Assembly: GCA_041908065.1 (NCBI GenBank)
Contig: JAYRGC010000070.1
Location: 33,180 to 97,179 of the forward strand
DNA length: 64,000 nucleotides
Reading direction: 5' to 3'
Source of the DNA: Alphaproteobacteria bacterium
GTDB lineage: Bacteria; Pseudomonadota; Alphaproteobacteria; UBA9219
Shown: positions 1 through 64,000 of the stretch, in pieces
Numbering within the stretch: position 1 is the stretch's first letter
Layout of the letters: each line of letters begins with the position of its first letter
Program-made: the position numbers and the translations under genes
The notes under the pieces: generated by a model
What the model was told of the DNA's origin: nothing
The model's input: the letters and a program-made list of their open reading frames with translations, nothing else
Database searches by the model: none

Positions 1-1048
1 GGCGGGCATACAGCCCAACGATATGATAACCCACATAGATTCCAAGCCGGTCACCGAGATGACGTTGAACGAGGCGGTGGACAAGATGCGCGGCCAGCCC
101 GGCACGAAAACCACTCTGACGCTGCGGCGCGGCGGGGTTACCGGACATCCGTTCGACATAACGCTGACTCGCGCCGTCATTCATATCCAAGCGGTAAGGT
201 GGGAGCCGAAGCAGGATATAGCCTATATTCGCGTCAAGACATTCAACGAGCAAACCCAGCCCGGGCTGGACAAGGCGTTGGCCGAGATAGACAAGCAAAT
301 GGGCGATAAATTGGCGGGATTCGTGCTGGATCTCCGCAATAATCCGGGCGGATTGCTGGATCAGGGAATATCGGTTGCCGGAACTTTCCTGCCCGTGGGC
401 AGGGAGATTGTGTCGACCCGAGGCCGCCATAAGGACGACAACCAATCATTCCCTTCCAAGAGCGGCGATAAAGGCCGCGGCAAGCCGATGGTGGTGTTGA
501 TCAACGGCGGTTCGGCCTCGGCCTCGGAAATCGTGGCCGGAGCGTTGCAGGATTATCGTCGGGCTGTGGTCGTCGGCACGAAAAGTTTCGGCAAGGGATC
601 GGTACAGACCATCATACCCGTTCCGGGCGGCGGAGCCATGAGGTTAACCACGGCTCGCTACTACACCCCGTCTGGACGTTCCATACAACAGCTGGGGATA
701 GAGCCAGACATCAACATCCCTATGGCCAAGGTTGAGGAGCTGGACGCCGGCAAGGGGGTGCGCGAAGCGGACTTGCGCGGAGCCTTGGCCAACGACACGG
801 CCAAGCTGAGGGAAACCGACAAGGAAAAGGATAAGGCCAGAAACCGCAAGGAAGACGAAGGAGAAGACGAAGGCGGCGACGATAAGAACGATAAGCAGTC
901 AAAGAGCGGCAAGACCGGAGAAAAGGAAGAGGCAAAGGATTACCAACTGTTGCGCGCCATCGACGTGGCTCGCGGCATCGCGCTGTTTTCCGGCAAGCCG
1001 GTTTCGACGCCAGCCGCCGCTCCTCTCGCGACGGAGACGCAGAAGTGA
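1..1048 (+). CDS. ctpA: Carboxy-terminal processing protease (S41 family, PDZ domain); 5' end lies outside the window
   Basis: In-frame upstream of nt 23 reads AGIQPNDMITHIDSKPV, a PDZ motif. Tail-specific protease signature GSASASEIVAGALQD is present, with a Lys/Glu-rich tail. Stop TGA at 1046-1048. Confidence 0.85.
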   Translation, partial: AGIQPNDMITHIDSKPVTEMTLNEAVDKMRGQPGTKTTLTLRRGGVTGHPFDITLTRAVIHIQAVRWEPKQDIAYIRVKTFNEQTQPGLDKALAEIDKQMGDKLAGFVLDLRNNPGGLLDQGISVAGTFLPVGREIVSTRGRHKDDNQSFPSKSGDKGRGKPMVVLINGGSASASEIVAGALQDYRRAVVVGTKSFGKGSVQTIIPVPGGGAMRLTTARYYTPSGRSIQQLGIEPDINIPMAKVEELDAGKGVREADLRGALANDTAKLRETDKEKDKARNRKEDEGEDEGGDDKNDKQSKSGKTGEKEEAKDYQLLRAIDVARGIALFSGKPVSTPAAAPLATETQK

Positions 1049-2169
1049 CTTTTTTAACCGCCGCCGAGGTTTGCTCCAGATACGGCCTGCCGCCTAGGCA
1101 GGAAACGTTTCTGGCGCGTTATCCACGCAGACTGAAACTGCGGATAACGGCGGCGGTCGCGGCGGCGATCGCGTCCGCATGGCTGGGATCCGTCTTGTGG
1201 AACAACTTCGGCGGTTCAGATGAACAAACGGAAACCGCTGCGGAATCCCCCTCGTTCGAACGGGCAACCGGACAACTGCATCCGGGCACTGAAGCCTCGC
1301 CGGAAGCGGCCGCGCAGCCCAAGACTTTTTCCGAGGCCGAGGCCATAGCCTCCAACGACGCCGGAGACGCCATCATCAATATGGTTCGCGCTCCCGACAT
1401 AGGATTGGTCGAAGACAGCGCGGAGGGAATGCTGCCCAAAATCGGCGAAAATGGCCGCAAGCCTTGGCAGGTGTACGCCCGCCCGTTCAACATCGCCGAC
1501 AAAAGGCCGCGCGTCGCCTTGGTCATAACCGGACTCGGCATGTCCAGAACGGCCACCGATTCCGTCATTCACAAAATGCCTTCGGCGGTAACGCTGGCGT
1601 TCGAAGCCCAAAGTCCGGTCGTAGGGGCGTGGATGGCGCGGGCGCGACAGGATAAACACGAAACGCTTTTGTCCGTTCCGATGGAGCCTTTCGATTATCC
1701 CAAAAGCGATCCCGGCCCCGGCTCGCTGTTGACGAATTTGCCGGACGACGAAAATCTCCAGCGTCTATACCGCTCTATGCGCAAAGGAACCGGCTATGTG
1801 GGAATAACGACATCCACCGGATCGCGCTTTACGACGAATCCAAGCAAATTAACGCCGATAATCGAGGTCATCAACCAACGCGGACTGTTGGCCTTCGATA
1901 CAAGGGTCGCTCCGCAAAGCACCTTCAACGAGTTGGCGCGGCGCGTCCACATTCCTTCAGCCATCAGCACCTTGCAGGTGGACGCGGATCCCCAGCCGGA
2001 GGCCATTGACGCGGCCTTGTCCCAGCTTGAGCAAACCGCGAAGCTGACCGGCGGAGCCATAGGAGTAGCGTCCCCGTTGCCGGTGACCGTGGAAAGGTTG
2101 GCGTTGTGGGTTGAGCAGCTGTCCAGCCGTGGCATAGCCCTCGCCCCGCTTTCCGCGATGGTGGAATAG
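1045..2169 (+). CDS. Divergent polysaccharide deacetylase family protein (YibQ-like)
   Basis: GTG start overlaps the ctpA stop (GTGA). N-terminal transmembrane (TM) segment and conserved ctpA-downstream synteny in alphaproteobacteria. Motifs RVALVITGLGMS and HIPSAIS. Confidence 0.7.
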   Translation: MTFLTAAEVCSRYGLPPRQETFLARYPRRLKLRITAAVAAAIASAWLGSVLWNNFGGSDEQTETAAESPSFERATGQLHPGTEASPEAAAQPKTFSEAEAIASNDAGDAIINMVRAPDIGLVEDSAEGMLPKIGENGRKPWQVYARPFNIADKRPRVALVITGLGMSRTATDSVIHKMPSAVTLAFEAQSPVVGAWMARARQDKHETLLSVPMEPFDYPKSDPGPGSLLTNLPDDENLQRLYRSMRKGTGYVGITTSTGSRFTTNPSKLTPIIEVINQRGLLAFDTRVAPQSTFNELARRVHIPSAISTLQVDADPQPEAIDAALSQLEQTAKLTGGAIGVASPLPVTVERLALWVEQLSSRGIALAPLSAMVE

Positions 2170-2178
2170 AGCATTTTC

Positions 2179-2446
2179 GGCTCTCACCCAAAACGGGTGG
2201 GTGGTTTTACATTTAAACGCAACGCAAACACCGTCATTGCGAAGTTACGGCCAAAGGCCGTCATTGCGAAGTTACGGCCAAAGGCTGTCTGCGAGCCGCC
2301 CCCTTTGGTTTGGACAGCGTTAACGCTGTCGGGCGGCGAAGCAATCCAGAGCAGTTGCGCCTGTGGCACTGGATTGCTTCGCCGCCAAGGGGCGGCTCGC
2401 AATGACGGCCCTTTTAAGGTAATACCCACCCGTTTTGCGTAAGAGC
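2179..2446. repeat. MITE-like element copy A (TIR ggctct[c/t]acccaaaacgggtgggt ... tacccacccgttttgcgtaagagcc)
   Basis: Terminal inverted repeats at 2179-2203 and 2422-2446. Internal 2x tandem 27-bp unit gtcattgcgaagttacggccaaaggc. Hairpin ggcggcgaagcaatccag...ctggattgcttcgccgcc. Confidence 0.85.
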
Positions 2447-2532
2447 CACTTTTTGGTTGTAGAGCAGATTCACGCGAACGGTTTGCGCTGAAGCGCGTAA
2501 AACTTATCGCGATCTGCTCTAATTCGCCGGAA

Positions 2533-3186
2533 TTACGCGCTTTCGGCCACCATGGCCAAGGTTATCCGCCTTTTTTTATGCCGAGCCGCCGCTTCGTCCA
2601 ATCTGTTCGCCAGAGCCCGCAAGGCGGCGGGAGAGCGTTCGCAGGTCTTCAATATCCGGTCTATCGCCGCTTCGTCGCAATCCAGCCGCCGATCCGACAA
2701 CAGCTTGGCCAGAACCAAAGCCAACATGTCGTCGTCGGGAGGGAGCAATTCGGCGGAGACGATCGCGTTGAGGCGGGAGGAAAGATCCGGCAACCGCACC
2801 CCCCATCGCGACGGCGGGGACGAAGCGGCCAGCAATAGCCAGCCCCTTTGTTCGACCACGCGGTTATAGAGATGGAAAAGCCCGCGTTCCCTGTCATCGT
2901 TTCCGGCCACGGCGTCGGCATTGTCCACGGCCAGCATCGCCCCTTTTTCGGCCACGAAATCGCGCGAGTAGTCGGATAGCGCGGACACGTCCAGTTCCGC
3001 GCCGCCGCTGGTATTTCTCCATACCTTCAGCAGGTGGGTTTTGCCGGATCCCGAAGCTCCGTGGATTATGGCCGACCGCGTTTCGTTTCCCCACGACATC
3101 GGCCATCCGGCAATCAGCTTCCGCGCCGCCGCGTTGGAAGCCGATGGTATGAAATCGCAGGATTCCATGGCGTCGGCAGCCGGCAT
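2533..3186 (-). CDS. hdaA: DnaA regulatory inactivator HdaA (DnaA-homologue AAA+)
   Basis: QLPLV N-terminal motif, Walker A GASGSGKTHLL, and Hda-like C-terminus. ATG at 3186-3184. The ORF extension up to 3780 is Arg-rich, overlaps the AI-2E gene, and is judged non-coding. Confidence 0.75.
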   Translation of the reverse strand: MPAADAMESCDFIPSASNAAARKLIAGWPMSWGNETRSAIIHGASGSGKTHLLKVWRNTSGGAELDVSALSDYSRDFVAEKGAMLAVDNADAVAGNDDRERGLFHLYNRVVEQRGWLLLAASSPPSRWGVRLPDLSSRLNAIVSAELLPPDDDMLALVLAKLLSDRRLDCDEAAIDRILKTCERSPAALRALANRLDEAAARHKKRRITLAMVAESA

Positions 3187-3230
3187 GACCAAAGGGAGCT
3201 GCTCGGCAGAACGATCAAAAGGGAAAAGGT

Positions 3231-4445
3231 TCACTTCTTGTCCCCGTGATAGACCGAGCTGGATCGGTATTTCCGCAGGGCAAAACGCACCAAAACCCCC
3301 ATCACCGCCGCGACCGGAACGGCTATCAACACTCCGACGAAGCCCAAAAGGCTGCCTCCGGCGAACAACGCGAACAGTATCCAGACCGGATGCAATCCCA
3401 CACGATCCCCGACGAGCTTGGGGGTGAGAACGTAGCCTTCCAATATCTGGCCGACCAAAAACACGCCTAAAACCACGCCTATCCGCCATGCTTCGTCGAA
3501 CTGGAGCAGGGCCAGCCCCAATCCCGCCACCAGACCGAATGTGGAGCCGACATAGGGGACGAACGACAACGCTCCGGCGATTATCCCTACGGTAGCCCCG
3601 TAATGCAGCCCCGCTGCGGTAAGTCCTGCGCTGTATATGAAGCCTAGAGCTAGGCAGACCATCGCCTGTCCGCGCACGAAACCGGACAAGGCGCGGTTCA
3701 CCTCCCCCAGCTCCTGCTTTATGGTGTCGCGATGGCGGCGCGGCAGGAGCCTGTCCACCGCCTCGGTCAGTTTCGGCCAATCCCGCAGCATGTAAAAAGC
3801 CACCACCGGCGTGATTATCATCAAGGCCAGAACGTCGAATATCGCGAAGCTCCCGTCAACCAGTTTCCGCAAGATCCGCCCCGCCCATACCACCGCGTCT
3901 CCGGCGTACTGTCCGGCGGCCTCGCGGAATCTGTCCATGTCCTGAGGAGAGATGTCGCCGACCATGCTCTCTAGCTTGGGCAGCAACGTGGAGCGAAAGG
4001 ATTCCGCGTACCCGGGCATCGCCCGCAGCAAAGCCGCTATCTGCCCTTGCAGCAAGGGTATCAACAGCGTCAACAAGAATAGTCCCAGAGTCAAAAATCC
4101 CAACATGGCCAGCATTGTTCCAAGCCAGCGCGGGATCTTGAATCCGGACAGGTAGCTAACGACCGGATCGAGAAAATACGCCAAGGCCAATCCGGCCACG
4201 AACGGCAAGAGCATGGGCTTCAACGCCCACACCAATATCGCGAAAACCGCGAATACGGCTCCCCAGAAACGGGTTTGGGCGGAAAGGGTTGTGTCTGACA
4301 CCGGCGCATCCTCCTGAAAAACGGCGTTTTTGCCTAAACCTCTGTTAGGCCGCATAATTTCAACGAGACGAAATATATTCGCAAACGCGGCGAAAATCCA
4401 TGAAGTCTCAAATTGCTTGGAACGCTTACGGCTTGGGGTTATCAT
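3231..4445 (-). CDS. AI-2E family transporter (PerM/YhhT-like)
   Basis: Multiple TM helices. Motifs LPFVAGLALAYFLDPVV and GLVAGLGLALLQF. Start codon uncertain. Confidence 0.75.
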   Translation of the reverse strand: MITPSRKRSKQFETSWIFAAFANIFRLVEIMRPNRGLGKNAVFQEDAPVSDTTLSAQTRFWGAVFAVFAILVWALKPMLLPFVAGLALAYFLDPVVSYLSGFKIPRWLGTMLAMLGFLTLGLFLLTLLIPLLQGQIAALLRAMPGYAESFRSTLLPKLESMVGDISPQDMDRFREAAGQYAGDAVVWAGRILRKLVDGSFAIFDVLALMIITPVVAFYMLRDWPKLTEAVDRLLPRRHRDTIKQELGEVNRALSGFVRGQAMVCLALGFIYSAGLTAAGLHYGATVGIIAGALSFVPYVGSTFGLVAGLGLALLQFDEAWRIGVVLGVFLVGQILEGYVLTPKLVGDRVGLHPVWILFALFAGGSLLGFVGVLIAVPVAAVMGVLVRFALRKYRSSSVYHGDKK

Positions 4446-4520
4446 CCGCAGCGAAGCGATCGCGATTCGTAGGCTGCGTTCGCTGGCGTTAGCTGTCGTA
4501 TCGACAACGGACTGGGAGGT

Positions 4521-5564
4521 GTGATGTTCTCGCGTTTAATGGGTAGATCGTCATTCAGTTCCGCGTGTCTGGCCGCAGTCGCGTTTTCGGTAGCTGCCTT
4601 GGCAACTACGCCGTCAGCGTTCGCGGCGAACGACACGGCTTCCAGCATCTTGTCGCAAATAAACCCCTCCGGCGGAACCGCTCCATCCGATCTGTTCAAC
4701 CGCAAGGCGACGCCTCCCGACATAGCCTCGATTCCGGTTCTCAACAACATGACGAAAGTGGGGGCGAAGCTGCATTATATCGGCGAGCGTTCCGGCATAC
4801 ACGGATGGTTTATCATCAAGGACGGGCAGATACAGGTCGTTTACCTGTCGCCAGACAAGCGCAGCGCGATAATGGGCGCGATGTTCACGGATAACGGCGA
4901 AAACGTCACCGGCCCCCAAGTGGAATCCCTATCTACCGCCGACAAGTCGGTCGAAGCCTTGGTCGCCGAAAGCGCGCGCCAAGAAGGCGCTGTGATGATG
5001 GCGGGGCTTGCCCCGGGCGGATCGGCGAACGTGCAGGGCGCGAAAGCTCCGGCGGCTAGCACGGGGAAGAATGACGCGCCAACCACGTTGGCCTTCCCTC
5101 TGCCGCCCGGGGAAAGATTGTTGAACGACATGCAAGCGGCGGCGGGCGTGGTGCTGGGAAAATCCGACGCGCCGTTGTTGTTCATGATGGTCGATCCCAA
5201 CTGCCCCCATTGCAAATCGACGTGGCGGGAACTTAGGGAAAGCGTGACCTCCGGCAAGCTCCAGATCAAGCTGGTTCCCATCGGATATTTGCGCCCCGAC
5301 AGTCCGAAAATCTCCGCCCAGCTTTTGCGCGCCGCCGATCCTCTGTCGGCTTGGGATAAATACGCCGAAGGCGACGCTTCGGAATTGGCGGGCGAACCGG
5401 ATCCAACGTTCTTGCAAGCCATTCGCAACAACCAGCTGATGTCCGAGAAATGGCATATCTCGGGAACGCCCTATCTGGTGTACCGCGCCAAAGGCGGATC
5501 CATCAAGATAGTGCAAGGCAAGCCAGATCGCATGCCAGCGGTTTTGTCAGATTTGCTCAGGTGA
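4521..5564 (+). CDS. Periplasmic thiol:disulfide interchange protein, DsbC/DsbG-like (N-terminal dimerisation domain plus thioredoxin fold with CPHC)
   Basis: Signal peptide ...ATTPSAFA. CPHC active site. Downstream cis-Pro region GTPYLVY. Confidence 0.65.
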   Translation: MMFSRLMGRSSFSSACLAAVAFSVAALATTPSAFAANDTASSILSQINPSGGTAPSDLFNRKATPPDIASIPVLNNMTKVGAKLHYIGERSGIHGWFIIKDGQIQVVYLSPDKRSAIMGAMFTDNGENVTGPQVESLSTADKSVEALVAESARQEGAVMMAGLAPGGSANVQGAKAPAASTGKNDAPTTLAFPLPPGERLLNDMQAAAGVVLGKSDAPLLFMMVDPNCPHCKSTWRELRESVTSGKLQIKLVPIGYLRPDSPKISAQLLRAADPLSAWDKYAEGDASELAGEPDPTFLQAIRNNQLMSEKWHISGTPYLVYRAKGGSIKIVQGKPDRMPAVLSDLLR

Positions 5565-5570
5565 CGTACA

Positions 5571-5864
5571 ATGGGGGGATGGCTGCAAAAGGCGAGCGAT
5601 AAAACCAGATCCAACATCGGAAAAGTCTCGGCTTCTTCTCTTCCCGCCCTGCGCAACTGGGACAGGTTAGTAAAAACCTTCGAGGGCGAGGGAAAGTCGG
5701 GGGAATTGCCCAACGCTTCGCTGGTTTACGGCGTGGGCAGCGCGATTTTGATCGCGGTCGCGGCGTTTTTCATCATAGGTGGCAGCTATGCCAGCGGCCT
5801 GCTGGTTTTGATACCCGCCGCCGGATTATTGGGCTTCGCCCTTTATTTCCTGAAATACCGCTGA
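5571..5864 (+). CDS. Small membrane protein, hypothetical
   Basis: Two predicted TM helices in the C-terminal half. No recognisable family. Confidence 0.35.
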   Translation: MGGWLQKASDKTRSNIGKVSASSLPALRNWDRLVKTFEGEGKSGELPNASLVYGVGSAILIAVAAFFIIGGSYASGLLVLIPAAGLLGFALYFLKYR

Positions 5865-5889
5865 TCCTGTTTCCGGCGCGGGTTTCTCT

Positions 5890-8800
5890 TCATTTGGTGA
5901 AAAACAGGTTGCGTAAGAATCCCGGGGTCAACAACGAGATGGGGTTCACGCTTATCGACGGATCGGACAAATTCCCTTTGACCGTATAGGCGGCGGCGAT
6001 GACGCCTTGGCCGTCGCCGCCGGTTATCACGTCGCCTAGTATCGGTATCATGTTGATCATGCGATTGAAGAAGCTGAAAGGAACCAGCGTTCCGCTTAGA
6101 TCCGCCATTCCGGTTTCGATGTTCAGCTTGCCGTTGACGTTGATCCCCACCGAGGCTCCGGAAGTCTGAACCTCGCGCAATTCCGCCCAATCGCCTTCAA
6201 GGCGGAATTTGCCGCGCAAGCGATCGAAGCCGGAAGATCCGCCCGACAGCAAGTCGGCGAATCCCAAAGGCGACATGGCGTCCAAAAGCCGCATAAGAAC
6301 CGGCAATCCCGAAACCGAGAAGTTGCCGATGTCAATGTCACCCTCGATCGCGTCCTGATTGTCGGAAGGCGTAGTCCCTTTTATCACCAGCTTCCCGCCG
6401 TTGACCGCCTCCGACAGCCCTGCTCCTTTCAAAGCCTTGCCGAAATCGTCGCAAACCACGGACAGGGTTCGTTTAGGCGGTTGAGCGGCCTTGATGGCGT
6501 TGGGGGACTTCTTACCGCCCTTCGCCGCCACCGCCGTCGTCTCTGGCAACAACGCCACCCGCAACGGATGCGTGCCGTCGGCGACGCCTTGCAGATCTAT
6601 TTCCTCCCACCCCTTGGACGAACGCGAAGCCCTCCCCCGCAGATCCGAGATAAATCCGTTTTCTCCGGTATAAAGCCTTTCCAACCGGAAAACGTATTCT
6701 TTACCAACGACGCCGTCCGCGCCGCCGCCCTTGGCGTCGTCGGAAGAGGAGGCCAGTATTCCGCTGGCGTCAAAAGATTTTCCTTCCACTGTGAACTTGG
6801 TCTTGCCGCCGTCAGGACGAAACAGTCCGATTTTAGCATCGGTGCGGCCTACCGAAATATTATCCATTTCCAACCGCGCCAGACGGCTGCCGCTTTCGTC
6901 CAAGGCCGCCGAGCCTTTGGCCGAGATGCCCGATCCTTGCAACGATAGATAGTCTATTTTAACGGCTCCCGAAGCCGGAATGTCGGCGGCAAACTCTGCA
7001 ACGACCGCGATTCCGGCGGGCTTGTTCCAGTTTATCTCCCGCGCGTTGATCGTCGCCTGCCGCAGATCGACGCTGCCGGAAAGCCGCGAAGGCTTGTCCC
7101 CGCCTTTGAAAAACTTCAGCGCGGCAACGGTGGGGCCTTGGCCGTATTCCGTGAGATCCAAACCAAGTTGCCGCCATTGCTCCATGGTGACGGGGCCGGA
7201 CAAATCAGCTTGATGCGAAGGATGCCCCGACGCGGCGGAGGCGAACTCGGTTCGCCATACCGCCTGAAAAGGAACTCCGGCGATGGCCGCCGAGCCTTTC
7301 AGCTCCAATCCGTCCTTGTCGAGGCTCAGATCCAACGTGCCATCCGACACGTCCATGCCTCCCGCCAACTTTTTCGCGCCGAACCCCGACAGCTTGGCCG
7401 CTGCCTTAAGATCCACATCGGAAAACTTAACGTCGTCCAAAAGCGGCAGTTTCAGTTCCAAAGTGCCGGAGACCATTTGCCCGTCGCAGTCTTCGGGCTT
7501 CACCCCAACTTCCTTGGCGTACCCGAGCGGCGGGGAATCTATTATGGCAATCACCTCGCGCACCGGACCTGACAGGTTCAGCGGGACAGATAAATACTGG
7601 ACGTCCTTTTCAAAATCCGTAAGCTGAACGACCGAAGGCAGAATCTTGACCTTGCCCACGTTGCCGGACGCGACATTTATGTCCATGTGGCGCAAGTCGA
7701 ACACGGCGTCGGCGGACACGTTTTCCACCGGCGGCATTCCTTCGACGTAACGCGCCGTGGAACCGGAAATGGCCAGCTTCCCCTCTCCGGAATCGACGGA
7801 GGAATTGGCGTAGTCGTTCATATCCACCCGTCCGCGCAGCGTGGCCTCCCCCGCCGTCAAGGATCCCTTGGACACGTTGGCTACTATCCATTCTCTGGCT
7901 TCGGGGATCGCCGTCTTGGGCCAGATGGCGGAATAGTCGTCCATCGGCAGATCGGTAAGGCCAAGCTGGACGACGAACGGGGCTTCGCGCAAGGCGGCGT
8001 CGGGGGAAGGAAGCGAGACATCGCCCTTGGCAGACAGTTTGCTTCCGCCGAAATCGACATCGAAGGCGGAAATATCCACCTTGCGCTCCGTCCCGTCATA
8101 GGTGGCCGACAGCGAAGCCTTGGCTATTTCCCTAGGATTGTCCCATAAATCGGGAACGTTCAGTTTTCCCGCGCCGCCCGTCACGTTCAACGACAACAAG
8201 GAAAGCTCGCCGTTACGGGCGGATTTCAGCATTACCTCGCCGTCCATAGGCGCGTCGACCGCCGACAAAAAGCCGAGTTTGGGGTGCTTGTCGGAGAAAA
8301 AGCGGGGATTTATGCCGCTGAAGCGCAGCGACACCGCGTGCATTCCATCGCCTTTGCCGTCGAAGCGGTAACTGGCGTAGATCGGGGCTACGATTTCGCC
8401 CTGAGACACCTCTATTTGAGCGGAACCTTCCAGCATAGCCCCTTGGCGGCGAAGATAAACCGAGGGCACGGCCACCGCCCAATCGCTGCCGGTCTCTTCG
8501 TCGCGGACCGACACCGCGGCTCCGGAAATCCCTATCGCCTTGGGCATGTAGGCGTTTAAGGAAAATCCGCCTTCGTCTTCGCCGGTTCCCATTCCGCCGA
8601 AGGAAAATCCTCCGCCGGTCGTCCTAAGCAGGGCGATGCGCGGCCTTTCCAGAAATATCTCGGAAGGCACGAAATTGCCCAGCAGCATTCCGGTGACGCC
8701 AAATTTAACCAGCAGATATGGGGCTTCGGCTATCGCCGCCCCCGTTTCGTCGCGCAGTTTGAAATTGTCGGCGCGCAAGGACACCGAAAAATCAGAATTG

Positions 8801-9000
8801 TCCCATTTGACTTCGCTGTGGCCAATTTCGGCTTTGGTTTCGGGCAACGCGGCCTCTATGGCGTCGATCATGTGCGGGGTCAAAACCGTCGAGCTGCCCG
8901 ATTGCGACACTACCCATCCCGCCAGCAGCGCAAGCAGGAAGATGGCCGCTCCGACCAAGGAGGCCGCTATTTCGATTGTTTTCTTGAGGACGAGAGGCAT
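5890..9000 (-). CDS. YhdP/AsmA2-family large envelope protein (DUF3971-like)
   Basis: N-terminal TM anchor. 1036 aa of beta-rich repeats. Conserved C-terminal tail ...ILGDVITGGDGQGVIAAAYTVKGNLSDPSISVNPISLLTPGFLRNLF. Confidence 0.65.
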   Translation of the reverse strand: MPLVLKKTIEIAASLVGAAIFLLALLAGWVVSQSGSSTVLTPHMIDAIEAALPETKAEIGHSEVKWDNSDFSVSLRADNFKLRDETGAAIAEAPYLLVKFGVTGMLLGNFVPSEIFLERPRIALLRTTGGGFSFGGMGTGEDEGGFSLNAYMPKAIGISGAAVSVRDEETGSDWAVAVPSVYLRRQGAMLEGSAQIEVSQGEIVAPIYASYRFDGKGDGMHAVSLRFSGINPRFFSDKHPKLGFLSAVDAPMDGEVMLKSARNGELSLLSLNVTGGAGKLNVPDLWDNPREIAKASLSATYDGTERKVDISAFDVDFGGSKLSAKGDVSLPSPDAALREAPFVVQLGLTDLPMDDYSAIWPKTAIPEAREWIVANVSKGSLTAGEATLRGRVDMNDYANSSVDSGEGKLAISGSTARYVEGMPPVENVSADAVFDLRHMDINVASGNVGKVKILPSVVQLTDFEKDVQYLSVPLNLSGPVREVIAIIDSPPLGYAKEVGVKPEDCDGQMVSGTLELKLPLLDDVKFSDVDLKAAAKLSGFGAKKLAGGMDVSDGTLDLSLDKDGLELKGSAAIAGVPFQAVWRTEFASAASGHPSHQADLSGPVTMEQWRQLGLDLTEYGQGPTVAALKFFKGGDKPSRLSGSVDLRQATINAREINWNKPAGIAVVAEFAADIPASGAVKIDYLSLQGSGISAKGSAALDESGSRLARLEMDNISVGRTDAKIGLFRPDGGKTKFTVEGKSFDASGILASSSDDAKGGGADGVVGKEYVFRLERLYTGENGFISDLRGRASRSSKGWEEIDLQGVADGTHPLRVALLPETTAVAAKGGKKSPNAIKAAQPPKRTLSVVCDDFGKALKGAGLSEAVNGGKLVIKGTTPSDNQDAIEGDIDIGNFSVSGLPVLMRLLDAMSPLGFADLLSGGSSGFDRLRGKFRLEGDWAELREVQTSGASVGINVNGKLNIETGMADLSGTLVPFSFFNRMINMIPILGDVITGGDGQGVIAAAYTVKGNLSDPSISVNPISLLTPGFLRNLFFTK

Positions 9001-9148
9001 GACGGCGGGGAATGTATCACATAATCGGCGTCAGGAAAGCGGCTCGAAGCGGTTTTTATCCCAACTTCTTCCCCCACCTTGACAGCCAAGCCATTTATGG
9101 CTGATCTTGGGCGCGTGATTTCAGTGTCAACCAAATGCGGGTATTTCC

Positions 9149-9790
9149 ATGCAACTTTCCGTAAAAGGCAAACAGATAGACGTGGGCGACGCTCTGCGCG
9201 AACACGTCTCGTCCAATCTGCCGGAAGTGGTGGGCAAGTACTTCGGCGGATCGATAGACGCCAACGTTACATTTTCGCGCGAAGCCCATATGTTTCGCGC
9301 CGATATAACCGTTCACGTCGGACGAGGCATGACGTTGCAAAGCAACGCTAGCGCAAGCGAGCCTTATCCGGCCTTTGATCTGGCCGCCGAGAGGCTGTCG
9401 GAAAGATTGCGCCGCCAAAAGACCCGGATAAAGAACCACCACAAGGACAACCGCCAAGAGCAGGAGGAGGCTTGGCTGGCCCAATCCTTCGTCCTTCCTC
9501 CCGACGGCGGCGAAAGCGAACCGTCCGAAGGCGGCGACAATAATCCGGTCATAGTCGCCGAGACCACGACCAACATCGAAAACCTGACGGTTAGCGAAGC
9601 GGTGATGCGTCTGGATCTGGGCGATCTTCCCGCCCTTATGTTCCGCAATCGCGGCCACGGCGGATTGAATATGATCTATCGCCGCCCCGACGGCCACATC
9701 GGTTGGGTCGATCCGGCCGCCTCGGCTCAAGCCACTGCCTTGGCCGCTCCGGCCAAAGCCGCCGCCAAATCCGTCAAAGCTCGCGGATAA
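9149..9790 (+). CDS. hpf: Ribosome hibernation-promoting factor (long HPF/YfiA)
   Basis: MQLSVKGKQIDVGDALREHV N-terminus. C-terminal dimerisation domain. ptsN follows immediately. Confidence 0.85.
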   Translation: MQLSVKGKQIDVGDALREHVSSNLPEVVGKYFGGSIDANVTFSREAHMFRADITVHVGRGMTLQSNASASEPYPAFDLAAERLSERLRRQKTRIKNHHKDNRQEQEEAWLAQSFVLPPDGGESEPSEGGDNNPVIVAETTTNIENLTVSEAVMRLDLGDLPALMFRNRGHGGLNMIYRRPDGHIGWVDPAASAQATALAAPAKAAAKSVKARG

Positions 9791-9795
9791 ATCGC

Positions 9796-10275
9796 ATGAA
9801 CGGAAAAAACGCCATCGGCGATCTGCTGAAGCAGAGGTGCGTGTTCGCGAACATAGAGGCGAGCGGTCGAAAGCAGTTGATCCAAACCTTGTCCGATCTG
9901 GCAGCCACAGCCTTCGATCTGGAAGCCCATGCCGTGTTCGACGTGCTGTGGGAGAGGGAAAAACTCGGAACCACCGGCATCGGCCATGGCATAGCCATTC
10001 CCCACGCGAAGATGACGGTTTTGGAAAACGTGAAGGGCATATTCGTCAAACTGGCGGAGCCGGTGGCTTTCGACGCCGTGGACGACAAGCCGGTGGATCT
10101 GGTGTTTTTGCTGCTGTCGCCGGAATCCGCCGCCGCCGATCATCTCCAAGCCTTGGCCGCCGTGTCGAGGTTGCTGCGCGACGCCGCCTTATGCAAAGTG
10201 TTGCGTTCAGCCAAGGATCCCGAAGCCTTGTACAAAAGGCTGACGCAAGCGAACGCGGATGCGGAAACGGCGTAG
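9796..10275 (+). CDS. ptsN: PTS IIA-like nitrogen regulatory protein PtsN (EIIA-Ntr)
   Basis: ATG at 9796. HxxH active-site region GIGHGIAIPHAKM. hpf-ptsN synteny. Confidence 0.85.
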   Translation: MNGKNAIGDLLKQRCVFANIEASGRKQLIQTLSDLAATAFDLEAHAVFDVLWEREKLGTTGIGHGIAIPHAKMTVLENVKGIFVKLAEPVAFDAVDDKPVDLVFLLLSPESAAADHLQALAAVSRLLRDAALCKVLRSAKDPEALYKRLTQANADAETA

Positions 10276-10320
10276 AACGAAAAAGTATTTATCTGTTATG
10301 CCACAGGCTTAAGCAAGCGC

Positions 10321-10400
10321 GGTGCGTTCCTCCCCCTAAGAAGGGGGAGGAACAGACCGTGATTGCTGAAAGAGAAATTCTTTACCCGCCAATTTTTAGA
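10321..10400. repeat. Variant MITE subfamily copy (hairpin cctcccccttaagaagggggagg plus degenerate TIR tacccgccaatttttagaaagagcc)
   Basis: Perfect 9-bp-stem palindrome at 10327-10352. Shares the core ggaggaacagaccg with 36670-36700. 3' TIR is related to the main MITE family. Confidence 0.6.
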
Positions 10401-10431
10401 AAGAGCCTAAAAAAGCGGAGCATCGTCGCCC

Positions 10432-11451
10432 ATGCGCTTTGGAAAAACCATAGACGGAAAAAGCTTCTTGGACGCTAAGGCTCTTTCAGAAGCGATGCTC
10501 GAAGCCTGCCGCGCCGCTAGGCCGTTTGTCGGGGCGACTTCGCCCAATCCTCCCGTGGGGGCTGCGGCCTTGGACGAAAGCGGACGGGTAATAGCCTTGG
10601 CTGCCCATCCAAAAGCCGGAGAGCCGCACGCGGAAGCCGCGCTTTTGCGCCATTGCCAAGCGGAAGGGATTTTGGCCGCGGTTCACGCCGTCTGCGTCAC
10701 GCTGGAGCCGTGCAACCACCATGGACGCACTCCGCCATGCTGCGACGCTTTGATAGCCGCCGGAATAAAGCGCGTCGCCATCGGCGCAAAAGATCCCAAT
10801 CCTGCCGTGCGCGGCGGCGGCATAGCCGCGTTGAGAAACGCCGGAATCGAGGTCGAGACGGGGATAGAGGAAGACGCTTGCCGCAGGCTGGCCTGCGGTT
10901 TCTTGAAAAGCGTGGAATGCGATCGCCCCTTCGTCGTTATCAAGACGGCCCTGGACAAAAACGGTTCGGCCATTCCGCCCAAGGGGAGCAAGACCTTCAC
11001 CTCGCCGTCGTCGCTGGCGATAGCCCATCGGCTGCGGAAACGGGCGGACGCCATATTGACGGGATCGGGGACGGTGTTGGCGGACGATCCCGCCTTCACC
11101 GTAAGGCTGGTCACGGATCATCCCGATAAAATCCGCCGTTTGGCGATATTGGATCGCCGCCGCCGCGTGCCGTACAAGTGGCTGAAAGACGCCGAAAAAC
11201 GCGGTTTCGCGCCGCTTATCGGCCTTGGCGTCGCCGAGGTTTTACAAGCCTTGCGGCAAGATCAGGCACGCGAGGTGCTAGTGGAGGCGGGGCCGCAAGC
11301 GACGAAGGCGGTGCTGGAAAGCGGGCAATGGGATATGTTAGTAGAGATCCGCCAAGGCTGTCCCGAAGATAAGATCGAAGTCCGCTTCAATCCGGACGCC
11401 TCGGCGGTTTTTTCGCCGGAGAATTTTATATTGGAAGATTTTCTTCCCTGA
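10432..11451 (+). CDS. ribD: Bifunctional riboflavin biosynthesis deaminase/reductase RibD
   Basis: Deaminase zinc motifs HAE ... PCNHHGRTPPC. C-terminal RibD reductase-like domain. Confidence 0.8.
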   Translation: MRFGKTIDGKSFLDAKALSEAMLEACRAARPFVGATSPNPPVGAAALDESGRVIALAAHPKAGEPHAEAALLRHCQAEGILAAVHAVCVTLEPCNHHGRTPPCCDALIAAGIKRVAIGAKDPNPAVRGGGIAALRNAGIEVETGIEEDACRRLACGFLKSVECDRPFVVIKTALDKNGSAIPPKGSKTFTSPSSLAIAHRLRKRADAILTGSGTVLADDPAFTVRLVTDHPDKIRRLAILDRRRRVPYKWLKDAEKRGFAPLIGLGVAEVLQALRQDQAREVLVEAGPQATKAVLESGQWDMLVEIRQGCPEDKIEVRFNPDASAVFSPENFILEDFLP

Positions 11452-11476
11452 GAATCGGTTAAGAAAGGAAAGCGCG

Positions 11477-12067
11477 TTGCGACACATATCCGAAGCCGAG
11501 CTTCCCACCCGTTTCGGCGATTTCCGCCTGCACGCCTTCGTCGATTCCGATGGACGCGAGCATATGGCCTTGATCTCCGGCCACCCCGCCCTAGGTTGCT
11601 TGGTGCGGGTTCACTCCGAATGCGCCACCGGAGACATCTTCGGCTCCATGCGTTGCGACTGCGGGTTCCAGTTGGAAACCTCGCTGGAGATGATCTCGCG
11701 CTCCGGCAACGGGATGCTGATTTACGTTCGCGGCCATGAAGGACGTGGCATAGGCTTGGCCAACAAAATAAGCGCGTATGCATTGCAGGAAAAAGGCTTG
11801 GACACAGCTGAGGCCAATCTTAAGCTGGGCTTTCCGGTAGACGGCCGCGATTATTCGGCGGCGGCGGCGATACTGCGGCATTTCGGAGTGACGGAGATTA
11901 GCCTGATAACCAACAATCGGGATAAAATACGGGCGTTGGAGGATTCCGGCATCAAAGTCCGCAAGCGCATCGGGCTGTGGGCGGACGACGGGCCCCACAA
12001 CGCCAGATACCTGAACACCAAGCGCGATGTCATGGGACATATGCCCAAGGAAAAGGGCGCTACATGA
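11477..12067 (+). CDS. ribA: GTP cyclohydrolase II
   Basis: Motifs VRVHSECATGDIFGSMRCDCGFQLE and GRGIGLANKISAYALQE. Confidence 0.85.
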   Translation: MRHISEAELPTRFGDFRLHAFVDSDGREHMALISGHPALGCLVRVHSECATGDIFGSMRCDCGFQLETSLEMISRSGNGMLIYVRGHEGRGIGLANKISAYALQEKGLDTAEANLKLGFPVDGRDYSAAAAILRHFGVTEISLITNNRDKIRALEDSGIKVRKRIGLWADDGPHNARYLNTKRDVMGHMPKEKGAT

Positions 12068-12894
12068 GAAACATGGTTTTCGACAGCCATCTCGGATTAG
12101 CCGAAGCCAGATGCGGCCGTTTCGCCTATAACCGCAACGACGTGTTCATGGGCAAGGCGTTGGAGCTGTACGGCGAATATAACCAGAGCGAGGCCGATTT
12201 CCTGTCGCGCCTTACGCCTCCCAATTCCCGCGTAATAGAGGCGGGGGCCAACATCGGATGCCACACCGTGCTGCTGGCCAAACTGGCGGGGGCGGGCGGA
12301 CGCGTGTTCGCTTTCGAACCGCAACGCCACTGCTTCGCCTTGCTTCAGGCGCAGCTAGCCCTCAACCGCCTCGACAACGTGCGGGCGTTCAACGAAGGGC
12401 TGGGAGCCGAGGACGGCGCGCTGTGGCTTCCGCCGCAAGACTACGAGCATGTAGGTAATTTCGGCGGCGTGGCTTTGGAAAAACAGCCGCAGTCGGATCG
12501 CCACGAGCAAGTGGCGGTGCGGCGCATCGACGGTCTTTTTTACGATTCTCCGATCAATCTTATAAAGATAGACGTGGAAGGGATGGAGCTGGATATAATC
12601 CGCGGCGGGGCCGAGGTGATAAAGCGTTACCATCCCGCCCTTTACGTCGAAAACGACCGCCCCGACCGATCTCCCGAACTTATCGCGGAAATACAAGGCC
12701 TTGGTTATCGGCTATGGTGGCATATGCCGCCGCTGTTCAATCCTGATAATTTCTTCCATAATGCGGATAACATCTATGGCGACATGGTTTCCGTAAATAT
12801 GCTGTGCTTGCACGGGGGACAGGAGATCAAGGTGGACGGATTGGCGGAAATAATCTCACCCTACGCTCCGCATCCATGCGTGAAAACGAAGTGA
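12064..12894 (+). CDS. FkbM-family SAM-dependent methyltransferase
   Basis: ATG overlaps the ribA stop (ATGA). Motifs GANIGCHTV and FAFEPQRHCF are typical of FkbM. Confidence 0.7.
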   Translation: MRNMVFDSHLGLAEARCGRFAYNRNDVFMGKALELYGEYNQSEADFLSRLTPPNSRVIEAGANIGCHTVLLAKLAGAGGRVFAFEPQRHCFALLQAQLALNRLDNVRAFNEGLGAEDGALWLPPQDYEHVGNFGGVALEKQPQSDRHEQVAVRRIDGLFYDSPINLIKIDVEGMELDIIRGGAEVIKRYHPALYVENDRPDRSPELIAEIQGLGYRLWWHMPPLFNPDNFFHNADNIYGDMVSVNMLCLHGGQEIKVDGLAEIISPYAPHPCVKTK

Positions 12895-12973
12895 AGCGGC
12901 ATTAAGATTCCTACGCGAAAGGATCACGGCCATGAGAATCGCAACCAACGCCATCGCCAAAAAAGAGGCTCCG

Positions 12974-13837
12974 ATGCTGAAAGTCGCCGCTACGGTTCAG
13001 GAACTGAAAATGGCCATGGCGGCGTGGCGAGTCCACGACGAGACCATCGCCTTCGTTCCCACCATGGGGGCATTGCACGAAGGCCATATGGAGCTGGTCA
13101 AAAGGGCGCAGAACCTAGCCACTCGGACGGTGGTGTCGATTTTCGTCAATCCCTTGCAATTCGCGCCGTCCGAGGATCTCTCCCGCTATCCTCGACCGAT
13201 CGAAAACGACAAGCAGCTGTTGGAGGCTGTGGGTTGCGATTTGCTGTTCGCTCCGCCGCCCGAGGAAATGTACCCCGAAGGCTTCGCCGCCCGCGTCGAT
13301 CCCGGCCCGATGGCCACGGTGTTGGAAGGCGCGTTCCGCCCCGGGCATTTTACCGGGGTGGCCACGGTTGTGGCGCGGTTGCTGATGATGGTGTCCGCTG
13401 ATTACGCCTGTTTCGGAGAAAAGGACTATCAACAATTGCGGATTATCGAGCGGGTTGTAAAGGATCTGGCCATACCGACCGCCATAGTTCCGGTTCCCAT
13501 AGTGCGCGAGGCCGACGGCTTGGCCCTTTCCAGCCGCAACGCCTATCTGTCGCCGCCGGAGCGAGTGCAGGCGGTATCATTGTCGCGGACGCTGTTTATG
13601 GCCGCCGAAAAAATCCGCGACGGGGCAAGCGTCAGGGAGACTTTGGATGCCGGTAAAAAGCAGTTGGCCGATGCCGGATTCCGCGTCGACTATCTGGAGC
13701 TGGCGGACGGGAAAAATCTGTCCTCGCTGTCGTTGGCGCAAGACAACGCCCGTTTGCTCGTCGCCGCCCGCATAGGCGGCACGAGATTGATAGACAATCT
13801 GGCGTTGTACGAAGAAACCGGCGAAGAGAACGCCTGA
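12974..13837 (+). CDS. panC: Pantoate--beta-alanine ligase
   Basis: Motifs FVPTMGALHEGHMELV and SIFVNPLQF. ATG at 12974 with an upstream AAAAGAGG ribosome-binding site (RBS). Confidence 0.85.
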   Translation: MLKVAATVQELKMAMAAWRVHDETIAFVPTMGALHEGHMELVKRAQNLATRTVVSIFVNPLQFAPSEDLSRYPRPIENDKQLLEAVGCDLLFAPPPEEMYPEGFAARVDPGPMATVLEGAFRPGHFTGVATVVARLLMMVSADYACFGEKDYQQLRIIERVVKDLAIPTAIVPVPIVREADGLALSSRNAYLSPPERVQAVSLSRTLFMAAEKIRDGASVRETLDAGKKQLADAGFRVDYLELADGKNLSSLSLAQDNARLLVAARIGGTRLIDNLALYEETGEENA

Positions 13838-13999
13838 GAGCTTGTTTACAAAGCCGCTGCGGCTAAGGATTTTCGTGGTTTTCGAGAACCGAAACGCAAG
13901 CGTATATGGACATACGTGCGTACCGGAAGCGCAGAAAACCGCGAAAAGCCAACGCCGCAGTCGAGCTTTGTAAACAGGCTCTGAGAGCGCGTTCGACCG

Positions 14000-15250
14000 T
14001 TAATCGCGCATATGGGCGCGGATAAAGTCGCGGATTATGGGCTGGATGTTGTTGCGCCATTTGCGCCCGTTGAATATGCCGTAGTGTCCCACGCCTATCT
14101 CCAGATGCGCCTTCTTTTTTTCGTGGGGCAGTCCGCCGCAAAGATCGTGGGCGTGGCGCGTTTGTCCCGGGGCCGAGATGTCGTCCAATTCGCCCTCGAT
14201 CGTCAGCAGCGCGGTTTTCTTTATCGCTTGCGGGCGCACCAGCCGATCGTGCCACATGAACGTCCCGTTGGGCAGCTCGTGGCGTTGGAACACCCTTTCC
14301 ACGGTTTGAAGGTAAAATTCCGCCGTGGTGTCCATAACCGACAGATATTCGTCGTAGAACTGGCGGTGCGACGCCGCCGAGTCGCCGTCGCCGCGCACCA
14401 GATTTTCGAACAGCTTGAAATGCTCGCCGATGTGCCGCTCCATGTTCATCGACATGAAGCCGTGAAGCTGGATAAATCCCGGATACACCATGCGTCCGCC
14501 GCCCGGGTAATAGAACGGCAAGGAGTGTATGACGGTGTTGCGGAACCATTCTATGGGGTGCTTTTCCGCCAACTCGGTGACGGCGGTCTTTTCGTAACGC
14601 GCGTCGATGGGTCCGCCCATCAAAGCCATGGAGCGGGGTTGCGCCGGATCTTCCATGTCGGCCATCAAGGCCACGGCGCACAACACCGGAACCGCCGGTT
14701 GGCACACCGCCATCAGATGCACGTCCGGCCCTAAAAGGCGGACAAACTCGATGACGTATTCGATATAGTCGTCGAGATCGAACTTGCCACACGACAAGGG
14801 AACCAGCCGCGCGTCCAGCCAATCGGTGATATAGACGTTATGCTCCGGCAACATGGCCTCGACCGTGCCTCGCAACAACGTCGCGTGGTGGCCGGACATC
14901 GGGGCTACTATCAGCACCTTGGGATCGCGTTCCAGCCGCTTGTCGATCTCGGCGTCAGAACTGTGGCGGTTGAAGCGGATAAGGCGGCAAAACGGCTTGT
15001 GCAAGATCACTTCCTCGCGGATGCCGATCTCGTCGCCGTTGCATTTTACCGCGTCTATCCCGAATTCCTGTTTGCTGAAACGGCGGGTAGTGCGCTCGAA
15101 AAGCTCAGCGCCGGCCGCCATCGCCCGCCCTATGTGGGTGTTGGCCATCGGCATCAGAGGATGGCGCAACGACGCCTGCGCCGCCTCGGCCGCTATCCTC
15201 CACGGAATCATGGCGGCGTTATGCAGGTCGTAAAGGTGGTACATCGGCAT
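14000..15250 (-). CDS. phaZ: Intracellular polyhydroxyalkanoate (PHB) depolymerase PhaZ
   Basis: N-terminus MPMYHLYDLHNAAMIPWR. Conserved along its length with alpha-proteobacterial PhaZ. Confidence 0.8.
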   Translation of the reverse strand: MPMYHLYDLHNAAMIPWRIAAEAAQASLRHPLMPMANTHIGRAMAAGAELFERTTRRFSKQEFGIDAVKCNGDEIGIREEVILHKPFCRLIRFNRHSSDAEIDKRLERDPKVLIVAPMSGHHATLLRGTVEAMLPEHNVYITDWLDARLVPLSCGKFDLDDYIEYVIEFVRLLGPDVHLMAVCQPAVPVLCAVALMADMEDPAQPRSMALMGGPIDARYEKTAVTELAEKHPIEWFRNTVIHSLPFYYPGGGRMVYPGFIQLHGFMSMNMERHIGEHFKLFENLVRGDGDSAASHRQFYDEYLSVMDTTAEFYLQTVERVFQRHELPNGTFMWHDRLVRPQAIKKTALLTIEGELDDISAPGQTRHAHDLCGGLPHEKKKAHLEIGVGHYGIFNGRKWRNNIQPIIRDFIRAHMRD

Positions 15251-15302
15251 GACGGAACCTTTGAAAACCGGAGATGATAACCGATTAAACTCTATCCGAA
15301 CC

Positions 15303-15821
15303 TTATCCTAAACGCGCCGAACGGCTTACGACATAAGCAGGGCGGCTCGTTTCCGAAAACATCATGAAAGCCAGAAACGCCCAAAGCCAAGAGCGGGCGC
15401 GGCGGCGGCGTCTTTCGTCTTCGCGTTTTTCTCGCCGCAGCCTTTCTTTCTCGTCTTCGGCGAACAATCCGCCGCCCTCTTCTAAGGGATTCAACGAATA
15501 GGCCACGGCGGCGGCGCGGCGCAATCCGCCGCGCTCGCGCATGAAACGATGACGATCCTCGATATGGATGATGCGGCTGATGACATCGGCTTCGCGGGCG
15601 CGATAGACCGCTATTTGCTCCAACAGCCGCGACAGCTTGGCCACGACCGAGGAGGCAGGAACCGACGCGCCGCGAACCGCGCGGCGGCAGGCCTCAGCCC
15701 TCGTCTCCAGCCGACCGATTTTCCTGACGCGGCGACCCCATGCGTCGACCAAGACCGCCAATTTGCCCTTGGCGGCCAGACGGCGCATCCGGCTTCTTTC
15801 CTGAACGAGAGCCTTGATCAT
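15303..15821 (-). CDS. Hypothetical protein (Arg-rich, C-terminal TM segment)
   Basis: 172-aa ORF with coding-like composition. No family recognised. Confidence 0.35.
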   Translation of the reverse strand: MIKALVQERSRMRRLAAKGKLAVLVDAWGRRVRKIGRLETRAEACRRAVRGASVPASSVVAKLSRLLEQIAVYRAREADVISRIIHIEDRHRFMRERGGLRRAAAVAYSLNPLEEGGGLFAEDEKERLRREKREDERRRRRARSWLWAFLAFMMFSETSRPAYVVSRSARLG

Positions 15822-15995
15822 GGGTTGCCTATCGGAGCCTTTGCCTTACATGTCCTCACATCGCGCTTTCTAGCATAAAGATATGAAATATAGGTTAAGT
15901 CGCCGCATGTTTTTTCGTTATCACTTTATTTGTATTTCATTAACCAATTCGAAAAGACAAAGGCGCATAATAGGCGTCCTAATAACTATGTATTA

Positions 15996-16086
15996 GGCTC
16001 TTTCTGAAAACGGGTGGGTAATTTCGTAGTCGCCTGCATCGGCTCGCAATGACGTCTCTTTATTCCCACCTGTTTTGCGTAAGAGC
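15996..16086. repeat. MITE-like element copy B (minimal: both TIRs plus cggctcgcaatgacg core)
   Basis: TIR ggctctttctgaaaacgggtgggta at 15996 and tcccacctgttttgcgtaagagcc ending at 16086. Confidence 0.8.
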
Positions 16087-16109
16087 CATGTATTAAGGGT
16101 TTCCGCCAA

Positions 16110-16655
16110 ATGCCTACCAAATCGAACGGCAAGAAAAGGACCGGACGCGACGCCTCCGGCGACAATTTGGCGTCTCATAGGGCGTTGCTGAAAAAAGCGA
16201 CGGACGTGGCTCGTCGTCAGCCAGAACGAGGGGGCAGCCCCCATCCCAGCGTTCGCGTCGGCGCGGTTTTGGTCGACAGGCAAGGAAGGATAGCCGCCAC
16301 GGCGGCCAACCGCTTCGCCCACGGCGTGGACAGCCATAGAAGCGAGCGTTACGCCAGCGGCAGGAAATCGTTGTGGATCAACTGCGCCGAACAAATGGCG
16401 ATAGCGTCAGCGGCCAAAAAGGGGCGAAAAATATCCGGCGGCAAGATATACGTCACGCTGGAGCCTTGCGCCGTGTGCGCGGGAATAATCGCCGAATGCG
16501 GAATATCCGAGGTTTTCGTGCCGGTGGGGGCTTTGCGCGTCTATTCCCGCCTAAAAAACAAATGGAAACAAAGCATAGAGATCGGCATGACCAAACTGGC
16601 CGAGGCGGGGGTTAAGCTCACATCGATAGACGCGAAGCAGTCCCTCAAGCAGTGA
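16110..16655 (+). CDS. Cytidine/deoxycytidylate deaminase-family zinc-binding protein
   Basis: CAE ... PCAVCAG zinc-ligand motifs. Confidence 0.65.
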   Translation: MPTKSNGKKRTGRDASGDNLASHRALLKKATDVARRQPERGGSPHPSVRVGAVLVDRQGRIAATAANRFAHGVDSHRSERYASGRKSLWINCAEQMAIASAAKKGRKISGGKIYVTLEPCAVCAGIIAECGISEVFVPVGALRVYSRLKNKWKQSIEIGMTKLAEAGVKLTSIDAKQSLKQ

Positions 16656-16763
16656 TTAACCGCTTTTTAACCTTGTTCGTGGCAGCCGCGTTAAACGTTG
16701 CTTAATCCGAAAGTGCTATAGCTGAACAGTGTAAATGCTCCTTGAACTGTCGGAAGGCGGGGC

Positions 16764-17183
16764 GTGATGAAGGATGTCGTGCGCGTAACTGAAGAACAGG
16801 CGGTGCGGATGCTGTCCAACGCGCTGGTTTTGGCTGGTCGCGAAATGGGCGATGGCGGCGATCACTGGCCGGTCATAAAATCCGCCATCCGCGATCTGAA
16901 CGCGGACTGGGAAAAACTGAAAATAGAGCGCGCCGTTCACGCCGAGATGCAGGAGCATCTCTACGCCGCGCTGGCCGAGATGGAAAGCCGCGCTCGCGGC
17001 TGCGATGCGGCGACAAAAGCCGAGGTAATGCCCAAGCTGCGGGAATTGCGGGAGATATACGACGCTTTCTTTTCCCCCGTTCCCCTCGCCTCTCCCGTTG
17101 CGGCGGCCAACGACGAGGAAACCCCGAATTACGTCAAAAGGATAGAGAATATGATGGAAATTTTTGAAGGAGAAAAAACATGA
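16764..17183 (+). CDS. Hypothetical protein
   Basis: 139-aa ORF with no recognised family. Confidence 0.35.
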   Translation: MMKDVVRVTEEQAVRMLSNALVLAGREMGDGGDHWPVIKSAIRDLNADWEKLKIERAVHAEMQEHLYAALAEMESRARGCDAATKAEVMPKLRELREIYDAFFSPVPLASPVAAANDEETPNYVKRIENMMEIFEGEKT

Positions 17184-17452
17184 ACGGAATGGGATTGGGC
17201 AGAATGCCGAGGGAAATAGCGCGAGAACTGCAAGGATTGAACACGGGGCCTTTCATGGGGCGGGCTTTGGGCCTGTTGGCGGCTCTCGCCGTAGTTTCCC
17301 AGCTTTCCGGTCCGGCGCAAGATTCCATGCAGGTTCTCAACGCGGCGGCAGGAGCGGAAAATCCCCCGACAGCGCAAATCCCGACCGCAGCCCCCCAAAG
17401 GCCGCGAACATCCCCTACGTTGCGGCCACAAGGGCCTGCGCCGACGGTTTAG
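17180..17452 (+). CDS. Small hypothetical secreted/membrane protein
   Basis: ATGA overlap with the upstream ORF. Hydrophobic segment LGLLAALAVVSQL. Weak call. Confidence 0.25.
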   Translation: MNGMGLGRMPREIARELQGLNTGPFMGRALGLLAALAVVSQLSGPAQDSMQVLNAAAGAENPPTAQIPTAAPQRPRTSPTLRPQGPAPTV

Positions 17453-17469
17453 AGCCTGTTCAGAATCTC

Positions 17470-17565
17470 GTTACGCTGCGGCGAAGCAATCCAGTGCCGT
17501 TGCGCCTGTGGCTCTGGATTGATTCGCGTCGCAAGAGCGACGCTCGCAATGACGTCGCTTGCTGC
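17470..17565. repeat. MITE-like element partial copy C (hairpin plus cgctcgcaatgacg module, no TIRs)
   Basis: Sequence ggcgaagcaatccag...ctggattgattcgcg followed by gacgctcgcaatgacgtcgcttgctgc. Confidence 0.7.
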
Positions 17566-17751
17566 TTATCTTGTGCATAGTTATGCGGAGGATCGTCCTC
17601 TCACCAAGATTCGCCCAAGGCATTTCTATTCACAATGGCCGCGTCCCTCCGTTTCGAGCTGATGCCGATGGCGATGCCAACTAGCAAACGCGGCACCAAG
17701 ACCTCTGGTATAATGCCAATGGCCATACAAGACTCCGCTTAGGACGCGGGA

Positions 17752-18480
17752 CTACAAACCGCAACCCATGCAACGCAGGCGGAACGGGATTGCTATGGAG
17801 TTGGTATTGTTATTGCGATTGCACCTTGTCATCGCGGTGGCGACCTGTACCGGAAACCGAACGGGCACACCATTTATTCCTATGGAGCTGGGCAACGCAG
17901 GATCCGGCCCATCGAATAAACCATAACCGGATGGAGAATTATCATCGGGATTAGCCGTAAGCCTAGTAGCCAACTCCACGCACGCGCCACGGGGAAGGCC
18001 GTCCAACATGATGCAGAAACTTTGTTTTCGCGCGGAGAAACTTTGTTTTCGCGCGGGATCTCGCATGTCAACCGGGTTAGCCGGGCAATTTCTACCCCCC
18101 CCCGGCCTATTATCATCAATCTGAAAATTACCCCCCCATGGATTTTGAAGCGTATAGGGTGGACCGGACGCCCTGTTGGAAACGAGTTCCAAGGGAATGG
18201 TGTGAGTTATCACAAGGGTATTGGTTAAATTAACTGCATTTCCATTGGCGTTATTTCCATTTAAATTGATGTCCCCTAGACTTCCATAATGTTTCCGTAT
18301 CTCATGCACCACCTGCTCGACCTGCGCCACGGCGCGTTCGACGCGGGCTTTTTCCATCTCCATATTGGTGATGCTCCAGATTCCGGCGATTATGAAAGAC
18401 GCGACCGCCAGCACGACCGCCATCTCGATCATGGTGTAGCCGGAGCGGCGGCTATCGCATCCTAAACGATATGCTGACAT
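17752..18480 (-). CDS. Type IVb minor pilin-like protein (prepilin-type N-terminus)
   Basis: Leader MSAYRLGCDSRRSG followed by YTMIEMAVVLAVASFIIAGIW, a class III signal. Last gene of the pil operon. Confidence 0.7.
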   Translation of the reverse strand: MSAYRLGCDSRRSGYTMIEMAVVLAVASFIIAGIWSITNMEMEKARVERAVAQVEQVVHEIRKHYGSLGDINLNGNNANGNAVNLTNTLVITHTIPLELVSNRASGPPYTLQNPWGGNFQIDDNRPGGGRNCPANPVDMRDPARKQSFSARKQSFCIMLDGLPRGACVELATRLTANPDDNSPSGYGLFDGPDPALPSSIGINGVPVRFPVQVATAMTRCNRNNNTNSIAIPFRLRCMGCGL

Positions 18481-19057
18481 TGTTGTTGTTCCCTGCGGCG
18501 TTACACCATGCGGATGCCGTGGTGGCACTTAGTGGCAGCGGGACCGCGCCGCCCGGATTGGCTATGTTGTTAAGATCGATTGTGACATTTCCTCCGGGGG
18601 CGGTCACCGTGAAAATTCCCGCCTCCTCCGACAGCACCGGAAGATATATCAAAAGATTAGCGCATTTCTGCTTGTCCAAGCCGTTGAAGTTGAAGCGGAC
18701 AAATGTTCTGACTTGGGGTTCGGTTCCAATCCTTATGCCGTCGACGGAAAAAGCCCCGCCCATCAAATGGGTGTAATTGCCGTTACTTACCCTCATCTCG
18801 ACCGGTATCATTCCTTGGGTAAAAAGCGCGTTGGTTATATTGTTTTGGGTAGCCGGGGGCTGATACGTTCTGTTCCGCATGTCCTGCACCATTTCCCACA
18901 TCTGCTGGTACACGCTGTAGGTCTGGTAATTTCGCCATGCCGCAGCGGCGGCCACCCATCCGGCGCTGATGACCAAAGTCGATATGCCCAAGGCTATCGC
19001 CGCTTCGGTTAGCGTGAACCCGCGTCTTCCGCTGCGTCTTTTGCCTATAACCATCAT
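18452..19057 (-). CDS. pilS: Type IVb major prepilin (R64 PilS-like)
   Basis: Leader MMVIGKRRSGRRG|FTLTEAAIALGISTLVISAGW. About 200 aa with long basic leader, typical of type IVb pilins. Confidence 0.8.
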   Translation of the reverse strand: MMVIGKRRSGRRGFTLTEAAIALGISTLVISAGWVAAAAAWRNYQTYSVYQQMWEMVQDMRNRTYQPPATQNNITNALFTQGMIPVEMRVSNGNYTHLMGGAFSVDGIRIGTEPQVRTFVRFNFNGLDKQKCANLLIYLPVLSEEAGIFTVTAPGGNVTIDLNNIANPGGAVPLPLSATTASAWCNAAGNNNNVSISFRMR

Positions 19058-19060
19058 GCG

Positions 19061-20170
19061 TCACATGCCCATTCCGCCGCCCATGCCACCGCCGCGAGAC
19101 ACTTCGGTAACGACGTCGAAAACCGAAAGCATCGTCCACGCGATGGTAGCGCCCACGACCATCAAACCGACGTTGCGAGCTACGACGGCCTGATCCTTAA
19201 GCTCGTCTATCTGGTCGCGAATCCATTCGTTGGCCACCTGTTCGATCACGCCGCCGACGTCGGCGCGTTCGGAGAGAATTTCCAAATCCACCGCCACGCC
19301 CGGATCGGGAAACCCGTAATCGCCCACCCGCAAGGCCTCGCCGAGATTGCGTCCGCGCAAAACCTCCTGCCGCGCCGAGTATATGCGCTCGCGCAGCCAC
19401 GGGGTAGCCTGTTCCTCTAAAATCTCAAGGGAACGCTTGAGAGGAACCTGCGCCCCCAGCAACGCCGAAAGCCCCAGCAGAAAGCTGCTGCCCTGCAGGA
19501 CGCGATACCACGACCACGGCGGAAAGCGATCCAGCTTGACCCTCAGCCTGCCGCGCCAAAGCGGCAGCGTCACGGTTATTAGAAACACTATTCCGATTAG
19601 CACGGCCACCACCACCAAGCCCCATTCGGCTAGAAAATCCGACACGGCGGCGACGTTGCCCATCTTGGCCATGACCTGCGGAGGGGCGGTTTTCTTCATG
19701 TTCTGGATCAGGTTGACGCCGAACATGTACAAGACGAAGCCGACCAGCACCACCATGAAGCCCGGGTAGGAAACCGCATAGGACACGGCGGCGCGCATTT
19801 CCCGCGTGCGTTCGCCCATAGCCTGTATCGAGGCGAAAGCCTTGGCCATGGTTCCGGATTCTTCTCCGGCGCGGATCATGTACAGCTCGGCCGGAGGGAC
19901 CCAGCCCTCCATCGATTCCGCCAAGCCTTTTCCGGCGCGATCCTTCAAAAACCACTCGCGGATCGCCAACGCGGCTATGCGGCGGGGATAACGTCCCATT
20001 TCCGAAGCGTTCTGATATAGGCGGTCGAGCGCGCTCGACAACGCTTCGTTCATCCGCAACATGCCTTCCAGCTTGCGGTATATCCTGTACCGGATCTTGC
20101 GGTTGTGCCTGAATTGGAGCTGGTTGAACGACCGCTCCAGATCGTCAAGGTTGAAACTTTCCAAACTCAT
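19061..20170 (-). CDS. pilR: Type IVb pilus inner-membrane platform protein (GspF/PilC family; R64 PilR-like)
   Basis: Polytopic membrane protein with GspF-like cytoplasmic domains. ATGA overlap with the upstream ATPase. Confidence 0.75.
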   Translation of the reverse strand: MSLESFNLDDLERSFNQLQFRHNRKIRYRIYRKLEGMLRMNEALSSALDRLYQNASEMGRYPRRIAALAIREWFLKDRAGKGLAESMEGWVPPAELYMIRAGEESGTMAKAFASIQAMGERTREMRAAVSYAVSYPGFMVVLVGFVLYMFGVNLIQNMKKTAPPQVMAKMGNVAAVSDFLAEWGLVVVAVLIGIVFLITVTLPLWRGRLRVKLDRFPPWSWYRVLQGSSFLLGLSALLGAQVPLKRSLEILEEQATPWLRERIYSARQEVLRGRNLGEALRVGDYGFPDPGVAVDLEILSERADVGGVIEQVANEWIRDQIDELKDQAVVARNVGLMVVGATIAWTMLSVFDVVTEVSRGGGMGGGMGM

Positions 20171-22245
20171 GCCATCGCCCCTAACCGCTGCTCGACTTCC
20201 ATGACTTCTTTAATGCGCGCCAACGGCCCCACTTCGAACTCGGCGTCTTGCGGAGACACTTCCCCGCGCCGTATCTTCTCCAGCGCGTGCCACCCCATGG
20301 TAACGCCGTTCATCTCGTGTGGCGATAGCCAATAATTGCTGGCGTCCTCAAAATGGTTTTCCTGCAGCATTTCCATTAACTTTTGGTCGGTCTCTATCAC
20401 TTCGGCGCACACCGTGCGTCCGGAACGGCCTTTGTAGCAATGCTGGCAACCCTCGGTATTGGCCACATAAACGTTCCGCATATCCGGTTCAGACAACCGG
20501 TCGTAAAGCGACGACTTGCCGCCACCCGCCTTGCTGCGCGAGGCGTCCATGATAGCCAATCCGGCGCGGGTACGACGAGCCAATTCCTTGTAAGTCGGCC
20601 CCATGTCCGATACAGCCGTCGACAGCGATATGCGACAATTAGGGCAAACCCCGCGCAGCAGCCTTTGACAGATCATGCCGCGCAGAAGATGGTGGTCGTA
20701 AACCAGATAAGGCTCGATGCCTATGTCGCGCAAACGCTGAGGAATGGCCAAAGCCGAATAAACGTGGGTGGTCGTGTAAACCTGTCGTCCCGTCAGGGCC
20801 AAGCGAAAGGCGAATTTGGCGGTTTGAATGTCGCGCACCTCGCCCAGCATGACGATGTCGGGATCGAGGCGCAGGGCGCAGCGCATGATTTCCAAAAATG
20901 ATTTTTCGCGCTGCTCGTCCTTGACCGAGGCCGAAACGCCCACTTGCCTCGCGCCGACCACGCCGCCTTCTGGAGGATCCTCGACCATAAGACAGTTCAG
21001 CTGCATGTTGGTTTCGGCCATGCGCCGGTTCAAAGTGACGCGCAAGGTCGTGGTCTTGCCTTGGTTGACGGGACCAGCGAACACGCGCATGCCGCCGGGC
21101 AGGGCGCGCAGGCTTTGGATGACGCGAAGCTGCTCTTGCGAAAAGCCCAGCGAATCCACGTCGGTCATTATGAAGTTTTCGCCGAACAGATGCGATGAAT
21201 CGTATTGAAGCCGCATGTCCAGATAACGACCGCCGTCCGCCAATGGAACCCATTGGCAGCGAACGCTTATGACCCCGTTGGGAAGAGACAGGGAATCCCG
21301 CCCCTTGCTGGCGGCGGAAAGCATCGCCGCTTGAGGTTCCTGCCAGTTGGCCGTGGCCCCGGACTGCCCCACCGAATGGGAGTAGATAGAGGAAAGCATT
21401 TCTTCGCCTTCCTTTTGCGTCCACGTCTCCCACAGACGCATCGCTCCGTCGATGCGGAACTCTATTCTGGTGCGGCCCTCGCTGGCCTCGATGTGAATAT
21501 CGTTGGCTCCCACCTGAACCGCGCGTTCAAGGGTTTCGGTTATCCTTCTTCTGACCGAGTTTTCATCCAGCCGCGCCGTAACCTGCTTGCGGTTAGCGTA
21601 CATGTACGCTTGCCGGATAATGTTAGGCGTGACGTAACGAGGGGGATCGAGACGATGCCCCTGCCTCTGCGCGGCTTGGGCGACCGAAGTCACCAGCGGC
21701 GAGTTGCGGTGCGACGCGCTGACCAGCCACATGCCGTTGTCGAACAGGGCGCAAAGATTGCGGGATTCCTCGGGTATCTTCAACGCCCCGCCTTCGGCTG
21801 TCAGCAGTTCGCCGGAAAATGACATCCCGCCCGCTAAGGCTAGGCTTCTTTCGTCCTCCACCTTTAATTCGTTAGTGCCGGAAATCTTGGCTTGGGGTGA
21901 ATTGCTGCTCCCCTCGCCGCCGCTTTTACCCGAACCGGAGGAAGCCTCGGGCTTCTCTGCGCCTTCGTTCGAGTCGGCTGAGCGTTCTTGCCCGCTTTTA
22001 TCCGCCGCCGCAGCCACTGTGGTCGCCGCCACAAGGCTGGTCGGTTTGGCATGTTGCTTTTGATAGGCGTCTCGCACCTGCTTGGCATTGGCAGCGGAAG
22101 TCTCCGCCGCTTGTTTGCGCTCTTCCTCGGTTTTAGGTTTGCGAGGCGGCGGCAGCGGGGCTTCGGGAGGAATAGATCCCCCTCCTCGCAAAGCCGCGTT
22201 CAGCTTTTCGCCTATGTCGGATATTATGCTCAAGGCGGCACCCAA
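20167..22245 (-). CDS. pilQ: Type IVb pilus assembly ATPase (GspE/PilB family; R64 PilQ-like) with long low-complexity N-terminal extension
   Basis: Walker A GPVNQGKTTTL, Walker B MLGEVRD, His box TTHV. Tetracysteine CPNC...CQHC. The first ~150 aa are Ala/Ser/Glu/Lys-rich. Confidence 0.85.
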   Translation of the reverse strand: MGAALSIISDIGEKLNAALRGGGSIPPEAPLPPPRKPKTEEERKQAAETSAANAKQVRDAYQKQHAKPTSLVAATTVAAAADKSGQERSADSNEGAEKPEASSGSGKSGGEGSSNSPQAKISGTNELKVEDERSLALAGGMSFSGELLTAEGGALKIPEESRNLCALFDNGMWLVSASHRNSPLVTSVAQAAQRQGHRLDPPRYVTPNIIRQAYMYANRKQVTARLDENSVRRRITETLERAVQVGANDIHIEASEGRTRIEFRIDGAMRLWETWTQKEGEEMLSSIYSHSVGQSGATANWQEPQAAMLSAASKGRDSLSLPNGVISVRCQWVPLADGGRYLDMRLQYDSSHLFGENFIMTDVDSLGFSQEQLRVIQSLRALPGGMRVFAGPVNQGKTTTLRVTLNRRMAETNMQLNCLMVEDPPEGGVVGARQVGVSASVKDEQREKSFLEIMRCALRLDPDIVMLGEVRDIQTAKFAFRLALTGRQVYTTTHVYSALAIPQRLRDIGIEPYLVYDHHLLRGMICQRLLRGVCPNCRISLSTAVSDMGPTYKELARRTRAGLAIMDASRSKAGGGKSSLYDRLSEPDMRNVYVANTEGCQHCYKGRSGRTVCAEVIETDQKLMEMLQENHFEDASNYWLSPHEMNGVTMGWHALEKIRRGEVSPQDAEFEVGPLARIKEVMEVEQRLGAMA

Positions 22246-22365
22246 GAAATCAATACAACCACGACCAGCATATCATCCCCTAGCGGGATAAGCGCAATGC
22301 CGTCCTGCATCTTCCGATTAAAAACACACTAATTGGTTAACATTCTCGATGGCCACAAAAAAATT

Positions 22366-22623
22366 GGCTCTTTCTGAAAACCGGTGGGCAAGAAATCTCT
22401 GGCTCTTACGCAAAACTGGTGGGAAAAAGAGCCGTGCGAGGTTACAGCCAAAGGCTGTCTGCGAGCCGCCACCCTTTGGTTTGGACAGCGTTAACGCTGT
22501 CGGGCGGCGAAGCAATCCAGGCCTTATGGAGCAACGGCACTGGATTGCTTCGCGTCGCAAGGGCGACGCTCGCAATGACGTCGCTTGCTATGCAAAATTA
22601 TCCACCCGTTTTGGGCAAGAGCC
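22366..22623. repeat. MITE-like element copy D, located inside the pil operon (pilP-pilQ intergenic)
   Basis: Duplicated left TIR (ggctctttctgaaaaccggtgggc / ggctcttacgcaaaactggtggg). Hairpin and cgctcgcaatgacg modules. Right TIR tccacccgttttgggcaagagcc. Confidence 0.85.
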
Positions 22624-22661
22624 AGAAATCCAGACAGAGTCCGTGTCTATTCCTTTGGTGA

Positions 22662-23477
22662 TTATTTGGAGGAACCGAACACAGTGTTGACGTCCTTGAC
22701 GCGAATCACTCTTTCGTCACGGGAGGACGAAGAACAGCTGCTCTTGGATTTTTTGCCCTTCTTGGACTTTTTACCATCGGAAGATTCGGAACAGTTGGAT
22801 AAAGAACTGTCGCCGCCCTTCGATTTGGCCAAAGTTATTCCATAGCTGTTCACGGAAACCACCGTGCTGCCATCGGAAATTTTGTCTCCTTCGCGAACGC
22901 TGACATGCTTTTCGCTGTCGCCAACGCGAATGATGGCGCGGTAATTGCCTCGGGCTCCCACGACGCGCTCGACCACCACGTCTTCCTGCGGCTTTTCAAT
23001 CGGCGGAGGCGGAGGCTGCATCGCCGCCGGAGGCATCATACCCATCTGCGGCGGGGCAAGCGCGCTGGCCGGTATGGCGGGTATGGTTTTTTCTTCTCGT
23101 TCGCGGCGGATCTGATCCAACTCGCTGATCCGCTTTTCCAGATCGATAAGAAGATCCATCTTGGCGACAGCCTCGCGAGCGCGGTTCATGTCCTCGACAT
23201 TAACTTTGTCGGAAGAAGTTCCAAGCTGCTTAACCAGCCCGCTAACCGATTCAGGAACCTTGGGATCGCCTTCTTTTTTATCCAAAGCGGACGAAGATAT
23301 GCCAATTCCCGAAGCGGCATCGACCGTTGGTTGAACCTCGGGCGACTGCGGCATCACCGGAAAATCCTGTGGAACCGCGGCGGCGTCTTGCGCTGATACC
23401 GGAAGCGAGCCAAAAGCAGCGGCTCCCAAAGCCGCGAAAGCTACGGCGGCGGCGAAATTTCTAGCGACGGTTTTCAT
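22662..23477 (-). CDS. pilP: Type IVb pilus periplasmic protein (R64 PilP-like), signal peptide plus coiled-coil plus Pro-rich
   Basis: Signal peptide ...GSLPVSAQ. Positioned between the pilO and pilQ homologues. Confidence 0.55.
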   Translation of the reverse strand: MKTVARNFAAAVAFAALGAAAFGSLPVSAQDAAAVPQDFPVMPQSPEVQPTVDAASGIGISSSALDKKEGDPKVPESVSGLVKQLGTSSDKVNVEDMNRAREAVAKMDLLIDLEKRISELDQIRREREEKTIPAIPASALAPPQMGMMPPAAMQPPPPPIEKPQEDVVVERVVGARGNYRAIIRVGDSEKHVSVREGDKISDGSTVVSVNSYGITLAKSKGGDSSLSNCSESSDGKKSKKGKKSKSSCSSSSRDERVIRVKDVNTVFGSSK

Positions 23478-24717
23478 AAATTACCCCCTCGATGTTCCAT
23501 CCACCCCCAGGATTTAATGTCAGAGAGTTTAACACGACCCCGGGCAAATCGGCAAAGAAAGTGGACAATGTCCATGGTAAAACAGGGGCGTTCATGGTGA
23601 ACGACATCCTTATCCACGGCACTGGCGGCGGATTCCACGGACCGTTATATCCGGGCGGTGGCGGCGGCGGCGGATCGTCAGGAACGCGATTCAACGTGGC
23701 CGGCCAGTTTTCGAGCAAGTACTTGCGGGTAACGTCGACCGGATCGGCAAGTTCCTCGTGGCCGCGATCGGAAATTGTCGGAAGCACGAAACTTTGGGTG
23801 GCATCTGTTCCCAGATCAGATATGACGAAGTCGGGCGGCGGCGAAGAAAATCCGCCAGCGCGATCCCATTTTGTCGTGGCCGACGCGCCTACGCATTTAA
23901 CCTCGGACAACCGCCATCCAGCTACCGCCAACGGTATTTTATTTAAAATCTTATTGCAGGCGGAAACGAACTCCAGCGGGGCGGGGCGTTTCTCCCATGT
24001 GCGCTCGGGGACGGGATATGGCGGGGGTTGACCGGCTATGCCTTGTCCGGCCTGACGCGCCAATTCTTGGGCGCGTTGCAAAGCCTCCATCGCCTGAAGT
24101 CTTTCCGCTTCTTCGCGTGCCTTTTTCTCCTGAATATACCAGCCGATAGACAAGGCCAGCAAAAGCCCTAATCCGCCCACAAGCAGAACCAGCTTCATCT
24201 CCTTGGACAAAGCCACTTGCCGCAGCCTAACGTCAGCGCGGTCGTTGAGCAACAGGCTTACCGGAAGGGTGTCAGCCCCGGGCACTCCCCACGCCTCGGG
24301 CGCGTAGACGCGTTGTAGTCCGCCCAAAGCCATTTCCTGCAAGAGGCGATCGCGAGCTTCGGTTTCATCCTGGAAAAACTGGTCGCCGTCGGGAACAATG
24401 AGATCGTCGCGAACCACCACCACCGCCACGCCCTCGCGGAGACGGAAAGCCCCCGCCCACGAGCCTGGCTGCTGGTTGGCGATGCAGGCCGCCAAAGCGG
24501 GCATTCCGCTTTTGTGTTCGCGTTGCGAGTGGCTGAGGCCGAATTGTGGGACCCGCCCGCTGCGATCGCCGCTGCGAACGGCATAGTAGTAGGCCTGCTG
24601 CCCGGGCTGTCTGGCCGCGTCCTTAGCCGCTTGCGCGACGCGCCCGCTGGGACTGTTTTCCCAGTACAAGCCGGAGGCGTACTGCCTTCGTCCTATGGTG
24701 ACGATGCCTGAAGCCAT
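23461..24717 (-). CDS. pilO: Type IVb pilus biogenesis protein (R64 PilO-like)
   Basis: 418 aa with a central TM segment LVLLVGGLGLLLALSIGWYI. Synteny downstream of the secretin. Confidence 0.55.
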   Translation of the reverse strand: MASGIVTIGRRQYASGLYWENSPSGRVAQAAKDAARQPGQQAYYYAVRSGDRSGRVPQFGLSHSQREHKSGMPALAACIANQQPGSWAGAFRLREGVAVVVVRDDLIVPDGDQFFQDETEARDRLLQEMALGGLQRVYAPEAWGVPGADTLPVSLLLNDRADVRLRQVALSKEMKLVLLVGGLGLLLALSIGWYIQEKKAREEAERLQAMEALQRAQELARQAGQGIAGQPPPYPVPERTWEKRPAPLEFVSACNKILNKIPLAVAGWRLSEVKCVGASATTKWDRAGGFSSPPPDFVISDLGTDATQSFVLPTISDRGHEELADPVDVTRKYLLENWPATLNRVPDDPPPPPPPGYNGPWNPPPVPWIRMSFTMNAPVLPWTLSTFFADLPGVVLNSLTLNPGGGWNIEGVIYENRR

Positions 24718-26306
24718 CAGTCACGCTCCGCGCGAGGAACTTCCAAAACCTGCGGCGTTATCGCCATAAACATCATGGAGTGGGTGAACGAGTCGTCATA
24801 TCCACCACCCAACATGAAGTTGAAAGGACTGCCGACCCCCCGCGTATCCTGCGTATCCATCCTGTCGTCGTAACCGCCGATGAAAAGCGTCGAACCGCTT
24901 TTCAGCAACGCTTGCTGCACGAACACGCGGCTCGCTGTCTCAGGCAATTCCAACTCCGTCCCTTGAATGATAACCGGCTTGAAACCTAGCAGATCCGTCA
25001 GACTGAGCGAGTATTGAAGGACTATGCGTCCGTCATCCAATAAACGCGGCGTCAACTGGAGGGAAAAGCCGTCACGCACCACGCCAGTAGTGACAGAAAC
25101 GCTGGAGGAAGAACTTATCGAACCAGTAGTATTCGTCAACGACGACACATAGGCGGTATCTTTGCCAATACGACGGGAAACCGGACGATTGTTCAACGTC
25201 GTCATCGGGAATTGCGCCATACGACTGGTGTTGCCCAAGGTAGACAGGGCTGAGAACACGCCGTTGCGATTCTCGCTGGGGTTCAAGATGGCGATCGAAA
25301 GTTTTCCCGCCCCCGCGGTTGCCGCCGCCGCTGTGGTAGGGCTAGCGTACCTCGCGCCGAAATCCGACAACTTAGCCAAGGCGGTTTCAAACGCGAAGTC
25401 GAAGGTGACTTCATTACCCAAATCGACGCGGTAGATTTCCACGTTTATGGCTATCTGCTTGGACAACCGCTTGTTTTCTTCCTCGATGAACTGCGCCACC
25501 ACCCGCATCAATTCGGGCGTGGTGGTAACGGTGATGGTTCCGCTGGAGGGGGCCACCACGGCGTTGCCGACGCCACCCAACATGGAGGTGATGGTCTGAC
25601 CCAATTCGTCCCAAACCTTGATTTCAACGTTCATTTCCGCCGATTGCTGCAACGCGCTGGTGCTGCCGCCGCCGGAAGAACCGCCGCCGCCGGAGCCGCT
25701 CATCGATCCGCCGGAAGAACCAGAGCTTTCGTCTTCCTTCATACCGTCTTTGACACTTTGGGTGCCGGGCAGAGCCTCAATCGAGAACACGCGGGTTTCG
25801 TATCTGATGATAGATACCGACGTGCCGTCGTAACGCCAACTGACGCCGAAATACCCCGACACCAGATCCAACAATCCCGACAAAGATCCCTCATAAGCAA
25901 CCGGCATCCCCGCCTTGGGCGCGTCAGCGACCGCAGCCGTGTCGGCACCACCCGCCACCCTTATGGGCAATCCGGTTTGGCCGCCTATCGCCGAAGCTAT
26001 TTCCTTAAGCGACATTGGATCGCCAGATACCAAGGCGACGCCGCGAGAAGTTTCGTATTTAGCAGGCAAGGGCAAACCGCGACGGAGACGCATCGAAGCG
26101 TTGCCAGCCCACACGCGATCAGTCACCACCAGCGGATTGTACGCCTTAGGAGGAGCCGGAACGCGGGATTCCTCGACCCCGCTCGCCACCCGCTGGGCGT
26201 TTTGATTTATCTTGTTATTCGTCTTGTCGACCGTACATCCCGCCAGCGCGACCGCCGAAGAGAGAACAAGAACCATCCGCTTGGAAACCATGGTCATCCC
26301 CATCAT
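24717..26306 (-). CDS. pilN: Type IVb pilus outer-membrane secretin lipoprotein (R64 PilN family)
   Basis: Lipobox LAGC. C-terminal secretin motif LFIGGYDD...FMAITPQVL. Confidence 0.8.
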   Translation of the reverse strand: MMGMTMVSKRMVLVLSSAVALAGCTVDKTNNKINQNAQRVASGVEESRVPAPPKAYNPLVVTDRVWAGNASMRLRRGLPLPAKYETSRGVALVSGDPMSLKEIASAIGGQTGLPIRVAGGADTAAVADAPKAGMPVAYEGSLSGLLDLVSGYFGVSWRYDGTSVSIIRYETRVFSIEALPGTQSVKDGMKEDESSGSSGGSMSGSGGGGSSGGGSTSALQQSAEMNVEIKVWDELGQTITSMLGGVGNAVVAPSSGTITVTTTPELMRVVAQFIEEENKRLSKQIAINVEIYRVDLGNEVTFDFAFETALAKLSDFGARYASPTTAAAATAGAGKLSIAILNPSENRNGVFSALSTLGNTSRMAQFPMTTLNNRPVSRRIGKDTAYVSSLTNTTGSISSSSSVSVTTGVVRDGFSLQLTPRLLDDGRIVLQYSLSLTDLLGFKPVIIQGTELELPETASRVFVQQALLKSGSTLFIGGYDDRMDTQDTRGVGSPFNFMLGGGYDDSFTHSMMFMAITPQVLEVPRAERD

Positions 26307-27331
26307 TAGTCGCTGTAATTGTTGCCACGAACCTCAACCACCAGAACCGTCTGTCCTGCCGTCGGGCTGTTATGCAAACGGGCAATCGGTTGGGGCTGAG
26401 CGTCTTGGAATCCTAATAATAAACCGCGCACAGCCTCCTCAAAAGTTCCGGTAGACGCCACCGAAGCCTGTATCGGATAGTCGTACTCGGCTTGCCAGCT
26501 TACTTCCACGCCGGCCTTCCTAGCCCACCCATCCAACACCGAACGAAGCGTCTCCCCGCGATTGGCTGTCCATGTGTCCAACACCGTCGGAGCCGCGCCC
26601 ACGTGTCGCGTTCCCGCAAAACCGCCGTTGGCAGCCACTGTGGGTATGGACACCGGAGCCTGATCAAAAGAGTCGTCGCCACCCAAAGTTCCCAACGAAG
26701 ACGGCCTGTCCAAAACCGTGTTCGACGGCGATTGCAGCAGCGAAGCCGGACGATCGGCGATCACGGAAGATCCTGACGCGCCCGATCTGGAAATTATGAC
26801 CAACCCTTCGCGTTCGCGCATAGACAGGCCAGCGGGCTGGATCATGTCTTTTATGGTTTGACGCCAAGACTTGCCGCCGCGCCAAGAAACCATGACATCG
26901 GATCCCACATCAGGATCCACGGAGAAGCCGTGATCGGGCGGCAACACTTGTCGCATCGCCACAGCAAGCGGCACGCTGTCGGCGAAACCGCGCACAGCTC
27001 CGTCGCCATCGCTCGAACGGCCGGAAGAAGAAACCAAAGGCTCGGGATCGCCGCCTACCACTACCGGAGCGATGGCGCGAGGAGAGGGGGAAACCACATA
27101 GTTCTGAACCTGAACAGGGGATCTCGGCGCGGGCGACGGCGAATAAGCATTGCCCACCGCCACCTGAGGAGCGGCCTGACGCGACGGAGCTACCGATTCG
27201 GCAGGGGCAACCCACTGAAATCCGGCGATCGCGTTGTTTGGAAAAACCGCCGCTATCGCCGAGGCGGCTATCGACGCCAACAAAAGGCGGCGCAAAGCCG
27301 ACGGCGAGGAAGTCAAAGTGCGATCTTGCAT
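26306..27331 (-). CDS. Pilus-associated periplasmic protein with TcpQ/PilL-like C-terminal domain
   Basis: Signal peptide plus Ser/Pro-rich linker. C-terminus W..GETLRSVLDGWARKAGVEVSWQAEYDYPI resembles the TcpQ C-terminal domain. ATG at 27331. Confidence 0.5.
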   Translation of the reverse strand: MQDRTLTSSPSALRRLLLASIAASAIAAVFPNNAIAGFQWVAPAESVAPSRQAAPQVAVGNAYSPSPAPRSPVQVQNYVVSPSPRAIAPVVVGGDPEPLVSSSGRSSDGDGAVRGFADSVPLAVAMRQVLPPDHGFSVDPDVGSDVMVSWRGGKSWRQTIKDMIQPAGLSMREREGLVIISRSGASGSSVIADRPASLLQSPSNTVLDRPSSLGTLGGDDSFDQAPVSIPTVAANGGFAGTRHVGAAPTVLDTWTANRGETLRSVLDGWARKAGVEVSWQAEYDYPIQASVASTGTFEEAVRGLLLGFQDAQPQPIARLHNSPTAGQTVLVVEVRGNNYSD

Positions 27332-27613
27332 TTCCCTATGCCCTTTACAAATCAACAAGCCGATTCCATAAAACGGCACCGCATTTGAATCAGGCGGCAA
27401 TTTCCGTATGGATTGGGGGTTAGCCTAGACGAGCCCACATCAGATTACAACCGTAGTATTTAAACAAAAACGCGATTTGACCACCCATTGTGCCACGGTT
27501 GCCACAAGCTCAGAATGCGGCGCGAACCAAACAAGGCGCACGCTATCGCCCCAAAGTATAATTTTTGGTAAATGATTTAGGATCGCGGATTGTTTTTAGG
27601 GAGACCCTGGCGG

Positions 27614-28066
27614 CTATACGCCAGCAGAGCGCAGCAGCTCGCGCATAGAGACCAGCTCGCCCAACACTCCATCGAGATCGCGCCGCGCCGCCGAGGAAAG
27701 TTTGGACTGGGTTTCGCCGTCGCTATATACGGCATCGGATTCGACGGCCAAGGCCTTCTTCCGACCATCCTTCAGAATTTTCTGCACCCCGCGTATGGTG
27801 AACCCGCGCCCGTAAAGCATGTCCTTGATGTCGGCCAGAAGAGCCACGTCCTCGGGACGGTAATACCTGCGCCCGCCGCTGCGCTTCATGGGGCGAATTT
27901 GCGAAAACTTGCCCTCCCAGAAACGCAAGACGTGCTGGGGAACCGCCAAATCGCTGGCGACCTCGCCTATGGTGCGGAAAGCGTCAGGAGCCTTGGGCGA
28001 AAGCGGCTGTCCGGCTACGATCCAGCTTTCGTCAGCCACGCCGCCGTTTTGCTGATCGACGATCAT
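27614..28066 (-). CDS. MerR-family transcriptional regulator
   Basis: [22 protein letters not shown]. Conserved ihfA-merR synteny. Confidence 0.8.
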
Positions 28067-28425
28067 TCTTCGTCACCGTCATTCTCGTCGTAAGCCGACG
28101 AGGTGTCGCCGCCCATGGCAGCATTGACTTTGTTCTTCAGCATGTGGCTGGCGTGGAACGCCAAAACGCGGCGCGGCATTATCGGCACCTCTTCACCGGT
28201 CTTGGGGTTACGGCCTATCCTTTTCGCTTTGCCGCGCACATGGAAGCTGCCGAACCGGCTGATCTTTACAGTGTCACCCGCCATCAGCGCGCTGCTGATC
28301 TCGCCCAGCAAAGCGTCCACAATCTGCGCGGAATCGCTGCGCGACAGGCCTATTTCGCTGTTTATGGCCTCGGCCAGATCTGCCCGCGTAAGCGTAGTGT
28401 CCGTCATGTCCGCCACCTTCGCCAT
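28063..28425 (-). CDS. ihfA: Integration host factor subunit alpha
   Basis: [10 protein letters not shown] ... [12 protein letters not shown] matches the IHF/HU fold signature. Confidence 0.9.
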
Positions 28426-28515
28426 TGGATGGATTAATTGGATTGGATTGAATCGAATCTTAACTAAATGCTAACGCACCGCGCCCGCTTCGTCAAACTC
28501 CGAAAACGCAGGCAA

Positions 28516-29634
28516 TCACGTTCTGGATTCGAAATCTATTCGAGGATCTATGACGGTGTACAGCACGTCGCCTATCAGGTTCATCAATAATCCCAGCAGC
28601 GTGAAGAAATACAGCGTTCCGAACATTACCGGATAATCGCGGTTGATCGCGGCCTCGAAGCCCAAAAGCCCCATGCCGTCGAGCGAAAATATCACCTCGA
28701 TCAGCAACGATCCGGTAAACAAAACCGCCATGAAGGCGTTGGGAAATCCGGCTATCACCAAAAGCATGGCGTTGCGGAACACATGCCCGTACAGCACTCG
28801 GTTTTCCGACAGGCCTTTGGCTCGGGCGGTCAGAACGTACTGCTTGCCGATTTCGTCCATGAACGAGTTTTTCGTCAGCATGGTAAGGCTGGCGAAACCG
28901 CCGATGACCATCGCCGTCACCGGCAACGCGATGTGCCAGAAATAATCCATGATGCGCGACGGCCACGACAGATCGCCCCAGTCGTCGGAGACAAGCCCGC
29001 GCAAGGGAAACCAGTCAAGATAACGGCCTCCGGCGAACACGACTATCAGCAAAACCGCGAACAGAAAACTGGGAACGGCGTAGCCTGCCACTATCGCCGC
29101 GCTGGTCCACACGTCGAATTTGGAGCCGTCGCGCACCGCCTTGCGGATGCCGAGCGGTATCGACACCAGATAGACTATAAGGGTCGTCCACAATCCCAAC
29201 GATATGGAAACCGGCATTTTGCTGACGACCAGCTCGGCCACGCTTTCGTCGCGCAAGTACGATTGGCCGAAATCGAAGCTGAGATAGTTTCCCATCATCT
29301 TGAAAAAGCGGACGTGCAGAGGTTGATCGAAACCGAACTGCTTTTCCAATTCCTTGATAAGCTCGGGATCCACCCCCTGCGCCCCGCGATAGCGGGAATT
29401 GGCCGCCTCGCCGCCCGACGCCGCGTTTTCCTTGAGATTGTTGGCGGCCACGGCAGCATCCGCGCCGCCGCCCGACACACGCGCCGTGGCTTCCACGCCG
29501 TGCCCTTGAAGTCTTGCGACTATCTGCTCGATAGGCCCGCCCGGGGCCGCTTGAACGATCAGAAAGTTCAAGACCATGATCCCGAAAAGCGTCGGAATAA
29601 TCAGCAACAGGCGGCGGATGATGTAGGAGAGCAT
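28516..29634 (-). CDS. ABC transporter permease, oligopeptide/microcin-C type (YejB-like)
   Basis: N-terminus [24 protein letters not shown], six TM segments. Orphan here: no yejAEF partners nearby. Confidence 0.75.
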
Positions 29635-29916
29635 GGAAACCTATGAAGCTGGGCGGCGCATTGGTTGATTCGGCTACTTTAATCTTAAGAACTTAGGCTA
29701 TGATCCTCGCATACCCACAGGCAAAAACACAGCGAGGTATTTTTGTGTCAATGTACATTGATGCCGTCAACTGTAACAGGAAGCTGCAACAGGACATGGG
29801 CAGATTAAAGAGCCGCGTCAACCCTCCAAATTTTTGATTGTTGCATATTCTCAATTCAGTGTAATACTAGTCTCAAACACGACTGGTGTTTGGCCGTTTA
29901 AGATGAGGTTTTATCA

Positions 29917-30684
29917 ATGATGAGGATGCGCGGCAGCTGCCAATTTCCTTTAACATGCCTATTATTTTCAGTGCTCCTAACATGTTTTGTTGGAATTGCC
30001 CACGCCTACACACCAGATCCACCCCCTGAAACGGCTCAAGAAGTCACATTAAGGCAAGAATCTGTTCAGCTCTTTCTGGAGGGCAAATTTACTGAATTAG
30101 ATAAAAAATTAGATGACTTGCAGCAGGATTATGAAAAAGGGAAACTATCCGACATCAATATCATGCATATTTCCAGAGGTTTTTACAACACGTCTGACGA
30201 TTGGCGCGCTAACTATGACGTATGGATTTCTAAAAACCCAAAATCATATTCCGCGCATCTAATGCGTGGAATATATTTTGTGCGAAGGGCGTTGGAATCT
30301 CGTGGAGGGAAATACATTAACGAAACATCATCAGACCAAATACGATTAATGCGGGAAAACTTTAAGCTTGCCCTAGTAGACTTAAAAGCATCTTTAGCCT
30401 TAACTCAGAAACCAATAGTCACATATTACAATCTTCATCAGATATATAATCAATATGGAGATACTGATTCTAAAAATAAATTAGTGGATGCAGCAAATAA
30501 AATAGACCCAAAAAATTATGTGGTGAGGTACAGCCACTTGGGTTCATTAATGACTCGTTGGGGCGGAAGCCTTGAGAAAATGATCGCTTTCAGAAATCAA
30601 TGTAAACAAGATGGACTGCCAGACTCGCAAATAATTTACTTTGACCAACTTCTGGCCAAAGAACGCGAGTGGCTATCTCGCTGA
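29917..30684 (+). CDS. Hypothetical secreted protein (low-GC, signal peptide, helical repeat-like)
   Basis: Signal peptide ...FVGIAHA. Local sequence is AT-rich relative to the flanks. An IS remnant lies immediately downstream. Confidence 0.5.
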   Translation: MMRMRGSCQFPLTCLLFSVLLTCFVGIAHAYTPDPPPETAQEVTLRQESVQLFLEGKFTELDKKLDDLQQDYEKGKLSDINIMHISRGFYNTSDDWRANYDVWISKNPKSYSAHLMRGIYFVRRALESRGGKYINETSSDQIRLMRENFKLALVDLKASLALTQKPIVTYYNLHQIYNQYGDTDSKNKLVDAANKIDPKNYVVRYSHLGSLMTRWGGSLEKMIAFRNQCKQDGLPDSQIIYFDQLLAKEREWLSR

Positions 30685-30704
30685 TTCAGGTTTCTATCTA
30701 GTGT

Positions 30705-31586
30705 CTAATTCCGTAAATTAGCGATAGTATTTTTGAGCTGGCTGCCTTTGACCTCGCGCTTTGTCCAGACGAAAGGCTTTGCGGTGGTGTCGTAAGCCTC
30801 GCAAAAATTCTCGATGGCCCGCTTGAGGTCGTCGATGCTTTTGAAGCTTGCGCCGCGCAGGGCTTTGCGCGACAGAATGCCGAACCAGATTTCGACCATG
30901 TTGAGCCAACTGGCTGATGTCGGCGTGTAGTGAAAGAAGACATTGGGATTTCGCTCCAGCCAATCCTCGTTCTTTTTGTGCGTCGAATAATTGTCCACAA
31001 TGATGTGGATCTCCCGATCTTCAGGAACGTCCGCCACCACATCGTCAAGAAAGGCCTGAAAATCAGGACGCTTTTTTGTCTGCGTCATTTTCGTTTTGAC
31101 TTGTCCTGTCGCGGTGCTGAGCGCGGCAAAAAGGTTCAGCGTGCCGTGCCGCTTATAGGTGCTTTTAAGGCCGCGAACAATTTTCTGGCTGGATGTTTTG
31201 ACATATCCCGTCGCACGTTCCAGTGCCTGAATGGATGGTTTTTCGTCGATCGAAATGACGACCGCCCGTTCCGGCGGGTTGAGATAAAGCCCTATGATGT
31301 CCGCCGATTTGGCGGCAAATTGCGGGTCTGTGCTGACGCACCAGCTTCGCTGCCGCGCCAATTGGATGTTTTTCCGGCGCAAGAAGCGCCAGACAGCGCT
31401 GGCCGTGCCGCCCACGGTTTTGGCCAGAGCTTTTCCGTCTCAGGTTGATTGGCCCTTGGGCGGGGGCGACTCTAACGCCTTTACGATTTTCGCTTCGTAT
31501 TCTTCGCCATACTCTTTGCGTCGCCCGCTCCGTGCGGCGTCCTCCAGTCCCGCCAATCCCTGCGCCGCAAAACGACGACGCCATTT
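30705..31586 (-). pseudogene. IS630-family transposase, inactivated (in-frame TGA at 31442-31440, 5'-truncated)
   Basis: DDE_3 domain DEKPSIQALER ... DNYSTHKK. Upstream in-frame KWRRRFAAQGLAGLEDAARSGRRKEY ... PPPKGQST*. The stop is TGA where W (TGG) is expected. The N-terminal HTH is missing. Confidence 0.8.
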
Positions 31587-31677
31587 TCACCAGCTCATGC
31601 CCCATGTCGATGACCTGCTCAAGCCGAGCGCGGAACAGGTCTTCCTGCCCACTATTCTGCGGATTTTCCTTCAGCAT
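31579..31677 (-). mobile_element. IS5-family transposase N-terminal fragment
   Basis: MLKENPQNSGQEDLFRARLEQVIDMGHELVKMA matches the conserved IS5-group N-terminal motif DLFR..L.QII...H.LV.LA. It is fused to the IS630 remnant. Confidence 0.55.
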
Positions 31678-31802
31678 AATCGCAACCTTTCGAGCCGTTT
31701 CCCTCGATACGTTGCAATTTACTCGCCCACAATCCCTTTGGAAATCCCTTCAAATCATGGGTGTAATGGCTTCTTTAGGGGGGACTAGTTACCAGCAGCG
31801 CT

Positions 31803-32579
31803 TTAACGGAGCACACCGTCAAAAACAGGCAAACCGATCAAGGAAGCAATTGCTATAAGCATATAGCAGATATTTCTGAAAGTTTGTTCTTTGGCAAGTC
31901 CAAACATTCGAGAACCAAGCCACATGCCGAGGCTATACGTCGGAAGCGTAGCGACACTGAGCCACAGTACTTCTGATGTGAAAAGCCCTCCTATAATGTA
32001 GGCGATTGCGTTTACAATCATAGTACAGGCAAAAAACAGGATAATGTTTGCCCTCACATTTCCGGATTGTCCTTGACCGCTAAGCCAGTACAGTATGACG
32101 GGAGGGCCACCTATCTGGGCAAGGCCACTGAATAGCCCTGATAAAGAGCCAACACCTACAGTCAATGACGTTTTTGGTTGGCCATGATACCTCCAGCCAG
32201 AAATCAGCAAAGCAAGCGCGGGTATGACTGCGCACACAATTATCCATCGAACGGTTATGGGTTCAGAGTGAGTCAGCATCCATGTACCAATGGGAATGCC
32301 AAGGGTCGCTCCGATTGCCATGGTAGCGACTTCCTTTTTGTTCGCATGTCTCCATGCGTTTGGTATGAGGGCAATCGAGGGAAAAGAGTCCACAATAAGA
32401 AGCAGCGGAGCAACCAGCGTTGGATTTACAATTGCATTCGCTATAGGTGAAAGAATCAAAGCGGAGCCAAAACCAGAAAACCCACGCGCAAGCCCTGCAA
32501 TAAAGGCCACTGAAGCGAGGAAAACTATAGAGGCTGCGCTATAATCACCACTTACGAAAGGCATAGACTTCCACCCCAT
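31803..32579 (-). CDS. Sulfite exporter TauE/SafE family membrane protein
   Basis: Polytopic membrane protein with ARGFSGFG and GxxxG-type repeats. Low-GC gene. Confidence 0.7.
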   Translation of the reverse strand: MGWKSMPFVSGDYSAASIVFLASVAFIAGLARGFSGFGSALILSPIANAIVNPTLVAPLLLIVDSFPSIALIPNAWRHANKKEVATMAIGATLGIPIGTWMLTHSEPITVRWIIVCAVIPALALLISGWRYHGQPKTSLTVGVGSLSGLFSGLAQIGGPPVILYWLSGQGQSGNVRANIILFFACTMIVNAIAYIIGGLFTSEVLWLSVATLPTYSLGMWLGSRMFGLAKEQTFRNICYMLIAIASLIGLPVFDGVLR

Positions 32580-32703
32580 CTTCTTTCTGCTGCTTTTCTG
32601 CGTTGAGGCACAATTTGCCATGGTTTATCACTAGTGTCCGGTCAAAAATCTAGCGGCAGCAAAAGGTTAGTCTCTTCACCCTATCATGGGTGCTTCTCAG
32701 CAC

Positions 32704-34224
32704 TCACCCTCCCCCTGTCAGCTTCCTATACCCCAACGCCTCGGCGACGTGGATGCGGCGGACGGCTTCGCTGCCGGACATGTCGGCCAACGTGCGCGAC
32801 ACGCGCAACACGCGGTGATAGCCTCGCGCCGACAATTTCATCTTTTCGCTGGCTTGCGTCAACAATTCGCGCCCCGCCGCGTCGGGCGCAGCCACCTTGT
32901 CCAACAATTCGCCGTCGGCCTGCGAATTGACGCGGATGTCCGAACCCAGCGCGGCGTAACGCTCGGCCTGCGCCGCCCGCGCCGCAGCCACCCGCGCCGC
33001 CACGGTCGCGGAGTCCTCCGCCGCCGGAGGCAGGCTGAGGTCGGACGCGCTGACCGCCGGAACTTCGACGTGGCAATCGATGCGGTCGAACATGGGGCCG
33101 GAGATGCGCGATTGGTAGTCGCGCCCGCAGGCGGGGGCGCGCCCGCACGCCTGCGACGGATCGGCCATATGCCCGCAACGGCAGGGGTTCATGGCGGCCA
33201 CCAGCTGCACCCGCGCCGGATAGCTGACGTGATGGTTGGCGCGAGCCACCACCGCGCGGCCGCTCTCCAGTGGTTGCCGCAAGGCCTCTAGCGTTTGGCG
33301 TTGAAACTCCGGCAATTCGTCAAGGAACAGAACCCCGTTGTGCGCCAAAGAAATCTCCCCGGGCTTGGCGTGCGTGCCGCCGCCCACCAACGCCGCCGTG
33401 GTCGCCGAATGGTGGGGATCGCGGAACGGGCGGCGACGCAGGAGCTTGCCCCCCTCCAGCAACCCCGCAAGCGAGTGGATCATCGAAACTTCCAAGGCTT
33501 CGTCGGCGGCCAGAGGCGGCAGTATCGACGGCAACCGCGCCGCCAACATGCTCTTGCCCGAACCCGGGGGGCCGATCATCAGCAGATTGTGGCCTCCCGC
33601 CGCCGCCACTTCCAAAACGCGCTTGGCCGTCTCCTGTCCTTTGATATCGCGCAAATCGGGTTGGGAGGCTCCGCCGTCGTCCTGCAAACGCGGGGAGGGA
33701 CGCCCCAGAACCTGCGTCCCCTTAAAATGGTTGATCAGAGCCAAAAGCGAGGGCGCGGAGATAACCTCAAGATTCTCCCCCGCCCATACCGCCTCGCCGC
33801 CGTTTCCGGCCGGACAGATCAGCCCGCGCCGATTGGCGTTAGCGGTTACGGCGGCGGGCAGAACCCCTGTCACCGAGGTGATCGTTCCGTCCAAGGCCAA
33901 TTCGCCCAACGCGGTATATCCGGCCATTTCCTCGCGCGGCAACACCCCCATCGCCGCCAGAATGCCCAAGGCTATCGGCAGGTCGAAGTGGCTTCCTTCC
34001 TTTTGCACGTCGGCGGGCGCAAGGTTAACGGTGATGCGTTTGGCGGGCAGGGCCAGCCCCAGCGCGTTAAGCGAAGCCCGCACCCGCTCGCGGCTTTCCC
34101 CCACCGCCTTGTCCGGCAGGCCGACGATGCCGAAGGCCACGATCCCGGGCGAGATCTGCACCTGAACGTCTATGTCGAGGACGTTAGTGCCTTCGAACGC
34201 CACGGTGGCGACGCGGGATACCAT
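32704..34224 (-). CDS. comM: YifB/ComM family Mg-chelatase-like AAA+ ATPase
   Basis: N-terminus MVSRVATVAFEGTNVLDIDVQVQISPG. Walker A GPPGSGKS. Mg-chelatase C-terminal domain. Confidence 0.9.
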   Translation of the reverse strand: MVSRVATVAFEGTNVLDIDVQVQISPGIVAFGIVGLPDKAVGESRERVRASLNALGLALPAKRITVNLAPADVQKEGSHFDLPIALGILAAMGVLPREEMAGYTALGELALDGTITSVTGVLPAAVTANANRRGLICPAGNGGEAVWAGENLEVISAPSLLALINHFKGTQVLGRPSPRLQDDGGASQPDLRDIKGQETAKRVLEVAAAGGHNLLMIGPPGSGKSMLAARLPSILPPLAADEALEVSMIHSLAGLLEGGKLLRRRPFRDPHHSATTAALVGGGTHAKPGEISLAHNGVLFLDELPEFQRQTLEALRQPLESGRAVVARANHHVSYPARVQLVAAMNPCRCGHMADPSQACGRAPACGRDYQSRISGPMFDRIDCHVEVPAVSASDLSLPPAAEDSATVAARVAAARAAQAERYAALGSDIRVNSQADGELLDKVAAPDAAGRELLTQASEKMKLSARGYHRVLRVSRTLADMSGSEAVRRIHVAEALGYRKLTGGG

Positions 34225-34334
34225 GTTGTGCGACCTCGCAACGTCATGTTCGTAATATTGTCACGCTTCGGAGAAAATTATGCTTTTTCCGGCCTCCTCG
34301 CGCAACGTATTCCTCCCTGCCGCCGCGTCAAGAT

Positions 34335-35630
34335 TTATCCTCTGACGATCACAGCCCGCGCATGGCCTTCCAACCCTTCGGAGCGCGACAAGGCGACGAC
34401 TGCGCCGCCGATGCCGCGCAAACCCTCGGCGTTAGCCGTTTGAGCGGTGACGGTTTTCTGAAACGCTTCGACCGACAGGCCGGAATACGCGCGCGCCGCC
34501 GCCGAGGTGGGCAGGACGTGATTGGTTCCGCTGGCGTAGTCGCCCAGACTTTCCGGAGTCATGGTTCCGCAAAAAACCGAGCCGGCGTTTTTGACCAGCG
34601 GCAGATATTTTTCGGCCTCGACGAAGCACAGCACCAAATGCTCGGGCGCGTAGGCGTTGGATATTTCCATCGCCTGCTCCAAGGATTCCGCGATTATGGC
34701 TACGGCGTTTTCCAAGGCTGCGGAGGCGATGGAACGGCGCGGCAGCGTCGACAACTGGATGTCAGCCTCGGCCATTATGGCGGCTACCTTGGCGCGATCG
34801 TCGGAAACCAGCACCACTTGCGCCAAACGATCGTGTTCGGCTTGCGCCAAAAGATCCGCCGCCGCCGCTGCCGCCGGAGTGTCGGAAGAGGCTATGACCA
34901 GCACCTCTGACGGTCCGGCTCGCATATCGATGGCGGGGCCTCCGGCGGTGGCCGCGGCCATTTCCTTGGCTAACGTGACATAAAGATTTCCCGGGCCGAA
35001 TATCTTGTCCACGGCGTCGATGCTCGGCGTCCCTATGGCCATGGCCGCAACGGCTTGCGCCCCGCCCAGCCGAAAGACGCGGTTTATCCCGCACAATCCA
35101 GCGGCGTAAAGTATCGCCGGAGAGACATTTCCGGAACGATCCGGCGGCGTGCAAAGAATGCGCGAGGGATTTCCCGCCAGCTGCGATGGCACCCCCAGCA
35201 TCAACGCCGTGGAAAGCAACGGAGCCGTTCCCCCGGGAATGTACAGCCCGACCTTTTCGATCGGAACCACCAAGCGGCGGCAAACCAATCCGGCCATGAC
35301 CTCGATCTGATACGGCCTGTATCCCTGATGGGAGTGGAAGGCGCGAATATGGGAATACGCGGCGTCGATGGCTTGGCGCAAATCAGGCGGCAAGGTTTTC
35401 CCCGAACGCGCTATCTCGGATTCGGGAACCTGCGGCGGATCTGGATCGAAGCCGTCGAATTTCTTGGCGTACCGCCGCACCGCCGCGTCGCCCTCGGAAC
35501 GCACGTCCGCGAAAATGTCCCTTACCACGCGCTCGGCCTCGACGCTCGCCAAGGCAGCAGGACGCCTGAGGCATTCGCGCCGAGCCGCGTCGTCCATGTC
35601 TTTCCAAACCAGATTCCGCACCGCTTTCAC
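34335..35630 (-). CDS. hisD: Histidinol dehydrogenase
   Basis: Conserved along its length. GTG at 35630 overlaps the hisG stop (GTGA). Confidence 0.85.
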   Translation of the reverse strand: MKAVRNLVWKDMDDAARRECLRRPAALASVEAERVVRDIFADVRSEGDAAVRRYAKKFDGFDPDPPQVPESEIARSGKTLPPDLRQAIDAAYSHIRAFHSHQGYRPYQIEVMAGLVCRRLVVPIEKVGLYIPGGTAPLLSTALMLGVPSQLAGNPSRILCTPPDRSGNVSPAILYAAGLCGINRVFRLGGAQAVAAMAIGTPSIDAVDKIFGPGNLYVTLAKEMAAATAGGPAIDMRAGPSEVLVIASSDTPAAAAAADLLAQAEHDRLAQVVLVSDDRAKVAAIMAEADIQLSTLPRRSIASAALENAVAIIAESLEQAMEISNAYAPEHLVLCFVEAEKYLPLVKNAGSVFCGTMTPESLGDYASGTNHVLPTSAAARAYSGLSVEAFQKTVTAQTANAEGLRGIGGAVVALSRSEGLEGHARAVIVRG

Positions 35631-36517
35631 TCCATCATCTTTTCTATCGGCATCACCAGTATCGAACTGGCTCCGGCTGACTTCAGGCGTTCCATCGTTT
35701 CCCAAAACACCGCCTCGCGGCAGACGGAATGCACCGCCACCTTGTCTTTTTTACCCTGCAACGGCAGAACCGTCGGAGATTCCGCCCCGGGCAACAAGGA
35801 CACTATCTCCGGCAACGCCGAGACGTCGGCGTGCAGCATGATGTATTTGCTGTCGTCGGCTCGCAACGCGCCCTGCATCCGCGCGCGAAGACGGGTTATG
35901 ATGGACGCCTTTTCCTCCGGAACTCCCGCAGCCGCCCCTATCAACAACGCCTCGCTTTCCAAAACCACGGCGATTTCGCGCAGATTGTTGGCGGCCAGAG
36001 TAGCCCCCGAAGCCACGATGTCGCAGATGGCGTCGGCTATCTTCAGGCGCGGAGCTACCTCCACCGATCCCATCATTATCAGCGGCTTGGCTTGGACGTT
36101 CTCGCGGCGCAGAAACTCTTCCAAAAGCCGGGGGTACGAAGTGGCGATGACCGCCCCGTTCAAATCGCCAACCTCGGAAATCTTGCCTCCTTCGGGGACG
36201 GCGATGGACAAGCGGCAGCGCGAAAAACCCAAGCGATCCAGCACGGCCACGCGGACCCCGCCGTTTTCGCCGGTTTTCTTCTCCGCGAACACGTTTTCGC
36301 CGACGATCCCCAGATCGCAAATTCCGTCGGCCACAAACCCGGGAATGTCGTCGTCGCGCACCATCAGCACGTCGATGGGCAATTCCTTGACGCGGCAAAA
36401 CAGCCGATCCCGCCCTTTCGACACGTGCAATCCGCAATTCCGCAACAAGCCCAAGCTATCGTCGGCCAGTCTGCCTGATTTCTGCAACGCTATGCGGATG
36501 CGCCGTTCGCCGGACAT
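35627..36517 (-). CDS. hisG: ATP phosphoribosyltransferase (long form)
   Basis: N-terminus MSGERRIRIALQKSGRL. 296-aa long form with C-terminal regulatory domain. Confidence 0.85.
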   Translation of the reverse strand: MSGERRIRIALQKSGRLADDSLGLLRNCGLHVSKGRDRLFCRVKELPIDVLMVRDDDIPGFVADGICDLGIVGENVFAEKKTGENGGVRVAVLDRLGFSRCRLSIAVPEGGKISEVGDLNGAVIATSYPRLLEEFLRRENVQAKPLIMMGSVEVAPRLKIADAICDIVASGATLAANNLREIAVVLESEALLIGAAAGVPEEKASIITRLRARMQGALRADDSKYIMLHADVSALPEIVSLLPGAESPTVLPLQGKKDKVAVHSVCREAVFWETMERLKSAGASSILVMPIEKMME

Positions 36518-36669
36518 GGCATTTCCTTTTCCGTTCGGGTTGTCTTTCCGGTTTCAGACGGGATCACCCCCGCCTTAAACCGGTTTTGCATGAAGAGATT
36601 CTTGGCTCTTGCCCAAAGCGAGTGGATAAATAGTCGCTATTTCGACAATCACATCCTGTCCCCCCTTTT

Positions 36670-36758
36670 CTTAGGAGGAGGAACAGACCGCGTCGACGGG
36701 GGTAACGTCGCTACCCCCCCGATAAAAACCCACTACCCACCCGTTTTGTGTAAGAGCC
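36670..36758. repeat. Variant MITE subfamily copy E (ggaggaacagaccg core plus C7 tract plus right TIR tacccacccgttttgtgtaagagcc)
   Basis: Shares its core with 10321-10400. Right TIR at 36734-36758. Confidence 0.6.
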
Positions 36759-36876
36759 TTAATCCTTTTCTTCTTGCATATCGTATTAATACGATAATAC
36801 AGTATAAGAGGGCGAGTCAACCCTAAAAGATCTGGTTGCTCGCCAACGGACGCCGGTCGACGAAAGGAGTTCCGCC

Positions 36877-37209
36877 ATGAAAGGCCCTAGCCATCGCCAA
36901 TGCGCCGCCTCGGACGACGATTTCGCTTCGCTTTACGAGGCGTTTTTGTCGATGAAAAAGCCCGACGAAGTGCGAAGGTTCCTCGCCGATTTATGCACTC
37001 CGGCGGAAATATCCGCCTTCGCCGAGAGATGGAAGATAGCGAGGGTTCTGGCGGACGGGGCATCCTCTTACCGCGACATCAACGCCGAAACGGGGGTGAG
37101 CGTGACCACCATCGCCCGCGTCGCCCGTTTCCTGCATCAGGAAGCGCACAAGGGTTACGCGCTGGCTTTGGACAGGACGCGGCACAAACGGAAAAGCCCA
37201 TCGGCCTGA
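36877..37209 (+). CDS. YerC/YecD-family TrpR-related protein
   Basis: Motif DEVRRFLADLCTPAEISAFAERWKIARVL ... GVSVTTIARVARFL. Confidence 0.7.
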   Translation: MKGPSHRQCAASDDDFASLYEAFLSMKKPDEVRRFLADLCTPAEISAFAERWKIARVLADGASSYRDINAETGVSVTTIARVARFLHQEAHKGYALALDRTRHKRKSPSA

Positions 37210-37221
37210 GCGGGGCGGTGG

Positions 37222-37415
37222 CGGCGTTTGCGAAGTTACAGCCAAAGGCTGTCTTTGTAGGGTTACGGCCAAAGGCCGTCATGCGACGCGAAGCAATCCA
37301 TTGCCACAGGCGCAACGGCTCTGGATTGCTTCGCGGCCTGAAGAAGGCCGCTCGCAATGACAGCGCTTATTGCTGCCATTCTCTTATAAATTACTCTCCA
37401 GTTTTGCGCATAGAG
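37222..37415. repeat. MITE-like element copy F (tandem 27-bp units, hairpin, degenerate TIR)
   Basis: Contains gcgaagttacagccaaaggctgtc x2, gcgaagcaatcca...ctggattgcttcgcgg, and cgctcgcaatgacagcg. Confidence 0.75.
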
Positions 37416-37565
37416 GCAACCAATTTTATGTTCTTGCCGCCTCCGCCATAACCATGCCATTATTTGGCGTTATCCTCGCTGCTTGGGTGGCCTTTTCATT
37501 GAACGAAGAGGCACCGTAAGCGGTTCGTCCGTGCAACCAGTCGTTCATCAAGGATGGAGATCCAT

Positions 37566-37940
37566 ATGCGCCGCAATCTGCTCCTCGCCGCCACAGTCTT
37601 GGCCACTCTGCTGTCCGTTCCCGCCCATGCCGAGGAAGGGTGGTCGTTCGGAAATTCGTCGTGCGGAAATCCGGTTCCATGTAGTTCCATTAAAAGTGGG
37701 CAGCTTTCAAACTCTGATATTATATCCATATCAAATTCATGTATTGCCAACAATCTGGGGCATCGTGGTGGAAACGCCTTTGAAGACCGCGGGTTGGATT
37801 CTAACCTTTGTTTGACATCAAAAAAATCCACTAAAGCTGCTGATGGTGGCATGGTGTTAATGCCTAAGTGCTGCGTTGTTCCTGTCGCCAACAATAAGGA
37901 AATGTGCCAGATTATTTGTAAGCTTATAGGAACCCGCTGA
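37566..37940 (+). CDS. Small secreted cysteine-rich protein (10 Cys), low-GC
   Basis: Signal peptide MRRNLLLAATVLATLLSVPAHA. The gene is visibly AT-rich compared with its neighbours. Confidence 0.5.
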   Translation: MRRNLLLAATVLATLLSVPAHAEEGWSFGNSSCGNPVPCSSIKSGQLSNSDIISISNSCIANNLGHRGGNAFEDRGLDSNLCLTSKKSTKAADGGMVLMPKCCVVPVANNKEMCQIICKLIGTR

Positions 37941-37956
37941 TCTAACCGCCCAACCA

Positions 37957-38439
37957 GTGGCAGGAAAACTCCCCAAAGACATATCCGCCATCGTGGACGG
38001 GGTGGCATCGCGTGTGGTCGGCAACGACTGGGCGTTGTATGCCGCCCTGTTCCGGCGGTGGCGGGAGATAATCGGCGAGGAATATGCGGACGCCACCTCC
38101 CCCGTAAAACTTTCCGCGATGCCGCGCGGAACGCTTGCGTCCGGCGAGGCCGGATGCCGTCCCCCCAAAAGGCTGCATATCGCCTTGCCGCGCGGTTTGG
38201 TAACAGACATTACGTTTGCCAAGCCGCGCATTCTGGAACGCATCGCCGATTGCATCGGGCGGGAAGTCATAGCCGATCTTGTGTTGGAACCCAGACATAC
38301 AACAAAATCCAAGGCGTTTCGCGGACGCGCCGCGCCCACAGCACCTCCGGTCGAATGGCGGGAACGGATTGACCGTGAAATAGAAAACCCCGACCTGCGC
38401 GCCGCGCTGGAAAGCCTCGGCGCGTGGATGAAGGGATAA
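37957..38439 (+). CDS. DUF721/DciA-family protein
   Basis: About 160 aa with the typical alphaproteobacterial DUF721 layout. Motifs WREIIGEEYADATSPVKL and LHIALPRGLVTDITF. Confidence 0.6.
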   Translation: MAGKLPKDISAIVDGVASRVVGNDWALYAALFRRWREIIGEEYADATSPVKLSAMPRGTLASGEAGCRPPKRLHIALPRGLVTDITFAKPRILERIADCIGREVIADLVLEPRHTTKSKAFRGRAAPTAPPVEWRERIDREIENPDLRAALESLGAWMKG

Positions 38440-38444
38440 TCAGC

Positions 38445-38645
38445 AGAGCCCTTCGAAGGGAACTTACGCGGCCAACGCGCCGCAATCCCTCCTCTCCCTC
38501 TGGGAGAGGATAAGTTTGCCCGAATTTTCGCCTCCGAAAATTCGCGGCAATACCTTGGTGAGGGTTCTTTTTCAAACCCAGCTTGGGAACCCTCACCAAG
38601 CTGCGGCTAAGGATTTTCGCTAAGGGGCGAAAATCCGAGCCGCGC
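38445..38645. repeat. Composite palindromic repeat, inverted copy (reverse complement of the A+B units of the 39.06-39.70 kb array)
   Basis: cccttcgaagggaacttacgcg ... cctctccctctgggagagg ... cccgaattttcgcctccgaaaattcgcgg ... cttggtgagggttc...gaaccctcaccaag. Confidence 0.8.
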
Positions 38646-38699
38646 TATCCTCTCCCAGAGGGAGAGGAATCCCCGCCGCGCCGGTTGTTTTCAATTTTA

Positions 38700-39058
38700 T
38701 AGGGAATGATTTTGGCCTCTCGAAGGATTGTTTCGATTACGCCGTTTATATCCGCCGTCACATCAGAATTAGTGAAACGGATGGTGCGATAGCCGAGTTT
38801 GGCAAGGTATTCATCGCGGTGAAAGTCTTGTCGTTGCCGCAGATCGTGTGAGATGCCATCAAGCTCGATTATCAACTTGGCTTGTAAACAAGCAAAATCC
38901 GCCGTGTATGGAGGGATTGGATGTTGGCGGCGAAACTTCAATCCAACGGACTGATATAGTCCTCGCAACCGTTGCCAAAGCAAGGATTCCGTGCGCGGCA
39001 TTTCGGATCGTAGTTTCCGTGCTTTCTTTATATGCGGTGGATGAGGTATCGTGCGCAT
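38700..39058 (-). CDS. DUF559 (Vsr-like) endonuclease domain protein
   Basis: ESLLWQRLRG ... FRRQHPIPPYTADFACLQAKLIIELDGISH ... IRFTNSDV matches the DUF559 pattern. The ORF tail (to 38645) runs into the repeat. Confidence 0.65.
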
Positions 39059-39059
39059 A

Positions 39060-39700
39060 GCGATATTGTATTGCCCTCACCAAGGTATTGCCACGAATTT
39101 TCGAAGGCGAAAATTCGGGCAAACCTATCCTCTCCCAGAGGGAGAGGGGGGATTGCGGCACGTTGCTCGCGTAAGTTCCCTTCGACAGGCTCAGGGAACG
39201 CGGAATTTCGGTTTTATGAACAACAGGTGCAGCGGCGGCACCTCTCCCTCTGGAAGAGGATAGCGCGGCTTGGATTTTCGCTCCTTAGCGAAAATCCTTA
39301 GCCGCCGCTTGGTGAGGGTTCCCAAGTTGGGTTTATAAAAGAACCCTCACCAAGGTATTGCCGCGAATTTTCGAAGGCGAAAATTCGGGCAAACCTATCC
39401 TCTCCCAAAGGGAGAGGGGGGATTGCGGCACGTTGCTCGCGTAAGTTCCCTTCGACAGGCTCAGGGAACACGAAATTTCGGATTTATGGATAGAAGATGC
39501 GGCGGGGATTCCTCTCCCTCTGGGAGAGGATAGCGCGGCTTGGATTTTCGCCCTTTAGCGAAAATCCTTAGCCGCAGCTTGGTGAGGGTTCACAAATTGG
39601 GTTTACGCAAGAAACCCTCACCAAGGTATTGCCACGAATTTTCGAAGGCGAAAATTCGGGCAAACCTATCCTCTCCCAGAGGGAGAGGACGCACCAACTG
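39060..39700. repeat. Tandem array (about 2.5 units, period ~270 bp) of a composite palindromic repeat
   Basis: Unit A (ccctcaccaaggtattgcc.cgaattttcgaaggcgaaaattcgggcaaacctatcctctcccagagggagagg...) at about 39062, 39335 and 39615. Unit B (ctctccctctgg.agaggatagcgcggcttggattttcgc...cttggtgagggttc...gaaccctcaccaagg) between them. Confidence 0.85.
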
Positions 39701-39744
39701 CGCCTTTGGGATAGACCTCTGACTTTCGCGCATCCGCGCAAAAG

Positions 39745-39785
39745 AAAACCGCCCGCCCCTGTTGTCAGGGACGGGCGGGGTATTA
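39745..39785 (-). terminator. Rho-independent terminator downstream of the pilin-fibre fusion gene
   Basis: ccgcccgtccctgacaacaggggcgggcgg hairpin followed by TTTT on the minus strand. Confidence 0.6.
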
Positions 39786-39802
39786 AACCCTAGAGATTTG
39801 GA

Positions 39803-41356
39803 TTAGTGCGAACCGTTGCCGATCCGGCCTTCCAGTCTTTCGATCGCCTCGGACTGTTCGCGCACTGTGCGGGACAGTTCGTCGTTGCGGGTCTTCAGCT
39901 CGTTGACAGCCCCCACCAGCGGCCCGATCAGGCCGATGTAGTTGACTGCCATGTAACCGTCAGCACCGCTCTTGACGAGTTCCGGATAGACCTTCTTCAA
40001 GTCCTGGGCGATGAGGCCGAGCTGCTTGTCGCTTGGCTTGTCGCCGTTCAGAACATAGGAAATCGGAACCAACTTACCCATCCGATCCAAGACGCCCTCC
40101 AGCGGCTTTACGCTGTGTTTGACGCGAAGATCCGATGTCCCGTACTGGTATAGAGTGCCCGCGTAGACACGCATGGCTACAAGCGAACCAGTTATACGCT
40201 GGCTCCCAAACACTTGCAAAGCTTCCACGCATTGGGGAGTAGTAGCTTCAGCTATCGCATCAATAATACAGGCATTACCACCAGCACCGTCCACTACAAG
40301 TGGTTTGAAATCGTCACTTCCCGGGACATTAGAGAGGACGACGTTCGCCGAGGGGTTCTTAAACCGCCCACGCAGCATATTCACCATCGTACCAGCTGGG
40401 GTAGGATTTCCCGCGGCATCATAGGTTGCACCATCGATGGCACCACCCTCTAGGCGTAGAGTATTTCCGACCATATGGAGGTTATAGGTATTGGCCGGAT
40501 CAGCAGGAACGGTGACAGCAGTAGCTGCGTCGCTTTTGAAAAACACACTGCGCTGCAATGTGAAGAAGTCAGGAGTATTAGACGTCCCCACCGTGCCAGC
40601 ATTGGTCGTGGTGGCATCGGCTACCCTAGCCAACCACGGGTTGGAGCTGATGGTCGTGATCCTGCCGACATAGGACATTGAGGCAACGCGGCCAACTGAA
40701 GCCTGACCACCAAGTCCATAATTTGCAACCGGAGCAGTCCACGCGCCGTAAGCACCGCAGGCGTTGTTAGGCGTAGCTCCACAGGTAGCGACGTTGTACA
40801 TGAAGCCGCCTTCGGCACCGATAAGGGCGGAAATGGATCCACCCTCGCTATCGGAAATCGGCTGTCCACCAGTCGTCATGACCATGTAAGAATAGCTGCC
40901 GTTCGCCTCTTTTCTGACTCCGATGGCAAATCCTTGGTCATATGCGTTGACCGTATTGGAATTTATGGTGTCCGGCAGATACGGACACAAGGCATCGATG
41001 CCAACTGGCCCGAACGTAGGGGGAATGTTGGTGTTGCCACCGCAAGGGGTGCCAGCCGCCCGTGGCGGGGGCAATTGAAGTGTTATCACTGTATTGGCAG
41101 GAACGGCAGTGCTAGCAACAAACCCCTGAGCCTGACCGTCGGTTCCCATATATATTTCCACCGCCGCCATTATCTGGCGATGCAAATCGGCCGAAGCCTG
41201 ACCTTGCAACTGCTGGCCGCCTCCGGAGACGAGTTTCCACAACCCGCCGAACAAAAGCGCGGAAATCGACAGGACGATCGCCAATTCCACCAGCGTGAAA
41301 CCGCGAGCATCTTGGCGTCCGCGGAGAATATTCGTTATAGCTTTGGAACCCATCAT
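39803..41356 (-). CDS. Pilin-like protein with C-terminal phage tail-fibre intramolecular chaperone (peptidase S74) domain
   Basis: N-terminus: leader then RG|FTLVELAIVLSISALLFGGLW, a prepilin peptidase motif. Middle: Gly/Thr/Ala/Asn-rich. C-terminus: SDLRVKHSVKPLEGVLDRMGKLVPISYVLNGDK...LGLIAQDLKKVYPELV...AVNYIGLIGPLVGAVNELK plus coiled-coil. GGGAGG RBS 7 nt before the ATG at 41356. Confidence 0.7.
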   Translation of the reverse strand: MMGSKAITNILRGRQDARGFTLVELAIVLSISALLFGGLWKLVSGGGQQLQGQASADLHRQIMAAVEIYMGTDGQAQGFVASTAVPANTVITLQLPPPRAAGTPCGGNTNIPPTFGPVGIDALCPYLPDTINSNTVNAYDQGFAIGVRKEANGSYSYMVMTTGGQPISDSEGGSISALIGAEGGFMYNVATCGATPNNACGAYGAWTAPVANYGLGGQASVGRVASMSYVGRITTISSNPWLARVADATTTNAGTVGTSNTPDFFTLQRSVFFKSDAATAVTVPADPANTYNLHMVGNTLRLEGGAIDGATYDAAGNPTPAGTMVNMLRGRFKNPSANVVLSNVPGSDDFKPLVVDGAGGNACIIDAIAEATTPQCVEALQVFGSQRITGSLVAMRVYAGTLYQYGTSDLRVKHSVKPLEGVLDRMGKLVPISYVLNGDKPSDKQLGLIAQDLKKVYPELVKSGADGYMAVNYIGLIGPLVGAVNELKTRNDELSRTVREQSEAIERLEGRIGNGSH

Positions 41357-41444
41357 GTTTAGCCTCCCTTGGTTTAAAACGACTTTTCTCCACTTTCCCG
41401 AACGCTTCAACACGTTCTCGGCGTCACGGCACCATTATAACACC

Positions 41445-42044
41445 TTATTTTAACACTACAACCGCCCCGTTCGTAATACCAGTGCCACTAGCCGTGCCAA
41501 AATTGAACGTCCTCTGGGTAGGAACCCACCCATTTCCTGATACGGCTCTCCCCACGTTAGTCCTTATTACTGTGCTTGTCGGCCCCATAGATATTATCCT
41601 GCCGTATGTGCCGGGCAGCATCGGTGGATTCATGTTGTTAAACTGCTTATCCAATTCCGCTACCGTGAGTCCCACGCCAGCTATCGGTTGATTGTTGTTG
41701 GCAACATTGAATGCCGTTATGGTTATAATTGTTCCTGCCACATTGCACTTAACTGTATTGATGGTGTTAACCAGCGAAAATGCCGTGCCATAAACCGCCC
41801 CTCCATCATTCAACATCGAATACATGGAATTGGGAAGACTCGCCGCCGCCGCCGTAACCCTATTACAAGTTCCTGCACCGGCGGGGTTACCGGTTGTGTC
41901 AGCAGCAATCACTTTGTTGTAGGCGTCAATAGAACTCGCCGTCAAATCCTGTCTCTCCGACATTTTGGCGGATTGCTGGAAATACGCATTGGTGTAAACA
42001 CCAATCGCGGCCAAAAGCAATATTACAAATGTAAATATATACAT
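41445..42044 (-). CDS. Hypothetical membrane-anchored Thr/Asn/Gly-rich protein (low-GC, co-oriented with the pilin-fibre gene)
   Basis: N-terminal TM MYIFTFVILLLAAIGVY. About 85 bp upstream of the pilin-fibre gene on the same strand. Confidence 0.5.
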   Translation of the reverse strand: MYIFTFVILLLAAIGVYTNAYFQQSAKMSERQDLTASSIDAYNKVIAADTTGNPAGAGTCNRVTAAAASLPNSMYSMLNDGGAVYGTAFSLVNTINTVKCNVAGTIITITAFNVANNNQPIAGVGLTVAELDKQFNNMNPPMLPGTYGRIISMGPTSTVIRTNVGRAVSGNGWVPTQRTFNFGTASGTGITNGAVVVLK

Positions 42045-42307
42045 GCTTTTCCGGCCTTTTTTCTTATGTTCACAGCGGGTTGGCACTTGCGCCCGCAGTT
42101 TCCACACTCGCCATATTATCAACAGATTGTTAATAAAGCGTAACTTTATATTATTTTGTCTAAAAAGTCACGCTTTTTTCGACTCCTCTGCGAAAAGGAT
42201 GGATAAGACCCACACGCCCGGCCTTTGGGCGGGTTTGCGCGGCGGCGGAATTGCCTTTATGCTGTCTTCTCGCCTCATAGAATTCATCGCCGAAAGGAGT
42301 TTGGGAA

Positions 42308-42673
42308 ATGGCCGAGGAAACCAGCGTAATAGACCGGATCAAGGCCGACATCGGCCGCAACGACGTGGTGCTTTACATGATGGGCACGCCGGTGTTCCCC
42401 AAATGCGGGTTTTCCTCCCAAGCCGCGCAAATCCTAGGGTTGATGGGGGTTGAGTTCAAGGCCGTCGACGTCACCGCCGACCCGGGCGTGCGGCAGGTCA
42501 TCAAGGATTTCAGCAACTGGCCGACGTTTCCCCAGCTGTACGTCAAGGGCGAGATGATCGGCGGCTGCGACATCATGCGCGAAATGTACCAAAGCGGCGA
42601 ATTGCAGCAGCTTTTCGACGAAAAAGGGGTCAAATACGGGGCCACGCCTCCAGCCCAAGCCGCCGGAGGATAA
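42308..42673 (+). CDS. grxD: Grx4-family monothiol glutaredoxin
   Basis: Monothiol site CGFS. Motif WPTFPQLYVKGE.IGGCDI. Confidence 0.9.
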   Translation: MAEETSVIDRIKADIGRNDVVLYMMGTPVFPKCGFSSQAAQILGLMGVEFKAVDVTADPGVRQVIKDFSNWPTFPQLYVKGEMIGGCDIMREMYQSGELQQLFDEKGVKYGATPPAQAAGG

Positions 42674-42677
42674 CCCC

Positions 42678-43697
42678 ATGAAACAATACAAAATAGCCAT
42701 CGTCGGAGCCACCGGAGCCGTCGGGCACGAGACCATGAAAACGCTGGCCGAACGCCAGTTTCCGGCCTCCGAGGTAGTGGCTTTGGCGTCGGCGCGCTCG
42801 GTGGGCGGCGAGGTCAGCTATGGCGAGGATAGGGTTCTTAAGGTGCAAGACCTCGCCAAGTACGACTTTCGCGGCACGGATATATGTTTTTCTTCCGCCG
42901 GAGCCAATGTTTCGGCGGAGTTCGCCCCCCGCGCCACCGAGGCCGGATGCGTCATCATCGATAAAACCTCGCAATTCCGCATGGACGCGGACGTGCCGTT
43001 GATCGTGCCGGAGGTCAATCCCAAGGCTTTGGCCGGATATACCAAACGCAACATCGTCGCCAATCCCAACTGCGCCACCATCCAGCTGGTCGTGGCGTTG
43101 AAGCCGCTGCACGATCTGGCGAAGATAAAGCGCGTGGTGGTTTCCACCTATCAATCCGTCTCGGGAGCAGGCAAGGAGGCGATGGACGAGCTGTTCAGCC
43201 AGACCCGCGCCGTGTTCGTCAACGACGAGCTGAAGCGCGAGCAGTTCCACAAGCAAATCGCCTTCAACCTGATCCCGCAAATCGACAAGTTCATGGACGA
43301 CGGCTCGACCAAGGAGGAATGGAAGACCGTGGTCGAAACGCAAAAGATTTTGGATCCGTCCATCCAAGTCGCCGCCACCTGCGTCCGCGTTCCGGTGTTC
43401 ATCGGCCATTCCGAGGCGGTGACGATAGAGTTCGAAGATCCGATCACCGCCAACGAAGCGCGAATGGCGTTAAAGCGCGCCAAGGGCGTCGCTTTGGTAG
43501 ACCGCCAGACCGATGATGGGTTCGTCACTCCGGTCGAATGCGTGGGCGAGGATCAGGTGTTCGTCAGCCGCGTCCGCGAGGACAAGTCGGTCAAGAACGG
43601 CATCAGCTTGTGGGTGGTGAGCGATAATCTCCGCAAGGGCGCGGCCTTGAACGGCGTGCAGATAGCCGAGTTGCTGATAAAGGAATACCTGAAATGA
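42678..43697 (+). CDS. asd: Aspartate-semialdehyde dehydrogenase
   Basis: N-terminus MKQYKIAIVGATGAVG. Conserved along its length. Confidence 0.9.
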   Translation: MKQYKIAIVGATGAVGHETMKTLAERQFPASEVVALASARSVGGEVSYGEDRVLKVQDLAKYDFRGTDICFSSAGANVSAEFAPRATEAGCVIIDKTSQFRMDADVPLIVPEVNPKALAGYTKRNIVANPNCATIQLVVALKPLHDLAKIKRVVVSTYQSVSGAGKEAMDELFSQTRAVFVNDELKREQFHKQIAFNLIPQIDKFMDDGSTKEEWKTVVETQKILDPSIQVAATCVRVPVFIGHSEAVTIEFEDPITANEARMALKRAKGVALVDRQTDDGFVTPVECVGEDQVFVSRVREDKSVKNGISLWVVSDNLRKGAALNGVQIAELLIKEYLK

Positions 43698-44428
43698 AAA
43701 TAGCCGTCGCCGGCATGGCCGGACGCATGGGATGCGCCATAGCGCGCATAGTCGCGAACGAAACCGAAGGAGCCTCGCTGGCGGGCGGGATCGTGCGGGC
43801 GGAGGAGCTGGCCAAGACCAAGGCCGCTTTCCCTTCCGTCGCGGTGTCGGACAACGCCGACGAGGTGCTGCCCTTATGCGACGCGCTGATCGATTTTTCC
43901 GCCGCGACGGCGACGCCCATGTACGCGGCGGCGGCGGTTCGCCACGGCAAGGCCTTTGTCTCCGGCGTGACAGGGCTTGACGCCGCGACGATGGAGGCGT
44001 TGCGCGAGGCCGGACGCAAAATCCCCGTTCTATATTCCGCCAACATGAGCCTGTCTTTGGCGGTGATGCGGCGGCTGGTCGAACAGGCGGCGCGGATGCT
44101 GAAGGATTGCGACTATGACGTTGCAATCCTCGACATCCATCATCGCATGAAAAAGGATTCCCCGTCCGGCACGGCGAAAACGTTGGCGGCTGCGGTCGTG
44201 GCCGGAAACAGCGGGGCCAAGCAACCCGCATTCGCCGACATCCGCGCCGGATACGTCGTGGGCGAGCACGAAGTTATGTTCGCGGGGCAGGGCGAGGTCG
44301 TTTCGCTCCGCCACAGCGTGACGGATCGCGACATATTCGCTCGCGGCGCGGTTCGCGCCGCGTTATGGCTGGGCGGCAGGCCGGCAGGGTTTTATGGAAT
44401 CGACGAAACGATGGAAATTTCTAAATAA
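43694..44428 (+). CDS. dapB: 4-hydroxy-tetrahydrodipicolinate reductase
   Basis: N-terminus MKIAVAGMAGRMG. ATGA overlap with asd. Confidence 0.85.
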   Translation: MKIAVAGMAGRMGCAIARIVANETEGASLAGGIVRAEELAKTKAAFPSVAVSDNADEVLPLCDALIDFSAATATPMYAAAAVRHGKAFVSGVTGLDAATMEALREAGRKIPVLYSANMSLSLAVMRRLVEQAARMLKDCDYDVAILDIHHRMKKDSPSGTAKTLAAAVVAGNSGAKQPAFADIRAGYVVGEHEVMFAGQGEVVSLRHSVTDRDIFARGAVRAALWLGGRPAGFYGIDETMEISK

Positions 44429-45286
44429 CTCTCCGTTTTCCACATTCGTGAAAAACCTTTCCGGATCCAGTCGTCTCGGATTTATTCGAGCGAACGGGCG
44501 CAAATTTCCCCAGCCCATCGCGGTTGAGGCCAGCGTGAAGGCATTATCCTCGGTTACGGCGTAAGTCATAGGACGGTATCCATTGCTGGGATCGCCTACC
44601 GGCTGTCCGCTGCTTTGAAACACCTTGACGATCGATGCCGGTTTGCCGATCCATTTGCCGTTGGCATCAAGGATACTGCCGTCGGGGACATTCAACTTGA
44701 ATTGGACGTAGTAGATTCCGCCGCCTTTTTTCTTGATGGGAAAGTTATTGAAAAGCAGCCAAACGAACGGATACGCCCAAGGCGGTGATCTTCTGCGCCA
44801 CAACTTGCTGTCCGTCTTGGGAATAATGCCCAGTCGCAACATGTCCATGCCTTCACCGTAAAAGGATTTGTCGGCATCCAATCCTTTGCCCAGCACCCCC
44901 GCCATTATCAATCCCGCCCAGTATCCTCCTTGGGTCAACCGCCCGTCTTCGGTGACGAACCGCCGCCGTTCAGCGGCGACATCTACAGGTTTACGGTTAA
45001 GGCCGTTGCTGAAGATGGTGGTTTTTGGATCAATGTCGGAGTTCAGAAACCGGCAGTCAGGATCAGCCTGATTGGGAAAATGGCTGAAATACGCCCCGCC
45101 GTTAGGAGCGCAGACGCCTTGTGCGGCGGTTATGAAATTCCTCAGCATTTCGTCGCGATGTGGCGCTACCGAGGCTCCGCAATCGGGACAGTACGGATAG
45201 ATTTTCCGCGCTTGGTAATCGGCTCCGGCCCTAAGGCGGAAATCTTCCACAGTCACAAGATCGTTTTCATATAATGCAAACCGCAT
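44363..45286 (-). CDS. Hypothetical protein (CxxC-containing), convergent with and overlapping the dapB 3' end
   Basis: 307-aa ORF containing YPYCPDCGASV. No family recognised. The 3' end overlaps dapB by about 65 bp. Confidence 0.4.
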   Translation of the reverse strand: MRFALYENDLVTVEDFRLRAGADYQARKIYPYCPDCGASVAPHRDEMLRNFITAAQGVCAPNGGAYFSHFPNQADPDCRFLNSDIDPKTTIFSNGLNRKPVDVAAERRRFVTEDGRLTQGGYWAGLIMAGVLGKGLDADKSFYGEGMDMLRLGIIPKTDSKLWRRRSPPWAYPFVWLLFNNFPIKKKGGGIYYVQFKLNVPDGSILDANGKWIGKPASIVKVFQSSGQPVGDPSNGYRPMTYAVTEDNAFTLASTAMGWGNLRPFARINPRRLDPERFFTNVENGELFRNFHRFVDSIKPCRPAAQP

Positions 45287-45427
45287 TGGTATCCCTTTCG
45301 AAACGTTATTTTCGGCTTATATAATCAAATCTTCATATCCGCAACGACAAAGCGGCCTTGACACGCGGCTTGGCAAGGACATGATTGCGGCTGGAACAAA
45401 ATTAACCAACCAAGGATTTTCGCAGAA

Positions 45428-46444
45428 ATGAGCAACACAGCAGCCCAAGCCGGATTCGACGTTTGCGCCGTCGGCAACGCGATCGTGGACATAATTTCCG
45501 AAAGCGACGACGCTTTTTTGCAGGCGCACGACGTGGCCAAAGGCGTGATGACGCTGATCGACGCCGCTCGCGCGGATTTCCTGTACTCCATGTGCGGTCC
45601 GGCGATGGAAATGTCGGGCGGCTCCGCCGCCAACACCACGGCGGGCATCGCCATGCTGGGCGGGAAACCGGCCTTCATCGGCAAGGTGCGCGACGATCAG
45701 TTGGGGAGCATATTTCGCCACGACATGAAGGCGACCGGCGTACATTTCCGCACTCCGCCCCTGACCGACGGCCCGCCCACGGCGCGGTGCGTTATCATGG
45801 TAACCCCCGACGCCCAGCGCAGCATGAGCACATATCTGGGCGCGTGCGTCGAGTTGTCGGCCTCGGACATAGACCCCGATACCGTGCGAGCGGCGCAGGT
45901 GACGTATCTCGAGGGATACTTGTTCGATAAGGCTCCGGCGCAGGCGGCTTTTCGCTTAGCGGCGCAAGTGGCGCACGCGGCGGATCGCAAACTCGCCCTT
46001 ACGCTGTCCGATCCGTTCTGCGTCGAACGGCACCGCGAGGCGTTTTTGGATTTGGTTCGCAACGAAGTCGACATCCTGTTCGCCAACGAGAAAGAGATAG
46101 CCTCGCTATACCGCACCGATTCCTTCGACGCGGCGGTGGCGGCGGCGCGGGAACATTGCCAGATAGTCGTGGCCACCCGCAGCGAAAAAGGAGCGGTGGT
46201 GGCCAGCGGATCCGATACCATAGCGATAAAGGCCGAGGCGGTGTCCAAAGTCCTAGATTCCACCGGAGCCGGAGACATGTTCGCCGCCGGTTTCCTTTAC
46301 GGGGTGACGCATGGACACTCTTTGGCCGAAAGCGGCAGATTGGGAGCCGTCTGCGCCGCCGAAGTCATCGGCCACTACGGCCCGCGTCCGCAGGAACCAC
46401 TGCGCGACCTCGCCGCCGCCAAAGGCATAGCCTTGCGGGACTGA
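45428..46444 (+). CDS. Adenosine kinase (PfkB family)
   Basis: Motifs CAVGNAIVDII, SGGSAANT and DTTGAGD. Matches alphaproteobacterial adenosine kinases. Confidence 0.8.
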   Translation: MSNTAAQAGFDVCAVGNAIVDIISESDDAFLQAHDVAKGVMTLIDAARADFLYSMCGPAMEMSGGSAANTTAGIAMLGGKPAFIGKVRDDQLGSIFRHDMKATGVHFRTPPLTDGPPTARCVIMVTPDAQRSMSTYLGACVELSASDIDPDTVRAAQVTYLEGYLFDKAPAQAAFRLAAQVAHAADRKLALTLSDPFCVERHREAFLDLVRNEVDILFANEKEIASLYRTDSFDAAVAAAREHCQIVVATRSEKGAVVASGSDTIAIKAEAVSKVLDSTGAGDMFAAGFLYGVTHGHSLAESGRLGAVCAAEVIGHYGPRPQEPLRDLAAAKGIALRD

Positions 46445-46471
46445 CGGGCGAGGGAAAAAATCCACACCAGT

Positions 46472-47236
46472 TCACTGCGCACCAAGCCTTGCTACGCGGC
46501 CATAAAGCGGCCATTTGATTTGCAGCAAGGAATCGGGAGAAACGTGGCGTTCAAGTTTGCTTTCTACTGCGGCCACCGAATCGCGCCCGACAGTCTTTTC
46601 GTAATCCCTGACCGATGAACGCGAACGCAAATAAACAGCGAACTGCGGCAACGTCATGTCCGCTTCCATCTTAAACTCCGGCAACGCCAATTCGTCGTTA
46701 AATGGAAAATAAAGATCGCGGTATTTGCTTCGCACAATCCTTATTTCCTTAGAGCCATACGGCTCTATCAATTCTGAAAAATCTCGGACTATATCGTTCA
46801 TTCTATCGTCGCCGGATATTTCAGGTTCGCCATAAACTAACAAGGATAAAATCGCGCCTTGTTTGGCCACGCGAATAACCTCGTTATAAAACCTCGGCAG
46901 ATTGAACCAATGCGCCGCCATTCCTACATTGATAAGATCGACGCTACGATTAGCGATGCCAGAATCTTCCGCCGTGGCGACGCGAAAAGTTATTTTCGGG
47001 TTTAATGACGCCAATCGCACCTGTTCGGAACTGGCGTCCGTGGCTGCCACGTGGGAAAAATACCGTGCAAGATCATGCGTCGCCTGCCCACTGCCACAGG
47101 CGCAATCCCATGCCGTTTGACGAGACGACGCTTGCGCGGCAAGCCACTTAAATAACCCGTCGGGATAGTGTGGCCGCGTGACATATTGTTGTGCCACTGA
47201 AGCGTACCATTGCACGGGATTGTGATTTTCTTTCAT
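46472..47236 (-). CDS. Class I SAM-dependent methyltransferase
   Basis: Motif I WDCACGSGQAT and motif post-I HVAATDAS. Low-GC. Confidence 0.7.
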   Translation of the reverse strand: MKENHNPVQWYASVAQQYVTRPHYPDGLFKWLAAQASSRQTAWDCACGSGQATHDLARYFSHVAATDASSEQVRLASLNPKITFRVATAEDSGIANRSVDLINVGMAAHWFNLPRFYNEVIRVAKQGAILSLLVYGEPEISGDDRMNDIVRDFSELIEPYGSKEIRIVRSKYRDLYFPFNDELALPEFKMEADMTLPQFAVYLRSRSSVRDYEKTVGRDSVAAVESKLERHVSPDSLLQIKWPLYGRVARLGAQ

Positions 47237-47892
47237 TTCTTTATTACCTCCTTAGCGTTGTTCCACATAAAATTAAAAAATTTATTATATGCCATAGCCA
47301 CGGATGCGGATTTAACCACGATGATAAGCGGCGGATTGTCGACATCGAAAGTTATTTCGGCTTTGTATTCTCCAAACGAATAAAACGCTACTGGCGGAAA
47401 ATTATTACGGGGAATCCATCTGTATGTAGCATAGGCTGCATTGGGGGTATTGGTATCCCCTTCTGCCGATAAGATTCGCATGTTGAAGTCTGCCCGTCTT
47501 TTTGCCAATTCGGCCATTCTTGAGCGATGAGATTCGGCATCGTTTCTATATTTCGAAAATTGCGCCGCACTAGCTCCACACACGCAAGCCTGCCCGCCAT
47601 GTTCGTTGAGGTGTGAATAAACTAAATTGTGAAATCGTGAGAACCCATCAACACCCTCGTAAATCCTCACGTCCGTCAAACACCTGCGAACACCATCGCC
47701 ATCTGTGAACTCAATCCCTGCCTCGCTGAATGCCCCAACAATTTTACTCATGGTTTCGTTTTTGGGGCGTTTATTCACCCCGTGTTCTATGTTCTGGATG
47801 GTGACGCGGCTAACACCAACGCGCTTAGCCAGTTCCTCTGCGCCCCAATCTGCCAATACTCTGGCTGCGCGTATTTGTTTTCCGCTGGGCAT
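47233..47892 (-). CDS. XRE-family HTH protein fused to a ~150-aa uncharacterised C-terminal domain
   Basis: HTH QIRAARVLADWGAEELAKRVGVSRVTIQNIEHG. ATGA overlap with the methyltransferase gene downstream. Confidence 0.6.
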   Translation of the reverse strand: MPSGKQIRAARVLADWGAEELAKRVGVSRVTIQNIEHGVNKRPKNETMSKIVGAFSEAGIEFTDGDGVRRCLTDVRIYEGVDGFSRFHNLVYSHLNEHGGQACVCGASAAQFSKYRNDAESHRSRMAELAKRRADFNMRILSAEGDTNTPNAAYATYRWIPRNNFPPVAFYSFGEYKAEITFDVDNPPLIIVVKSASVAMAYNKFFNFMWNNAKEVIKK

Positions 47893-48118
47893 AAAAATCC
47901 TTTCATTTTGTCAATCGCTGTTTGATAACACGTCAGAAATTGCTCGGTCAATTAAAAACAACTTACCCATAAATGGTAACTTTGCCTGCGGTTTTGGTTA
48001 ATATTGCAATCCACCATCTTTCTTTTTGTAAAACACTGCTTTATTTTTTATAAAAAATCTATTTGCTTTCTCCTCTTCGAAATGCAAAATAGGTTCCATC
48101 GCGGCAACATTACATTGA

Positions 48119-48325
48119 ATGGGGGAGCATATGATGGCGTACTTTTCATTTGACTATATGATAGAACGGTTTGGCGAAGTATTGGCTTGGCATTACTTGG
48201 CGGAGATTGAGCGAGCCGCGCATATCAGACCATACGGATACGGAATAGATCCGGAAGCCAGACTGCAACGCGCCTTTCGCGCCCAAGACGAAATCGCCGC
48301 GGCCAAAGCCAAGAAATCGGCGTAA
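48119..48325 (+). CDS. Small hypothetical protein
   Basis: 68-aa ORF in a low-GC patch. Weak call. Confidence 0.25.
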   Translation: MGEHMMAYFSFDYMIERFGEVLAWHYLAEIERAAHIRPYGYGIDPEARLQRAFRAQDEIAAAKAKKSA

Positions 48326-48355
48326 AACAACCCATTATCATAAGGAAACAAGAAT

Positions 48356-48697
48356 ATGACGAATATCGACTTGCGGACTTTTTCCGTGGCTTTGGGCGTG
48401 GCGGTGGTAATGGCCAAAGACGGCGGGGGAATAAACAGCGGCAAGCTGGCTATAGAGATAGCCGACATGATCGAACAAATTTGCCGTCCCGACAGCAAAA
48501 ATGATAACGCCGCGGCGGAAACACTTCCTTGGACATTCACCTGTTTCGGCAAAAAGTCCGAGATAGAGGCTTATTCCCAACGCACCGCCAAATTGGAAAC
48601 CATCGCCGAAGCCCGCTCTTTCGACGCGCTCGACGCCGAGGAGGTCGCCGCCTTTATCGTCGATTCCGTCAACAACCGCGCCGTTGGAAAAGCCTAA
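48356..48697 (+). CDS. Hypothetical protein
   Basis: 113-aa ORF with RBS-like AAGGAAAC upstream. No family recognised. Confidence 0.35.
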   Translation: MTNIDLRTFSVALGVAVVMAKDGGGINSGKLAIEIADMIEQICRPDSKNDNAAAETLPWTFTCFGKKSEIEAYSQRTAKLETIAEARSFDALDAEEVAAFIVDSVNNRAVGKA

Positions 48698-48767
48698 AGA
48701 CCTGTTCATATCCGCCTTCGGTTGCTACACTGCCCGTTCACTGCTGCACTCGACGACGGCGCAAGGC

Positions 48768-49916
48768 ATGAAGACCAAGACTGACGGCAACACGGCGTTA
48801 TCCGCCTCCCCTTTAACCGCTGCAAGACGGCTGGTCGTCAAGATAAGCTCCGCCCTTTTGGTGGGCGGTGAACGCGACGAGATCCGCCGCTCGTGGTTGG
48901 ACGCCTTGACCGGCGAGCTGGCGGCGCGGAAAAAGCTCGGCTGCGAAGTCATCGTCGTGTCGTCGGGCGCGGTGGCCTTGGGGCGGCGCGTCTTGGGGTT
49001 GAAAAAGGGCGCGTTGCGGCTCGACGAGATGCAAGCCGCCGCCGCCTGCGGACAGGCGCGATTGGCGCACGCTTGGCAGGAATCCCTTGAGCGGCAAGGG
49101 TTGCGGGCGGCGCAGGTCTTGCTGACGCCTCGCGACACGGAGGAACGCCAGTCGTATCTGAACATCCGCGCCGCCTTGCGCGGGCTTTTGGCGATGGGCG
49201 TGGTTCCTGTCGTCAACGAAAACGACACCGTAGGCTCTCCGGCGATGTGCTTTAGCGACAACGACCAGCTTTCCGCTCGCGTCGCGGCGATGATGGAATC
49301 CGATTGCCTTGCCCTGCTGTCGGACGTCGAGGGGCTTTACACCGCCGATCCGCGCCAAAACCCGAACGCCGAGTTCGTGTCCGTAGTTCGCTCCATAACG
49401 CCGGAGATAGCCGCCATGGCCGGGGGCTCCAGCTCCGGCCTCGGTCGCGGCGGCATGGCGACGAAGCTCGAAGCCGCCAAGATGGCGATGCTGGCCGGAT
49501 GCTCGACCGTCATCGCCAAGGGCGGCCAAGACGCGCCGTTGCGGGCGATAGCCGACGGCGGACGCTGCACTTGGTTTTTGGCCGAAAGGCAACCGGCGGC
49601 GGCGTGGAAAAGGTGGATCGCCGGAACGCTCAATCCGCGTGGAAGCATCGGTATAGACGCCGGAGCCGTCTCCGCCTTGCGGCGCGGCGGCAGCCTTTTG
49701 CCGGTAGGCGTCACCTCCGCCGACGGCGACTTCTCAGGCGGCGATCCGGTGCGCGTGCTATCTCCCGACGGCCACGAGGTGGCGCGGGGTTTGGTGTCCT
49801 TCTCCCGCGACGAGGTGCTGTCCGTCAAAGGGCGCAAAAGCGGCGAGATGGCCGACATACTGGGCTATCCATGCCGCGACGAAATAATCCATCGCGACGA
49901 CATGGCGTTGGTGTGA
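48768..49916 (+). CDS. proB: Glutamate 5-kinase
   Basis: Motif RLVVKISSALL ... VVSSGAVALGR. PUA C-terminal domain. ATG at 48768. Confidence 0.85.
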   Translation: MKTKTDGNTALSASPLTAARRLVVKISSALLVGGERDEIRRSWLDALTGELAARKKLGCEVIVVSSGAVALGRRVLGLKKGALRLDEMQAAAACGQARLAHAWQESLERQGLRAAQVLLTPRDTEERQSYLNIRAALRGLLAMGVVPVVNENDTVGSPAMCFSDNDQLSARVAAMMESDCLALLSDVEGLYTADPRQNPNAEFVSVVRSITPEIAAMAGGSSSGLGRGGMATKLEAAKMAMLAGCSTVIAKGGQDAPLRAIADGGRCTWFLAERQPAAAWKRWIAGTLNPRGSIGIDAGAVSALRRGGSLLPVGVTSADGDFSGGDPVRVLSPDGHEVARGLVSFSRDEVLSVKGRKSGEMADILGYPCRDEIIHRDDMALV

Positions 49917-50035
49917 TTAGAGCATTTCCTGCTTTGGTTGATATACGAAACCGGCAACTTGCGACGGTGACGTTCCTCCGTCGCCAACTGCAAGATAAGC
50001 CCATCAACCTGATCGGGAAACGCTCTAGAACCCGT

Positions 50036-51325
50036 TTATAATCTCGTCCCGTTGCGGCGATTGCGGGGGCGAAGCTGGACCAGCTTTCCGTCTTCGGGGT
50101 GGCCGGAGGAAATCTCCACCTGCAAATCCGAATAAAACCCGTTGAAGCGGCTTTGCGAAGCCGCCATGTAGGCGCCCATGCTGCCCATGGCGATCCAATC
50201 GCCTTCGGCAATGTCATCGGGCAACATGAACGGGCCTTGCATGTAATCCACGGAATCGCAGGTCGGCCCGAACAGCCTAAACGGCGACGGGGTCCGGCCT
50301 TCTTCCGCAGCTCCGGCATTCAACCTTAGGCGGCGAGAGTCGTTGCGCCAGTTCATCGAGCAGACTTCGAACATGTTGCCGAAGCTGCCGTCGTTGATGT
50401 AAAGCGCGTCGCCCTTGCGCAGTTCCACCTTGACAAGAAGCGTAGTGGACAACCCCGACAAAGACCGCCCGGGCTCGCACCAAATCTCGCACTTAGCCGG
50501 CAATCCCATCGCCGCTATCTCGGGGTTGATAACCTCGAAGAACGCCTGCAACGAGGGGACTTCCATGCCCATGCCCGGAACCGGAAATCCGCCGCCGATG
50601 TCGAACACGTCAAGCGATACGCCGGATTGCCGTATCACGTCCTTGGCTATGTTTATCGCCTCGACATAGGACATGGGGTCCAGCGTTTGCGACCCGACGT
50701 GGAAGGATAAGCCAACCTTGCCCGCCACCTTGGCGGCGCGCTTCAACAATTCGACCGTGTCTTGGGGCGTGGCCCCGAACTTTCCGGCCAACGGACACGC
50801 CGCGCTGCCCTTGGGTCTTTCCAAGCGCACTACCAGCGTCAGATCCTTTACGCCGCGGGTTTCTTCTATGATCTTGTCCAATTCTCCCGCGCTGTCCAAA
50901 ACGAAGGTTCTCACGCCGTTTTCCACACAAGCGCGGCGAATGGCGTCGCGGCTTTTAACCGGATGCATGAAGGCCAGACGCGCATCGGGGAACATGCGGT
51001 GGACAAGCTCCACCTCGCCGATCGAGGCCACGTCGAAGCAACGTATCCCCGCCGCGTAAAGATGGCGCAAGACGTAGGGATCAGGATTGGATTTCACGGC
51101 GTAAAAAGCGTCGCCGCGAAAGCCTTCCAAGAACGCCTTCGCGCTCTTGGCTATTTCGGTGGGATGAAAACATTGCACCGACTGGTTGGGGCGCAAAACT
51201 TCCAGCGCGGTTTCCATGTCGGGGAAACGCTCAACAGCCTTCGGCTGACGGCGCGAGGGGGAGGATCTCCGTTCAGCGCGAACATTCGGCGCGGAACGCA
51301 ACGAAGTCACAGAAGCTTTCGCCAT
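50036..51325 (-). CDS. Ornithine decarboxylase (PLP-dependent, fold-type III)
   Basis: Motifs FYAVKSNPDPYVLRHL, GGGFPVPG and CEPGRSL. ATG at 51325 with AAGGAG RBS. Confidence 0.75.
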   Translation of the reverse strand: MAKASVTSLRSAPNVRAERRSSPSRRQPKAVERFPDMETALEVLRPNQSVQCFHPTEIAKSAKAFLEGFRGDAFYAVKSNPDPYVLRHLYAAGIRCFDVASIGEVELVHRMFPDARLAFMHPVKSRDAIRRACVENGVRTFVLDSAGELDKIIEETRGVKDLTLVVRLERPKGSAACPLAGKFGATPQDTVELLKRAAKVAGKVGLSFHVGSQTLDPMSYVEAINIAKDVIRQSGVSLDVFDIGGGFPVPGMGMEVPSLQAFFEVINPEIAAMGLPAKCEIWCEPGRSLSGLSTTLLVKVELRKGDALYINDGSFGNMFEVCSMNWRNDSRRLRLNAGAAEEGRTPSPFRLFGPTCDSVDYMQGPFMLPDDIAEGDWIAMGSMGAYMAASQSRFNGFYSDLQVEISSGHPEDGKLVQLRPRNRRNGTRL

Positions 51326-51911
51326 GCCCAATCTCCTTTGCCATAAAACCAGCAAAGAGACGACTTGGCCCGGACTCCATGGAAATGGGCTTCAAGCGCG
51401 GGAACGCAACAATCCGGCCACGCGAGCCGAAGGCGCACCAACACCCGAACAAACGCGCAGGGTTCCGAATATCTAAGGAAACAGCGCATATCCCCGCCGG
51501 AAACGACCAAAGCAAAAAGGCCATAACCACCAGAGAACGCCGCCGGAAACCCAGCCCAAATCCCTTTGCCTCACAACCAAGACCAACGCCCGCGCAAACC
51601 AAAACAACAACGCGAAGCGGACTCTTTGCTGTACACCACAACCACCGCCATCTTCCCCTGAGGAAACATGACGGAGAGGCAAAGCGTCGTTACATAAACC
51701 AGTGGGGAACGGATCGGAGTGGTAACTCGGTCCATCCTTGGGCCAGTGGCACGTGCGCTTTCAGACGCAGTGTATAACGTTCCTTTCGGAGACTATCAAG
51801 AGTTTTTTGACTCCGACTATGGTTAACGCCGAGACTGTAGCAAGTTTGCAGCAACCGACCCGTTGTGCCAGACTTGGGCACCCTCGAAACCCCACATCAC
51901 AGGAGAAAAAA

Positions 51912-52550
51912 ATGTCCATCATTACAAAAAAAACGGCGGCGGCTTGTTGTTTGGCGATCGCCGTGGGCTTCGCCGCCGATGCCAATGCCGGACAATTGTT
52001 TCCGCCGGAATCCGCCTCAAGCTCCGACGATCAAGTTTTGCTGTGGAAAGGGGCTCCCGACAATAAGGTTGTGTCCGTCCCCCAAAGCTCGATAAAAATA
52101 AACACCGCCGAGTGCCCAGCCGGACAATTCATGGTCAAAATAACCGGAGGCGCGGTGAAATGTCTCCCCACAATAACAACCCCGCCCACATGTACAGGAG
52201 ACAAAGCATTGCAATGGGATGGAACCAAGTGGCTGTGCAATGAGATAGGCGCACCCGCAACGGCTTCCGACACCGTGTTGTCGGTGTCGCGCGCTCCCAA
52301 CGATGACCCCACCAACACCATATATCACAAGCCGTGGTGTCCGAGTGGATACGGCCTCAAGAGCTATATCAGGGTGTCTTCTTACGACAACTGGACAACG
52401 GTCGGCTTGTGTCAGCAGGGATATTCGGGAGCGGCGGTTTACATAGAGCCCGGACTGAGGGGCTGCAACGACTCGTACTATAACTCCACCACCGGCAAAT
52501 GCTCGCCATATATATCTCCGAGCAACCAGTATGAAGTGACTTATAAATAA
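51912..52550 (+). CDS. Secreted cysteine-rich hypothetical protein (low-GC)
   Basis: AGGAG RBS. Signal peptide MSIITKKTAAACCLAIAVGFAADANA. About 11 Cys in the mature part. Confidence 0.5.
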   Translation: MSIITKKTAAACCLAIAVGFAADANAGQLFPPESASSSDDQVLLWKGAPDNKVVSVPQSSIKINTAECPAGQFMVKITGGAVKCLPTITTPPTCTGDKALQWDGTKWLCNEIGAPATASDTVLSVSRAPNDDPTNTIYHKPWCPSGYGLKSYIRVSSYDNWTTVGLCQQGYSGAAVYIEPGLRGCNDSYYNSTTGKCSPYISPSNQYEVTYK

Positions 52551-52576
52551 ACTTCCGACTAAAGCGTTCCATCTTT

Positions 52577-52612
52577 CCCCCGACGCTCGGCATCGAGCGT
52601 CGGGGTTTTTTA
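52577..52612 (+). terminator. Rho-independent terminator
   Basis: cccccgacgctcg gcat cgagcgtcgggg followed by TTTTTTATT. Confidence 0.7.
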
Positions 52613-52628
52613 TTCGGGGCGAGGGGAG

Positions 52629-53633
52629 TCACATCAGGCGTTTGGTGATGTTTTCCAGCTGGTCTAGGCTTTGGTAGTGGAGGGTTATCGAGCCGGAGTT
52701 TTTACGTCCAGGGCGGAGATCGACCTTCAGCCCTAAAACGTCCGAGATGCTTCGCTCCAAGGACAAAACGTCCGCGCTTATACTGCCGCCGTCGGAAGAA
52801 GAAACTTCTTTCGTAGGCTTGTTCGCGCCCTTGCGCGCCGCCGCCCCTCCTTTTCCGCCTTGCTCTATTTCCAGCCGCGCCAAAGCCTCCACCTGCCTCA
52901 TGCTCAACCCGCGTTCCGCCGCCAGCTTGGCCAGCTTCAGGGGATCGGGAACGCAGACGATCATCCGCGCCACGCTCATCGAAATTTCGCCGCCTTCGAG
53001 CATTTCCAGCACCGGCTGCGGCAACGTCAGGATGCGGAGAAGATGGGTTATGCGGGAGCGATCCTTGCCCAGATGCCGCGCCAGATCGTATTGGTTATAG
53101 CCGAACTCCTCCATCAGCCGCTTGTACCCCTCGGCCTCCTCCACGACAGACAGATCCTTGCGCTGGATGTTTTCCAGCAGGCCGATCTCCATCGCCTCTC
53201 TGTCCGAAAAGGCGCGAACGACCACCGGAACTTCGTGTATTCCGGCCATTTGCGCCGCTCGCCAACGCCGCTCGCCCGCCACTATTTCGTAGAGGCCGCC
53301 TTCGCCTGCCGCGCGCACCAATATCGGCTGGATGATGCCGCGTTCGCGGATCGACGCGGCCAACTCCTTCATCGATTCTTCGTCGAATATGCGGCGCGCC
53401 TGATAGCGGCTAGGCTCCATCTTGGCGACAGAAAGCTGGCGCACGCCGGAAGACGAATGCGCGGAGTCAGAGCCTATTTCGCCCATAGTTTCGATGGCCT
53501 TTTCCATCTGCGTCTTAGGCTCGCCGCCGCTGCCGCCTTGCGGGGGTTGATAGGCGGCGTCCTGATCCCCGAACAGGGCGGACAGCCCGCGTCCCAACGG
53601 CGACGGCTTGGCGGCGGCTGATTTCGCGTTCAT
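52629..53633 (-). CDS. parB: Chromosome partitioning protein ParB
   Basis: ParB box GERRWRAA. HTH region. ATGA overlap with parA. Confidence 0.85.
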   Translation of the reverse strand: MNAKSAAAKPSPLGRGLSALFGDQDAAYQPPQGGSGGEPKTQMEKAIETMGEIGSDSAHSSSGVRQLSVAKMEPSRYQARRIFDEESMKELAASIRERGIIQPILVRAAGEGGLYEIVAGERRWRAAQMAGIHEVPVVVRAFSDREAMEIGLLENIQRKDLSVVEEAEGYKRLMEEFGYNQYDLARHLGKDRSRITHLLRILTLPQPVLEMLEGGEISMSVARMIVCVPDPLKLAKLAAERGLSMRQVEALARLEIEQGGKGGAAARKGANKPTKEVSSSDGGSISADVLSLERSISDVLGLKVDLRPGRKNSGSITLHYQSLDQLENITKRLM

Positions 53634-54475
53634 CTTTTCGCTTCCTTTCCTTGCGGTTTTTCTTTTCCGGCCTGCTCCCGCTTTAAAACTTCGCTGGCCA
53701 GATGCACATAGGCGCGGGAACCCGGGCATTTCAGATCGTAGAGCAGGGCGGGCTTGCCGTGCGACGGAGCCTCCGACACCCGCACGTTGCGCGGAATGAC
53801 GGTTTCGTAAACCTTGTCGCCGAAGAACGCCCGCACGTCGCTGGCGACCGCGTCCGACAGGCTGTTGCGCTTGTCGTACATGGTCAGCACCACGCCCTGC
53901 AGCTCCAGCGCGGGGTTAAAGCGCGAACGAACCGCTTCCATAGTCTGGAGCAGGCTGCTGATGCCCTCCAGCGCGTAAAATTCGGGTTGCAAAGGAACTA
54001 GCAAAGCGTCGGCCGCGACCAAGGCGTTCAGGGTTATAAGATTCAGCGATGGCGGGCAGTCTATCAGGATAAAGTCGTAATCTTTCGCGCTGCGCTCTAA
54101 TGCATCACGGATCCGGTACTCGCGGCGCGGGGTATTGACCAGCTGGATCTCAGCCCCCGCCAGATCCGCCGACGAGGTGATGATGCTGAGATTGGGGATG
54201 ACCGTCGGGGAAACCACGTCCTCCACCGCCATGCCGTCGAACATCAGGCCGTAGCTGCCTGCGCCGCGAGAGGCGCGGGCGATGCCGAAGCCGGTCGAGG
54301 CGTTGCCCTGAGGATCGGCGTCGACCACCAGAACCCTCCGCCCCACCGCGGCCATCGCCGTAGCGAGATTTACTGTCGTCGTGGTTTTGCCGACACCGCC
54401 CTTTTGGTTGGCTACGGCGATGACGCGGCAACAATGCCCGTCCGAAGTTTTAGGATCTTTTCCGTCGTTGGCCAT
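53630..54475 (-). CDS. parA: Chromosome partitioning ATPase ParA
   Basis: Deviant Walker A KGGVGKTTT. Confidence 0.9.
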   Translation of the reverse strand: MANDGKDPKTSDGHCCRVIAVANQKGGVGKTTTTVNLATAMAAVGRRVLVVDADPQGNASTGFGIARASRGAGSYGLMFDGMAVEDVVSPTVIPNLSIITSSADLAGAEIQLVNTPRREYRIRDALERSAKDYDFILIDCPPSLNLITLNALVAADALLVPLQPEFYALEGISSLLQTMEAVRSRFNPALELQGVVLTMYDKRNSLSDAVASDVRAFFGDKVYETVIPRNVRVSEAPSHGKPALLYDLKCPGSRAYVHLASEVLKREQAGKEKPQGKEAKR

Positions 54476-55112
54476 GATTGAAGATTGCCTTTAGGTTTTT
54501 AATCCTAAACACTGAGCCGGAATCGTCGCTCAGGCTGGGGAAAATCTCGTGGCGGAATGTCCAACATTTGGCTGCTTCTGTCAATTCCGCCACCGCGTTG
54601 CGCCCTTTTGGGAACAACATAACCGCGTCTTTTTTCGCCAATCGCGCGGCCATCCCCAGAAGCTCCGGCAACGGCTTGACAGCCCGCGCCGTAATCACGT
54701 CGGCGAACGCGGCGGGCAGGCTTTCCGCCCGCGCATTGTGGACAGCGACATCGCGCAATCCCAATGTTTCAGCCGTCTGCGAAAGAAAGCCCGCCTTTTT
54801 GCCGATGCTTTCCACCAGATTGATTTTATGTCCCAACCCACAATCGGCTGCCATTATCGCCAATACCATTCCGGGGAATCCGGCTCCGCTGCCCATGTCG
54901 GCCAAGACTATTTTCCGCCCTTTCGGCAGCAATGGAAACAACTGCGCGCTGTCGAGGAAATGGCGTTGCCAGAGAATCGGAAGAGTGCTTTCCGCCACCA
55001 GATTGAAATGCGAGTTCGCTTCGCGCAACAAATCGGCGTAGCGGAACAGACGCTCCCGCGCCTCAGCCCCCAAGGGAAAATGTTCGAAAAACTGGCGTTC
55101 TAAATCGTTCAT
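54450..55112 (-). CDS. rsmG: 16S rRNA (guanine527-N7)-methyltransferase
   Basis: Motifs DMGSGAGFPG and ITARAV. The ORF extension upstream of 55112 is the translated MITE TIR. Confidence 0.85.
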   Translation of the reverse strand: MNDLERQFFEHFPLGAEARERLFRYADLLREANSHFNLVAESTLPILWQRHFLDSAQLFPLLPKGRKIVLADMGSGAGFPGMVLAIMAADCGLGHKINLVESIGKKAGFLSQTAETLGLRDVAVHNARAESLPAAFADVITARAVKPLPELLGMAARLAKKDAVMLFPKGRNAVAELTEAAKCWTFRHEIFPSLSDDSGSVFRIKNLKAIFNHGQRRKRS

Positions 55113-55135
55113 GGCCGCGATAATAGCATAGAATT

Positions 55136-55475
55136 GGCTCTTACGTAAAACGGGTGGGTAATTTTGCACCAAACGCAACAACAATCACTGTCATCTCCCC
55201 TGTTAAAGCCACAAGCTGTCATTGCGAAGTTACAGCCAAAGGCTGTCATTGCGAGGTTACAGCCAAAGGCTGTCATGTGCGAGGTTACAGCCAAAGGCTG
55301 TCTGCGAGCCGCCACCATTTGGTTTGGACAGAGTTAAACGCTGTCAGGCGGCGAAGCAATCCAGACCTTATGGAGCAACTGCTCTGGATTGCTTCGCCGC
55401 CAAGGGGCGGCTCGCAATGACGTCGCTTGCTGTTGCGTTTGGTGCAAAATTACCCACCTGTTTTGCGTAAGAGCC
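55136..55475. repeat. MITE-like element copy G (full, 3 tandem 27-bp units)
   Basis: TIRs ggctcttacgtaaaacgggtgggta and tacccacctgttttgcgtaagagcc. gtcattgcga[a/g]gttacagccaaaggct x3. Hairpin module. Confidence 0.9.
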
Positions 55476-55525
55476 CTAAAACTTATCAAAAAAAGAGTCG
55501 CAGGACTCAGATTTTAACTTTTTTG

Positions 55526-55815
55526 GGTTCTTTATCAAAACGGGTGGGTAATTTGGCCGCCAAACGCAACAACAAGCACCGTCATTGTGAAGTTACAGCC
55601 AAAGGCTGTCATTGCGAGCGGCCTTCTTCAGGTCGCGAAGCAATCCAGTGCCGTTGCTCTATGACTCTGGATTGCTTCGCCGCCTGACAGCGTTTAACTC
55701 TGTCCAAACCAAATGGTGGCGGCTCGCAATGACAGCCTTTGGCTGTAACCTCGCACATGACAGCCTTTGGCTGTGACTTCGCACATGACAGCCATTTTGG
55801 AAAGGCAATCCCTCT
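55526..55815. repeat. MITE-like element copy H (inverted relative to G; one TIR only)
   Basis: Starts with gggttctttatcaaaacgggtgggta. Modules appear in reverse-complement order. Its end abuts the mnmG stop codon. Confidence 0.8.
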
Positions 55816-57676
55816 ATTTCTTCACATGCCGCAACAGCGCGATAACGGCGGCCGGTGTGACGCCCGGGATGCGCGAGGCCGCGCCAAGCGTGGCGGGGCG
55901 GGCGCGGGATAGCTTTTGGCGCACTTCGGTGGACAGGCTCCCCACCGCGCCGTAGTCCAGCTCTTCCGGCAACTTCAGCTCCTCGTCGCGACGAAAGGCG
56001 GCGATGTCCGTCTCCTGCCTTTCCAGATAGCCGGAATATTTGCCCTCGATCTCCACTTGCTCCACGGCGAAGGGCGACAGGCTTCGCAAATCCGGCCAGA
56101 TCTCGGCCAGCCTGTCGAGCGATGCCTCCGGCAACGCCAACAATTCCAACGCGCTCCGCCGCACGCCGTCTTGGTTGATTCGCAATCCCGCCCGCGCCAA
56201 CTGCGACGGCGTGGCGTTCAGTTCGCCCAAGATCGCTCGCGCGCGCTCCAGCTCGGACATGCGGGCGGAGAAGGCGGCGGCGCGCTCGCTTCCGACGCAA
56301 CCCGCGTTCAGCCCACGCGGGGTCAACCGCCGCTCGGCGTTGTCGGAACGCAGCGTCAAGCGGTATTCGGCGCGAGAGGTGAACATCCGGTAAGGTTCGG
56401 TCGTTCCCTGCGTCACCAGATCGTCGATCATCACGCCGATGAAGGCCTCGGCGCGATCCAGCGTGAAATCGCCGCGCCCGCCGCCTGCCGTCTTGGCCGC
56501 GTTGATACCCGCCATTACTCCTTGGGCGGCGGCCTCCTCGTAACCGGTGGTTCCGTTTATCTGTCCGGCGAAGAACAGCCGAGGCACGCGGCGGGTTTCC
56601 AATGCCGGAGAAAGCTCGCGCGGATCGCAATAGTCGTATTCAATCGCGTATCCATGGCGCAAGATGGATACTTTTTCCAGACCGCGAATGCTGCGGATGA
56701 AGGCGTCCTGCACGTCGCGGGGCAGGGAGGTCGAGATGCCGTTGGGATATACCGTATGGTCGTCCAACCCCTCCGGCTCCAGAAACACCTGATGCCGTTC
56801 CTTGTCGGCGAAGCGCACCACCTTGTCCTCGATCGAAGGGCAATAGCGCGGCCCCGTTCCCTTTATCTGGCCGGAATAAAGCGGGGCGCGGTGGAGATTG
56901 GAGCGTATGGCCTCGTGCGCCGCCGCTCCGGTATAGGTTATGCCGCACTTTATCTGAGGGTTGAGGATGGCGGCGGTCATGGCGGAGAATGGAACCGGAG
57001 GATCATCGCCCGCCTGCATTTCCAACCCCGCCCAGTCGATAGTGCGGCCATCGAGCCGCGCCGGAGTTCCGGTTTTCAGCCGCCCCATGGGAAAGCCCAG
57101 CCGTTTCAGGGTGGCGGCCAACGGCAATGACGGAGGATCGCCGACGCGCCCCGCCGGATAACGCTCCTCGCCGATATGGATAAGCCCCGACAGGAAAGTG
57201 CCGGTGGCGATCACCACCGCCCCCGCTCGTATTTCCTCGCCGTCGTTGACCGCGACTCCGGCGGCCTGCCCGTCTTGCGATAACAAGAGATCGCAAGCCT
57301 CCCCCTCTCTTATTTCCAGAAGAGGCTGCGCCGCCAGATATTCCTGCATGAAACGGCGATATAGCTTGCGATCGGCTTGGCAACGCGGCCCGCGCACGGC
57401 CGGGCCTTTGCTGAGATTGAGGATGCGGAACTGGATTCCGGCGGCATCGGCCACCCGTCCCATCAGGCCGTCGAGCGCGTCGATCTCGCGCACCATCTGC
57501 CCCTTGCCGAGGCCGCCGATGGCAGGATTGCACGACATTTCGCCAATGGTGGCGCGTTTGTGCGTCAACAGCAGCGTCCGCGCCCCCATCCGCGCAGCGG
57601 AGGCGGCGGCTTCGCACCCCGCGTGCCCCGCGCCGACCACTATGACATCGAACGTGTCGATAGGACGTTTTTCCAT
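55814..57676 (-). CDS. mnmG: tRNA uridine-5-carboxymethylaminomethyl modification enzyme MnmG (GidA)
   Basis: FAD motif [16 protein letters not shown]. Conserved along its length. Confidence 0.9.
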
Positions 57677-57753
57677 CAATCCTGCTCCGTGACGCATGGG
57701 CGATGATATACCCGCGCCGAGAGCGTCAGGAAAGGGGAATATCGCTATCTGCC

Positions 57754-58320
57754 TTATGGATTGGGGCGTTGCCCGCCCCGATTCGCCCGAAGAAAATTAG
57801 GCACCGCCGGAACATGGGAGGTATTGGCGGCGTTGACGGTATCTAAAGCGAATGCCTGTCTGGTTCCGACGTCGATAAGCCATTTTTTAGTTTTGGGCGG
57901 CAATAATTTCGACAGGGATTTTTCGGCTTGATCGGCATTATTGATAAATTTCTTCAATATTGTCAGGGCGAATTTTTGCACCGGCAGTTTATCTTCTCCG
58001 GCAACAACTTTGATTTCTTCGAATATTGCCCCTTTCAGCACATCTTCGACGGATTCCAAAAGTTCACGGTGAGCGTGATCGCTTACATTGAGATTCGCGC
58101 TTCCTCCATCTATTCCCTTTAGATAAAATCCTTGTTGCAATGCGCCGTCATATCCTTGGGTGCAAAACACTCTCAAGACTCGGTTGGCGTCATTATCCAC
58201 CGGAAAATCCACCACTATGGCGGTAACAAGCGTGTTGTCGCGATTAACGTCGACATACCCTCTGACGACTTCATTCCAGAATTGGACGCGGCATTCATTG
58301 TCGGCTTTTGAGAAATTCAT
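57754..58320 (-). CDS. Hypothetical protein (low-GC insertion just beyond the mnmG start, where mnmE (not seen anywhere in this window) usually lies)
   Basis: 188-aa ORF, AT-rich. No family recognised. Confidence 0.4.
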
Positions 58321-58618
58321 ATATTTTCTCCCTAATACGTGAATACATCGAAAAATCTAAGATCTTGCCAGTGGCTGTTATAGCTTTAATTTCAGTGCCG
58401 TTCAAGCACCGCGCTATTAGTTTCAATGGTTGCTGTTTTAAAAAATGTAATAAATACAAGCACAGATTCAATGGCTGTGTCGCGTGACGGGGATTGGATA
58501 GAAGAAGAGGCAGGCCATACTGGCGCGTTAAGCCTTGGGATTGTCAATACCACGCTCGCCTGATGCTGTCAAGAGTTTTTTGATATATTAGGAAAATATT
58601 TTTATGCATAAAAGTAGC

Positions 58619-58815
58619 GGCTCTTACGCAAAACGGGTGTGTACTGCCTTCCAGCAAGTGCCGTCATTGCGAGCGGCCTTCTTCAGGCCGCGAAGCAATC
58701 CAGAGCAGTTGCGCCTGTGGCACTGGATTGCTTCGCCGCCAAGAGGCGGCTCGCAATGACGGTGCTTGTTGTTGCGGTTGGAGGCAGAATTACAAGACCG
58801 TTTTGCGTAAGAGCC
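58619..58815. repeat. MITE-like element copy I
   Basis: TIRs ggctcttacgcaaaacgggtgtgta and tacaagaccgttttgcgtaagagcc, with internal hairpin. Confidence 0.85.
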
Positions 58816-58843
58816 AAACGGGCATTATAATCGGTTGAATTAG

Positions 58844-60132
<1,289 letters not shown>

Positions 60133-60133
<1 letters not shown>

Positions 60134-60915
60134 TGGGATCGTCTTCGTCTTACTCGTCTTCGTCCCAACGCAATCCCGAAGCAGATTGGTTTGGATTTTC
60201 CCGCGTCTCGCCGGAAGAAAAGGGCGAGCGCGTGCGCGATGTGTTTTCTTCGGTAGCGGAAAGCTACGACCTGATGAACGACCTGATGTCGTGCGGGATG
60301 CATCGGTTATGGAAAGACCGCCTTGTCGGCATGATGCGGCCTCGCGCCGGACAAAGGATACTCGACGTGGCGGGAGGGACGGGCGACGTGGCGTTGCGCT
60401 GCGCTGCCAAGACCGGAGGCAAGGCGGAGATAACCGTCTGCGACATCAATCCCGATATGCTGCGTTGCGGCCGCGACAAGGCCATAGACGCGGGGTGGCT
60501 GCGCGGCATCGAGTGGATCGAGGGCAACGCCGAAAAGCTGCCGATTCCCAACCGCAGCCAGAACACCGTCAGCATCGCCTTCGGATTGCGCAACGTGACG
60601 CGCATCGACGACGCTCTGGCTGAATTCGCGCGGGTGTTGAAGCCGGGCGGCCGCTTTTTCTGTCTGGAGTTCACATCCGGCGTGTCGCCTATGTTACGCA
60701 AAATCTACGAACGCTATTGCTTCGGGATATTGCCGACGCTGGGAGAGATCGTCGCCCACGACCGCGATTCCTACCAATATTTGGCCGAAAGCATCATGCG
60801 CTTTCCGGCGCAGAGGGAACTGGCCGCCCGCATGGAATCCGCCGGACTTGCCCGCGCCTCGTGGAGCGACCTGATGGGCGGAATCGCCGTCATCCATTCG
60901 GGATGGAAGATATAG
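60133..60915 (+). CDS. ubiE: Ubiquinone/menaquinone C-methyltransferase UbiE
   Basis: Motifs VFSSVAESYDLMNDLMS and LDVAGGTGD. TGATG overlap with the upstream gene. Confidence 0.85.
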
Positions 60916-60974
60916 TTCGCGACGGAAGGTTTCCGTTTAGGTTGATGGGCCTTAGCCTATTAGACCTCTTGCAT

Positions 60975-61153
60975 AACCAATGTCATTGCGAACGTCGCCC
61001 TTGCGACGCGAAGCAATCCAGACCTTATGGAGCAACGGCACTGGATTGCTTCGCCGCCTGAAGAAGTCGGCTTGCAATGACAGCCTTTGGCCGTAACAGG
61101 GTAGATGACGGCTATTTTGGAAAGGCAATACCCACCCGTTTTTCGTAAAAGCC
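60975..61153. repeat. MITE-like element copy J (right TIR only)
   Basis: gtcattgcgaacg..., hairpin gcgaagcaatccag...ctggattgcttcgccgcc, and right TIR tacccacccgtttttcgtaaaagcc. Confidence 0.8.
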
Positions 61154-61215
61154 TTTATTTTTGTGGCGGAGGAATTTTGTGTTATTCTCCGCGCTCCACC
61201 TTTCGGTTTCTCCGC

Positions 61216-62154
61216 ATGAATCTCCATCATATGCCGTCGCTTCCCGCAGGATTTTCCGCGCGCAAGATGTTCGCGGCCGCTTTGTCGTCGGCCATCGGAT
61301 TGGCGGAAGACTATTGGAAAGACGGCGGCGCGCCGCCGCCGATGCCGGTCATGGTCGAGCCGGTCTCGGAGGAAGAAGAGGAAAAACCCTCCGTTCCCCT
61401 GCGCTGGAACGCCGACCGATGCAAGATAATGGAAACCTTGTGGGGAATCGGCCAAGTCCTGCCCGGGGGCGGGATGACCGACGCTCTGGTCGCTCCGCTT
61501 GGGTTGAACAAGGAAATGAGCGTCTTGGATTTGTCCGCCGGACTTGGAGCGTTGGCGCGCAAACTGGCGGAGGAATTCAATACCTACGTCACGGGGATGG
61601 AGCCGGACGCGGTAGTGGCGGCGCGCGGCATGGAGATGTCGGTGGCCGCCGGAAAGAGCAAGCACGCGACCGTCGAATCGTACGAGCCGACCGCCTTTGA
61701 AAGCCATAGGCATTACGACTGCATAATCGCCCGCGAATTGTTCTATCGCGTTTCGGACAAGAAAAAGATGCTGAAATCGGTGGCCGACGCCCTGAAATCC
61801 CACGGGCAGCTGGTGTTCACCGATTACATCCTCGACTCGGGGCGCAAGGGCGATCCGGCAATCGCCGCATGGTTGGCGCACGAAACCGACGCCTCGCCCT
61901 TGTCGATGAACGAAATGGTCAAGATGTGCGGCAAGCTGGGGCTGGATGTGCGCATCAACGAGGATCAAACCGCCATTTACAGGCGAGAGGTCATGATGGG
62001 ATTGAAGTCTTTCATGGCTTTCCTGATCCAGAACAAGCCTGATAAGGAGACCGGCGGGCTTGCCCTGATGGAAGTTGAAAACTGGATCCATCGCGCCTCG
62101 GCGATGGAAAAGGGGCTTCAGTTCTGCCGCTTTTACGCGATAAAGAGTTTTTAG
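61216..62154 (+). CDS. Class I SAM-dependent methyltransferase-like protein
   Basis: Motif I VLDLSAGLGALA. In alphaproteobacteria ubiB usually follows ubiE at this position. Confidence 0.5.
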   Translation: MNLHHMPSLPAGFSARKMFAAALSSAIGLAEDYWKDGGAPPPMPVMVEPVSEEEEEKPSVPLRWNADRCKIMETLWGIGQVLPGGGMTDALVAPLGLNKEMSVLDLSAGLGALARKLAEEFNTYVTGMEPDAVVAARGMEMSVAAGKSKHATVESYEPTAFESHRHYDCIIARELFYRVSDKKKMLKSVADALKSHGQLVFTDYILDSGRKGDPAIAAWLAHETDASPLSMNEMVKMCGKLGLDVRINEDQTAIYRREVMMGLKSFMAFLIQNKPDKETGGLALMEVENWIHRASAMEKGLQFCRFYAIKSF

Positions 62155-62209
62155 CCACTATTACTAATCTCCCAACACAATACTTGACACATGATTGCGC
62201 CGCATAACT

Positions 62210-62340
62210 GCTATCATCTACCCTGTTACAACCAAAGACTGTCATTGCGAGCCGCCACACCTTTGGCTGTAACAGGGTAGATAACAGTGCTTGCTGATTC
62301 TATTTGCGTCCCAATTACCCGCCAATTTTGCGTAAGAGTC
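62210..62340. repeat. MITE-like element copy K (short; palindrome ctaccctgttacaaccaaag...ctttggctgtaacagggtag plus TIR tacccgccaattttgcgtaagagtc)
   Basis: gtcattgcgagccgcc core. Right TIR ends at 62340, adjacent to the uvrD stop. Confidence 0.75.
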
Positions 62341-64000
62341 TTATTTTCTTTCCACAAAATCCTGCACGACCTTTTTCATCCCGGCTTTGGCGAAGGCGAT
62401 TTCCAGTTTCGTTTTGTCTATGCGTCGCGCGACCACGCCTAATCCGAATTGCTGGTGGAAAACCCGATCTCCCGCTTTCAGCTCCTGCCCGCCATCGGGC
62501 GGCGCGGCGGGCGGCGGAGCGATGCGGCGTGACTGCCCTTCTATTGCCCCTTGCCGCGCCGCAGCTCCTATTTGCTGCCACAACGGCGGCGGCGCGGGAT
62601 CTATGCGGCCTTCGTTCGCGTACGCGCCAAAGTTGCCCGCCATCGCCCCTCTGTCGACGTGTGACGTGGGCAGCTCGGCGATGAAGCGCGAGGGGATGCG
62701 GGCTTGCCATCCCCCGTACACTTGCCGGCGGCTGGCGTGGCTGATCCACAGGCGGCGGCGGGCGCGGGTTATGCCGACGTAGGCCAGACGCCTCTCTTCC
62801 TCCAATCCGCGCTCGCCGCTTTCCTGCAGCGACATCTTGCTGGGGAAAAGCTCCTCCTCCCACCCGGGCAGGAACACGCAATCGAACTCCAACCCCTTCG
62901 CGCCGTGCAGCGTCATTACGCTGACTTGGGGAACGTTGTCGCGCTCGGTCGCCTCCATCACCAGCGAGACGTGTTCGAGGAACGCCTCCAGCGTGTCGAA
63001 CTCGGCCATGGCGTTGACCAATTCTTTCAGATTTTCAAGTCGCGCCGGAGCGTCGGGGGATTTGTCCTGTTGCCACATCAAGGTGTATCCGGATTCGTCG
63101 AGGACGACCCTCGCCACGTCGGCGTGGGGCTTCTCGCGCAACATCTCCCGCCATCTTGAAATGAACGTGACGAACGCGCGCAACGTCGTCCGCATTTTCG
63201 GCTTGGTTTCTTCGGCTTCGGCCAGCGCGGCGGCGGCGGCGCACAGGGAAATCCCGCGCTCGCGAGACAGCGCGTGGAGTTGTTGCATGACGGCGGGGCC
63301 GACGCCGCGCTTGGGCAGGTTGATGACGCGCTCGAACGCCAGATCGTCGTCGCCGGACATGACGAGGCGCAAGTACGCCAGAGCGTCGCGGATTTCTTGC
63401 CGTTCATAGAACCGCGCCCCCACCAGAACGCGATAGGGGATTCCGGCGCGGATGAACTTTTCCTCGAACAGGCGGGTTTGGAATCCGGCGCGCACCATCA
63501 CGGCTATTTGCCCCAACGCCGCGCCACGCTTGGCCAAGGATTCTATCTCGTCGGCCACCCATTGCGCCTCGTCGCCGCCGTCCCACAGTCCGCGCACCTG
63601 TATCTTTTCGCCCGCGTCCGCCGCCGTCCGCAAGGTCTTGCCCAGCCGCATCCTGTTGTTGGCGATAAGGCGCGAGGCCGCGCCCAGAATGTTTCCGGTG
63701 GAGCGGTAGTTGTCCTCCAGCCTTATCACCTTGGCCCCTGGGAAATCCTCCTCGAAGCGCAGGATGTTGCCGATCTCCGCCCCGCGCCAGCCGTAGATGG
63801 ATTGATCCTCGTCGCCGACGCAGCAAATGTTGCGCCGCGCTTGCGCCAGCAATCGCAACCACAGGTATTGCGCCACGTTGGTGTCTTGGTATTCGTCCAC
63901 CATAAGGTAGGCGAAGCGATCGTGATATTGCGCCAACACGTCGGGGTTTTCGCGCAACAGCGTCAGCTGATGCATTATCAGGTCGCCGAAATCGCAAGCG
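62341..64000 (-). CDS. uvrD: UvrD/Rep-family ATP-dependent DNA helicase (C-terminal part; N-terminus beyond the window end)
   Basis: Motifs LMVDEYQDTN, VTLHGAKGLEFDCVFL and VGITRAR. UvrD C-terminal tail. Confidence 0.85.
   Translation of the reverse strand, partial: ACDFGDLIMHQLTLLRENPDVLAQYHDRFAYLMVDEYQDTNVAQYLWLRLLAQARRNICCVGDEDQSIYGWRGAEIGNILRFEEDFPGAKVIRLEDNYRSTGNILGAASRLIANNRMRLGKTLRTAADAGEKIQVRGLWDGGDEAQWVADEIESLAKRGAALGQIAVMVRAGFQTRLFEEKFIRAGIPYRVLVGARFYERQEIRDALAYLRLVMSGDDDLAFERVINLPKRGVGPAVMQQLHALSRERGISLCAAAAALAEAEETKPKMRTTLRAFVTFISRWREMLREKPHADVARVVLDESGYTLMWQQDKSPDAPARLENLKELVNAMAEFDTLEAFLEHVSLVMEATERDNVPQVSVMTLHGAKGLEFDCVFLPGWEEELFPSKMSLQESGERGLEEERRLAYVGITRARRRLWISHASRRQVYGGWQARIPSRFIAELPTSHVDRGAMAGNFGAYANEGRIDPAPPPLWQQIGAAARQGAIEGQSRRIAPPPAAPPDGGQELKAGDRVFHQQFGLGVVARRIDKTKLEIAFAKAGMKKVVQDFVERK

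What the first reader, a model, noticed from the sequence alone, without database searches (positions are those of the whole stretch)
2179..62340. Abundant modular MITE-like family (at least 11 copies in 64 kb) built from TIR, 27-bp tandem unit, long hairpin and complementary module
The TIR sequence appears in inverted orientation at 2179/2446, 15996/16086, 22366/22623, 55136/55475 and 58619/58815, and singly at 55526, 61153, 62340 and 36758. Between the TIRs the elements combine four modules. The first is 1-3 tandem copies of gtcattgcgaRgttacRgccaaaggctgtc, which is itself palindromic around acagccaaaggctgt. The second is tctgcgagccgcc...ggtttggacagcgttaac. The third is a long hairpin ggcggcgaagcaatccag-N-ctggattgcttcgccgcc. 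The fourth is cgctcgcaatgacg, the complement of the first module. Copies range from 91 bp (TIRs only) to 340 bp. All are intergenic and often sit tight against stop codons (mnmG, uvrD), and they generate spurious ORFs (VIAKLRPKA repeats). The density and modular structure suggest an actively reshuffling non-autonomous element, and possibly structured RNAs.
Basis: seen in the sequence. Interest (0 to 1): 0.6.

Follow-up and report, generated by a model that had tools for sequence, protein, structure and literature searches.

The report
ISL3-type MITEs carrying CGTC-REP hairpins
The repeats are real: they are small non-coding transposons with the ends of ISL3-family insertion sequences, and their cargo is a palindromic repeat (CGTC-tagged REP dimer) that is widespread in Alphaproteobacteria and has no known transposase of its own.

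Summary
A degenerate 25-base end pattern gives 18 matches at 12 intergenic loci in the window (0.03 expected by chance). There are 8 long hairpins and 27/28-bp tandem units.

The terminal repeat is an ISL3-family insertion-sequence end. It matches the right end of ISAe1 at 20 of 26 bases. It matches at 23 of 26 the ends that sit just upstream of ISL3-transposase N-termini in three metagenome-assembled genomes (MAGs). Complete elements are flanked by decayed 8-bp AT-rich target duplications: cognate flanks share 5.4 of 8 bases against 2.6 of 8 for non-cognate pairs (permutation p<1e-5), and one window copy is perfect (ATGTATTA).

The same hairpin stands alone, without the ISL3-type ends, in 45 viral contigs.

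The same composite, ISL3-type ends around a CGTC-REP dimer, recurs in two other alphaproteobacterial lineages with different REP stems.

No ISL3 transposase or RAYT is in the window. Most copies are truncated or decayed, so current activity is unproven. No Rfam family matches.

Verdict: a new variant of known kinds, of moderate interest.

The parts
2179..2447 (.). E1, a complete element of 269 bp. It lies between convergent genes: a polysaccharide deacetylase ending at 2169 and hdaA ending at 2533.
   Evidence: flanking 8-mers share 5/8
2563..2587 (-). Solo, strongly decayed end-like sequence (3 mismatches to the degenerate pattern).
10327..10407 (.). E12, with a right end only (10383-10407). 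Its interior, CCTCCCCCTAAGAAGGGGGAGGAACAGACCG, resembles the interior of E5. This is a REP-less subfamily.
15996..16087 (.). E2, the shortest complete element at 92 bp. It has two ends and only a 13-nt REP head fragment (GCTCGCAATGACG). It has a perfect 8-bp target duplication, ATGTATTA. It lies between divergent genes.
17478..17600 (.). E3, a remnant. It is truncated on the left inside module 2. It keeps a REP dimer (17478-17554), then a decayed subterminal segment and end.
22366..22623 (.). E4, complex. It has two left ends (22366-22391 and 22401-22426), the second followed by an AAGAGCC tip. Then come a truncated 27-bp unit, module 2, the REP dimer and the right end. It lies between two tandem minus-strand genes.
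36604..36758 (.). E5, 155 bp. It has a pair of ends (the left one diverged) and an unrelated, REP-less interior.
37224..37417 (.). E6. The left end is missing and the element starts just after the stop codon of a small gene at 37209. It has two 27-bp units, a REP dimer with its loop inverted relative to E1, and a decayed right end at 37391-37417.
   Evidence: (D1, D18, I4)
55136..55475 (.). E7, the largest complete element at 340 bp. Left end 55136-55161; 27/28-bp units 55190-55299; module 2 plus REP arm 55300-55364; loop; REP arm 55384-55422; right end 55450-55475. It lies inside the mnmG-rsmG spacer.
55526..55812 (.). E8. It has the left end, a 27-bp unit, the REP dimer, module 2 in the opposite orientation and two 28-bp units. 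The right end is deleted at its inner edge. The element ends 1 nt from the mnmG stop codon.
   Evidence: (I9, I13, D16)
58619..58815 (.). E9, the simplest REP-carrying complete element at 197 bp: end, subterminal segment, REP dimer, subterminal segment, end. It lies between divergent genes.
60975..61153 (.). E10. It has a REP dimer, one unit, a type-II subterminal segment and the right end (61128-61153). There is no left end.
   Evidence: (D16, D18)
62203..62340 (.). E11. It has a palindrome of variant units around GTCATTGCGAGCCGCC and a right end (62315-62340) that abuts the uvrD/pcrA stop codon at 62341.
   Evidence: (I23)

Best explanation
The family is a set of non-autonomous miniature transposons (MITEs) derived from, or parasitic on, an ISL3-family insertion sequence.

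Proposed mechanism: an ISL3 DDE transposase encoded elsewhere binds the ~26-bp terminal inverted repeats (GGCTCTT-N4-AAAAC-N-GGTGGGTAA). It inserts the element into AT-rich intergenic DNA and duplicates 8 bp of target.

The cargo between the ends is non-coding. It is an inverted dimer of CGTC-tagged REP units. Each arm consists of a CGTC or TGTC tag, an ATTGC/GCAAT outer stem, a variable inner hairpin, GCGAAGC, and a CCAG tail. Around this sit further nested palindromes: the 27-bp units that start with GTCAT, and the GACAGCGTTAACGCTGTC insert. The whole element is therefore one long palindrome.

The size range of 92-340 bp and the apparent 'modularity' most likely come from deletion, duplication and loop inversion within this palindrome, and from decay of old copies.

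Shown: the repeat family itself, the ISL3 homology of its ends, the 8-bp duplications, the REP nature of the interior, and the absence of a transposase in the window.
Inferred: mobilisation in trans, slippage as the source of the variants, and any effect on neighbouring genes. Possible effects are hybrid outward-reading promoters at the ends, and hairpins in the mnmG-rsmG transcript.
For: (1) Ends.
- 18 copies in 64 kb, 0.03 expected.
- The window consensus matches the ISAe1 right end, GGCTCTTTTGAAAAATGAGTGGGTTA, at 20 of 26 bases. Two ISAe1 copies have perfect 8-bp AT-rich duplications, ATAGAGAG and AATTTTCA.
- The ISAe1 transposase matches Pfam DDE_Tnp_ISL3 at 1.3e-65.
- In three MAGs the same end, 23 of 26 identical to the window consensus, sits about 120 bp from contig ends. 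It is followed 60-85 bp later by MEKIFE(K/Q)AL(G/S)VESPWFIKEMTFDAGRK. Of the 23 plasmid records that peptide matches by tblastn, 13 have an annotated gene under the match: 12 ISL3-family transposases and one hypothetical protein.
- A longer remnant next to the end in L036 aligns to ISAe1 transposase residues 4-59 with E=2e-11.

(2) Target duplications.
- In 13 complete elements (6 from the window, 7 from other genomes), cognate flanking 8-mers share 5.4 of 8 bases against 2.6 of 8 for non-cognate pairs.
- Permutation gives p<1e-5 for the sum and 0.0004 for the count of pairs with >=6/8.
- Two are perfect, including window E2. Flanks are 79% AT.
- A further copy in L045 reads 7/8.

(3) The same ends carry different cargo.
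- E5 and E12 have an unrelated interior.
- The MAG family CAWAEF01/Ga0182030 and the Holosporales MAGs carry different REP variants.

(4) Insertion into an operon junction.
- In the closest relative with a long contig (72% MnmG identity), mnmG and rsmG overlap by 4 bp. In the window they are 701 bp apart, and E7 and E8 occupy all but about 75 bp of that spacer.

(5) Multi-copy behaviour.
- A short-read assembly of the same organism breaks inside E9 and inside E8.
Against: - No ISL3 transposase is in the window (tblastn with the ISAe1 transposase gives E>1). The rest of the genome could not be read, so a cognate autonomous element in this organism is unproven.
- Only 1 of 6 complete window copies has an intact duplication. 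The others share 4-5 of 8 bases.
- Half of the loci lack one end.
- The invariant REP core (99% over 16 arms) is better conserved than the ends (89% to consensus). A purely selfish, neutrally decaying transposon does not predict this. It hints at selection, gene conversion, or later entry of the REP dimers. Part of the variation in the ends sits in a few columns that may reflect left-end versus right-end types rather than decay.
- No exact empty site in a close relative could be obtained.
Confidence: 0.8

Rival explanations
1. This is a REP/BIME-type array. The CGTC-REP dimers are the primary, self-propagating repeat. The outer 'terminal repeats' are merely a palindromic target sequence into which the dimers insert. 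Di Nocera et al. read the 41-bp palindromes around Halothiobacillus neapolitanus CGTC-1 dimers in this way.
For: - The hairpin arms meet most CGTC-REP criteria (PMC3733652).
- The same hairpin occurs alone in 45 viral contigs, with no ISL3-type end within 300 bp.
- The REP core is more conserved than the ends.
- Pairs of ends without a REP exist (E5), which could be read as unoccupied targets.
Against: - The ends are homologous to true ISL3 insertion-sequence ends that sit next to transposase genes.
- The 8-bp duplications flank the ends, not the REP dimer.
- The copies with intact duplications are the short forms that have lost most of the REP (E2, L038, L106).
- The subterminal segments on both sides of the REP are shared between copies. 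This fits one capture followed by amplification.
- No RAYT was found: none among the 30 window ORFs scanned with Pfam, and the 10 scanned with NCBIfam returned no transposase-type family.
Confidence: 0.1
2. The elements are primarily host-functional structured RNAs or regulatory DNA, for example terminators, mRNA-stability or RNase-processing hairpins, or promoters. On this view they are kept by selection and are not mobile DNA.
For: - The hairpins are extremely stable, with z-scores of -10 to -17.
- Five of 11 REP-arm pairs show compensatory changes (on a hand-picked set).
- The REP core is invariant.
- Elements sit next to stop codons and inside the mnmG-rsmG operon.
- Promoter-like hybrid sites span the left ends of E7 and E8 and read toward rsmG.
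Against: - No Rfam family matches at gathering score. The only hits are sub-threshold generic long-hairpin matches.
- Copies sit in every kind of intergenic context: convergent, divergent and tandem.
- Many copies are truncated.
- Transposon ends and target duplications explain the dispersal without any function.
- The promoter and terminator calls are only consensus matches.
- This rival is compatible with later exaptation of a mobile element. It is not an alternative origin.
Confidence: 0.08

Closest known systems
ISL3-family insertion sequences (e.g. ISAe1 of Cupriavidus necator pHG1) and MITEs derived from insertion sequences
   Same: The terminal repeats match at 20 of 26 bases (GGCTCTT...AAAA..G.GTGGGT.A). 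Both make 8-bp AT-rich target duplications. The elements are short and non-coding, and there are many copies.
   Different: There is no transposase gene. The interior is not a deleted remnant of the insertion sequence but a REP dimer plus nested palindromes. No autonomous partner was seen in the 64 kb available.
CGTC-tagged REPs (Di Nocera, De Gregorio, Rocco 2013, BMC Genomics 14:522; families CGTC-1 to -4, which include Neisseria dRS3 and Rickettsia RPE-4/RPE-6)
   Same: A CGTC or TGTC tag that stays unpaired. A stem that opens with A-T and T-A pairs. A CCA(G) tail. Inverted dimers that form a large hairpin. An alphaproteobacterial host. No associated RAYT. That paper also lists Micavibrio as a host of CGTC-1.
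   Different: The published stems are 8-9 bp with 4-5 nt loops. Here a 5-bp outer stem encloses an internal loop and a variable 5-6 bp inner hairpin. In this window every dimer lies inside a unit bounded by ISL3-type ends. The paper reports no regular association with transposases. It notes only that the H. neapolitanus dimers lie in 41-bp palindromes.
GTAG REPs / BIMEs / REPINs with RAYT transposases
   Same: Short tagged palindromes, often arranged as inverted doublets that form long hairpins. They are intergenic and abundant.
   Different: The tag is CGTC, not GTAG. No RAYT or Y1 transposase was found among the tested ORFs. Dispersal here is explained by DDE-type ends and 8-bp duplications, which RAYT/REPIN systems lack.
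Correia/NEMIS, ERIC and RUP elements (bacterial MITEs that fold into long hairpins when co-transcribed)
   Same: They are 100-350 bp, bounded by terminal repeats, intergenic, strongly hairpin-forming, and able to sit inside operons. Internal-deletion size variants occur.
   Different: The sequences are unrelated, the transposase family differs, and the duplication sizes differ. None is known to carry a tagged REP dimer as cargo. This last point rests on my own knowledge and was not tested.

Membership tests
ISL3-derived MITE | Terminal inverted repeats homologous to ISL3-family insertion-sequence ends | tested here: met
   20/26 identity to the ISAe1 right end. 23/26 identity to ends that lie next to ISL3-type transposase N-termini in MAGs.
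ISL3-derived MITE | 8-bp target-site duplication, with an AT-rich target | tested here: met
   Perfect ATGTATTA at E2. Over 13 elements, cognate flanks share 5.4/8 against 2.6/8 for non-cognate pairs, p<1e-5. Flanks are 79% AT. Most window copies are decayed, at 4-5/8.
ISL3-derived MITE | Small, non-coding and multi-copy | tested here: met
   92-340 bp. 12 loci and 18 ends in 64 kb. The only ORFs are spurious repeat-derived ones.
ISL3-derived MITE | A cognate autonomous ISL3 element in the same genome | not testable with these tools
   None in the window. The source genome is not readable beyond the window: genome and metagenome scans did not return it, and only a 2.9-kb Logan contig could be fetched.
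ISL3-derived MITE | Presence/absence polymorphism at orthologous sites | tested here: inconclusive
   The nearest relative with a long contig has only 72% MnmG identity. There mnmG and rsmG overlap by 4 bp, against a 701-bp spacer in the window, all but about 75 bp of it occupied by E7 and E8. No nucleotide-level empty site was available.
CGTC-tagged REP superfamily (Di Nocera 2013) | Unpaired CGTC tetranucleotide (TGTC or CCTC also accepted) at one end | tested here: met
   All window arms start with CGTC or TGTC, and the tag is unpaired in the folds. In the viral copies the tag is CGTC in 37/41 left arms and 33/38 right arms.
CGTC-tagged REP superfamily (Di Nocera 2013) | Stem whose first two pairs are A-T and T-A; unpaired tail fitting CCA | tested here: met
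   ATTGC...GCAAT followed by CCAG in 16/16 arms, with one T for the final G.
CGTC-tagged REP superfamily (Di Nocera 2013) | Stem of 8-9 bp with a loop of 4-5 nt | tested here: not met
   A 5-bp outer stem, an internal loop, a 5-6 bp inner stem and a 4-7 nt loop. The paper does allow unusual loops in Bradyrhizobium CGTC-1, but its consensus figure could not be read.
CGTC-tagged REP superfamily (Di Nocera 2013) | Mostly organised as inverted dimers; no dedicated tyrosine transposase | tested here: met
   8 dimers. No Y1 transposase among the 30 ORFs scanned with Pfam, and the 10 scanned with NCBIfam returned no transposase-type family. Not every ORF was scanned.
GTAG REP / REPIN-RAYT system | GTAG tag and an associated RAYT gene | tested here: not met
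   The tag is CGTC or TGTC. No RAYT was found among the tested ORFs.
Any Rfam RNA family | Match at the family's gathering score | tested here: not met
   0 matches in the window at gathering score. The E-value scans gave only sub-threshold microRNA-type long-hairpin hits.

The most novel reading that the evidence does not exclude
The composite of ISL3-type ends around a CGTC-REP dimer is an old unit whose parts have evolved together. ISL3-family DDE transposases would then be a mobiliser of at least part of the CGTC-REP superfamily, for which no transposase has been found since its description in 2013. The end-less CGTC dimers seen elsewhere, for example the 45 viral-contig copies, would be descendants that lost their ends, or a separate mode of spread.

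Support: three alphaproteobacterial lineages carry the same ends around REP dimers whose outer stems differ by compensatory changes.
- Window: ATTGC/GCAAT.
- MAG CAWAEF01 and metagenome Ga0182030: ATCCT/AGGAT.
- Holosporales MAGs: ATGGC/GCCAT.
Probability: 0.2. Interest if true: 0.65.

Novelty: new variant of a known kind. Interest (0 to 1): 0.42.

Why it matters
Both components are known kinds: ISL3-type transposon ends and CGTC-tagged REPs. Their regular combination is not described in the literature I could search.

If the combination is general, it gives a concrete and testable route by which CGTC REPs spread. They are abundant in Alphaproteobacteria, Rickettsia (as RPEs) and Neisseria (as dRS3), and are reported to lack a dedicated transposase.

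Locally, the elements make up about 4% of this window. They break short-read assemblies. They split the normally overlapping mnmG-rsmG gene pair with 701 bp, most of it hairpin-forming DNA. They also generate spurious ORFs, which matters for annotating this undescribed alphaproteobacterial lineage.

Tried and rejected
- Exact-protein look-ups of three window proteins found nothing. The correct MnmG start later gave one 2.9-kb Logan contig only.
- The single genome-collection scan with the end pattern returned 57 loci but not the source genome. Only the ends matched the window.
- The single metagenome scan (end, then N10-35, then GTCAT) returned 6 loci. All came from one sample and belonged to the second lineage.
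- The viral-contig scan for the end pattern gave 0 hits.
- blastn of E7 against plasmids gave no match.
- A literature search by sequence strings gave only irrelevant primer hits.
- The Bradyrhizobium repeats Br-REP1 and Br-REP2 (PMC5082802) are different sequences.
- NCBIfam found nothing for the 27-aa transposase N-terminus. The large protein search refuses queries under 40 aa.
- Considered and rejected: the IS630 transposase at 30705-31415 as the partner. Its family makes different ends, and it has no matching terminal repeat.
- A first fuzzy-regex script timed out.

Full report
OBSERVATION

The sequence at the reported coordinates is as described.

- The 26-mer GGCTCTTACGCAAAACGGGTGGGTAA occurs 10 times at <=3 mismatches, with 0.00 expected from shuffles.
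- A degenerate form, GGCTCTTNNNNAAAANNGGYGGGTA, occurs 18 times against 0.03 expected.
- The arm CGAAGCAATCCAG occurs 16 times as 8 inverted pairs, against 0.15 expected.
- GCTCGCAATGACG occurs 11 times against 0.25 expected.
- Tandem Repeats Finder confirms 27/28-bp units at 2231-2289 (x2.2), 55202-55302 (x3.7) and 55723-55793 (x2.6).
- Whole elements fold into one long hairpin. E9 gives -134.8 kcal/mol (z -14.3), E7 gives -197.9 (z -16.6) and E1 gives -152.1 (z -10.2).

I count 12 loci:

- E1 2179-2447
- E12 about 10327-10407
- E2 15996-16087
- E3 17478-17600
- E4 22366-22623
- E5 36604-36758
- E6 37224-37417
- E7 55136-55475
- E8 55526-55812
- E9 58619-58815
- E10 60975-61153
- E11 62203-62340

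There is also a very decayed solo end at 2563-2587.

All loci are intergenic. The neighbouring genes include hdaA, a GspE-like ATPase, rsmG, mnmG, an aspartate aminotransferase, ubiE and uvrD/pcrA.

WHAT THE ENDS ARE

A scan of one genome per species with the end pattern returned 57 loci. None was the source genome, and only the ends matched the window.

In three MAGs the end lies about 120 bp from contig termini. These are a Desulfobulbus sp., a Desulfobulbaceae bacterium and an alphaproteobacterium. This position is the signature of an unassembled multi-copy element. The end is followed 60-85 bp later by an ORF start, MEKIFE(K/Q)AL(G/S)VESPWFIKEMTFDAGRK.

tblastn of that peptide against 72,556 plasmids matched 23 records. 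Thirteen of them have an annotated gene under the match: 12 ISL3-family transposases and one hypothetical protein. The individual E-values are weak (0.03-0.5) but the hits are uniform.

A longer pseudogenised remnant next to the end in L036 aligns to residues 4-59 of the ISAe1 transposase, with 39% identity and E=2e-11. That transposase carries DDE_Tnp_ISL3 at 1.3e-65.

Reading two ISAe1 copies directly gives the right end GGCTCTTTTGAAAAATGAGTGGGTTA and perfect 8-bp AT-rich duplications, ATAGAGAG and AATTTTCA. The window consensus is identical to that end at 20 of 26 positions. It is identical at 23 of 26 to the alphaproteobacterial MAG element's left end.

The terminal repeats are therefore ISL3-family transposon ends.

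TARGET DUPLICATIONS

E2 is flanked by a perfect ATGTATTA. I took the 6 complete window copies and 7 complete copies from other genomes. Cognate 8-mers share 5.4 of 8 bases, against 2.6 of 8 for non-cognate pairings. Permutation gives p<1e-5 for the sum and 0.0004 for five pairs at >=6/8. The flanks are 79% AT.

A Holosporales copy adds a 7/8 case.

The window copies other than E2 score 4-5 of 8. They are old insertions, or were rearranged after insertion.

WHAT THE INTERIOR IS

A viral-contig scan for the hairpin CGAAGCAATCCAG-N15-23-CTGGATTGCTTCG found 45 contigs. In nearly all, the hairpin is extended outward to CGTCATTGCGAG...CTCGCAATGACG. None has an ISL3-type end within 300 bp. The hairpin is therefore an independent, widespread palindromic repeat of high-GC hosts (mean GC 0.65).

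The literature search led to Di Nocera, De Gregorio and Rocco 2013 (PMC3733652), who define CGTC-tagged REPs as follows:

- an unpaired CGTC tag (also TGTC or CCTC);
- a stem that opens with A-T and T-A pairs;
- a CCA tail;
- mostly inverted dimers;
- mostly in Alphaproteobacteria, including Micavibrio;
- 'apparently lack a dedicated transposase'.

The window arms read (C/T)GTC | ATTGC-GAG-[inner hairpin]-GCGAA-GCAAT | CCAG. They fold accordingly.

In a hand-picked set of 17 arms, 5 of 11 pairs show compensatory changes. These sit mostly in the inner stem, which has three types in the window: CGGCC/GGCCG, CCGCC/GGCGG and CGTCGC/GCGACG. The tag, most of the outer stem, GCGAAGC and the tail are invariant or nearly so.

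- Modules 1, 3 and 4 are the head, body and opposite head of REP units.
- Module 2 is a REP arm with the palindrome GACAGCGTTAACGCTGTC inserted.
- The 27-bp unit is a GTCATTGCGAG head fused to a small ACAGCC-AAA-GGCTGT hairpin.

The stem and loop lengths do not fit the published 8-9 bp and 4-5 nt. I therefore call these CGTC-type REPs and do not assign them to one of the four families.

ARCHITECTURE AND VARIATION

The simplest REP-carrying copy, E9, reads: end, ~27-nt subterminal segment, REP dimer, complementary subterminal segment, end.

The other copies add or lose units on either side in palindrome-consistent orientation. E8 carries module 2 and the 28-bp units on the opposite side from E7, and the two share 63 nt at 100% complementarity (I9). 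E6 has its loop inverted relative to E1 (I16).

Several copies are truncated:

- E3 is truncated on the left inside module 2.
- E6, E10 and E11 lack left ends.
- E8 lacks its right end from the inner edge onward. E10 keeps the same type-II subterminal segment together with its end (D16).

E5 and E12 have the same ends with an unrelated interior.

I infer that the variants arise by deletion, duplication and inversion within a long palindrome. This is not shown.

The REP 14-mer GCGAAGCAATCCAG is 99% invariant over 16 arms, whereas the ends are 89% identical to their consensus. Part of the variation in the ends sits in a few columns (8, 10, 11, 17) that may distinguish left-end from right-end types. 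The contrast is therefore suggestive of constraint on the REP core, not proof.

RECURRENCE ELSEWHERE

Two further lineages carry the same ends around CGTC-type dimers with different outer stems.

- An alphaproteobacterial MAG (CAWAEF01) and one metagenome (Ga0182030, GC 0.41-0.49) have CGTC-ATCCT...AGGAT-CCAG, in copies of 184-458 bp. In 157 kb of those loci, most REP heads lie within about 290 bp of an end matched by a strict pattern. Several of the exceptions lie next to ends that pattern missed but blastn found. The loci were selected for containing ends, so this sample is biased.
- Holosporales MAGs have CGTC-A(A)TGGC...GCCAT-CCAG.

The subterminal segments are unrelated between lineages. 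Whether this reflects one old composite or repeated capture is open.

Di Nocera et al. noted that all H. neapolitanus CGTC-1 dimers lie within 41-bp palindromes. The resemblance of that palindrome to ISL3 ends is weak, and I could not test it.

CONTEXT AND POSSIBLE EFFECTS

The exact MnmG is on record only for one 111.5-kb NCBI contig and one Logan run. The next best hit is 74% identical. The host is therefore an undescribed alphaproteobacterial lineage, and no name was retrievable.

The Logan contig starts inside E9 and ends inside E8, as expected if the repeats are multi-copy genome-wide.

In a relative with 72% MnmG identity, mnmG and rsmG overlap by 4 bp, and 9.9 kb of its locus has no end or REP. 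In the window the two genes are 701 bp apart, and E7 and E8 occupy all but about 75 bp of that spacer. The window's MnmG is also 7 residues shorter at the C-terminus.

Consensus scans find promoter-like hybrid sites whose -35 hexamer lies in the left ends of E7 and E8 and which read toward rsmG. They also find one terminator-like hairpin between the two elements. These are consensus matches only.

WHAT IS ABSENT

No Rfam family reaches its gathering score. The E-value scans give only sub-threshold microRNA-type long-hairpin hits.

No ISL3 transposase is in the window. None of the 30 ORFs scanned with Pfam has a Y1 transposase or RAYT domain, and the 10 scanned with NCBIfam returned no transposase-type family. 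The only transposase is an unrelated, probably split, IS630-family gene at 30705-31677.

VERDICT

This is a MITE family, now assigned to ISL3-type ends with 8-bp duplications. Its 'modules' are a CGTC-REP dimer plus nested palindromes. Current activity and an RNA function are unproven.

I rate it a new variant of known kinds. The recurrent composite of ISL3-type ends and a CGTC-REP dimer is the part worth following, because it offers a testable mobilisation route for a REP superfamily that has no known transposase.

Noticed in passing
window 38446-39689 (also 17595-17627): A second, unrelated repeat family. A ~270-nt unit occurs in 2.3 tandem copies at 39074-39688 (TRF score 1055), with an inverted copy at 38446-38689 (244 nt, 91%). 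Each unit contains a CCTCTCCCAGAGGGAGAGG palindrome. The family fills a 1.36-kb gene-free gap, and a fragment lies right next to E3.
   Followed up: partly
window 30705-31677 (-): An IS630-family transposase (Pfam DDE_3, 3.9e-22), apparently split into two ORFs, in a low-GC stretch (0.48 against ~0.58). No clear terminal repeats were found. It is unrelated to the ISL3-type family.
   Followed up: partly
window 55113-55813: mnmG and rsmG overlap by 4 bp in a relative with 72% MnmG identity. Here they are separated by 701 bp, and E7 and E8 occupy all but about 75 bp of that. Promoter-like hybrid sites span the left ends of E7 (-35 TTTACG in the end, extended -10 TATTAT in the flank) and E8, and both read toward rsmG. 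MnmG is 7 residues shorter at its C-terminus than in the relative.
   Followed up: partly
window, all 16 REP arms (e.g. 2335-2349): Every REP arm contains GCGAAGC. From my own knowledge, this is the sequence of an unusually stable DNA mini-hairpin. It also appears in the arms of the second lineage (CCGCGAAGCGG).
   Followed up: no
L111 (Logan SRR26835459 contig, 2927 bp): A short-read assembly of the same organism begins inside E9 and ends inside E8. The elements break assemblies, which implies many copies genome-wide.
   Followed up: yes
window 22401-22433: The second left end of E4 is followed immediately by AAGAGCC, the 7-nt tip of a right end. This gives a 33-bp mini-palindrome that may be the footprint of a nested element or a deletion.
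   Followed up: no
whole window: The host appears to be an undescribed alphaproteobacterial lineage. The best non-self MnmG hit is 74% identical. The nearest named hits are Azospirillaceae, Rhodospirillales and 'Bdellovibrionales' MAGs. The window carries type II secretion / type IV pilus-like genes: a GspE-like ATPase and proteins with a PilS N-terminal domain or an N-terminal methylation (N_methyl) motif.
   Followed up: partly
L031 6802-6940 (Micavibrio sp. MAG): A ~139-bp element with the most window-like left end (GGCTCTTGCGTAAAACGGGTGGGTGATTTTGC), a decayed right end and a CCTCCC...GGGAGG hairpin interior. It resembles the REP-less window subfamily (E5, E12).
   Followed up: no

Follow-up and report, generated by a model that had tools for sequence, protein, structure and literature searches.

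The 64-kb window analysed here (the whole stretch of DNA under study, 64,000 nucleotides) carries on its minus strand, at positions 17752-27331, eight co-directional ORFs in the gene order of R64, with a PilL-like protein containing a TcpQ domain first and two prepilins last. The locus is not a new machine but a divergent representative of a family already known, and it lies within a large clade from uncultured Alphaproteobacteria. We consider it probable, on balance, that it specifies a functional, domesticated pilus that is inherited within this lineage, serves contact or adhesion and relies on an unlinked prepilin peptidase. A sequence-only reading of the same DNA had recognized a pil locus in conserved R64 order, and the family matches and collinearity with R64 bear this out. 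The same pil genes were obtained from a separate gene call on an identical Logan contig.

The TIGRFAM and Pfam searches proposed in that reading all returned matches (TIGR02520 above its cut-off, PF10671, T2SSE and T2SSF). The first gene (26306-27331, minus strand, as for all pil genes below) encodes a PilL-like periplasmic protein with a C-terminal TcpQ domain (PF10671, 57.9 bits). It is 341 amino acids long from the ATG at 27331, as in the Logan call, and its ORF reaches back to a TTG at 27400. It has a signal peptide and, unlike R64 PilL, no lipobox cysteine; the alignment with R64 PilL (28% identity, E 5e-4) is limited to the TcpQ region, while identity with the gene upstream of PilN in relatives is 42-45%. 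PilN (24717-26306), an outer-membrane secretin lipoprotein of 524-529 amino acids with lipobox LAGC and Secretin_N_2 and Secretin domains, passes the TIGR02520 cut-off by a narrow margin (290.2 versus 287.65 bits). It is 24% identical to R64 PilN (E 6e-34), matches the BfpB structure 9U5S (E 5.5e-56) and, in an alignment of about 120 homologues, is unchanged at all 90 sites with at least 95% conservation. The adjoining gene encodes PilO2 (23461-24717), a bitopic inner-membrane protein with a cytoplasmic actin-like N-domain, which matches PF06864 over residues 14-414 (94.4 bits, cut-off 26.7) and is 25% identical to R64 PilO; its N-terminus matches the Burkholderia pseudomallei PilO2 structures 4BYZ and 4BZ0 (E 2e-4). 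This family is not exclusive to the R64 variant, since BfpC has also been placed in it (PMC3984277). The PilP-like protein (22662-23477) has a signal peptide, a Pro-rich linker, a C-terminal beta domain and a Ser/Lys-rich low-complexity insertion of about 33 amino acids that is specific to this window. It scores 22.9 bits with TIGR03021, under the cut-off of 34.65; a profile of the clade's PilP-like proteins aligns with R64 PilP over the C-terminal domain (hhalign, probability 83%, E 9e-6).

The extension ATPase PilQ (20167-22245; T2SSE, 180.7 bits) has a Walker A motif (GPVNQGKT), a tetracysteine motif and intact catalytic motifs, together with an N-terminal extension of roughly 150-220 amino acids, the start codon being approximate. 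It is 30% identical to R64 PilQ (E 1e-47) and 71-79% identical to its counterparts in relatives (572-691 amino acids). PilR (19061-20170), the polytopic inner-membrane platform protein, contains two T2SSF repeats (70.5 bits) and is 28% identical to R64 PilR (E 2e-37) and 73-76% identical to those of relatives. In the relatives with PilQ and PilR identities of 71-79%, PilN is only about 55% identical.

Assignment to Tad/Cpa or T2SS families, which the sequence-only reading had named as competing possibilities, did not emerge. The TadA model gives 22 bits and the best secretin model is PilN; GspE and GspF score 176 and 66 bits against cut-offs of 630 and 424, and there is no GspC, GspL or GspM. 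It is very improbable that the main role of the locus, instead of adhesion, is type II-like secretion in which a soluble protein leaves through PilN, as TcpF does in TCP. TCP- and CFA/III-type T4b pili do secrete proteins and the ATPase's best-scoring models are those of GspE, but these scores lie far under the cut-off, the GspC, GspL and GspM genes are absent, the operon includes no candidate secreted substrate, and the pil system is conserved together with a large, dedicated adhesin predicted to sit at the tip.

Two small prepilin genes close the operon, compared with 4-6 in relatives; the products of both have class III signal motifs. Prepilin A (18452-19057), with an N_methyl motif, occupies the PilS position and is the candidate major pilin; its leader, MMVIGKRRSGRRG, precedes FTLTE (cleavage context RRG↓FTLTE), and it is 28-33% identical to the pilins encoded after pilR in relatives. 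Prepilin B (17752-18480; N_methyl, TIGR02532 and PF08805 PilS_N, 26.8 bits) has the leader MSAYRLGCDSRRSG before YTMIE (RSG↓YTMIE) and contains an in-frame, perfect 21-nt tandem duplication (18015-18056). R64 PilS matches prepilin B (E 1e-4) and not prepilin A, and PF08805 is found in B only.

The overlapping stop and start codons described previously apply to most of the operon: pilL/pilN and pilN/pilO meet in TAATG and TGATG, pilO and pilP overlap by 17 nt, pilQ/pilR share ATGA, a gap of 3 nt separates pilR from prepilin A, and the two prepilin genes overlap by 29 nt. The description fails at pilP/pilQ, which are 416 nt apart. This spacer (22246-22661) contains a copy of a dispersed MITE/REP-like repeat of about 190 nt (22395-22629, unstranded; core 22434-22624, with 28-nt inverted ends), of which there are at least eight copies within the window, and the Logan assembly break falls at this repeat. 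The spacer could split transcription of the operon. A partial copy (17478-17563, unstranded) lies at the 3' end of the operon, and genes for MerR (27614-28066) and IHF-alpha (28063-28425) lie upstream, so that the reported position between a MITE remnant and a merR-ihfA pair is correct.

Housekeeping genes surround the locus (parAB, gidAB, hisDG and panC), which is chromosomal and near the replication origin. Its G+C content (0.576) is close to that of the rest of the window (0.573). No tRNA was found in the 64 kb, and Pfam searches of about 50 further ORFs revealed no integrase, relaxase, T4SS, A24 peptidase or SLT. In tblastn searches of the 64 kb, R64 PilU, PilT, PilM, PilI, PilJ and PilK, two other A24 peptidases, two lytic transglycosylases, and DotD, TraI and IcmT queries gave no match. 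The only transposase gene in the window is of the IS630 type (30705-31415). The absences noted in the sequence-only reading (integrase, relaxase, T4SS and tRNA on the one hand; PilU, PilT and PilM on the other) thus hold throughout the window. It also lacks a retraction ATPase, a coupling protein and a T4BSS core, and the features of a conjugative element (ICE or plasmid, MPF_I) are not found there.

The usual layout in the clade is a dotD-dotC-dotB-icmT block followed by the pil genes and then by a large PilV-like pilin with a C-terminal Peptidase_S74 tail-fibre chaperone. Some members of this lineage are labelled 'Bdellovibrionales'. In relatives, ClpB or XerC/D-like genes and DUF6600/FecR genes flank the dot block. 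In the genome studied here the layout is split, with the pil operon, the adhesin module and a DsbG-like gene pair lying apart and the dot block not in the window. The interval originally reported is only a part of the system; the adhesin module (39803-42044) and the DsbG-like pair (4521-5864), attributed to the system by synteny in relatives, lie outside it.

The most unusual part of the system is the predicted tip adhesin with a phage-tail-fibre module, 12 kb beyond the reported interval. This PilV-like large minor pilin of 517 amino acids (39803-41356, minus strand; N_methyl and PF13884) has a leader and cleavage site (...QDARG↓FTLVE) followed by a pilin domain and a variable central part; it ends in a Peptidase_S74 intramolecular-chaperone domain whose SD-R-K cleavage motif includes the invariant residues S408, D409 and K413. 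One cleavage motif is common to this protein and prepilins A and B. The adhesin is 37% identical to the last pil-cluster gene of a relative (L004), its N-domain is 29% identical to PilV of a Bosea plasmid (E 3.5e-14), and its C-terminus matches the tail fibre 6F45. PF04917 (Shufflon_N) is matched by 2 of 11 members of the family; neither a shufflon nor an Rci recombinase is present in the 64-kb window. Beyond the pilin domain, the AF2 model of the adhesin has poor quality (mean pLDDT 50.7); a Foldseek search gave no match. The family includes 721 representatives at E<=1e-30, with more than 100 full-length proteins among the matches listed.

The adhesin forms a conserved two-gene unit with a partner of 199 amino acids (41445-42044, minus strand, from MYIFTF...), which has an N-terminal hydrophobic helix without a cleavable leader; in five relatives, a homologous gene lies directly before that of the S74 pilin. 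The unit is contiguous with the pil genes in L004, L008, L009, L010 and L013; in CP064970 and L020, as in this window, it stands apart from them amid housekeeping genes. The second detached pair begins with a DsbG-like periplasmic disulfide isomerase (4521-5564, plus strand; NF008657 DsbG, 124.4 bits, cut-off 124), 48-49% identical to the product of the gene between the transglycosylase and DotD in relatives. The gene that always follows it (5571-5864, plus strand) encodes a protein of 97 amino acids, 36-43% identical to its counterpart of 94-100 amino acids at the same position in L004 and L005.

An alternative reading is that the locus is what remains of a larger T4BSS-pilus island in decay, fragmented by repeats and IS elements and no longer producing pili. 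The ancestral layout is broken into three parts, not all on one strand, and lacks the dot block and transglycosylase. Pilin genes are fewer than in relatives, repeats occupy the pilP-pilQ spacer and the operon 3' end, PilP and prepilin B carry their insertion and duplication, and in CP064970 the cluster ends after pilP, beside an IS1 fragment. However, all eight pil ORFs are intact, with no stop codons or frameshifts and with the lengths found in relatives. Conserved sites show no excess change: private changes (PilL, 4/62; PilO, 3/106; PilQ, 11/338; PilR, 8/183) fall in the range seen among relatives whose layout is complete. The PilQ catalytic motifs are retained, and the separated adhesin module, which also stands alone in other genomes, is likewise intact. 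We regard such a remnant as improbable. Judged by these sequence features, together with its G+C content, the locus is not decaying, and of the earlier description 'domesticated or decaying' only the first term stands. Points that weigh against a functional pilus are the lack of a prepilin peptidase, lytic transglycosylase and retraction ATPase in the 64 kb, the small number of pilin genes, the repeat-bearing spacer and the unique PilP insertion.

A further possibility is that a type IVB system (Dot/Icm- or IncI-like, for secretion or conjugation) has its genes in another part of the genome and still uses the pilus as its contact arm, to draw target cells close for transfer of DNA or effectors, as the R64 thin pilus does in liquid mating. 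Such a role is suggested by the dotD - dotC/traI - dotB-like - icmT block directly upstream of pilL in six relatives, by the survival in the window of the DsbG-like pair of that block, and by alphaproteobacterial plasmids, from Thalassospira and Bosea, that join the same pil order to MPF_I genes. Nevertheless, the window encodes no DotD, DotC, DotB or IcmT homologue, and the block in relatives includes no VirB4/DotO-size ATPase, coupling protein or relaxase, so that a complete T4BSS is not demonstrated anywhere in the clade; we consider this explanation rather unlikely. Equally tentative is a related proposal, that the pilus and its tip pilin, which would have gained a phage tail-fibre module for trimerisation and self-cleavage, are the target-recognition arm of a chromosomal, vertically inherited, dotDCB-icmT-linked contact apparatus used on prey, hosts or partners. 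In that case, retention of the pilus here, uncoupled from the dot block, would imply a function of its own, and the pilin-S74 fusion, present in hundreds of metagenomic clusters, would represent an undescribed class of pilus tip adhesin.

For the preferred adhesion pilus, a mechanism can be drawn by homology to R64, BFP and TCP. If the genes are expressed, an unlinked PilD-type peptidase would cut the prepilins after the Gly of (R/S)G↓(F/Y)T(L/M)xE, and a PilQ hexamer would power the PilR platform so that prepilin A, with B, polymerises into a filament. PilO2 and PilP would connect this inner-membrane motor to the PilN secretin, assisted in the outer membrane by the PilL-like protein. The detached PilV-like pilin would prime assembly and be located at the tip, where its S74 domain may drive trimerisation of a fibre-like part that presumably binds the target receptor and may afterwards be released by its own cleavage, as happens in phage tail fibres. 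With no ATPase for retraction in the 64 kb, the filament would retract only passively, if at all, as TCP does.

Among known systems, BFP, TCP and CFA/III share the TcpQ domain and a large minor pilin as initiator and tip, and the window PilN resembles BfpB and plasmid PilN to a similar degree (about 25% identity). TcpB and the homotrimeric CofB exemplify large minor pilins that sit at the tip, initiate assembly and make retraction possible without an ATPase; TCP lacks an ATPase for retraction. These systems differ in their accessory sets (BfpG/U/C, TcpC/Q/S and others), their own peptidases (BfpP, TcpJ), their long leaders and the lack of R64 gene order. The plasmid T4bP-MPF_I loci of Thalassospira xiamenensis and Bosea sp. 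RAC05 have the same TcpQ-PilN-PilO2-PilP-PilQ-PilR-pilin order with DotD-TraI-TraJ nearby (and, in Bosea, a thioredoxin-fold protein), but genes for replication, an integrase and a coupling protein lie on the same plasmids, the loci include a prepilin peptidase and a second, PilT-like ATPase, and their PilN proteins are only 26-27% identical to that of the window.

The sequence-only reading implied that a chromosomal operon without a peptidase is unusual, but there are precedents. Tfp7 of B. pseudomallei (chromosome 2) is a chromosomal R64-variant operon, conserved across the genus, in which TcpQ replaces PilL and pilU is absent, the peptidase being presumed to come from another system (PMC3984277). 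The PilO N-domain of the window matches its structure 4BYZ. Tfp7 differs in keeping PilM and PilV in the operon and PilT2 nearby, in its rearranged gene order and in having neither an S74 adhesin nor linkage to dot genes. The pil2 cluster of PAPI-1 in Pseudomonas aeruginosa, also an R64 variant, has no prepilin peptidase of its own, and host PilD processes PilS2 (PMC3984277); it is carried by an ICE, is required for ICE transfer and keeps pilM2 and pilT2. PilU, PilT and PilM are missing from the 64 kb and are also dispensable in recognized members, as Tfp7 and PAPI-1 indicate (PMC3984277). The R64 (IncI1) thin pilus itself has the same L-N-O-P-Q-R-S-minor pilin order, homologous PilN, PilO2, PilP domain, PilQ and PilR (24-30% identity), a lipoprotein secretin, no retraction ATPase and a PilV-type adhesin related through its N-terminal constant region. 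R64, however, is plasmid-borne and serves conjugation, and it has PilI/J/K, PilM, the transglycosylase PilT, the peptidase PilU and a shufflon in which Rci varies the C-termini of PilV, none of which occurs in the window. In the window, the adhesin ends in a Peptidase_S74 tail-fibre chaperone, PilQ has an extra N-terminal region, and the leaders of the pilins are short, with F or Y as residue +1.

The pilus operon consists of eight genes, all read in one direction from the minus strand (window 17752-27331). The first encodes a PilL-like protein with a TcpQ domain (26306-27331; PF10671, 57.9 bits) and is followed by genes for PilN (24717-26306), which carries Secretin_N_2 and Secretin domains and the lipobox LAGC and passes the TIGR02520 cut-off (290.2 against 287.65 bits), PilO2 (23461-24717; PF06864, 94.4 bits), a PilP-like protein (22662-23477), PilQ, a T2SSE ATPase (20167-22245; 180.7 bits) in which the Walker A, Walker B and tetracysteine motifs are all retained, and PilR, a T2SSF platform protein (19061-20170). 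Two prepilins complete it: A (18452-19057; leader RRG/FTLTE) and B (17752-18480; leader RSG/YTMIE). The PilP-like protein scores under the TIGR03021 cut-off (22.9 bits). An alignment of it from eight loci matches R64 PilP over the C-terminal domain (hhalign probability 83%, E 9e-6), and it is probably PilP. It has a Ser/Lys-rich low-complexity insertion of approximately 33 amino acids near the C-terminus, absent from all seven aligned relatives.

The sequence-only reading had assigned the locus to the R64-type pili, with the conserved thin-pilus gene order. The profile searches bear out the assignment: PilN exceeds its cut-off, while both the Tad and type II secretion (T2SS) model sets fall far under theirs, which rules out either identity. 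That the locus is a secretion device is most improbable. BLASTP against R64 (NC_005014) gives identities of 24% for PilN, 30% for PilQ, 28% for PilR, 25% for PilO and 28% for the TcpQ region of PilL, and these matches are collinear with R64. PilQ is extended at its N-terminus by about 150-220 amino acids, partly Pro/Ala/Lys/Glu-rich; most relatives (572-691 amino acids) share this extension, which R64 PilQ (517 amino acids) does not have.

Overlapping stop and start codons had been described throughout the operon. This applies to five junctions, where the genes overlap or almost meet (TAATG, TGATG, a 17-nt overlap, ATGA and a 29-nt overlap), and one more is a 3-nt gap, but pilP and pilQ lie 416 nt apart. 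A spacer is also present here in relatives, where it measures merely 24-300 nt; in the window it holds an approximately 190-nt repeat with 28-nt inverted ends. This is one of at least eight copies in the 64 kb of a dispersed MITE/REP-like element whose ends are inverted and whose core is palindromic (2265-2448, 17478-17563, 22434-22624, 37229-37368, 55277-55475, 55608-55756, 58619-58768 and 60982-61061). The copy between pilP and pilQ is a point at which a short-read assembly of this organism breaks. Scanning the operon for promoter and terminator consensus sequences gave matches at or below shuffle expectation.

The window is chromosomal, as indicated by parB, parA, gidB, mnmG, dciA, hisD, hisG, asd, dapB, panC, ribD, proB, ubiE and uvrD. 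parB, parA, gidB and mnmG (52629-57697), together with the DciA gene (37957-38439), suggest that the chromosomal replication origin is near. The operon was correctly placed between a MITE remnant, which is the partial repeat copy at 17478-17563, and the merR-ihfA pair: pilL is immediately preceded by the genes for MerR and IHF-alpha. The reported lack of flanking mobility functions also holds. No tRNA was found in the window, and no integrase, relaxase, T4SS protein, A24 peptidase or SLT domain among the approximately 50 ORFs scanned. Searching the window by tblastn with R64 PilU, PilT, PilM, PilI, PilJ and PilK, two further A24 peptidases, two transglycosylases, three PilT-like ATPases and DotD, TraI, DotB and IcmT gave no match except to PilQ, in agreement with the stated absence of PilU, PilT and PilM. 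Recent horizontal acquisition of the operon is ruled out by its composition (G+C 0.576 compared with 0.573 in the rest of the window), its housekeeping flanks and the conserved chromosomal anchors in relatives. At 2.5 kb upstream of the operon, a low-G+C patch (29900-31450; 0.46 compared with 0.57) encodes a DUF4034 protein (GC3 0.37) and a DDE_3 transposase of the IS630 type; this patch is probably a short insertion of foreign DNA. Since no other database entry exceeds 74% identity to MnmG (68-72% for Azospirillaceae, other Rhodospirillales and MAGs), the host is a deep-branching uncultured alphaproteobacterium.

The locus had been described as 'domesticated or decaying'. An operon with only two small pilin genes might be taken for a decaying remnant, yet this is improbable given the state of its genes. 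PilN has no substitution at any of 90 sites with at least 95% conservation across 119 other homologues (family median change rate at such sites, 1.1%). At sites where all the other loci agree, private changes number 4/62 in PilL, 3/106 in PilO, 11/338 in PilQ and 8/183 in PilR, the same range as in relatives with the full gene layout, and protein lengths are in keeping with the family. The first half of the description is the better reading: judged from its genes, the locus is quite likely a functional, domesticated adhesion pilus. Prepilin B contains a perfect in-frame 21-nt tandem duplication (18015-18056; ARKQSFS and ARKQSFC), which suggests a recent slippage event.

Homologues of PilN number in the hundreds at 45-57% identity, nearly all in alphaproteobacterial MAGs and many of them from contigs 0.1-2 Mb long; identity to plasmid PilN and to BfpB is only 24-29%. 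A scan of genome contigs returned one relative, L001, and the left border of the cluster was reached through a metagenome scan. Six relatives (L001, L004, L005, L008, L009 and L010) have one layout in common: two genes of about 500 amino acids and one of about 282, a 153-amino-acid TrbN/IagB-like transglycosylase, a DsbG-like protein with a gene of about 95 amino acids, the dot block (DotD, TraI/DotC, a DotB-like ATPase and IcmT), pilL-N-O-P-Q-R, 4-6 pilins, two genes of about 200 amino acids and, finally, a pilin of 460-540 amino acids with N_methyl and Peptidase_S74 domains. On the left is a DUF6600/FecR gene (46% identity between two loci) adjoining ClpB or a XerC/D-like recombinase; on the right, in the related locus L013, are housekeeping genes.

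This linkage raises the possibility that the pilus is a contact arm for an unlinked type IVB secretion system (T4BSS), which we consider rather unlikely. Between their chromosomal borders the relatives' loci contain no tRNA, large T4SS ATPase, coupling protein or relaxase, and for the sequenced flanks the lack of the last three rules out a whole T4BSS. The pil-linked unit in this clade is the dotDCB-icmT sub-block; neither a complete T4BSS nor an ICE is demonstrated. The dot-block ATPase (7204-8460 in L004, with equivalents in L005, L008, L009 and L010) scores 410 bits on the Dot/Icm DotB model TIGR02524 compared with 233 on plasmid TraJ, and also scores well on the PilT family (226 bits). In those genomes it may serve to retract the pilus; the window lacks a counterpart. 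Our literature searches on the clade, on dot-gene/pilus linkage in Alphaproteobacteria and on Micavibrio found nothing relevant.

In this genome the layout is split into three pieces: a gene for a DsbG-like disulfide isomerase with a 97-amino-acid follower (4521-5864, plus strand; NF008657 124.4 bits, cut-off 124; 36-49% identity to the relatives' pair), the pil core (17752-27331) and an adhesin module (39803-42044). The window contains no dot block, transglycosylase or genes found further upstream in relatives. The DsbG-like pair adjoins a YhdP-like gene; its orthologues in relatives lie between the transglycosylase and dotD. Detached arrangements recur in other genomes. In the complete 2.06-Mb MAG CP064970, pilLNOP adjoins an IS1 fragment, and 0.55 Mb separates it from the S74 pilin, which has housekeeping genes around it; another related locus, L020, resembles it.

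The adhesin (39803-41356, minus strand, 517 amino acids) has the leader QDARG/FTLVE, a pilin domain whose cysteines are conserved, a variable central part, an invariant S-D-x-R-x-K at the start of Peptidase_S74 and a coiled-coil tail. A conserved partner gene of 199 amino acids precedes it, and the same pair closes the pil cluster in relatives. The N-domain of the adhesin shares 29% identity with a protein annotated as PilV on a Bosea plasmid (E 3.5e-14), and its C-terminus aligns to the chaperone region of a phage long tail fibre (6F45, E 1.7e-4). All 11 family members examined have N_methyl and S74 domains, and two also PF04917 Shufflon_N. The family has hundreds of representatives in metagenomes: a profile search gave 721 cluster representatives at E<=1e-30, with more than 100 full-length among the matches listed; NCBI names these proteins 'tail fiber domain-containing protein'. 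We found no paper describing a fusion of pilin and intramolecular chaperone (S74). An AF2 monomer model from 11 sequences (mean pLDDT 50.7) is usable only for the pilin domain (residues about 20-230), and Foldseek against the PDB returned nothing at E<=0.001; the model, being poor outside that domain, was not used as evidence. TcpB and CofB are large minor pilins at the tip that prime assembly, CofB being a homotrimer; by analogy, the window protein would be a trimeric pilus-tip adhesin from which the S74 chaperone is cleaved. In L020 (1-6405) the neighbours of the detached module include a YadA-like protein exceeding 4000 amino acids and two further Peptidase_S74 proteins of about 380, which hints at wider use of S74-capped fibres in the lineage. 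All three prepilins have F or Y at +1 and short leaders, and would be processed by a general PilD-type enzyme encoded elsewhere.

R64-type pili have been studied mostly as plasmid or ICE accessories in gamma- and betaproteobacteria; here the same machine is seen as a stable part of the chromosome in a little-known lineage of Alphaproteobacteria. The interest lies less in the operon as reported than in the S74 tip pilin, a candidate for a new class of adhesin that structural work could address, and in the variable dotDCB-icmT linkage, a natural series (linked, split and dot-less) in which to ask if these pili can function without type IVB secretion. As a single locus the operon fits known biology, with direct precedents. 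Burkholderia pseudomallei Tfp7 is a chromosomal R64-variant operon in which TcpQ replaces PilL and pilU is lacking, and the PAPI-1 pilus depends on the host PilD (PMC3984277). Like Tfp7, the window operon is chromosomal, with a TcpQ-domain PilL-like protein and no pilU. It differs from R64 in lacking PilM, PilT, PilU, PilI-K and the shufflon; where R64 varies its tip adhesin by the shufflon, the adhesin here is of the tail-fibre type with a predicted self-cleaving chaperone.

Follow-up and report, generated by a model that had tools for sequence, protein, structure and literature searches.

The question that this locus raises is why a lone DUF559 nuclease ORF should be bracketed by copies of a structured repeat within the 64-kb stretch of DNA that we analyzed, referred to as the window herein. 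The first-pass annotation had placed the ORF between an inverted copy and a tandem array of the repeat, and this layout was borne out: the segment 38446–38689 is an inverted repeat of 39219–39462 (91% complementarity over 244 nt), the array spans 39074–39688, and the ORF lies between the two (Table 1). The array has the 270-nt period proposed earlier, with 2.3 copies (92% matches) rather than 2.5. Two units of nested palindromes had been described; the sequence is palindromic, but it resolves into a single 177-nt quasi-palindromic element plus a spacer. The spacer is 93 nt (39148–39240 and 39418–39510), not the ∼42 bp first estimated, and its two copies are indeed variants of one another at 86% identity, compared with 93–94% among the elements. 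Since the spacers are related to each other and no cas genes are present, we rejected a CRISPR-like array.

Table 1. Features of the DUF559 locus and its flanks, in window coordinates.
Feature	Position	Strand	Basis and details
Partial spacer (left half of S), inverted	38440–38490	−	80% identity to spacer S1 over its initial 51 nt; in inverted repeat 38446–38689; abuts the dciA stop codon (38437–38439)
Complete gene-less element (inverted triplex-motif doublet), opposite to the right-hand array	38491–38667	−	94.4% and 92.7% identity to two array elements; X hairpins 38491–38509 and 38649–38667; GGTGAGGG 38557–38564; CCCTCACC 38590–38597; mirror third blocks 45–49 nt away from the hairpins
DUF559/Vsr-like PD-(D/E)xK endonuclease ORF, 137 aa	38645–39058	−	Pfam PF04480
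Sigma-70-like −35/−10 (GTGGCA, 18 nt, TACAAT)	39065–39094	−	Candidate, consensus match only; 2 promoter-like sites found against 1.0 expected in shuffles; overlaps the gene-proximal arm and ends 7 nt short of the ATG
Gene-proximal half element (canonical upstream arm)	39074–39147	−	Layout agrees with the consensus from 80 further DUF559 loci; X hairpin (39147–39129), ATAG, 19-bp hairpin, GGTGAGGG (39081–39074), 15 nt, ATG at 39058, read on the gene strand
Spacer S1, 93 nt, between elements	39148–39240	+	86% identity to S2; inverted repeat reaches 38689
Gene-less element E2 (inverted doublet)	39241–39417	+	X hairpins 39241–39259 and 39399–39417; GGTGAGGG 39311–39318; CCCTCACC 39344–39351
Spacer S2, 93 nt	39418–39510	+	Comparison with S1
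Gene-less element E3 (inverted doublet), array end	39511–39688	+	X hairpins 39511–39529 and 39670–39688; GGTGAGGG 39581–39588; CCCTCACC 39615–39622
Intrinsic terminator belonging to the adjacent pilin-like gene (39803–41413, −)	39749–39778	−	13-bp stem with 11 G-C pairs, TTTTCTTTT tail; outside the repeat, outer boundary of the cassette

Each element reads as X hairpin, H1 hairpin, GGTGAGGG, a 19–22-nt loop, CCCTCACC, H2 hairpin and X hairpin. The half element next to the gene is 100% identical to 39615–39688, the ORF's last ∼15 codons are themselves repeat sequence running through one X hairpin, and the last ∼22 nt of spacer S1 resemble the sequence immediately 3′ of the DUF559 domain. Folding of single units confirmed stable structures (z = −9 to −12). 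As RNA, E2 is predicted to form a four-way junction, while the gene-proximal arm, when folded as ssDNA, gives a pair of hairpins outside of which GGTGAGGG stays single-stranded (−25.4 kcal/mol, z = −7.5). Rfam 15 gave nothing at gathering score in the whole window, the region's sole match being a chance miRNA (E = 0.12), and Holder et al. (PMC4666352) state that RNA does not form triplexes of the purine motif; on these grounds we rejected a structured RNA. A search for further copies of any repeat module found none in the rest of the window (0.00 matches expected by chance), and the motif family to which the modules belong is dispersed in other genomes.

That family could be recognized from the modules, which consist of a hairpin, CCTCTCCC-N3-GGGAGAGG, and a mirror block, GGTGAGGG. 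The hairpin occurs seven times in 38491–39688, with zero occurrences expected by chance, and five of the seven hairpins carry a third block GGTGAGG(G), on the inner side every time; this block is a G-rich mirror of the purine block, with A to T allowed. The published BoxC/PIT/TM consensus is CCCTCNCCC-N3-6-GGGNGAGGG-N3-GGGNGAGGG (Holder 2015, PMC4666352), and the window repeat shares with it a pyrimidine block, a 3–6-nt loop, a complementary purine block and a mirror G-rich block, as well as the frequent pairing into inverted doublets with third blocks inward. It differs in loop 2, which is 45–49 nt and folds as a 19-bp hairpin in the window as compared with ∼3 nt (N3) in the consensus, and in its doublets, which bear two extra hairpins and stand in tandem with a 93-nt spacer. 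Because of this departure from N3 the window motif is a structural variant, not a canonical copy; the long loop 2 also occurs in 56 of 176 motifs beside other DUF559 genes. Judged by its sequence, the window repeat represents the BoxC/PIT/TM intrastrand triplex motif in a variant form with a long loop, paired as inverted doublets. These elements have been described by Bachellier et al. in the 1990s, Hoyne and Maher in 2000 and Holder et al. in 2015; they are intergenic, found in >260 genomes and linked to local genome instability, their loci (TM) are hypervariable in E. coli, and publications on them name no protein that goes with the motifs and found no mobility functions near them (PMC4666352).

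The gene between the repeats encodes a well-preserved DUF559 protein. Its match to PF04480 scored 115.1 bits (cut-off 20.6; E = 1.8e-33) and joined profile positions 5–107 of 109 to residues 11–114. Upon alignment the catalytic residues proved to be present: all columns that are invariant in a 41-sequence and an 11-sequence homologue alignment are kept (R17, W28, K41, F42, R43, R44, Q45, D54, F55, E65, D67, G68, H71, D78 and R81), which includes the D...E-x-D-G..H core and the KFRRQ motif. The sequence matched PDB 3HRL (E = 2e-16), and a Foldseek search with the AF2 model (pLDDT 85.6) returned 3HRL (E = 3e-7, TM 0.83 on target), 3R3P (I-Bth0305I, E = 9.5e-5) and Vsr (1CW0/1VSR). The model points to a restriction-endonuclease-like fold, and the catalytic signature is intact. 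The NCBIfam YcjD equivalog PRK09767 scored 70.7 bits, under its 218-bit equivalog cut-off, and no Vsr family in Pfam or NCBIfam matched at E ≤ 0.01. DUF559 is the only ORF among the repeats, and Pfam found no transposase domain at the locus. Among the PADLOC defence models there was only a marginal DpdF match (E = 9e-4, 15 bits), and we rejected membership in a defence system on this basis. A DUF559 protein damages DNA in vivo in Caulobacter (PMC12907096).

The answer to our question depends on whether gene and motif also occur together elsewhere. A metagenome scan with the 11-sequence alignment as query provided 80 DUF559 loci, selected by protein motif alone. A three-block motif was found ≤200 nt upstream in 60/75 loci and ≤220 nt downstream in 60/74. 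Of 69 independent loci in this set, 63 have a motif within ∼200 nt on at least one side and 49 on both sides, upholding the specific gene–repeat association that had been suggested from the window. Farther than 500 nt from the gene, the background was 0.106 motifs per kb, equal to 0.03 per search window; counting perfect hairpins only, densities were 3.9 per kb near the gene versus 0.059 per kb far from it. The third block was turned toward the gene in 53/62 upstream and 52/63 downstream cases. Upstream it ends 3–20 nt ahead of the ATG, and the mirrored downstream arm overlaps or comes after the stop codon. In the commonest layout, two inverted motifs form a doublet whose loop contains the gene. 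The window repeat, as a variant of a published motif, is no peculiarity of this locus, and the inverted-plus-tandem arrangement is one among several that recur; the downstream flank of the window gene is a whole inverted doublet, as opposed to a single arm.

In all, some 90 other loci in many bacterial phyla show the pairing. They span Alpha-, Beta- and Gammaproteobacteria, Cyanobacteria, Melainabacteria, Bacteroidota and Deinococcus, with S. meliloti, Sphingomonas, Azospirillum, Deinococcus, N. gonorrhoeae, Pseudanabaena and PCC 7002 as examples. E. coli K-12 ycjD has a degenerate motif at its stop codon and TMECO #9 ∼170 nt downstream. Because the same pairing recurs at so many loci and in so many phyla, DUF559 is a candidate protein partner of the motif family. 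Approached from the motif, 104 of 109 motif loci had no DUF559 gene and five had one; 67 motif pairs at these loci were gene-less doublets, and DUF559 was the sole recurrent compact cargo between inward-facing pairs. We found no paper linking DUF559 to BoxC/TM, within an incomplete coverage of the literature that leaves an earlier description possible.

The three blocks of the motif vary in concert beside the gene. The three-block rule was satisfied by 176 oriented motifs versus 45 with shuffled arms, and the covarying blocks include GGGAGAGGG with GGGTGAGGG, GGGGAGG with GGTGGGG, and GGGGGAAG with GATGGGG. A cyanobacterial variant reads CCCCCC / GGGGGG-CTA-GGGGGG and a Neisseria variant CTCTCTCCC / GGGAGAGAG / GAGAGAGGG. 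Proteins of the same motif class were 44.3% identical versus 40.8% for different classes (0/2000 permutations as extreme); this link between protein clade and motif class is significant, small and confounded by host relatedness, and we do not rely on it.

Beside a 100% identical protein, the upstream array measured 23, 137 or 230 nt (about 1, 3 and 5 motif units by eye), showing that flanking arrays differ in copy number among loci that are otherwise identical. The pntAA–pntAB junction of Sphingomonas contains a whole motif–gene–motif unit; in five further alphaproteobacteria the same junction measures 0–30 nt and is motif-free, and a sixth has 134 nt there without a clear motif. Arms and gene were inserted there together, with no apparent target-site duplication at this, the one junction inspected. 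Two DUF559 proteins with identical copies on 24 and 15 contigs were each found in one genomic context and in no differing ones, hence there is no sign of recent transposition. Likewise, the unfilled doublets beside the window gene and the 6–7% divergence of the copies indicate no recent activity at that locus. In the nearest HisG relatives (70–72% identity), synteny with the window locus was absent. Exact HisG and DciA sequences were seen on short Logan contigs that end at the repeats.

In E. coli, one site holds either ycjD with its motif or the eefRABCD operon, and ycjD was detected in 3378/5426 genomes. We rejected this site as a clean presence/absence case, since genomes with the other allele carry an eefRABCD-MFS block of 7.5 kb in place of an empty doublet. 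At least one genome matched only the TMECO part of the query. Together with the ycjD count, this suggests that maintenance of the motif may not need ycjD, though a diverged paralogue beyond the reach of blastn is possible.

Taken together, we assign a probability of roughly 50% to the reading that the locus belongs to a widespread, apparently undescribed partnership between DUF559 nucleases and BoxC/PIT/TM motifs, whether selfish or domesticated. From the pairing we infer binding, cleavage and mobility along the following lines. The nuclease would recognize its cognate motif, whether by sequence or in the form of a hairpin/triplex extruded on ssDNA, and would nick or cut there; repair or slippage at the cut sites could then lead to motif and gene being amplified, deleted, inverted and occasionally copied. 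Gene-less inverted doublets stand in tandem arrays beside the gene and lie scattered in other genomes. The system would be comparable to a homing cassette, or to REP-RAYT with a restriction-fold nuclease replacing the HUH transposase. The stronger proposition, that DUF559 proteins are the missing partners of BoxC/PIT/triplex repeats and that cutting of the motif drives amplification, inversion, deletion and spread, we put forward tentatively and consider somewhat doubtful. Several points count against the partnership. Most motif copies lie far from DUF559, no biochemical link between DUF559 and the motif is known, and to our knowledge a lone PD-(D/E)xK nuclease cannot carry out strand transfer. 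Isolated strands form the triplex in vitro, and no stable triplex was found in duplex DNA or in vivo (Holder et al., PMC4666352). The mobile or homing-type cassette envisaged in the first-pass annotation survives as an association; mobility would be a further step, given the single contexts, the lack of an apparent target-site duplication and the absence of any known strand transfer.

Among other explanations, the motifs could serve expression of the DUF559 gene in cis, whether as RBS or leader, as a hairpin at the transcript end or as an insulator, and never be touched by the nuclease; gene-less copies would then be remnants of decayed cassettes or the result of unrelated spread. The third block is Shine-Dalgarno-like and lies 3–20 nt ahead of the ATG, the terminal purine block provides the downstream pntAB with GGGGAGG-aataag-ATG, and a −10-like TACAAT is found between arm and ATG in the window. 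Hairpins at the 3′ end of transcripts also commonly stabilize mRNA. However, this leaves unexplained why the mirror third block is conserved and covaries three ways on both strands, why the motif is amplified in tandem, and why some genomes contain hundreds of dispersed gene-less copies; moreover, PIT/TM elements were without promoter or terminator activity in earlier work by Maher's group, as far as it is cited in PMC4666352. We regard such a purely cis-acting role as unlikely.

It also seems unlikely that the gene is simply a host Vsr-like very-short-patch repair endonuclease, and that the repeats are independent, structure-prone sequences sharing the same permissive intergenic spots. This role was proposed for Caulobacter VsrA, which has a DUF559 domain, damages DNA in vivo and has a functional link with a cytosine methyltransferase (PMC12907096). 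The window protein belongs to the same superfamily as E. coli Vsr and VsrA and resembles Vsr in fold, and identical genes in stable contexts look vertically inherited. Repeat flanking is unreported for Vsr, whereas the window gene is flanked by repeats and has no adjoining methyltransferase gene. A shared permissive spot cannot account for a >30-fold enrichment over 0.03 per search window, a fixed orientation and a 3–20-nt spacing in at least seven phyla, and DUF559 is the only recurrent cargo of motif pairs.

A classical free-standing homing endonuclease, which cuts the uninterrupted inverted doublet and has its gene copied into the loop via arm homology, would make the gene-less doublets empty sites. 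Their polarity is that of the gene-flanking arms (E. coli TMECO pairs and the 67 doublets), the gene takes up almost all of the space that the arms enclose (with a 337-nt gap in three Melainabacteria loci), and the fold is near that of the PD-(D/E)xK homing endonuclease I-Bth0305I (PDB 3R3P). The latter shares the Vsr-like catalytic fold and is a selfish nuclease whose gene spreads via breaks at its target, but its gene resides in a group I intron of a phage and the enzyme has additional DNA-binding regions, in contrast to the free-standing window gene with its ∼115-residue core and flanking structured repeats. While gene-less doublets of the correct polarity do occur, the ancestral pntAA–pntAB junction had no doublet to be filled, and arms and gene came together. 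Two or three intact doublets beside the window gene have stayed unfilled, doublets are apparently many and genes few in most genomes, the arm homology is just ∼35 bp, and no identical genes were found at multiple sites. These points make classical homing quite improbable. Lastly, an ordinary genome-wide REP/BIME-type repeat beside an unrelated ORF by chance is extremely improbable: the motif is dispersed elsewhere, Bauldia and Hyphomicrobiales MAGs having several copies apiece with boundaries exactly at the outer hairpins, but the window holds no further copy whereas a different, dispersed 27-nt REP-like family has 18 matches there, and the association with DUF559 at 63/69 loci is statistically overwhelming and contradicts this reading.

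The partnership that we favor has a close parallel in REP/REPIN-RAYT systems. In both cases short palindromic repeats, often inverted doublets, are dispersed as well as clustered, the gene is inherited vertically and has its cognate repeats on its flanks, and repeat and gene seem to co-vary. RAYTs are HUH Y1 transposases that act on single-stranded hairpins tagged GTAG or CGTC, as outlined in PMC3733652. The window system differs from these in its PD-(D/E)xK nuclease and third mirror block; the element ends have no GTAG/CGTC tag and the locus no HUH Y1 transposase. Like insertion sequences and MITEs, it has a gene bounded by terminal inverted repeats of ∼35–80 nt and short gene-less versions made of two arms and a loop. 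It is set apart from them in that a transposase of the DDE, HUH or serine type is missing, a target-site duplication was not seen and identical copies do not recur at multiple sites.

BoxC/PIT/TM elements have been known since the 1990s from hundreds of genomes and from hypervariable loci, without a known function, origin or partner, and DUF559 is among the commonest uncharacterized nuclease families. Their rule-like pairing merges the two puzzles into one question, which is whether YcjD or another DUF559 protein binds or cuts the motif beside its gene. Should it do neither, the motifs would remain notable as a conserved cis-module of one gene family. If it does, the pairing would constitute a second kind of bacterial repeat-plus-enzyme system, parallel to REP-RAYT, built on a restriction-enzyme fold and found in most bacterial phyla. 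It would account for the genome instability reported at the motifs, and for DUF559 genes being inversion targets and standing at sites of operon replacement, as with eefRABCD and ycjD in E. coli. Such proteins may also be a source of nucleases specific for non-B DNA structures.

The DUF559 gene of the window is bracketed, just as the first-pass annotation had described, by an inverted copy and a tandem array of a ~270-nt repeat, and Tandem Repeats Finder and a repeat finder agreed on a single array. Zero chance matches were expected for the diagnostic sub-motifs of the repeat, which were absent elsewhere in the 64-kb window. Sequence identity between copies is 93-94% for the elements and 86% for the 93-nt spacers. 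The amplified unit is one spacer plus a full doublet, i.e., two motifs in inverted orientation with their third blocks inward, and not half elements. The upstream arm (one side of a doublet) has the canonical layout. On its 3' side, the gene is followed by a brief stretch resembling the spacer and, after it, by an entire doublet, the nearest motif of which faces away from the gene, a layout in the minority elsewhere (11 of 63). The strong terminator of the neighboring pilin-like gene forms the cassette boundary.

Positions of features in the window
Feature	Position	Strand	Remarks
DUF559 ORF, 137 aa	38645-39058	minus	between inverted copy and tandem array
Tandem array	39074-39688		period 270, 2.3 copies, 92% matches (Tandem Repeats Finder)
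Inverted match	38446-38689 vs 39219-39462		244 nt, 91% (repeat finder)
Half element	39615-39688		100% identical to gene-adjoining half element
Pilin-like protein, 536 aa	39803-41413	minus	N_methyl and Peptidase_S74
Second pilin-like ORF	41445-42122		next to the 536-aa protein
~27-nt repeat GTTACAGCCAAAGGCTGTCATTGCGAG	2225-2289, 22441-22455, 37235-37276, 55202-55302, 55592-55606, 55723-55793, 61083-61097, 62225-62273

Several other features of the region were observed. The window belongs to an uncultured alphaproteobacterium; the best named matches to its HisG were 66-69% identical and came from Alphaproteobacteria MAGs and Rhizomicrobium. At its N terminus, the pilin-like protein has a type IV pilin methylation motif and at its C terminus, in an unusual combination, a Peptidase_S74 domain, which serves phage endosialidase and tail spikes as an intramolecular chaperone. 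A second, unrelated repeat family is dispersed in the window, often in tandem (18 matches to the unit vs 1.5 expected), and has the appearance of this organism's genuine REP/BIME-like repeat. Logan contigs assembled from short reads of the same organism (SRR26835459; L220, L191) end 70 nt past dciA, inside the palindromic repeat, and also at the 27-nt repeats around 37.3 kb. Since short-read assemblies break inside the repeat, short-read MAGs of relatives are likely to lack the array or to show it collapsed.

The ORF matched Pfam DUF559 with E=1.8e-33, its closest homologues being only 46-55% identical. All invariant columns of two homologue alignments are kept (R17, W28, K41-Q45, D54, F55, E65, D67, G68, H71, D78, and R81), and the loss of catalytic residues that the first-pass annotation had named as a refutation is not seen. 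By sequence, the nearest solved structure is 3HRL, an uncharacterised protein from N. gonorrhoeae (E=2e-16), and the window protein belongs to none of the PADLOC defence families. Its AlphaFold model (pLDDT 85.6) superposed on 3HRL, on the catalytic domain of the homing endonuclease I-Bth0305I, on PvuRts1I, and on Vsr. A host role in repair of the Vsr kind, which has been proposed for VsrA of Caulobacter, is a reading of the gene that we consider unlikely. The ∼15 terminal codons of the ORF are repeat sequence.

Each element of the repeat is a 177-nt quasi-palindrome in the order X, ATAG, H1, CTT-GGTGAGGG-TTC, a 19-22-nt loop, GAA-CCCTCACC-AAGG, H2, CTAT, X, where X, H1, and H2 are hairpins and X is CCTCTCCC-N3-GGGAGAGG. 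Apart from one A to T change, GGTGAGGG mirrors GGGAGAGG; its position is always internal, 45-49 nt away from the hairpin. The gene-adjoining arm reads X, hairpin, GGTGAGGG, 15 nt, ATG on the gene strand. As RNA, the element is predicted to form a four-way junction (z = -9 to -12); as single-stranded DNA, the arm is predicted to form two hairpins that leave GGTGAGGG unpaired. No Rfam family matched the repeat.

The block sequences led us to the BoxC/PIT/TMECO intrastrand triplex motif (Holder et al. 2015, PMC4666352), with which, judged by sequence, the repeat motif is to be identified. Its published consensus is CCCTCNCCC-N3-6-GGGNGAGGG-N3-GGGNGAGGG, and related motifs occur in >260 genomes, with 23 copies in E. 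coli K-12, where five loci have inverted doublets (PMC4666352). The isolated strand forms a stable triplex in vitro, with none in duplex DNA or in vivo; motif flanks are hypervariable, and explicitly no mobility functions were reported near the motifs (PMC4666352). The word "endonuclease" is absent from that paper. Among the E. coli types of its TMECO table, the commonest ('A mm') has a conserved G-A hairpin mismatch between block 1 CCCTCGCCC and block 2 GGGAGAGGG, which recurs in metagenomic loci L130, L141, L145, L156, L173, and L184. This mismatch may not be accidental, the partner gene being of the mismatch-nicking (Vsr) superfamily.

When one genome per species was scanned for exact matches to CTATCCTCTCCC-N3-GGGAGAGG, at least 109 loci were found. 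The matches listed include Alpha-, Beta-, Gamma-, and Deltaproteobacteria, Bacteroidota, Melainabacteria, Planctomycetes, Acidobacteria, Nitrospira, Verrucomicrobia, and Candidatus Uhrbacteria, and among them CCCTCACC almost always lies upstream of the hairpin. It adjoins the hairpin in a short form and is ∼45 nt away in a long form, with an inserted hairpin of variable sequence between; the long form was found, among these matches, in Bauldia, Sphingomonadales, Hyphomicrobiales, and Melainabacteria. In multi-copy genomes, similarity is bounded exactly by the outer hairpins of the full doublet. By tblastn and a local HMM, only 5 of the 109 loci listed have a DUF559 gene, which the motif adjoins in all five. 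As a control, inward-facing motif pairs at these loci comprised 67 gene-less doublets, and DUF559 was their sole recurrent compact cargo, wider gaps holding assorted host genes. That the motifs form a cis-regulatory module is improbable; a weak promoter-like site does overlap the window arm.

For the converse test, we used 80 metagenomic DUF559 loci selected on the protein motif alone and a three-block detector allowing at most one mismatch per block. Perfect hairpins occurred at 3.9 per kb near the gene and 0.059 per kb >500 nt from it. The three-block motif was found within 200 nt upstream at 60/75 loci, within 220 nt downstream at 60/74, on both sides at 49/69, and on at least one side at 63/69, where the far flanks predict 0.03 motifs per window. 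Its third block pointed toward the gene in 53 of 62 upstream and 52 of 63 downstream cases. The upstream consensus is block 1, loop, block 2, gYtag, block 3, 3-20 nt, ATG, and the downstream one is a mirrored arm (block 3', block 2', block 1') after or overlapping the stop codon, so that an inverted doublet of the motif has the gene as its loop. Blocks covary between variants (176 oriented motifs vs 45 with shuffled arms), and loop 2, between blocks 2 and 3, is ≤8 nt in 120 motifs and >8 nt in 56. Both the mirror third block and its retention despite hairpin insertion into loop 2 argue for DNA-level structure or three-half-site protein recognition and not a plain RNA hairpin. At several loci (L198 1340-1410, at the Sphingomonas pntAB start, and the downstream flanks of L003, L032, and L048), the start codon of the next host gene follows the downstream arm's terminal purine block at 6-30 nt, e.g., GGGGAGGaataagATG. 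This block could serve as RBS of that gene, which would make operon insertions tolerable.

The pairing was likewise seen in diverse cultured organisms. Doublets flank the gene on both sides in the canonical layout on S. meliloti pSymB, and flanking motifs are also present in Azospirillum lipoferum and Deinococcus sp. NW-56. Around the NGO0050-like gene of N. gonorrhoeae (L195), the ∼100-nt repeats are direct, not inverted, and each ends in the variant CTCTCTCCC-TGT-GGGAGAGAG-CTA-GAGAGAGGG. In Pseudanabaena and Picosynechococcus PCC 7002, the variant is CCCCCC / GGGGGG-CTA-GGGGGG, with the stop codon TAG as loop 2. Melainabacteria carry half-element tandem arrays on both sides of the gene (periods 86 nt and 91 nt). 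In E. coli K-12 (L190; NC_000913.3, 1351039-1351828), a degenerate motif lies at the stop codon of ycjD, the single DUF559 gene; 3' of the gene lie a ∼45-nt duplicate of the gene's 3' end and, ∼170 nt downstream, TMECO #9.

Identical DUF559 proteins always occupied one genomic context, so that no recent transposition is evident. P0105 was found between prfC and yciO of a Bacteroidota-like genome (24 contigs) and P0069 between pntAA and pntAB (15 contigs). Copy-number variation, raised in the first-pass annotation for the window array, was seen in the homologous P0105 system, where the array upstream of the identical gene (L200-L209) is 23, 137, or 230 nt long (∼1, 3, and 5 motif units by eye); its first motif and the stop codon of prfC overlap. 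The DUF559 gene of Sphingomonas parapaucimobilis lies between pntAA and pntAB, and the terminal purine block of the unit would give pntAB a Shine-Dalgarno sequence. Of six other alphaproteobacteria, five have 0-30 nt at this junction and the sixth, Ancylobacter, has 134 nt; none of the six shows a clear motif, which implies that the Sphingomonas arms and gene arrived as one ∼450-nt unit. We found ycjD in 3378 of 5426 complete E. coli genomes; one inspected genome without it (L230) has eefRABCD and an MFS transporter at the fabI-sapF site, the breakpoint lying ∼40 nt away from the motif. According to a 2026 study of assemblies from E. coli, ycjD occupies the site in every case where the eef operon is missing, and its authors infer that independent replacements took place at least twice (PMC12817139). 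DUF559 genes are 14-fold enriched among predicted programmed-inversion targets (PMC9881135), which the inverted arms would explain. Pure homing is a still less likely account of these loci, the kinship of fold with I-Bth0305I standing beside the constancy of context.

Taken together, the data show that one nuclease family and one structured repeat form a specific, oriented, covarying, and ancient association, and that the flanking arrays are dynamic; coincidental adjacency is highly implausible. An obligatory partnership is weighed against by the distance of most motifs from any DUF559 gene, the TMECO match that E. coli genomes without detected ycjD can retain, the inability of a lone nuclease to transpose, and the 6-7% divergence of the window copies. 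DUF559 and the motif are each known separately, and surveys of PD-(D/E)xK enzymes name YcjD/DUF559 only as a predicted nuclease; in the literature covered, which is incomplete, we found no publication connecting the two, and the link is apparently new. From sequence, we class the pair as a putative selfish or domesticated enzyme-repeat system. In the simplest reading, the nuclease would act on its own motif, and breaks or nicks there would feed slippage and recombination, while the system would be kept mostly by vertical inheritance, as in REP-RAYT.

Follow-up and report, generated by a model that had tools for sequence, protein, structure and literature searches.

The 64,000-nucleotide stretch of DNA that we analysed (the window) carries, on its minus strand, a gene for a 517-residue protein, here called the S74 pilin, which combines a type IV prepilin N-terminus with a C-terminal peptidase S74 intramolecular chaperone domain; a partner gene lies directly upstream (Table 1). 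The start codon that yields 517 residues was favoured over a GTG at position 41413 because a strong Shine-Dalgarno sequence precedes it by 6 nt. Together, the two genes form a transcription unit of their own, with an AT-rich upstream region and their own terminator. An earlier note on this DNA had described them as a low-GC two-gene module; the two-gene unit stands, while low GC content holds for the partner gene (0.478) and not for the S74 pilin gene (0.557; window mean, 0.573). The module falls at the 8th percentile of 2.2-kb windows, a position driven by the partner gene only, and we therefore rejected a low-GC island as a strong signal. Neighbouring genes encode DciA, a DUF559 endonuclease, HisD and HisG, and further ORFs nearby were identified by eye from their translations as glutaredoxin, Asd and DapB. 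Repeats at 38446-39690, downstream of the S74 pilin gene, are intergenic palindromic units, and a transposase lies ~9 kb from the gene.

Table 1. Positions within the window of the S74 pilin gene, its parts, its partner and the type IVb pilus operon
Feature	Position	Strand	Basis or remark
S74 prepilin gene (PilV-type minor prepilin, 517 aa)	39803..41356	(-)	ORF, Pfam/NCBIfam matches, family alignment
Stop codon of S74 prepilin gene	39803-39805	(-)	
Shine-Dalgarno sequence AAGGGAGG	41363..41370	(-)	Read in the sequence; 6 nt 5' of the ATG at 41356
Leader peptide, residues 1-19, MMGSKAITNILRGRQDARG, last residue Gly(-1)	41300..41356	(-)	N_methyl and TIGR02532 above cut-offs
Mature pilin module, residues 20-245	40622..41299	(-)	alpha1-N helix and PilV-type globular domain
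Variable region, residues 246-407	40136..40621	(-)	Length and sequence highly variable in family alignment
Peptidase_S74 intramolecular chaperone/autocleavage domain, residues 408-517	39806..40135	(-)	C-terminal coiled-coil helix 474-514
Codons S408-D-L-R-V-K413, predicted autocleavage site and Ser-Lys dyad	40118..40135	(-)	Invariant in family alignment
Terminator-like hairpin, 13 bp (11 GC pairs), and T-run	39749..39778	(-)	25 nt past the stop codon
Upstream partner gene, 199 aa, no Pfam family	41445..42044	(-)	Starts directly with hydrophobic helix MYIFTFVILLLAAIGVYTNAY
Type IVb pilus operon	17752..27400	(-)	Pfam, prepilin N-termini, orthology to L003, L019 and L010 operons
TcpQ-domain protein	26306-27400	(-)	First gene of the pilus operon
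Secretin with Secretin_N_2	24717-26306	(-)	Pilus operon
PilO	23461-24717	(-)	Pilus operon
PilP-like ORF	22662-23477	(-)	Pilus operon
T2SSE ATPase	20167-22245	(-)	Pilus operon
T2SSF platform protein	19061-20170	(-)	Pilus operon
Two prepilins	18452-19057 and 17752-18528	(-)	Pilus operon; N-termini checked

The N-terminus of the S74 pilin is a class III prepilin signal with glutamate at +5, as the earlier note had proposed. Pfam N_methyl (PF07963; residues 17-39, E 9e-6, 25.5 bits against a cut-off of 21.2) and NCBIfam TIGR02532 (20.5 bits against 16.3) both exceed their curated thresholds, and the processing site reads RGRQDARG followed, after the cut, by FTLVELAIVLSISALLFGGLW, the hydrophobic alpha1-N helix, in which Glu24 occupies +5. 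Among 147 relatives, 143 of which are aligned here, 139 have Gly and four have Ala at position -1. Each of Gly(-1), Phe(+1) and Glu(+5) is kept in at least 139 of the 143, and Glu(+5) in every one. The protein has a pilin fold, in which a long helix at the N-terminus packs against an antiparallel beta-sheet, and its globular domain closes with a conserved PWLAR motif. Its six cysteines lie two by two at 105/124, 192/200 and 363/376, an arrangement that would be compatible with an exported, disulfide-bonded protein. A scan for the GxGDxK motif of prepilin peptidases in all six frames of the window gave no match (a weak negative), and in L003 and L019, two loci described below, no called gene had a Pfam match to an A24 peptidase; the prepilin peptidase gene may lie elsewhere in the genome.

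Comparison with reference proteins relates the pilin module to PilV. BLASTP aligned the S74 pilin with PilV of Bosea pBSY19_1 (29% identity over 232 aa, E 2e-17) and of Burkholderia pINT23 (E 6e-11), both of which exceed the Pfam Shufflon_N (PF04917) threshold; the S74 pilin itself scores under it (16.3 vs 27.5 bits), and Shufflon_N was detected in two of the 19 first-round homologues (E 3e-8). The N-terminal part of one homologue (P0010) matches 146 plasmid records, and the 15 matches listed are all annotated pilV. The alignments identify residues 20-245 as a complete type IVb minor-pilin domain of PilV type, with homology to tip adhesins annotated as PilV. The gene has no shufflon: it is one continuous ORF ending in S74, no invertible 3' segments were seen, the downstream repeats are not alternative C-terminal exons, and no recombinase (Rci) was noted among the called neighbours that were scanned. 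Many PilV homologues outside IncI plasmids likewise lack shufflons, and the absence of one here therefore does not exclude membership in the wider PilV family.

At the other end of the protein, the S74 chaperone domain that had been proposed for the last ~110 residues is matched by Pfam Peptidase_S74 (PF13884; residues 408-462, full model 1-58, E 8e-12) with 45.7 bits against a cut-off of 22, and it has the ICA fold with a C-terminal coiled-coil helix. The Ser-Lys dyad, whose role has been described for endosialidase and MYRF (PMC3742443), is present as Ser408 and Lys413 and is essentially invariant, with Ser408 and the adjoining Asp each kept in 146 of 147 relatives and Lys413 in all 147. Both processing sites, that of the prepilin signal and that of the S74 domain, are conserved in the family. 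S74/ICA domains drive trimerisation and cut only once the trimer has folded (PMC3742443). We assume that the domain functions in the periplasm; the S74 chaperones that have been studied fold in the cytoplasm or cytosol.

The variability of the S74 pilin is limited to the 162 residues between these modules (246-407), which begin with a Thr/Gly/Asn-rich linker, contain the Cys363/Cys376 pair and end in a conserved pre-cleavage strand (ALQVxG...YxY), and for which pLDDT is < 50 in the single-chain model. The earlier reading of the middle ~330 residues as a fibre shaft did not survive analysis, since residues 20-245 are pilin domain and residues 246-407, searched alone, had no match in PHROGs or Pfam. 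A tail-fibre-like body had been prompted by a PHROG_1980 alignment over residues 242-510, and it was dropped as an established feature because the variable region by itself matches nothing in either collection. Residues 246-407 presumably form a trimeric stalk and receptor-binding part, and the variable C-terminal part presumably sets binding specificity.

A survey of homologues for the same fusion found N_methyl and S74 together in 19 of 19 first-round homologues, and an exhaustive search yielded ~147 full-length representatives with both domains, so the fusion is not a chance event. The homologues all derive from MAGs of alphaproteobacteria or Rhodospirillaceae, and names already given to homologues in sequence sources are “tail fiber domain-containing protein” and [quoted passage not shown]; a scan of a genome collection that used the generic pilin N-terminus as its pattern included at least four true relatives. 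As far as seen, the family is confined to uncultured alphaproteobacteria. The earlier note knew of no described example, but the architecture had already been tabulated: Raynaud et al. 2021 list IPR012902-IPR030392 as the sixth commonest modular-pilin architecture, with 29 proteins and a Clostridiales representative, interpret it as “peptidase activity”, and also catalogue pilin-YadA-head-S74 variants (PMC8179133). We found no functional study, and no published chaperone or trimer interpretation, in the literature on S74 or tail-fibre domains joined to pilins and on PilV of thin pili.

A type IVb pilus operon lies 12.4 kb from the S74 pilin gene (27400 to 39803), in agreement with the distance of 12 kb given earlier, and contains no pilV-type gene. 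Inspection of the homologues' gene neighbourhoods connected the two: in L003 and L019, the partner and S74 pilin genes are the final two genes of an operon encoding secretin, PilO, T2SSE, T2SSF and pilins, and the operons of L003, L019 and L010 are orthologous to that of the window (71-79% identity for the ATPase and 62-73% for T2SSF). The canonical pilV of L022 and L023 holds the same terminal position. In the window and in five of seven other loci (L001, L002, L007, L020 and L021) the gene pair lies apart from the pilus operon, and functional coupling in the window therefore rests on orthology. The pair itself is constant, with a partner-related gene directly upstream of the S74 pilin gene in all eight loci that have upstream DNA, and a partner-related gene also precedes the canonical Bosea pilV. 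A single-sequence search with the partner protein found only itself and a profile search found six sequences; the AF2 model built from these six has low confidence (pLDDT 45.6), and its topology, in which a helix followed by strands would be pilin-like, is suggestive but not usable.

Our best explanation, to which we give a probability of about 65%, is that the S74 pilin is a PilV-type minor pilin which initiates assembly of the type IVb pilus encoded in the window and serves as its tip adhesin, and that its S74 domain drives trimerisation and then cleaves itself off. The idea in the earlier note of a trimer put on display by type IV pilus machinery remains the best reading. The analysis shows the domain identities, the conservation of the two processing sites, the homology to PilV and the place of the gene in the operon of orthologous loci, and from these we infer trimerisation, autocleavage in the periplasm, location at the tip and the ligand. 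The alpha1-N helix would insert the prepilin into the inner membrane, and prepilin peptidase would cut the 19-residue leader after Gly19. In the periplasm, three C-terminal S74 domains would join via their coiled coil and, acting as intramolecular chaperones, would make the variable region into a homotrimeric stalk or knob. Once the trimer was correctly folded, the Ser408-Lys413 dyad would cut before Ser408 and free the 110-residue chaperone. The mature trimer (3 x residues 20-407), retaining three membrane-held pilin modules through their alpha1-N helices, would seed pilus polymerisation and come to sit at the pilus tip, as for CofB and TcpB, where its distal, newly exposed C-terminal end would bind a receptor on a surface, in the likeliest case a polysaccharide or the LPS of a second cell, as with PilV adhesins. 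Type IVb minor pilins are known to associate via their C-terminal domains as homotrimeric initiator complexes, which sit at the pilus tip (CofB, PMC6048534). The published pilin-YadA-head-S74 architectures, in which this place is taken by a different trimeric adhesin module, also favour our explanation.

Other readings were weighed against a PilV-type tip pilin with a removable chaperone. The S74 domain might instead stay on the pilin as a displayed protease or a permanent distal knob, as could be argued from the membership of S74 among the MEROPS peptidase families, from the peptidase function proposed for IPR012902-IPR030392 pilins (PMC8179133), and from the fact that cleavage here is predicted from sequence only. 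We consider this unlikely. The characterised S74/ICA domains that we cite act on their own chain only, after trimerisation, and in them the dyad Ser starts the released C-terminal fragment (PMC3742443); moreover, the family retains precisely such a self-cleavage motif (S-D-x-x-x-K) at the domain boundary, and the S74 pilin has no substrate-binding module. We see a slimmer chance that the S74 pilin serves a T2SS-like or other type IV filament, as a pseudopilin or cargo-presenting minor pseudopilin, and not the pilus encoded at 17-27 kb. The organisation of the gene pair as a transcription unit of its own, with an AT-rich region upstream and a terminator, its location apart from the operon in most loci, and another secretin/T2SSE cluster 7 kb away in L001 would fit such a role, yet the pilin module is homologous to PilV, the pair lies within the orthologous type IVb operon in L003 and L019, and the window ORFs that were scanned include no other type IV filament machinery. 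The weak GspH match that might be added in favour (13 bits) is far under the cut-off of 80, and a GspH-type pseudopilin was rejected on this score and on context.

Many PHROG tail-fibre matches and 778 phage records with tblastn matches, together with the transposase ~9 kb off and the repeat array adjoining the gene, could suggest a prophage tail-fibre remnant whose N-terminus only resembles a prepilin signal and would be a Sec signal-anchor or part of a non-functional chimera. This is very improbable, as the phage similarity in both searches is confined to the S74 domain, the adjacent genes are housekeeping genes and not phage genes, the conservation of Gly(-1), Phe(+1) and Glu(+5) (at least 139 of 143) is not required of a generic signal-anchor, and the pilin fold and PilV homology are established. 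A phage tail fibre in the sense of a virion protein was also rejected: the N-terminus is a pilin and not a virion or baseplate attachment domain, and there are no phage structural genes around.

If the S74 pilin is a self-trimming PilV-type tip adhesin, its significance lies in what the S74 domain says about pilus tips. How adhesins are presented by type IVb pili is still open for most systems, and for PilV-type minor pilins tip-only location and oligomeric state are not settled (discussion in PMC9045228). S74 is known to work only in homotrimers, cleaving after correct folding, and the fact that a pilin of PilV type strictly conserves it is therefore independent evidence, at the level of sequence, for a trimer like those of CofB and TcpB. 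An S74 domain on a pilin would also offer a built-in biochemical read-out, cleaved or uncleaved, of tip-complex assembly. The fusion would represent a phage intramolecular chaperone reused in an exported bacterial adhesin, which would correct the published “peptidase pilin” reading of the N_methyl-S74 architecture. We suggest tentatively, with the odds somewhat against it, that an environmental alphaproteobacterial clade has type IVb pili tipped by a phage-style homotrimeric receptor-binding fibre, with S74 autocleavage, confined to correctly assembled trimers, as a folding checkpoint that doubles as the licence for pilus initiation. Were this so, phage tail fibres and the adhesins of pilus tips would exchange receptor-binding modules and their chaperones, and PilV-type adhesins in general would act as trimers. 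Practical impact is limited, as the family has so far been seen in uncultured alphaproteobacteria only.

Among known systems, the closest is PilV of conjugative type IVb thin pili (IncI plasmids R64 and TP114, and PAPI-1-type islands), which shares with the S74 pilin a class III signal and a homologous N-terminal constant pilin domain; in orthologous loci the S74 pilin gene is also the last of an operon with TcpQ, secretin, PilO, ATPase, platform protein and major pilin. The S74 pilin differs in lacking a shufflon, in ending in a predicted self-cleaving S74 domain, absent from both canonical PilV proteins that were examined, and in its chromosomal locus, with the gene detached from the operon in the window. 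CofB of ETEC CFA/III and TcpB of Vibrio cholerae TCP are homotrimeric type IVb minor pilins; apart from the pilin fold, we detected no homology between their sequences and that of the S74 pilin. The description of CofB includes no S74 domain (PMC6048534), whereas trimerisation of the S74 pilin is predicted to be driven by a chaperone that cleaves itself off. We identified no secreted partner of the CofJ/TcpF type for the S74 pilin.

With phage fibres and tailspikes (K1F endosialidase, the T5 pb1 L-shaped fibre, phi29 gp12 and T4-like gp37 variants) and with eukaryotic MYRF, the S74 pilin has in common the S74/ICA domain, the Ser-Lys dyad and the C-terminal coiled coil. Phage fibres also have the same polarity, with the N-terminus on a carrier and a distal C-terminus unmasked by cleavage, as predicted for the pilin. 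The carrier is a virion attachment domain in the one and, in the other, the helix of a pilin that polymerises into a pilus; the pilin would fold in the periplasm, no phage genes lie nearby, and no similarity to known fibre shafts was detected for the segment upstream of its chaperone. In having a functional module grafted onto a pilin for display, the S74 pilin resembles modular pilins such as Streptococcus sanguinis PilB and PilC and those of the IPR012902-IPR030392 architecture, an entry that is a database count and whose listed representative comes from a different lineage (PMC8179133). There the second module was read as a peptidase, whereas we read the S74 pilin as a PilV-type pilin and its S74 domain as a removable assembly device.

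Every sequence feature quoted in the earlier note is present in the S74 pilin, and both terminal domains that the note had proposed were borne out by matches judged against the curated Pfam and NCBIfam cut-offs. The prepilin N-terminus scored above threshold with N_methyl (Pfam; residues 17-39, E 9e-6, 25.5 bits against 21.2) and with TIGR02532 (IV_pilin_GFxxxE; NCBIfam), and Peptidase_S74 (Pfam) was matched over the whole model at residues 408-462 (E 8e-12, 45.7 bits against 22). The six cysteines (105/124, 192/200 and 363/376) would fit an exported, disulfide-bonded protein. Taking the evidence together, we put at about 0.9 the probability that this protein is a PilV-type type IVb minor pilin with a C-terminal module that ends in an S74 intramolecular chaperone.

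The C-terminal portion of the protein is an S74/ICA domain. Foldseek matched it to the ICA domain of MyRF (7dc3, E 7e-6) and also to an endosialidase chaperone (3gw6), profile matches included two structures of tail fibres (8jov and 6f45; E about 1e-13), 247 viral models were matched at E <= 0.001, and tblastn matched tail-fibre genes in 778 phage records. The whole protein matched 25 PHROGs families, nearly all of which are tail-fibre C-termini. The tail-fibre body that had been proposed ahead of this domain was not recovered, as residues 246-407, queried alone against PHROGs and Pfam, gave no match. A long alignment to PHROG_1980, considered as tail-fibre homology of the middle region, was rejected because its signal came from the S74 part. 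Residues 246-407 vary in both length and sequence across the family alignment and the monomer model gives them a pLDDT < 50; a Thr/Gly/Asn-rich linker directly follows a PWLAR motif, and a conserved strand lies just before the predicted cleavage site.

Nor is everything between the signal and the S74 domain a fibre shaft, as the earlier note had it; the N-terminal half is instead a PilV-type pilin domain. The protein aligned with PilV of Bosea pBSY19_1 (E 2e-17, 29% identity, 232 aa) and of Burkholderia pINT23 (E 6e-11, 26% identity, 253 aa), both of which exceed the threshold for Shufflon_N (Pfam; the constant region of PilV). The protein itself falls under that threshold (16.3 bits, E 0.007), and two of its homologues match the model. 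By tblastn, the N-terminal 258 residues of one of these two homologues, P0010, matched 146 plasmid records, and all matches listed are annotated [quoted passage not shown]. These alignments and the homologues' Shufflon_N matches identify the pilin module as a diverged type IVb minor-pilin domain of PilV type.

The earlier note had called for a survey of homologues, and the same fusion recurred throughout: a word-indexed search yielded 19 full-length homologues (29-39% identity), N_methyl and Peptidase_S74 occurred together in 19/19, and Gly19 (-1), Glu24 (+5), Ser408, Asp409 and Lys413 were invariant in their alignment. When 1.84 billion representatives were searched exhaustively with a profile, 889 proteins were recovered at E <= 1e-30, with end-to-end alignment in most of the best 150 of them. 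Among the 147 retrieved proteins of at least 400 aa, position -1 is Gly in 139 and Ala in 4, Glu occupies +5 in all 143 aligned relatives, and the S74 serine and lysine are retained in 146 and 147, respectively; sequences that failed the strict motifs had not lost a site but carried a variant of it, for example SDRNLK or A|FTLIE. The fusion is thus a genuine, conserved family rather than a one-off chimera, and retention of both processing sites across these relatives argues that the prepilin site and the S74 dyad site are both under selection.

Coordinates of features in the window and at homologous loci (L001, L003, L019, L020 and L021, loci with an S74 pilin; L023, a canonical pilV locus)
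Feature	Position	Strand	Basis or remark
Type IVb pilus operon, PilN/PilO type	17752-27400	-	Pfam
MerR-family regulator and HU/IHF-type DNA-binding protein	27614-28425	-	candidate pilus regulators
DUF4034 gene	29917-30684	+	
DDE_3 transposase gene	30705-31415	-	
Palindromic repeat array	38446-39690		
Inverted 244-nt copy	38446-38689		
DUF559 endonuclease ORF	38645-39058	-	
270-nt unit, ~2.3 tandem copies	39074-39690		91% identity
Partner + S74 pilin unit	39749-42044	-	12.4 kb from pilus operon
13-bp GC-rich hairpin + T-run	39749-39778	-	sequence reading; 25 nt 3' of stop codon
S74 pilin ORF, 517 aa from ATG 41356	39803-41413 (ORF extent)	-	ORF call
Shine-Dalgarno AAGGGAGG	41363-41370	-	sequence reading; 6 nt 5' of ATG 41356
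S74/ICA domain of S74 pilin	residues 408-517		sequence and structure
Partner gene, window	41445-42044	-	
Partner gene, other loci	L001:9261-10004; L003:8512-9207; L019:9359-9976; L023:11319-11918		
Protein of at least 4021 aa and two further Peptidase_S74 proteins	L001:1-6405		faint YadA-head match in the large protein
Dot/Icm-like type IVB secretion genes	L020:1-9163; L021:12121-21488		

The window's pilus operon encodes a TcpQ-domain protein, a secretin with Secretin_N_2, PilO, an unassigned ORF, a 692-aa T2SSE ATPase, the platform protein T2SSF and two prepilins (sites G|FTLTE and G|YTMIE); none of its genes is of pilV type. At L003 and L019, the gene for the partner (the conserved ORF upstream of the S74 pilin) and then the S74 pilin gene are the last genes of an operon that, from identities of 71-79% (ATPase), 62-73% (T2SSF), about 50% (PilO) and about 48% (secretin), is clearly orthologous to that of the window, and plasmid pilV holds the same operon-terminal position. 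In the window the pair forms a separate unit with its own terminator and an AT-rich region upstream, at a measured distance that agrees with the 12 kb estimated previously, and it likewise lies away from the pilus operon at L001, L002, L007, L020 and L021. The description of this unit as a low-GC module holds for the partner gene (0.478) but not for the pilin gene (0.557, against 0.573 for the window). Nearby genes are housekeeping (DciA, DUF559 endonuclease, HisD and HisG), with no phage genes among the pilin gene's neighbours in the window; ORFs at 42308-44428 are, by eye, what we take to be glutaredoxin, Asd and DapB.

The MerR-family and HU/IHF-type genes lie immediately upstream of the operon's first gene. 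Between the operon and the pilin pair, the DDE_3 and DUF4034 genes occupy the window's lowest-GC kilobase (0.427 at 30001-31000), which may mark a rearrangement that separated the two. A dense palindromic repeat array lies directly 3' of the pilin gene's terminator, with inverted arms on both sides of the DUF559 ORF; its core palindrome, TCCTCTCCCAGAGGGAGAGG, occurs 11 times in the window, every time within the array (chance expectation 0.01), and the array looks like a REP/MITE-type element.

The partner protein, about 200-300 aa long and without a Pfam family, begins MY(L/I)(L/F)xF... and is present in 8/8 loci having upstream DNA; the canonical Bosea pilV is likewise preceded by a partner gene. 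Residue 1 opens a pilin-like hydrophobic helix (MYLLVFV...G.Y.Q), with neither a leader peptide nor Glu at +5. Its AF2 model (pLDDT 45.6) is too poor for interpretation. The partner may be a pilin-like component, made without a leader, that serves at the tip or as an adaptor.

S74/ICA domains form trimers, act as chaperones for the part of the chain that precedes them and, by means of a Ser-Lys dyad, cleave themselves only once the trimer has folded (PMC3742443), and CofB-like type IVb minor pilins form homotrimers via their C-terminal domains that initiate pilus assembly and are located at the tip (PMC6048534). Combining this knowledge with our results suggests a mechanism that, as a whole, we consider on balance the most likely, and in which we infer trimerisation, cleavage with release, and pilus initiation with capping. 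The prepilin would enter the inner membrane and its leader would be cut after Gly19; the S74 domain would drive periplasmic trimerisation of region 246-407; a cut before Ser408 would free the 110-residue chaperone; and the mature trimer (residues 20-407) would initiate the pilus and cap it, its unmasked C-terminal end serving as a receptor-binding tip. Like PilV adhesins (PMC5297154, PMC9045228), the tip may bind other cells through their LPS or polysaccharide.

The suggestion that no example had been described did not survive a literature search. In an InterPro survey of modular pilins, Raynaud et al. 2021 (PMC8179133) catalogued the bare architecture (IPR012902-IPR030392, N_methyl + Peptidase S74) in 29 proteins as the sixth most common, with a Clostridiales bacterium as representative, along with pilin-YadA-head-S74 variants (4 and 3 proteins), so the domain pair was already on record, in at least two distant lineages. 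The S74 module was read there as "peptidase activity". In the literature outside subscription journals, we found no publication that characterises an N_methyl + S74 protein, ties one to PilV or type IVb pili, or reads the pilin S74 domain as a trimerising, removable chaperone.

At L001, the protein of at least 4021 aa lies ~4 kb upstream of the S74 pilin and is followed by two more Peptidase_S74 proteins (~380 aa) without a pilin N-terminus, which suggests that these bacteria make wider use of S74 chaperones for non-phage fibres at their surface. At L020 and L021, Dot/Icm-like type IVB secretion genes (TrbI/DotG, DotM_C and a TraG-D_C coupling protein) adjoin the pair, an arrangement reminiscent of IncI plasmids, which have a type IVB transfer system and a PilV-tipped thin pilus; none were found in the scanned window ORFs. 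In the proposed mechanism the S74 pilin would share the polarity of phage fibres, with its N-terminus on the carrier and its C-terminus distal. An S74 domain on a PilV-type pilin provides independent evidence for a trimeric working state of pilins of this type, and a phage assembly device is here seen reused in a pilus adhesin. The protein falls within the trimeric type IVb tip pilins and modular pilins, and is not a categorically new system.
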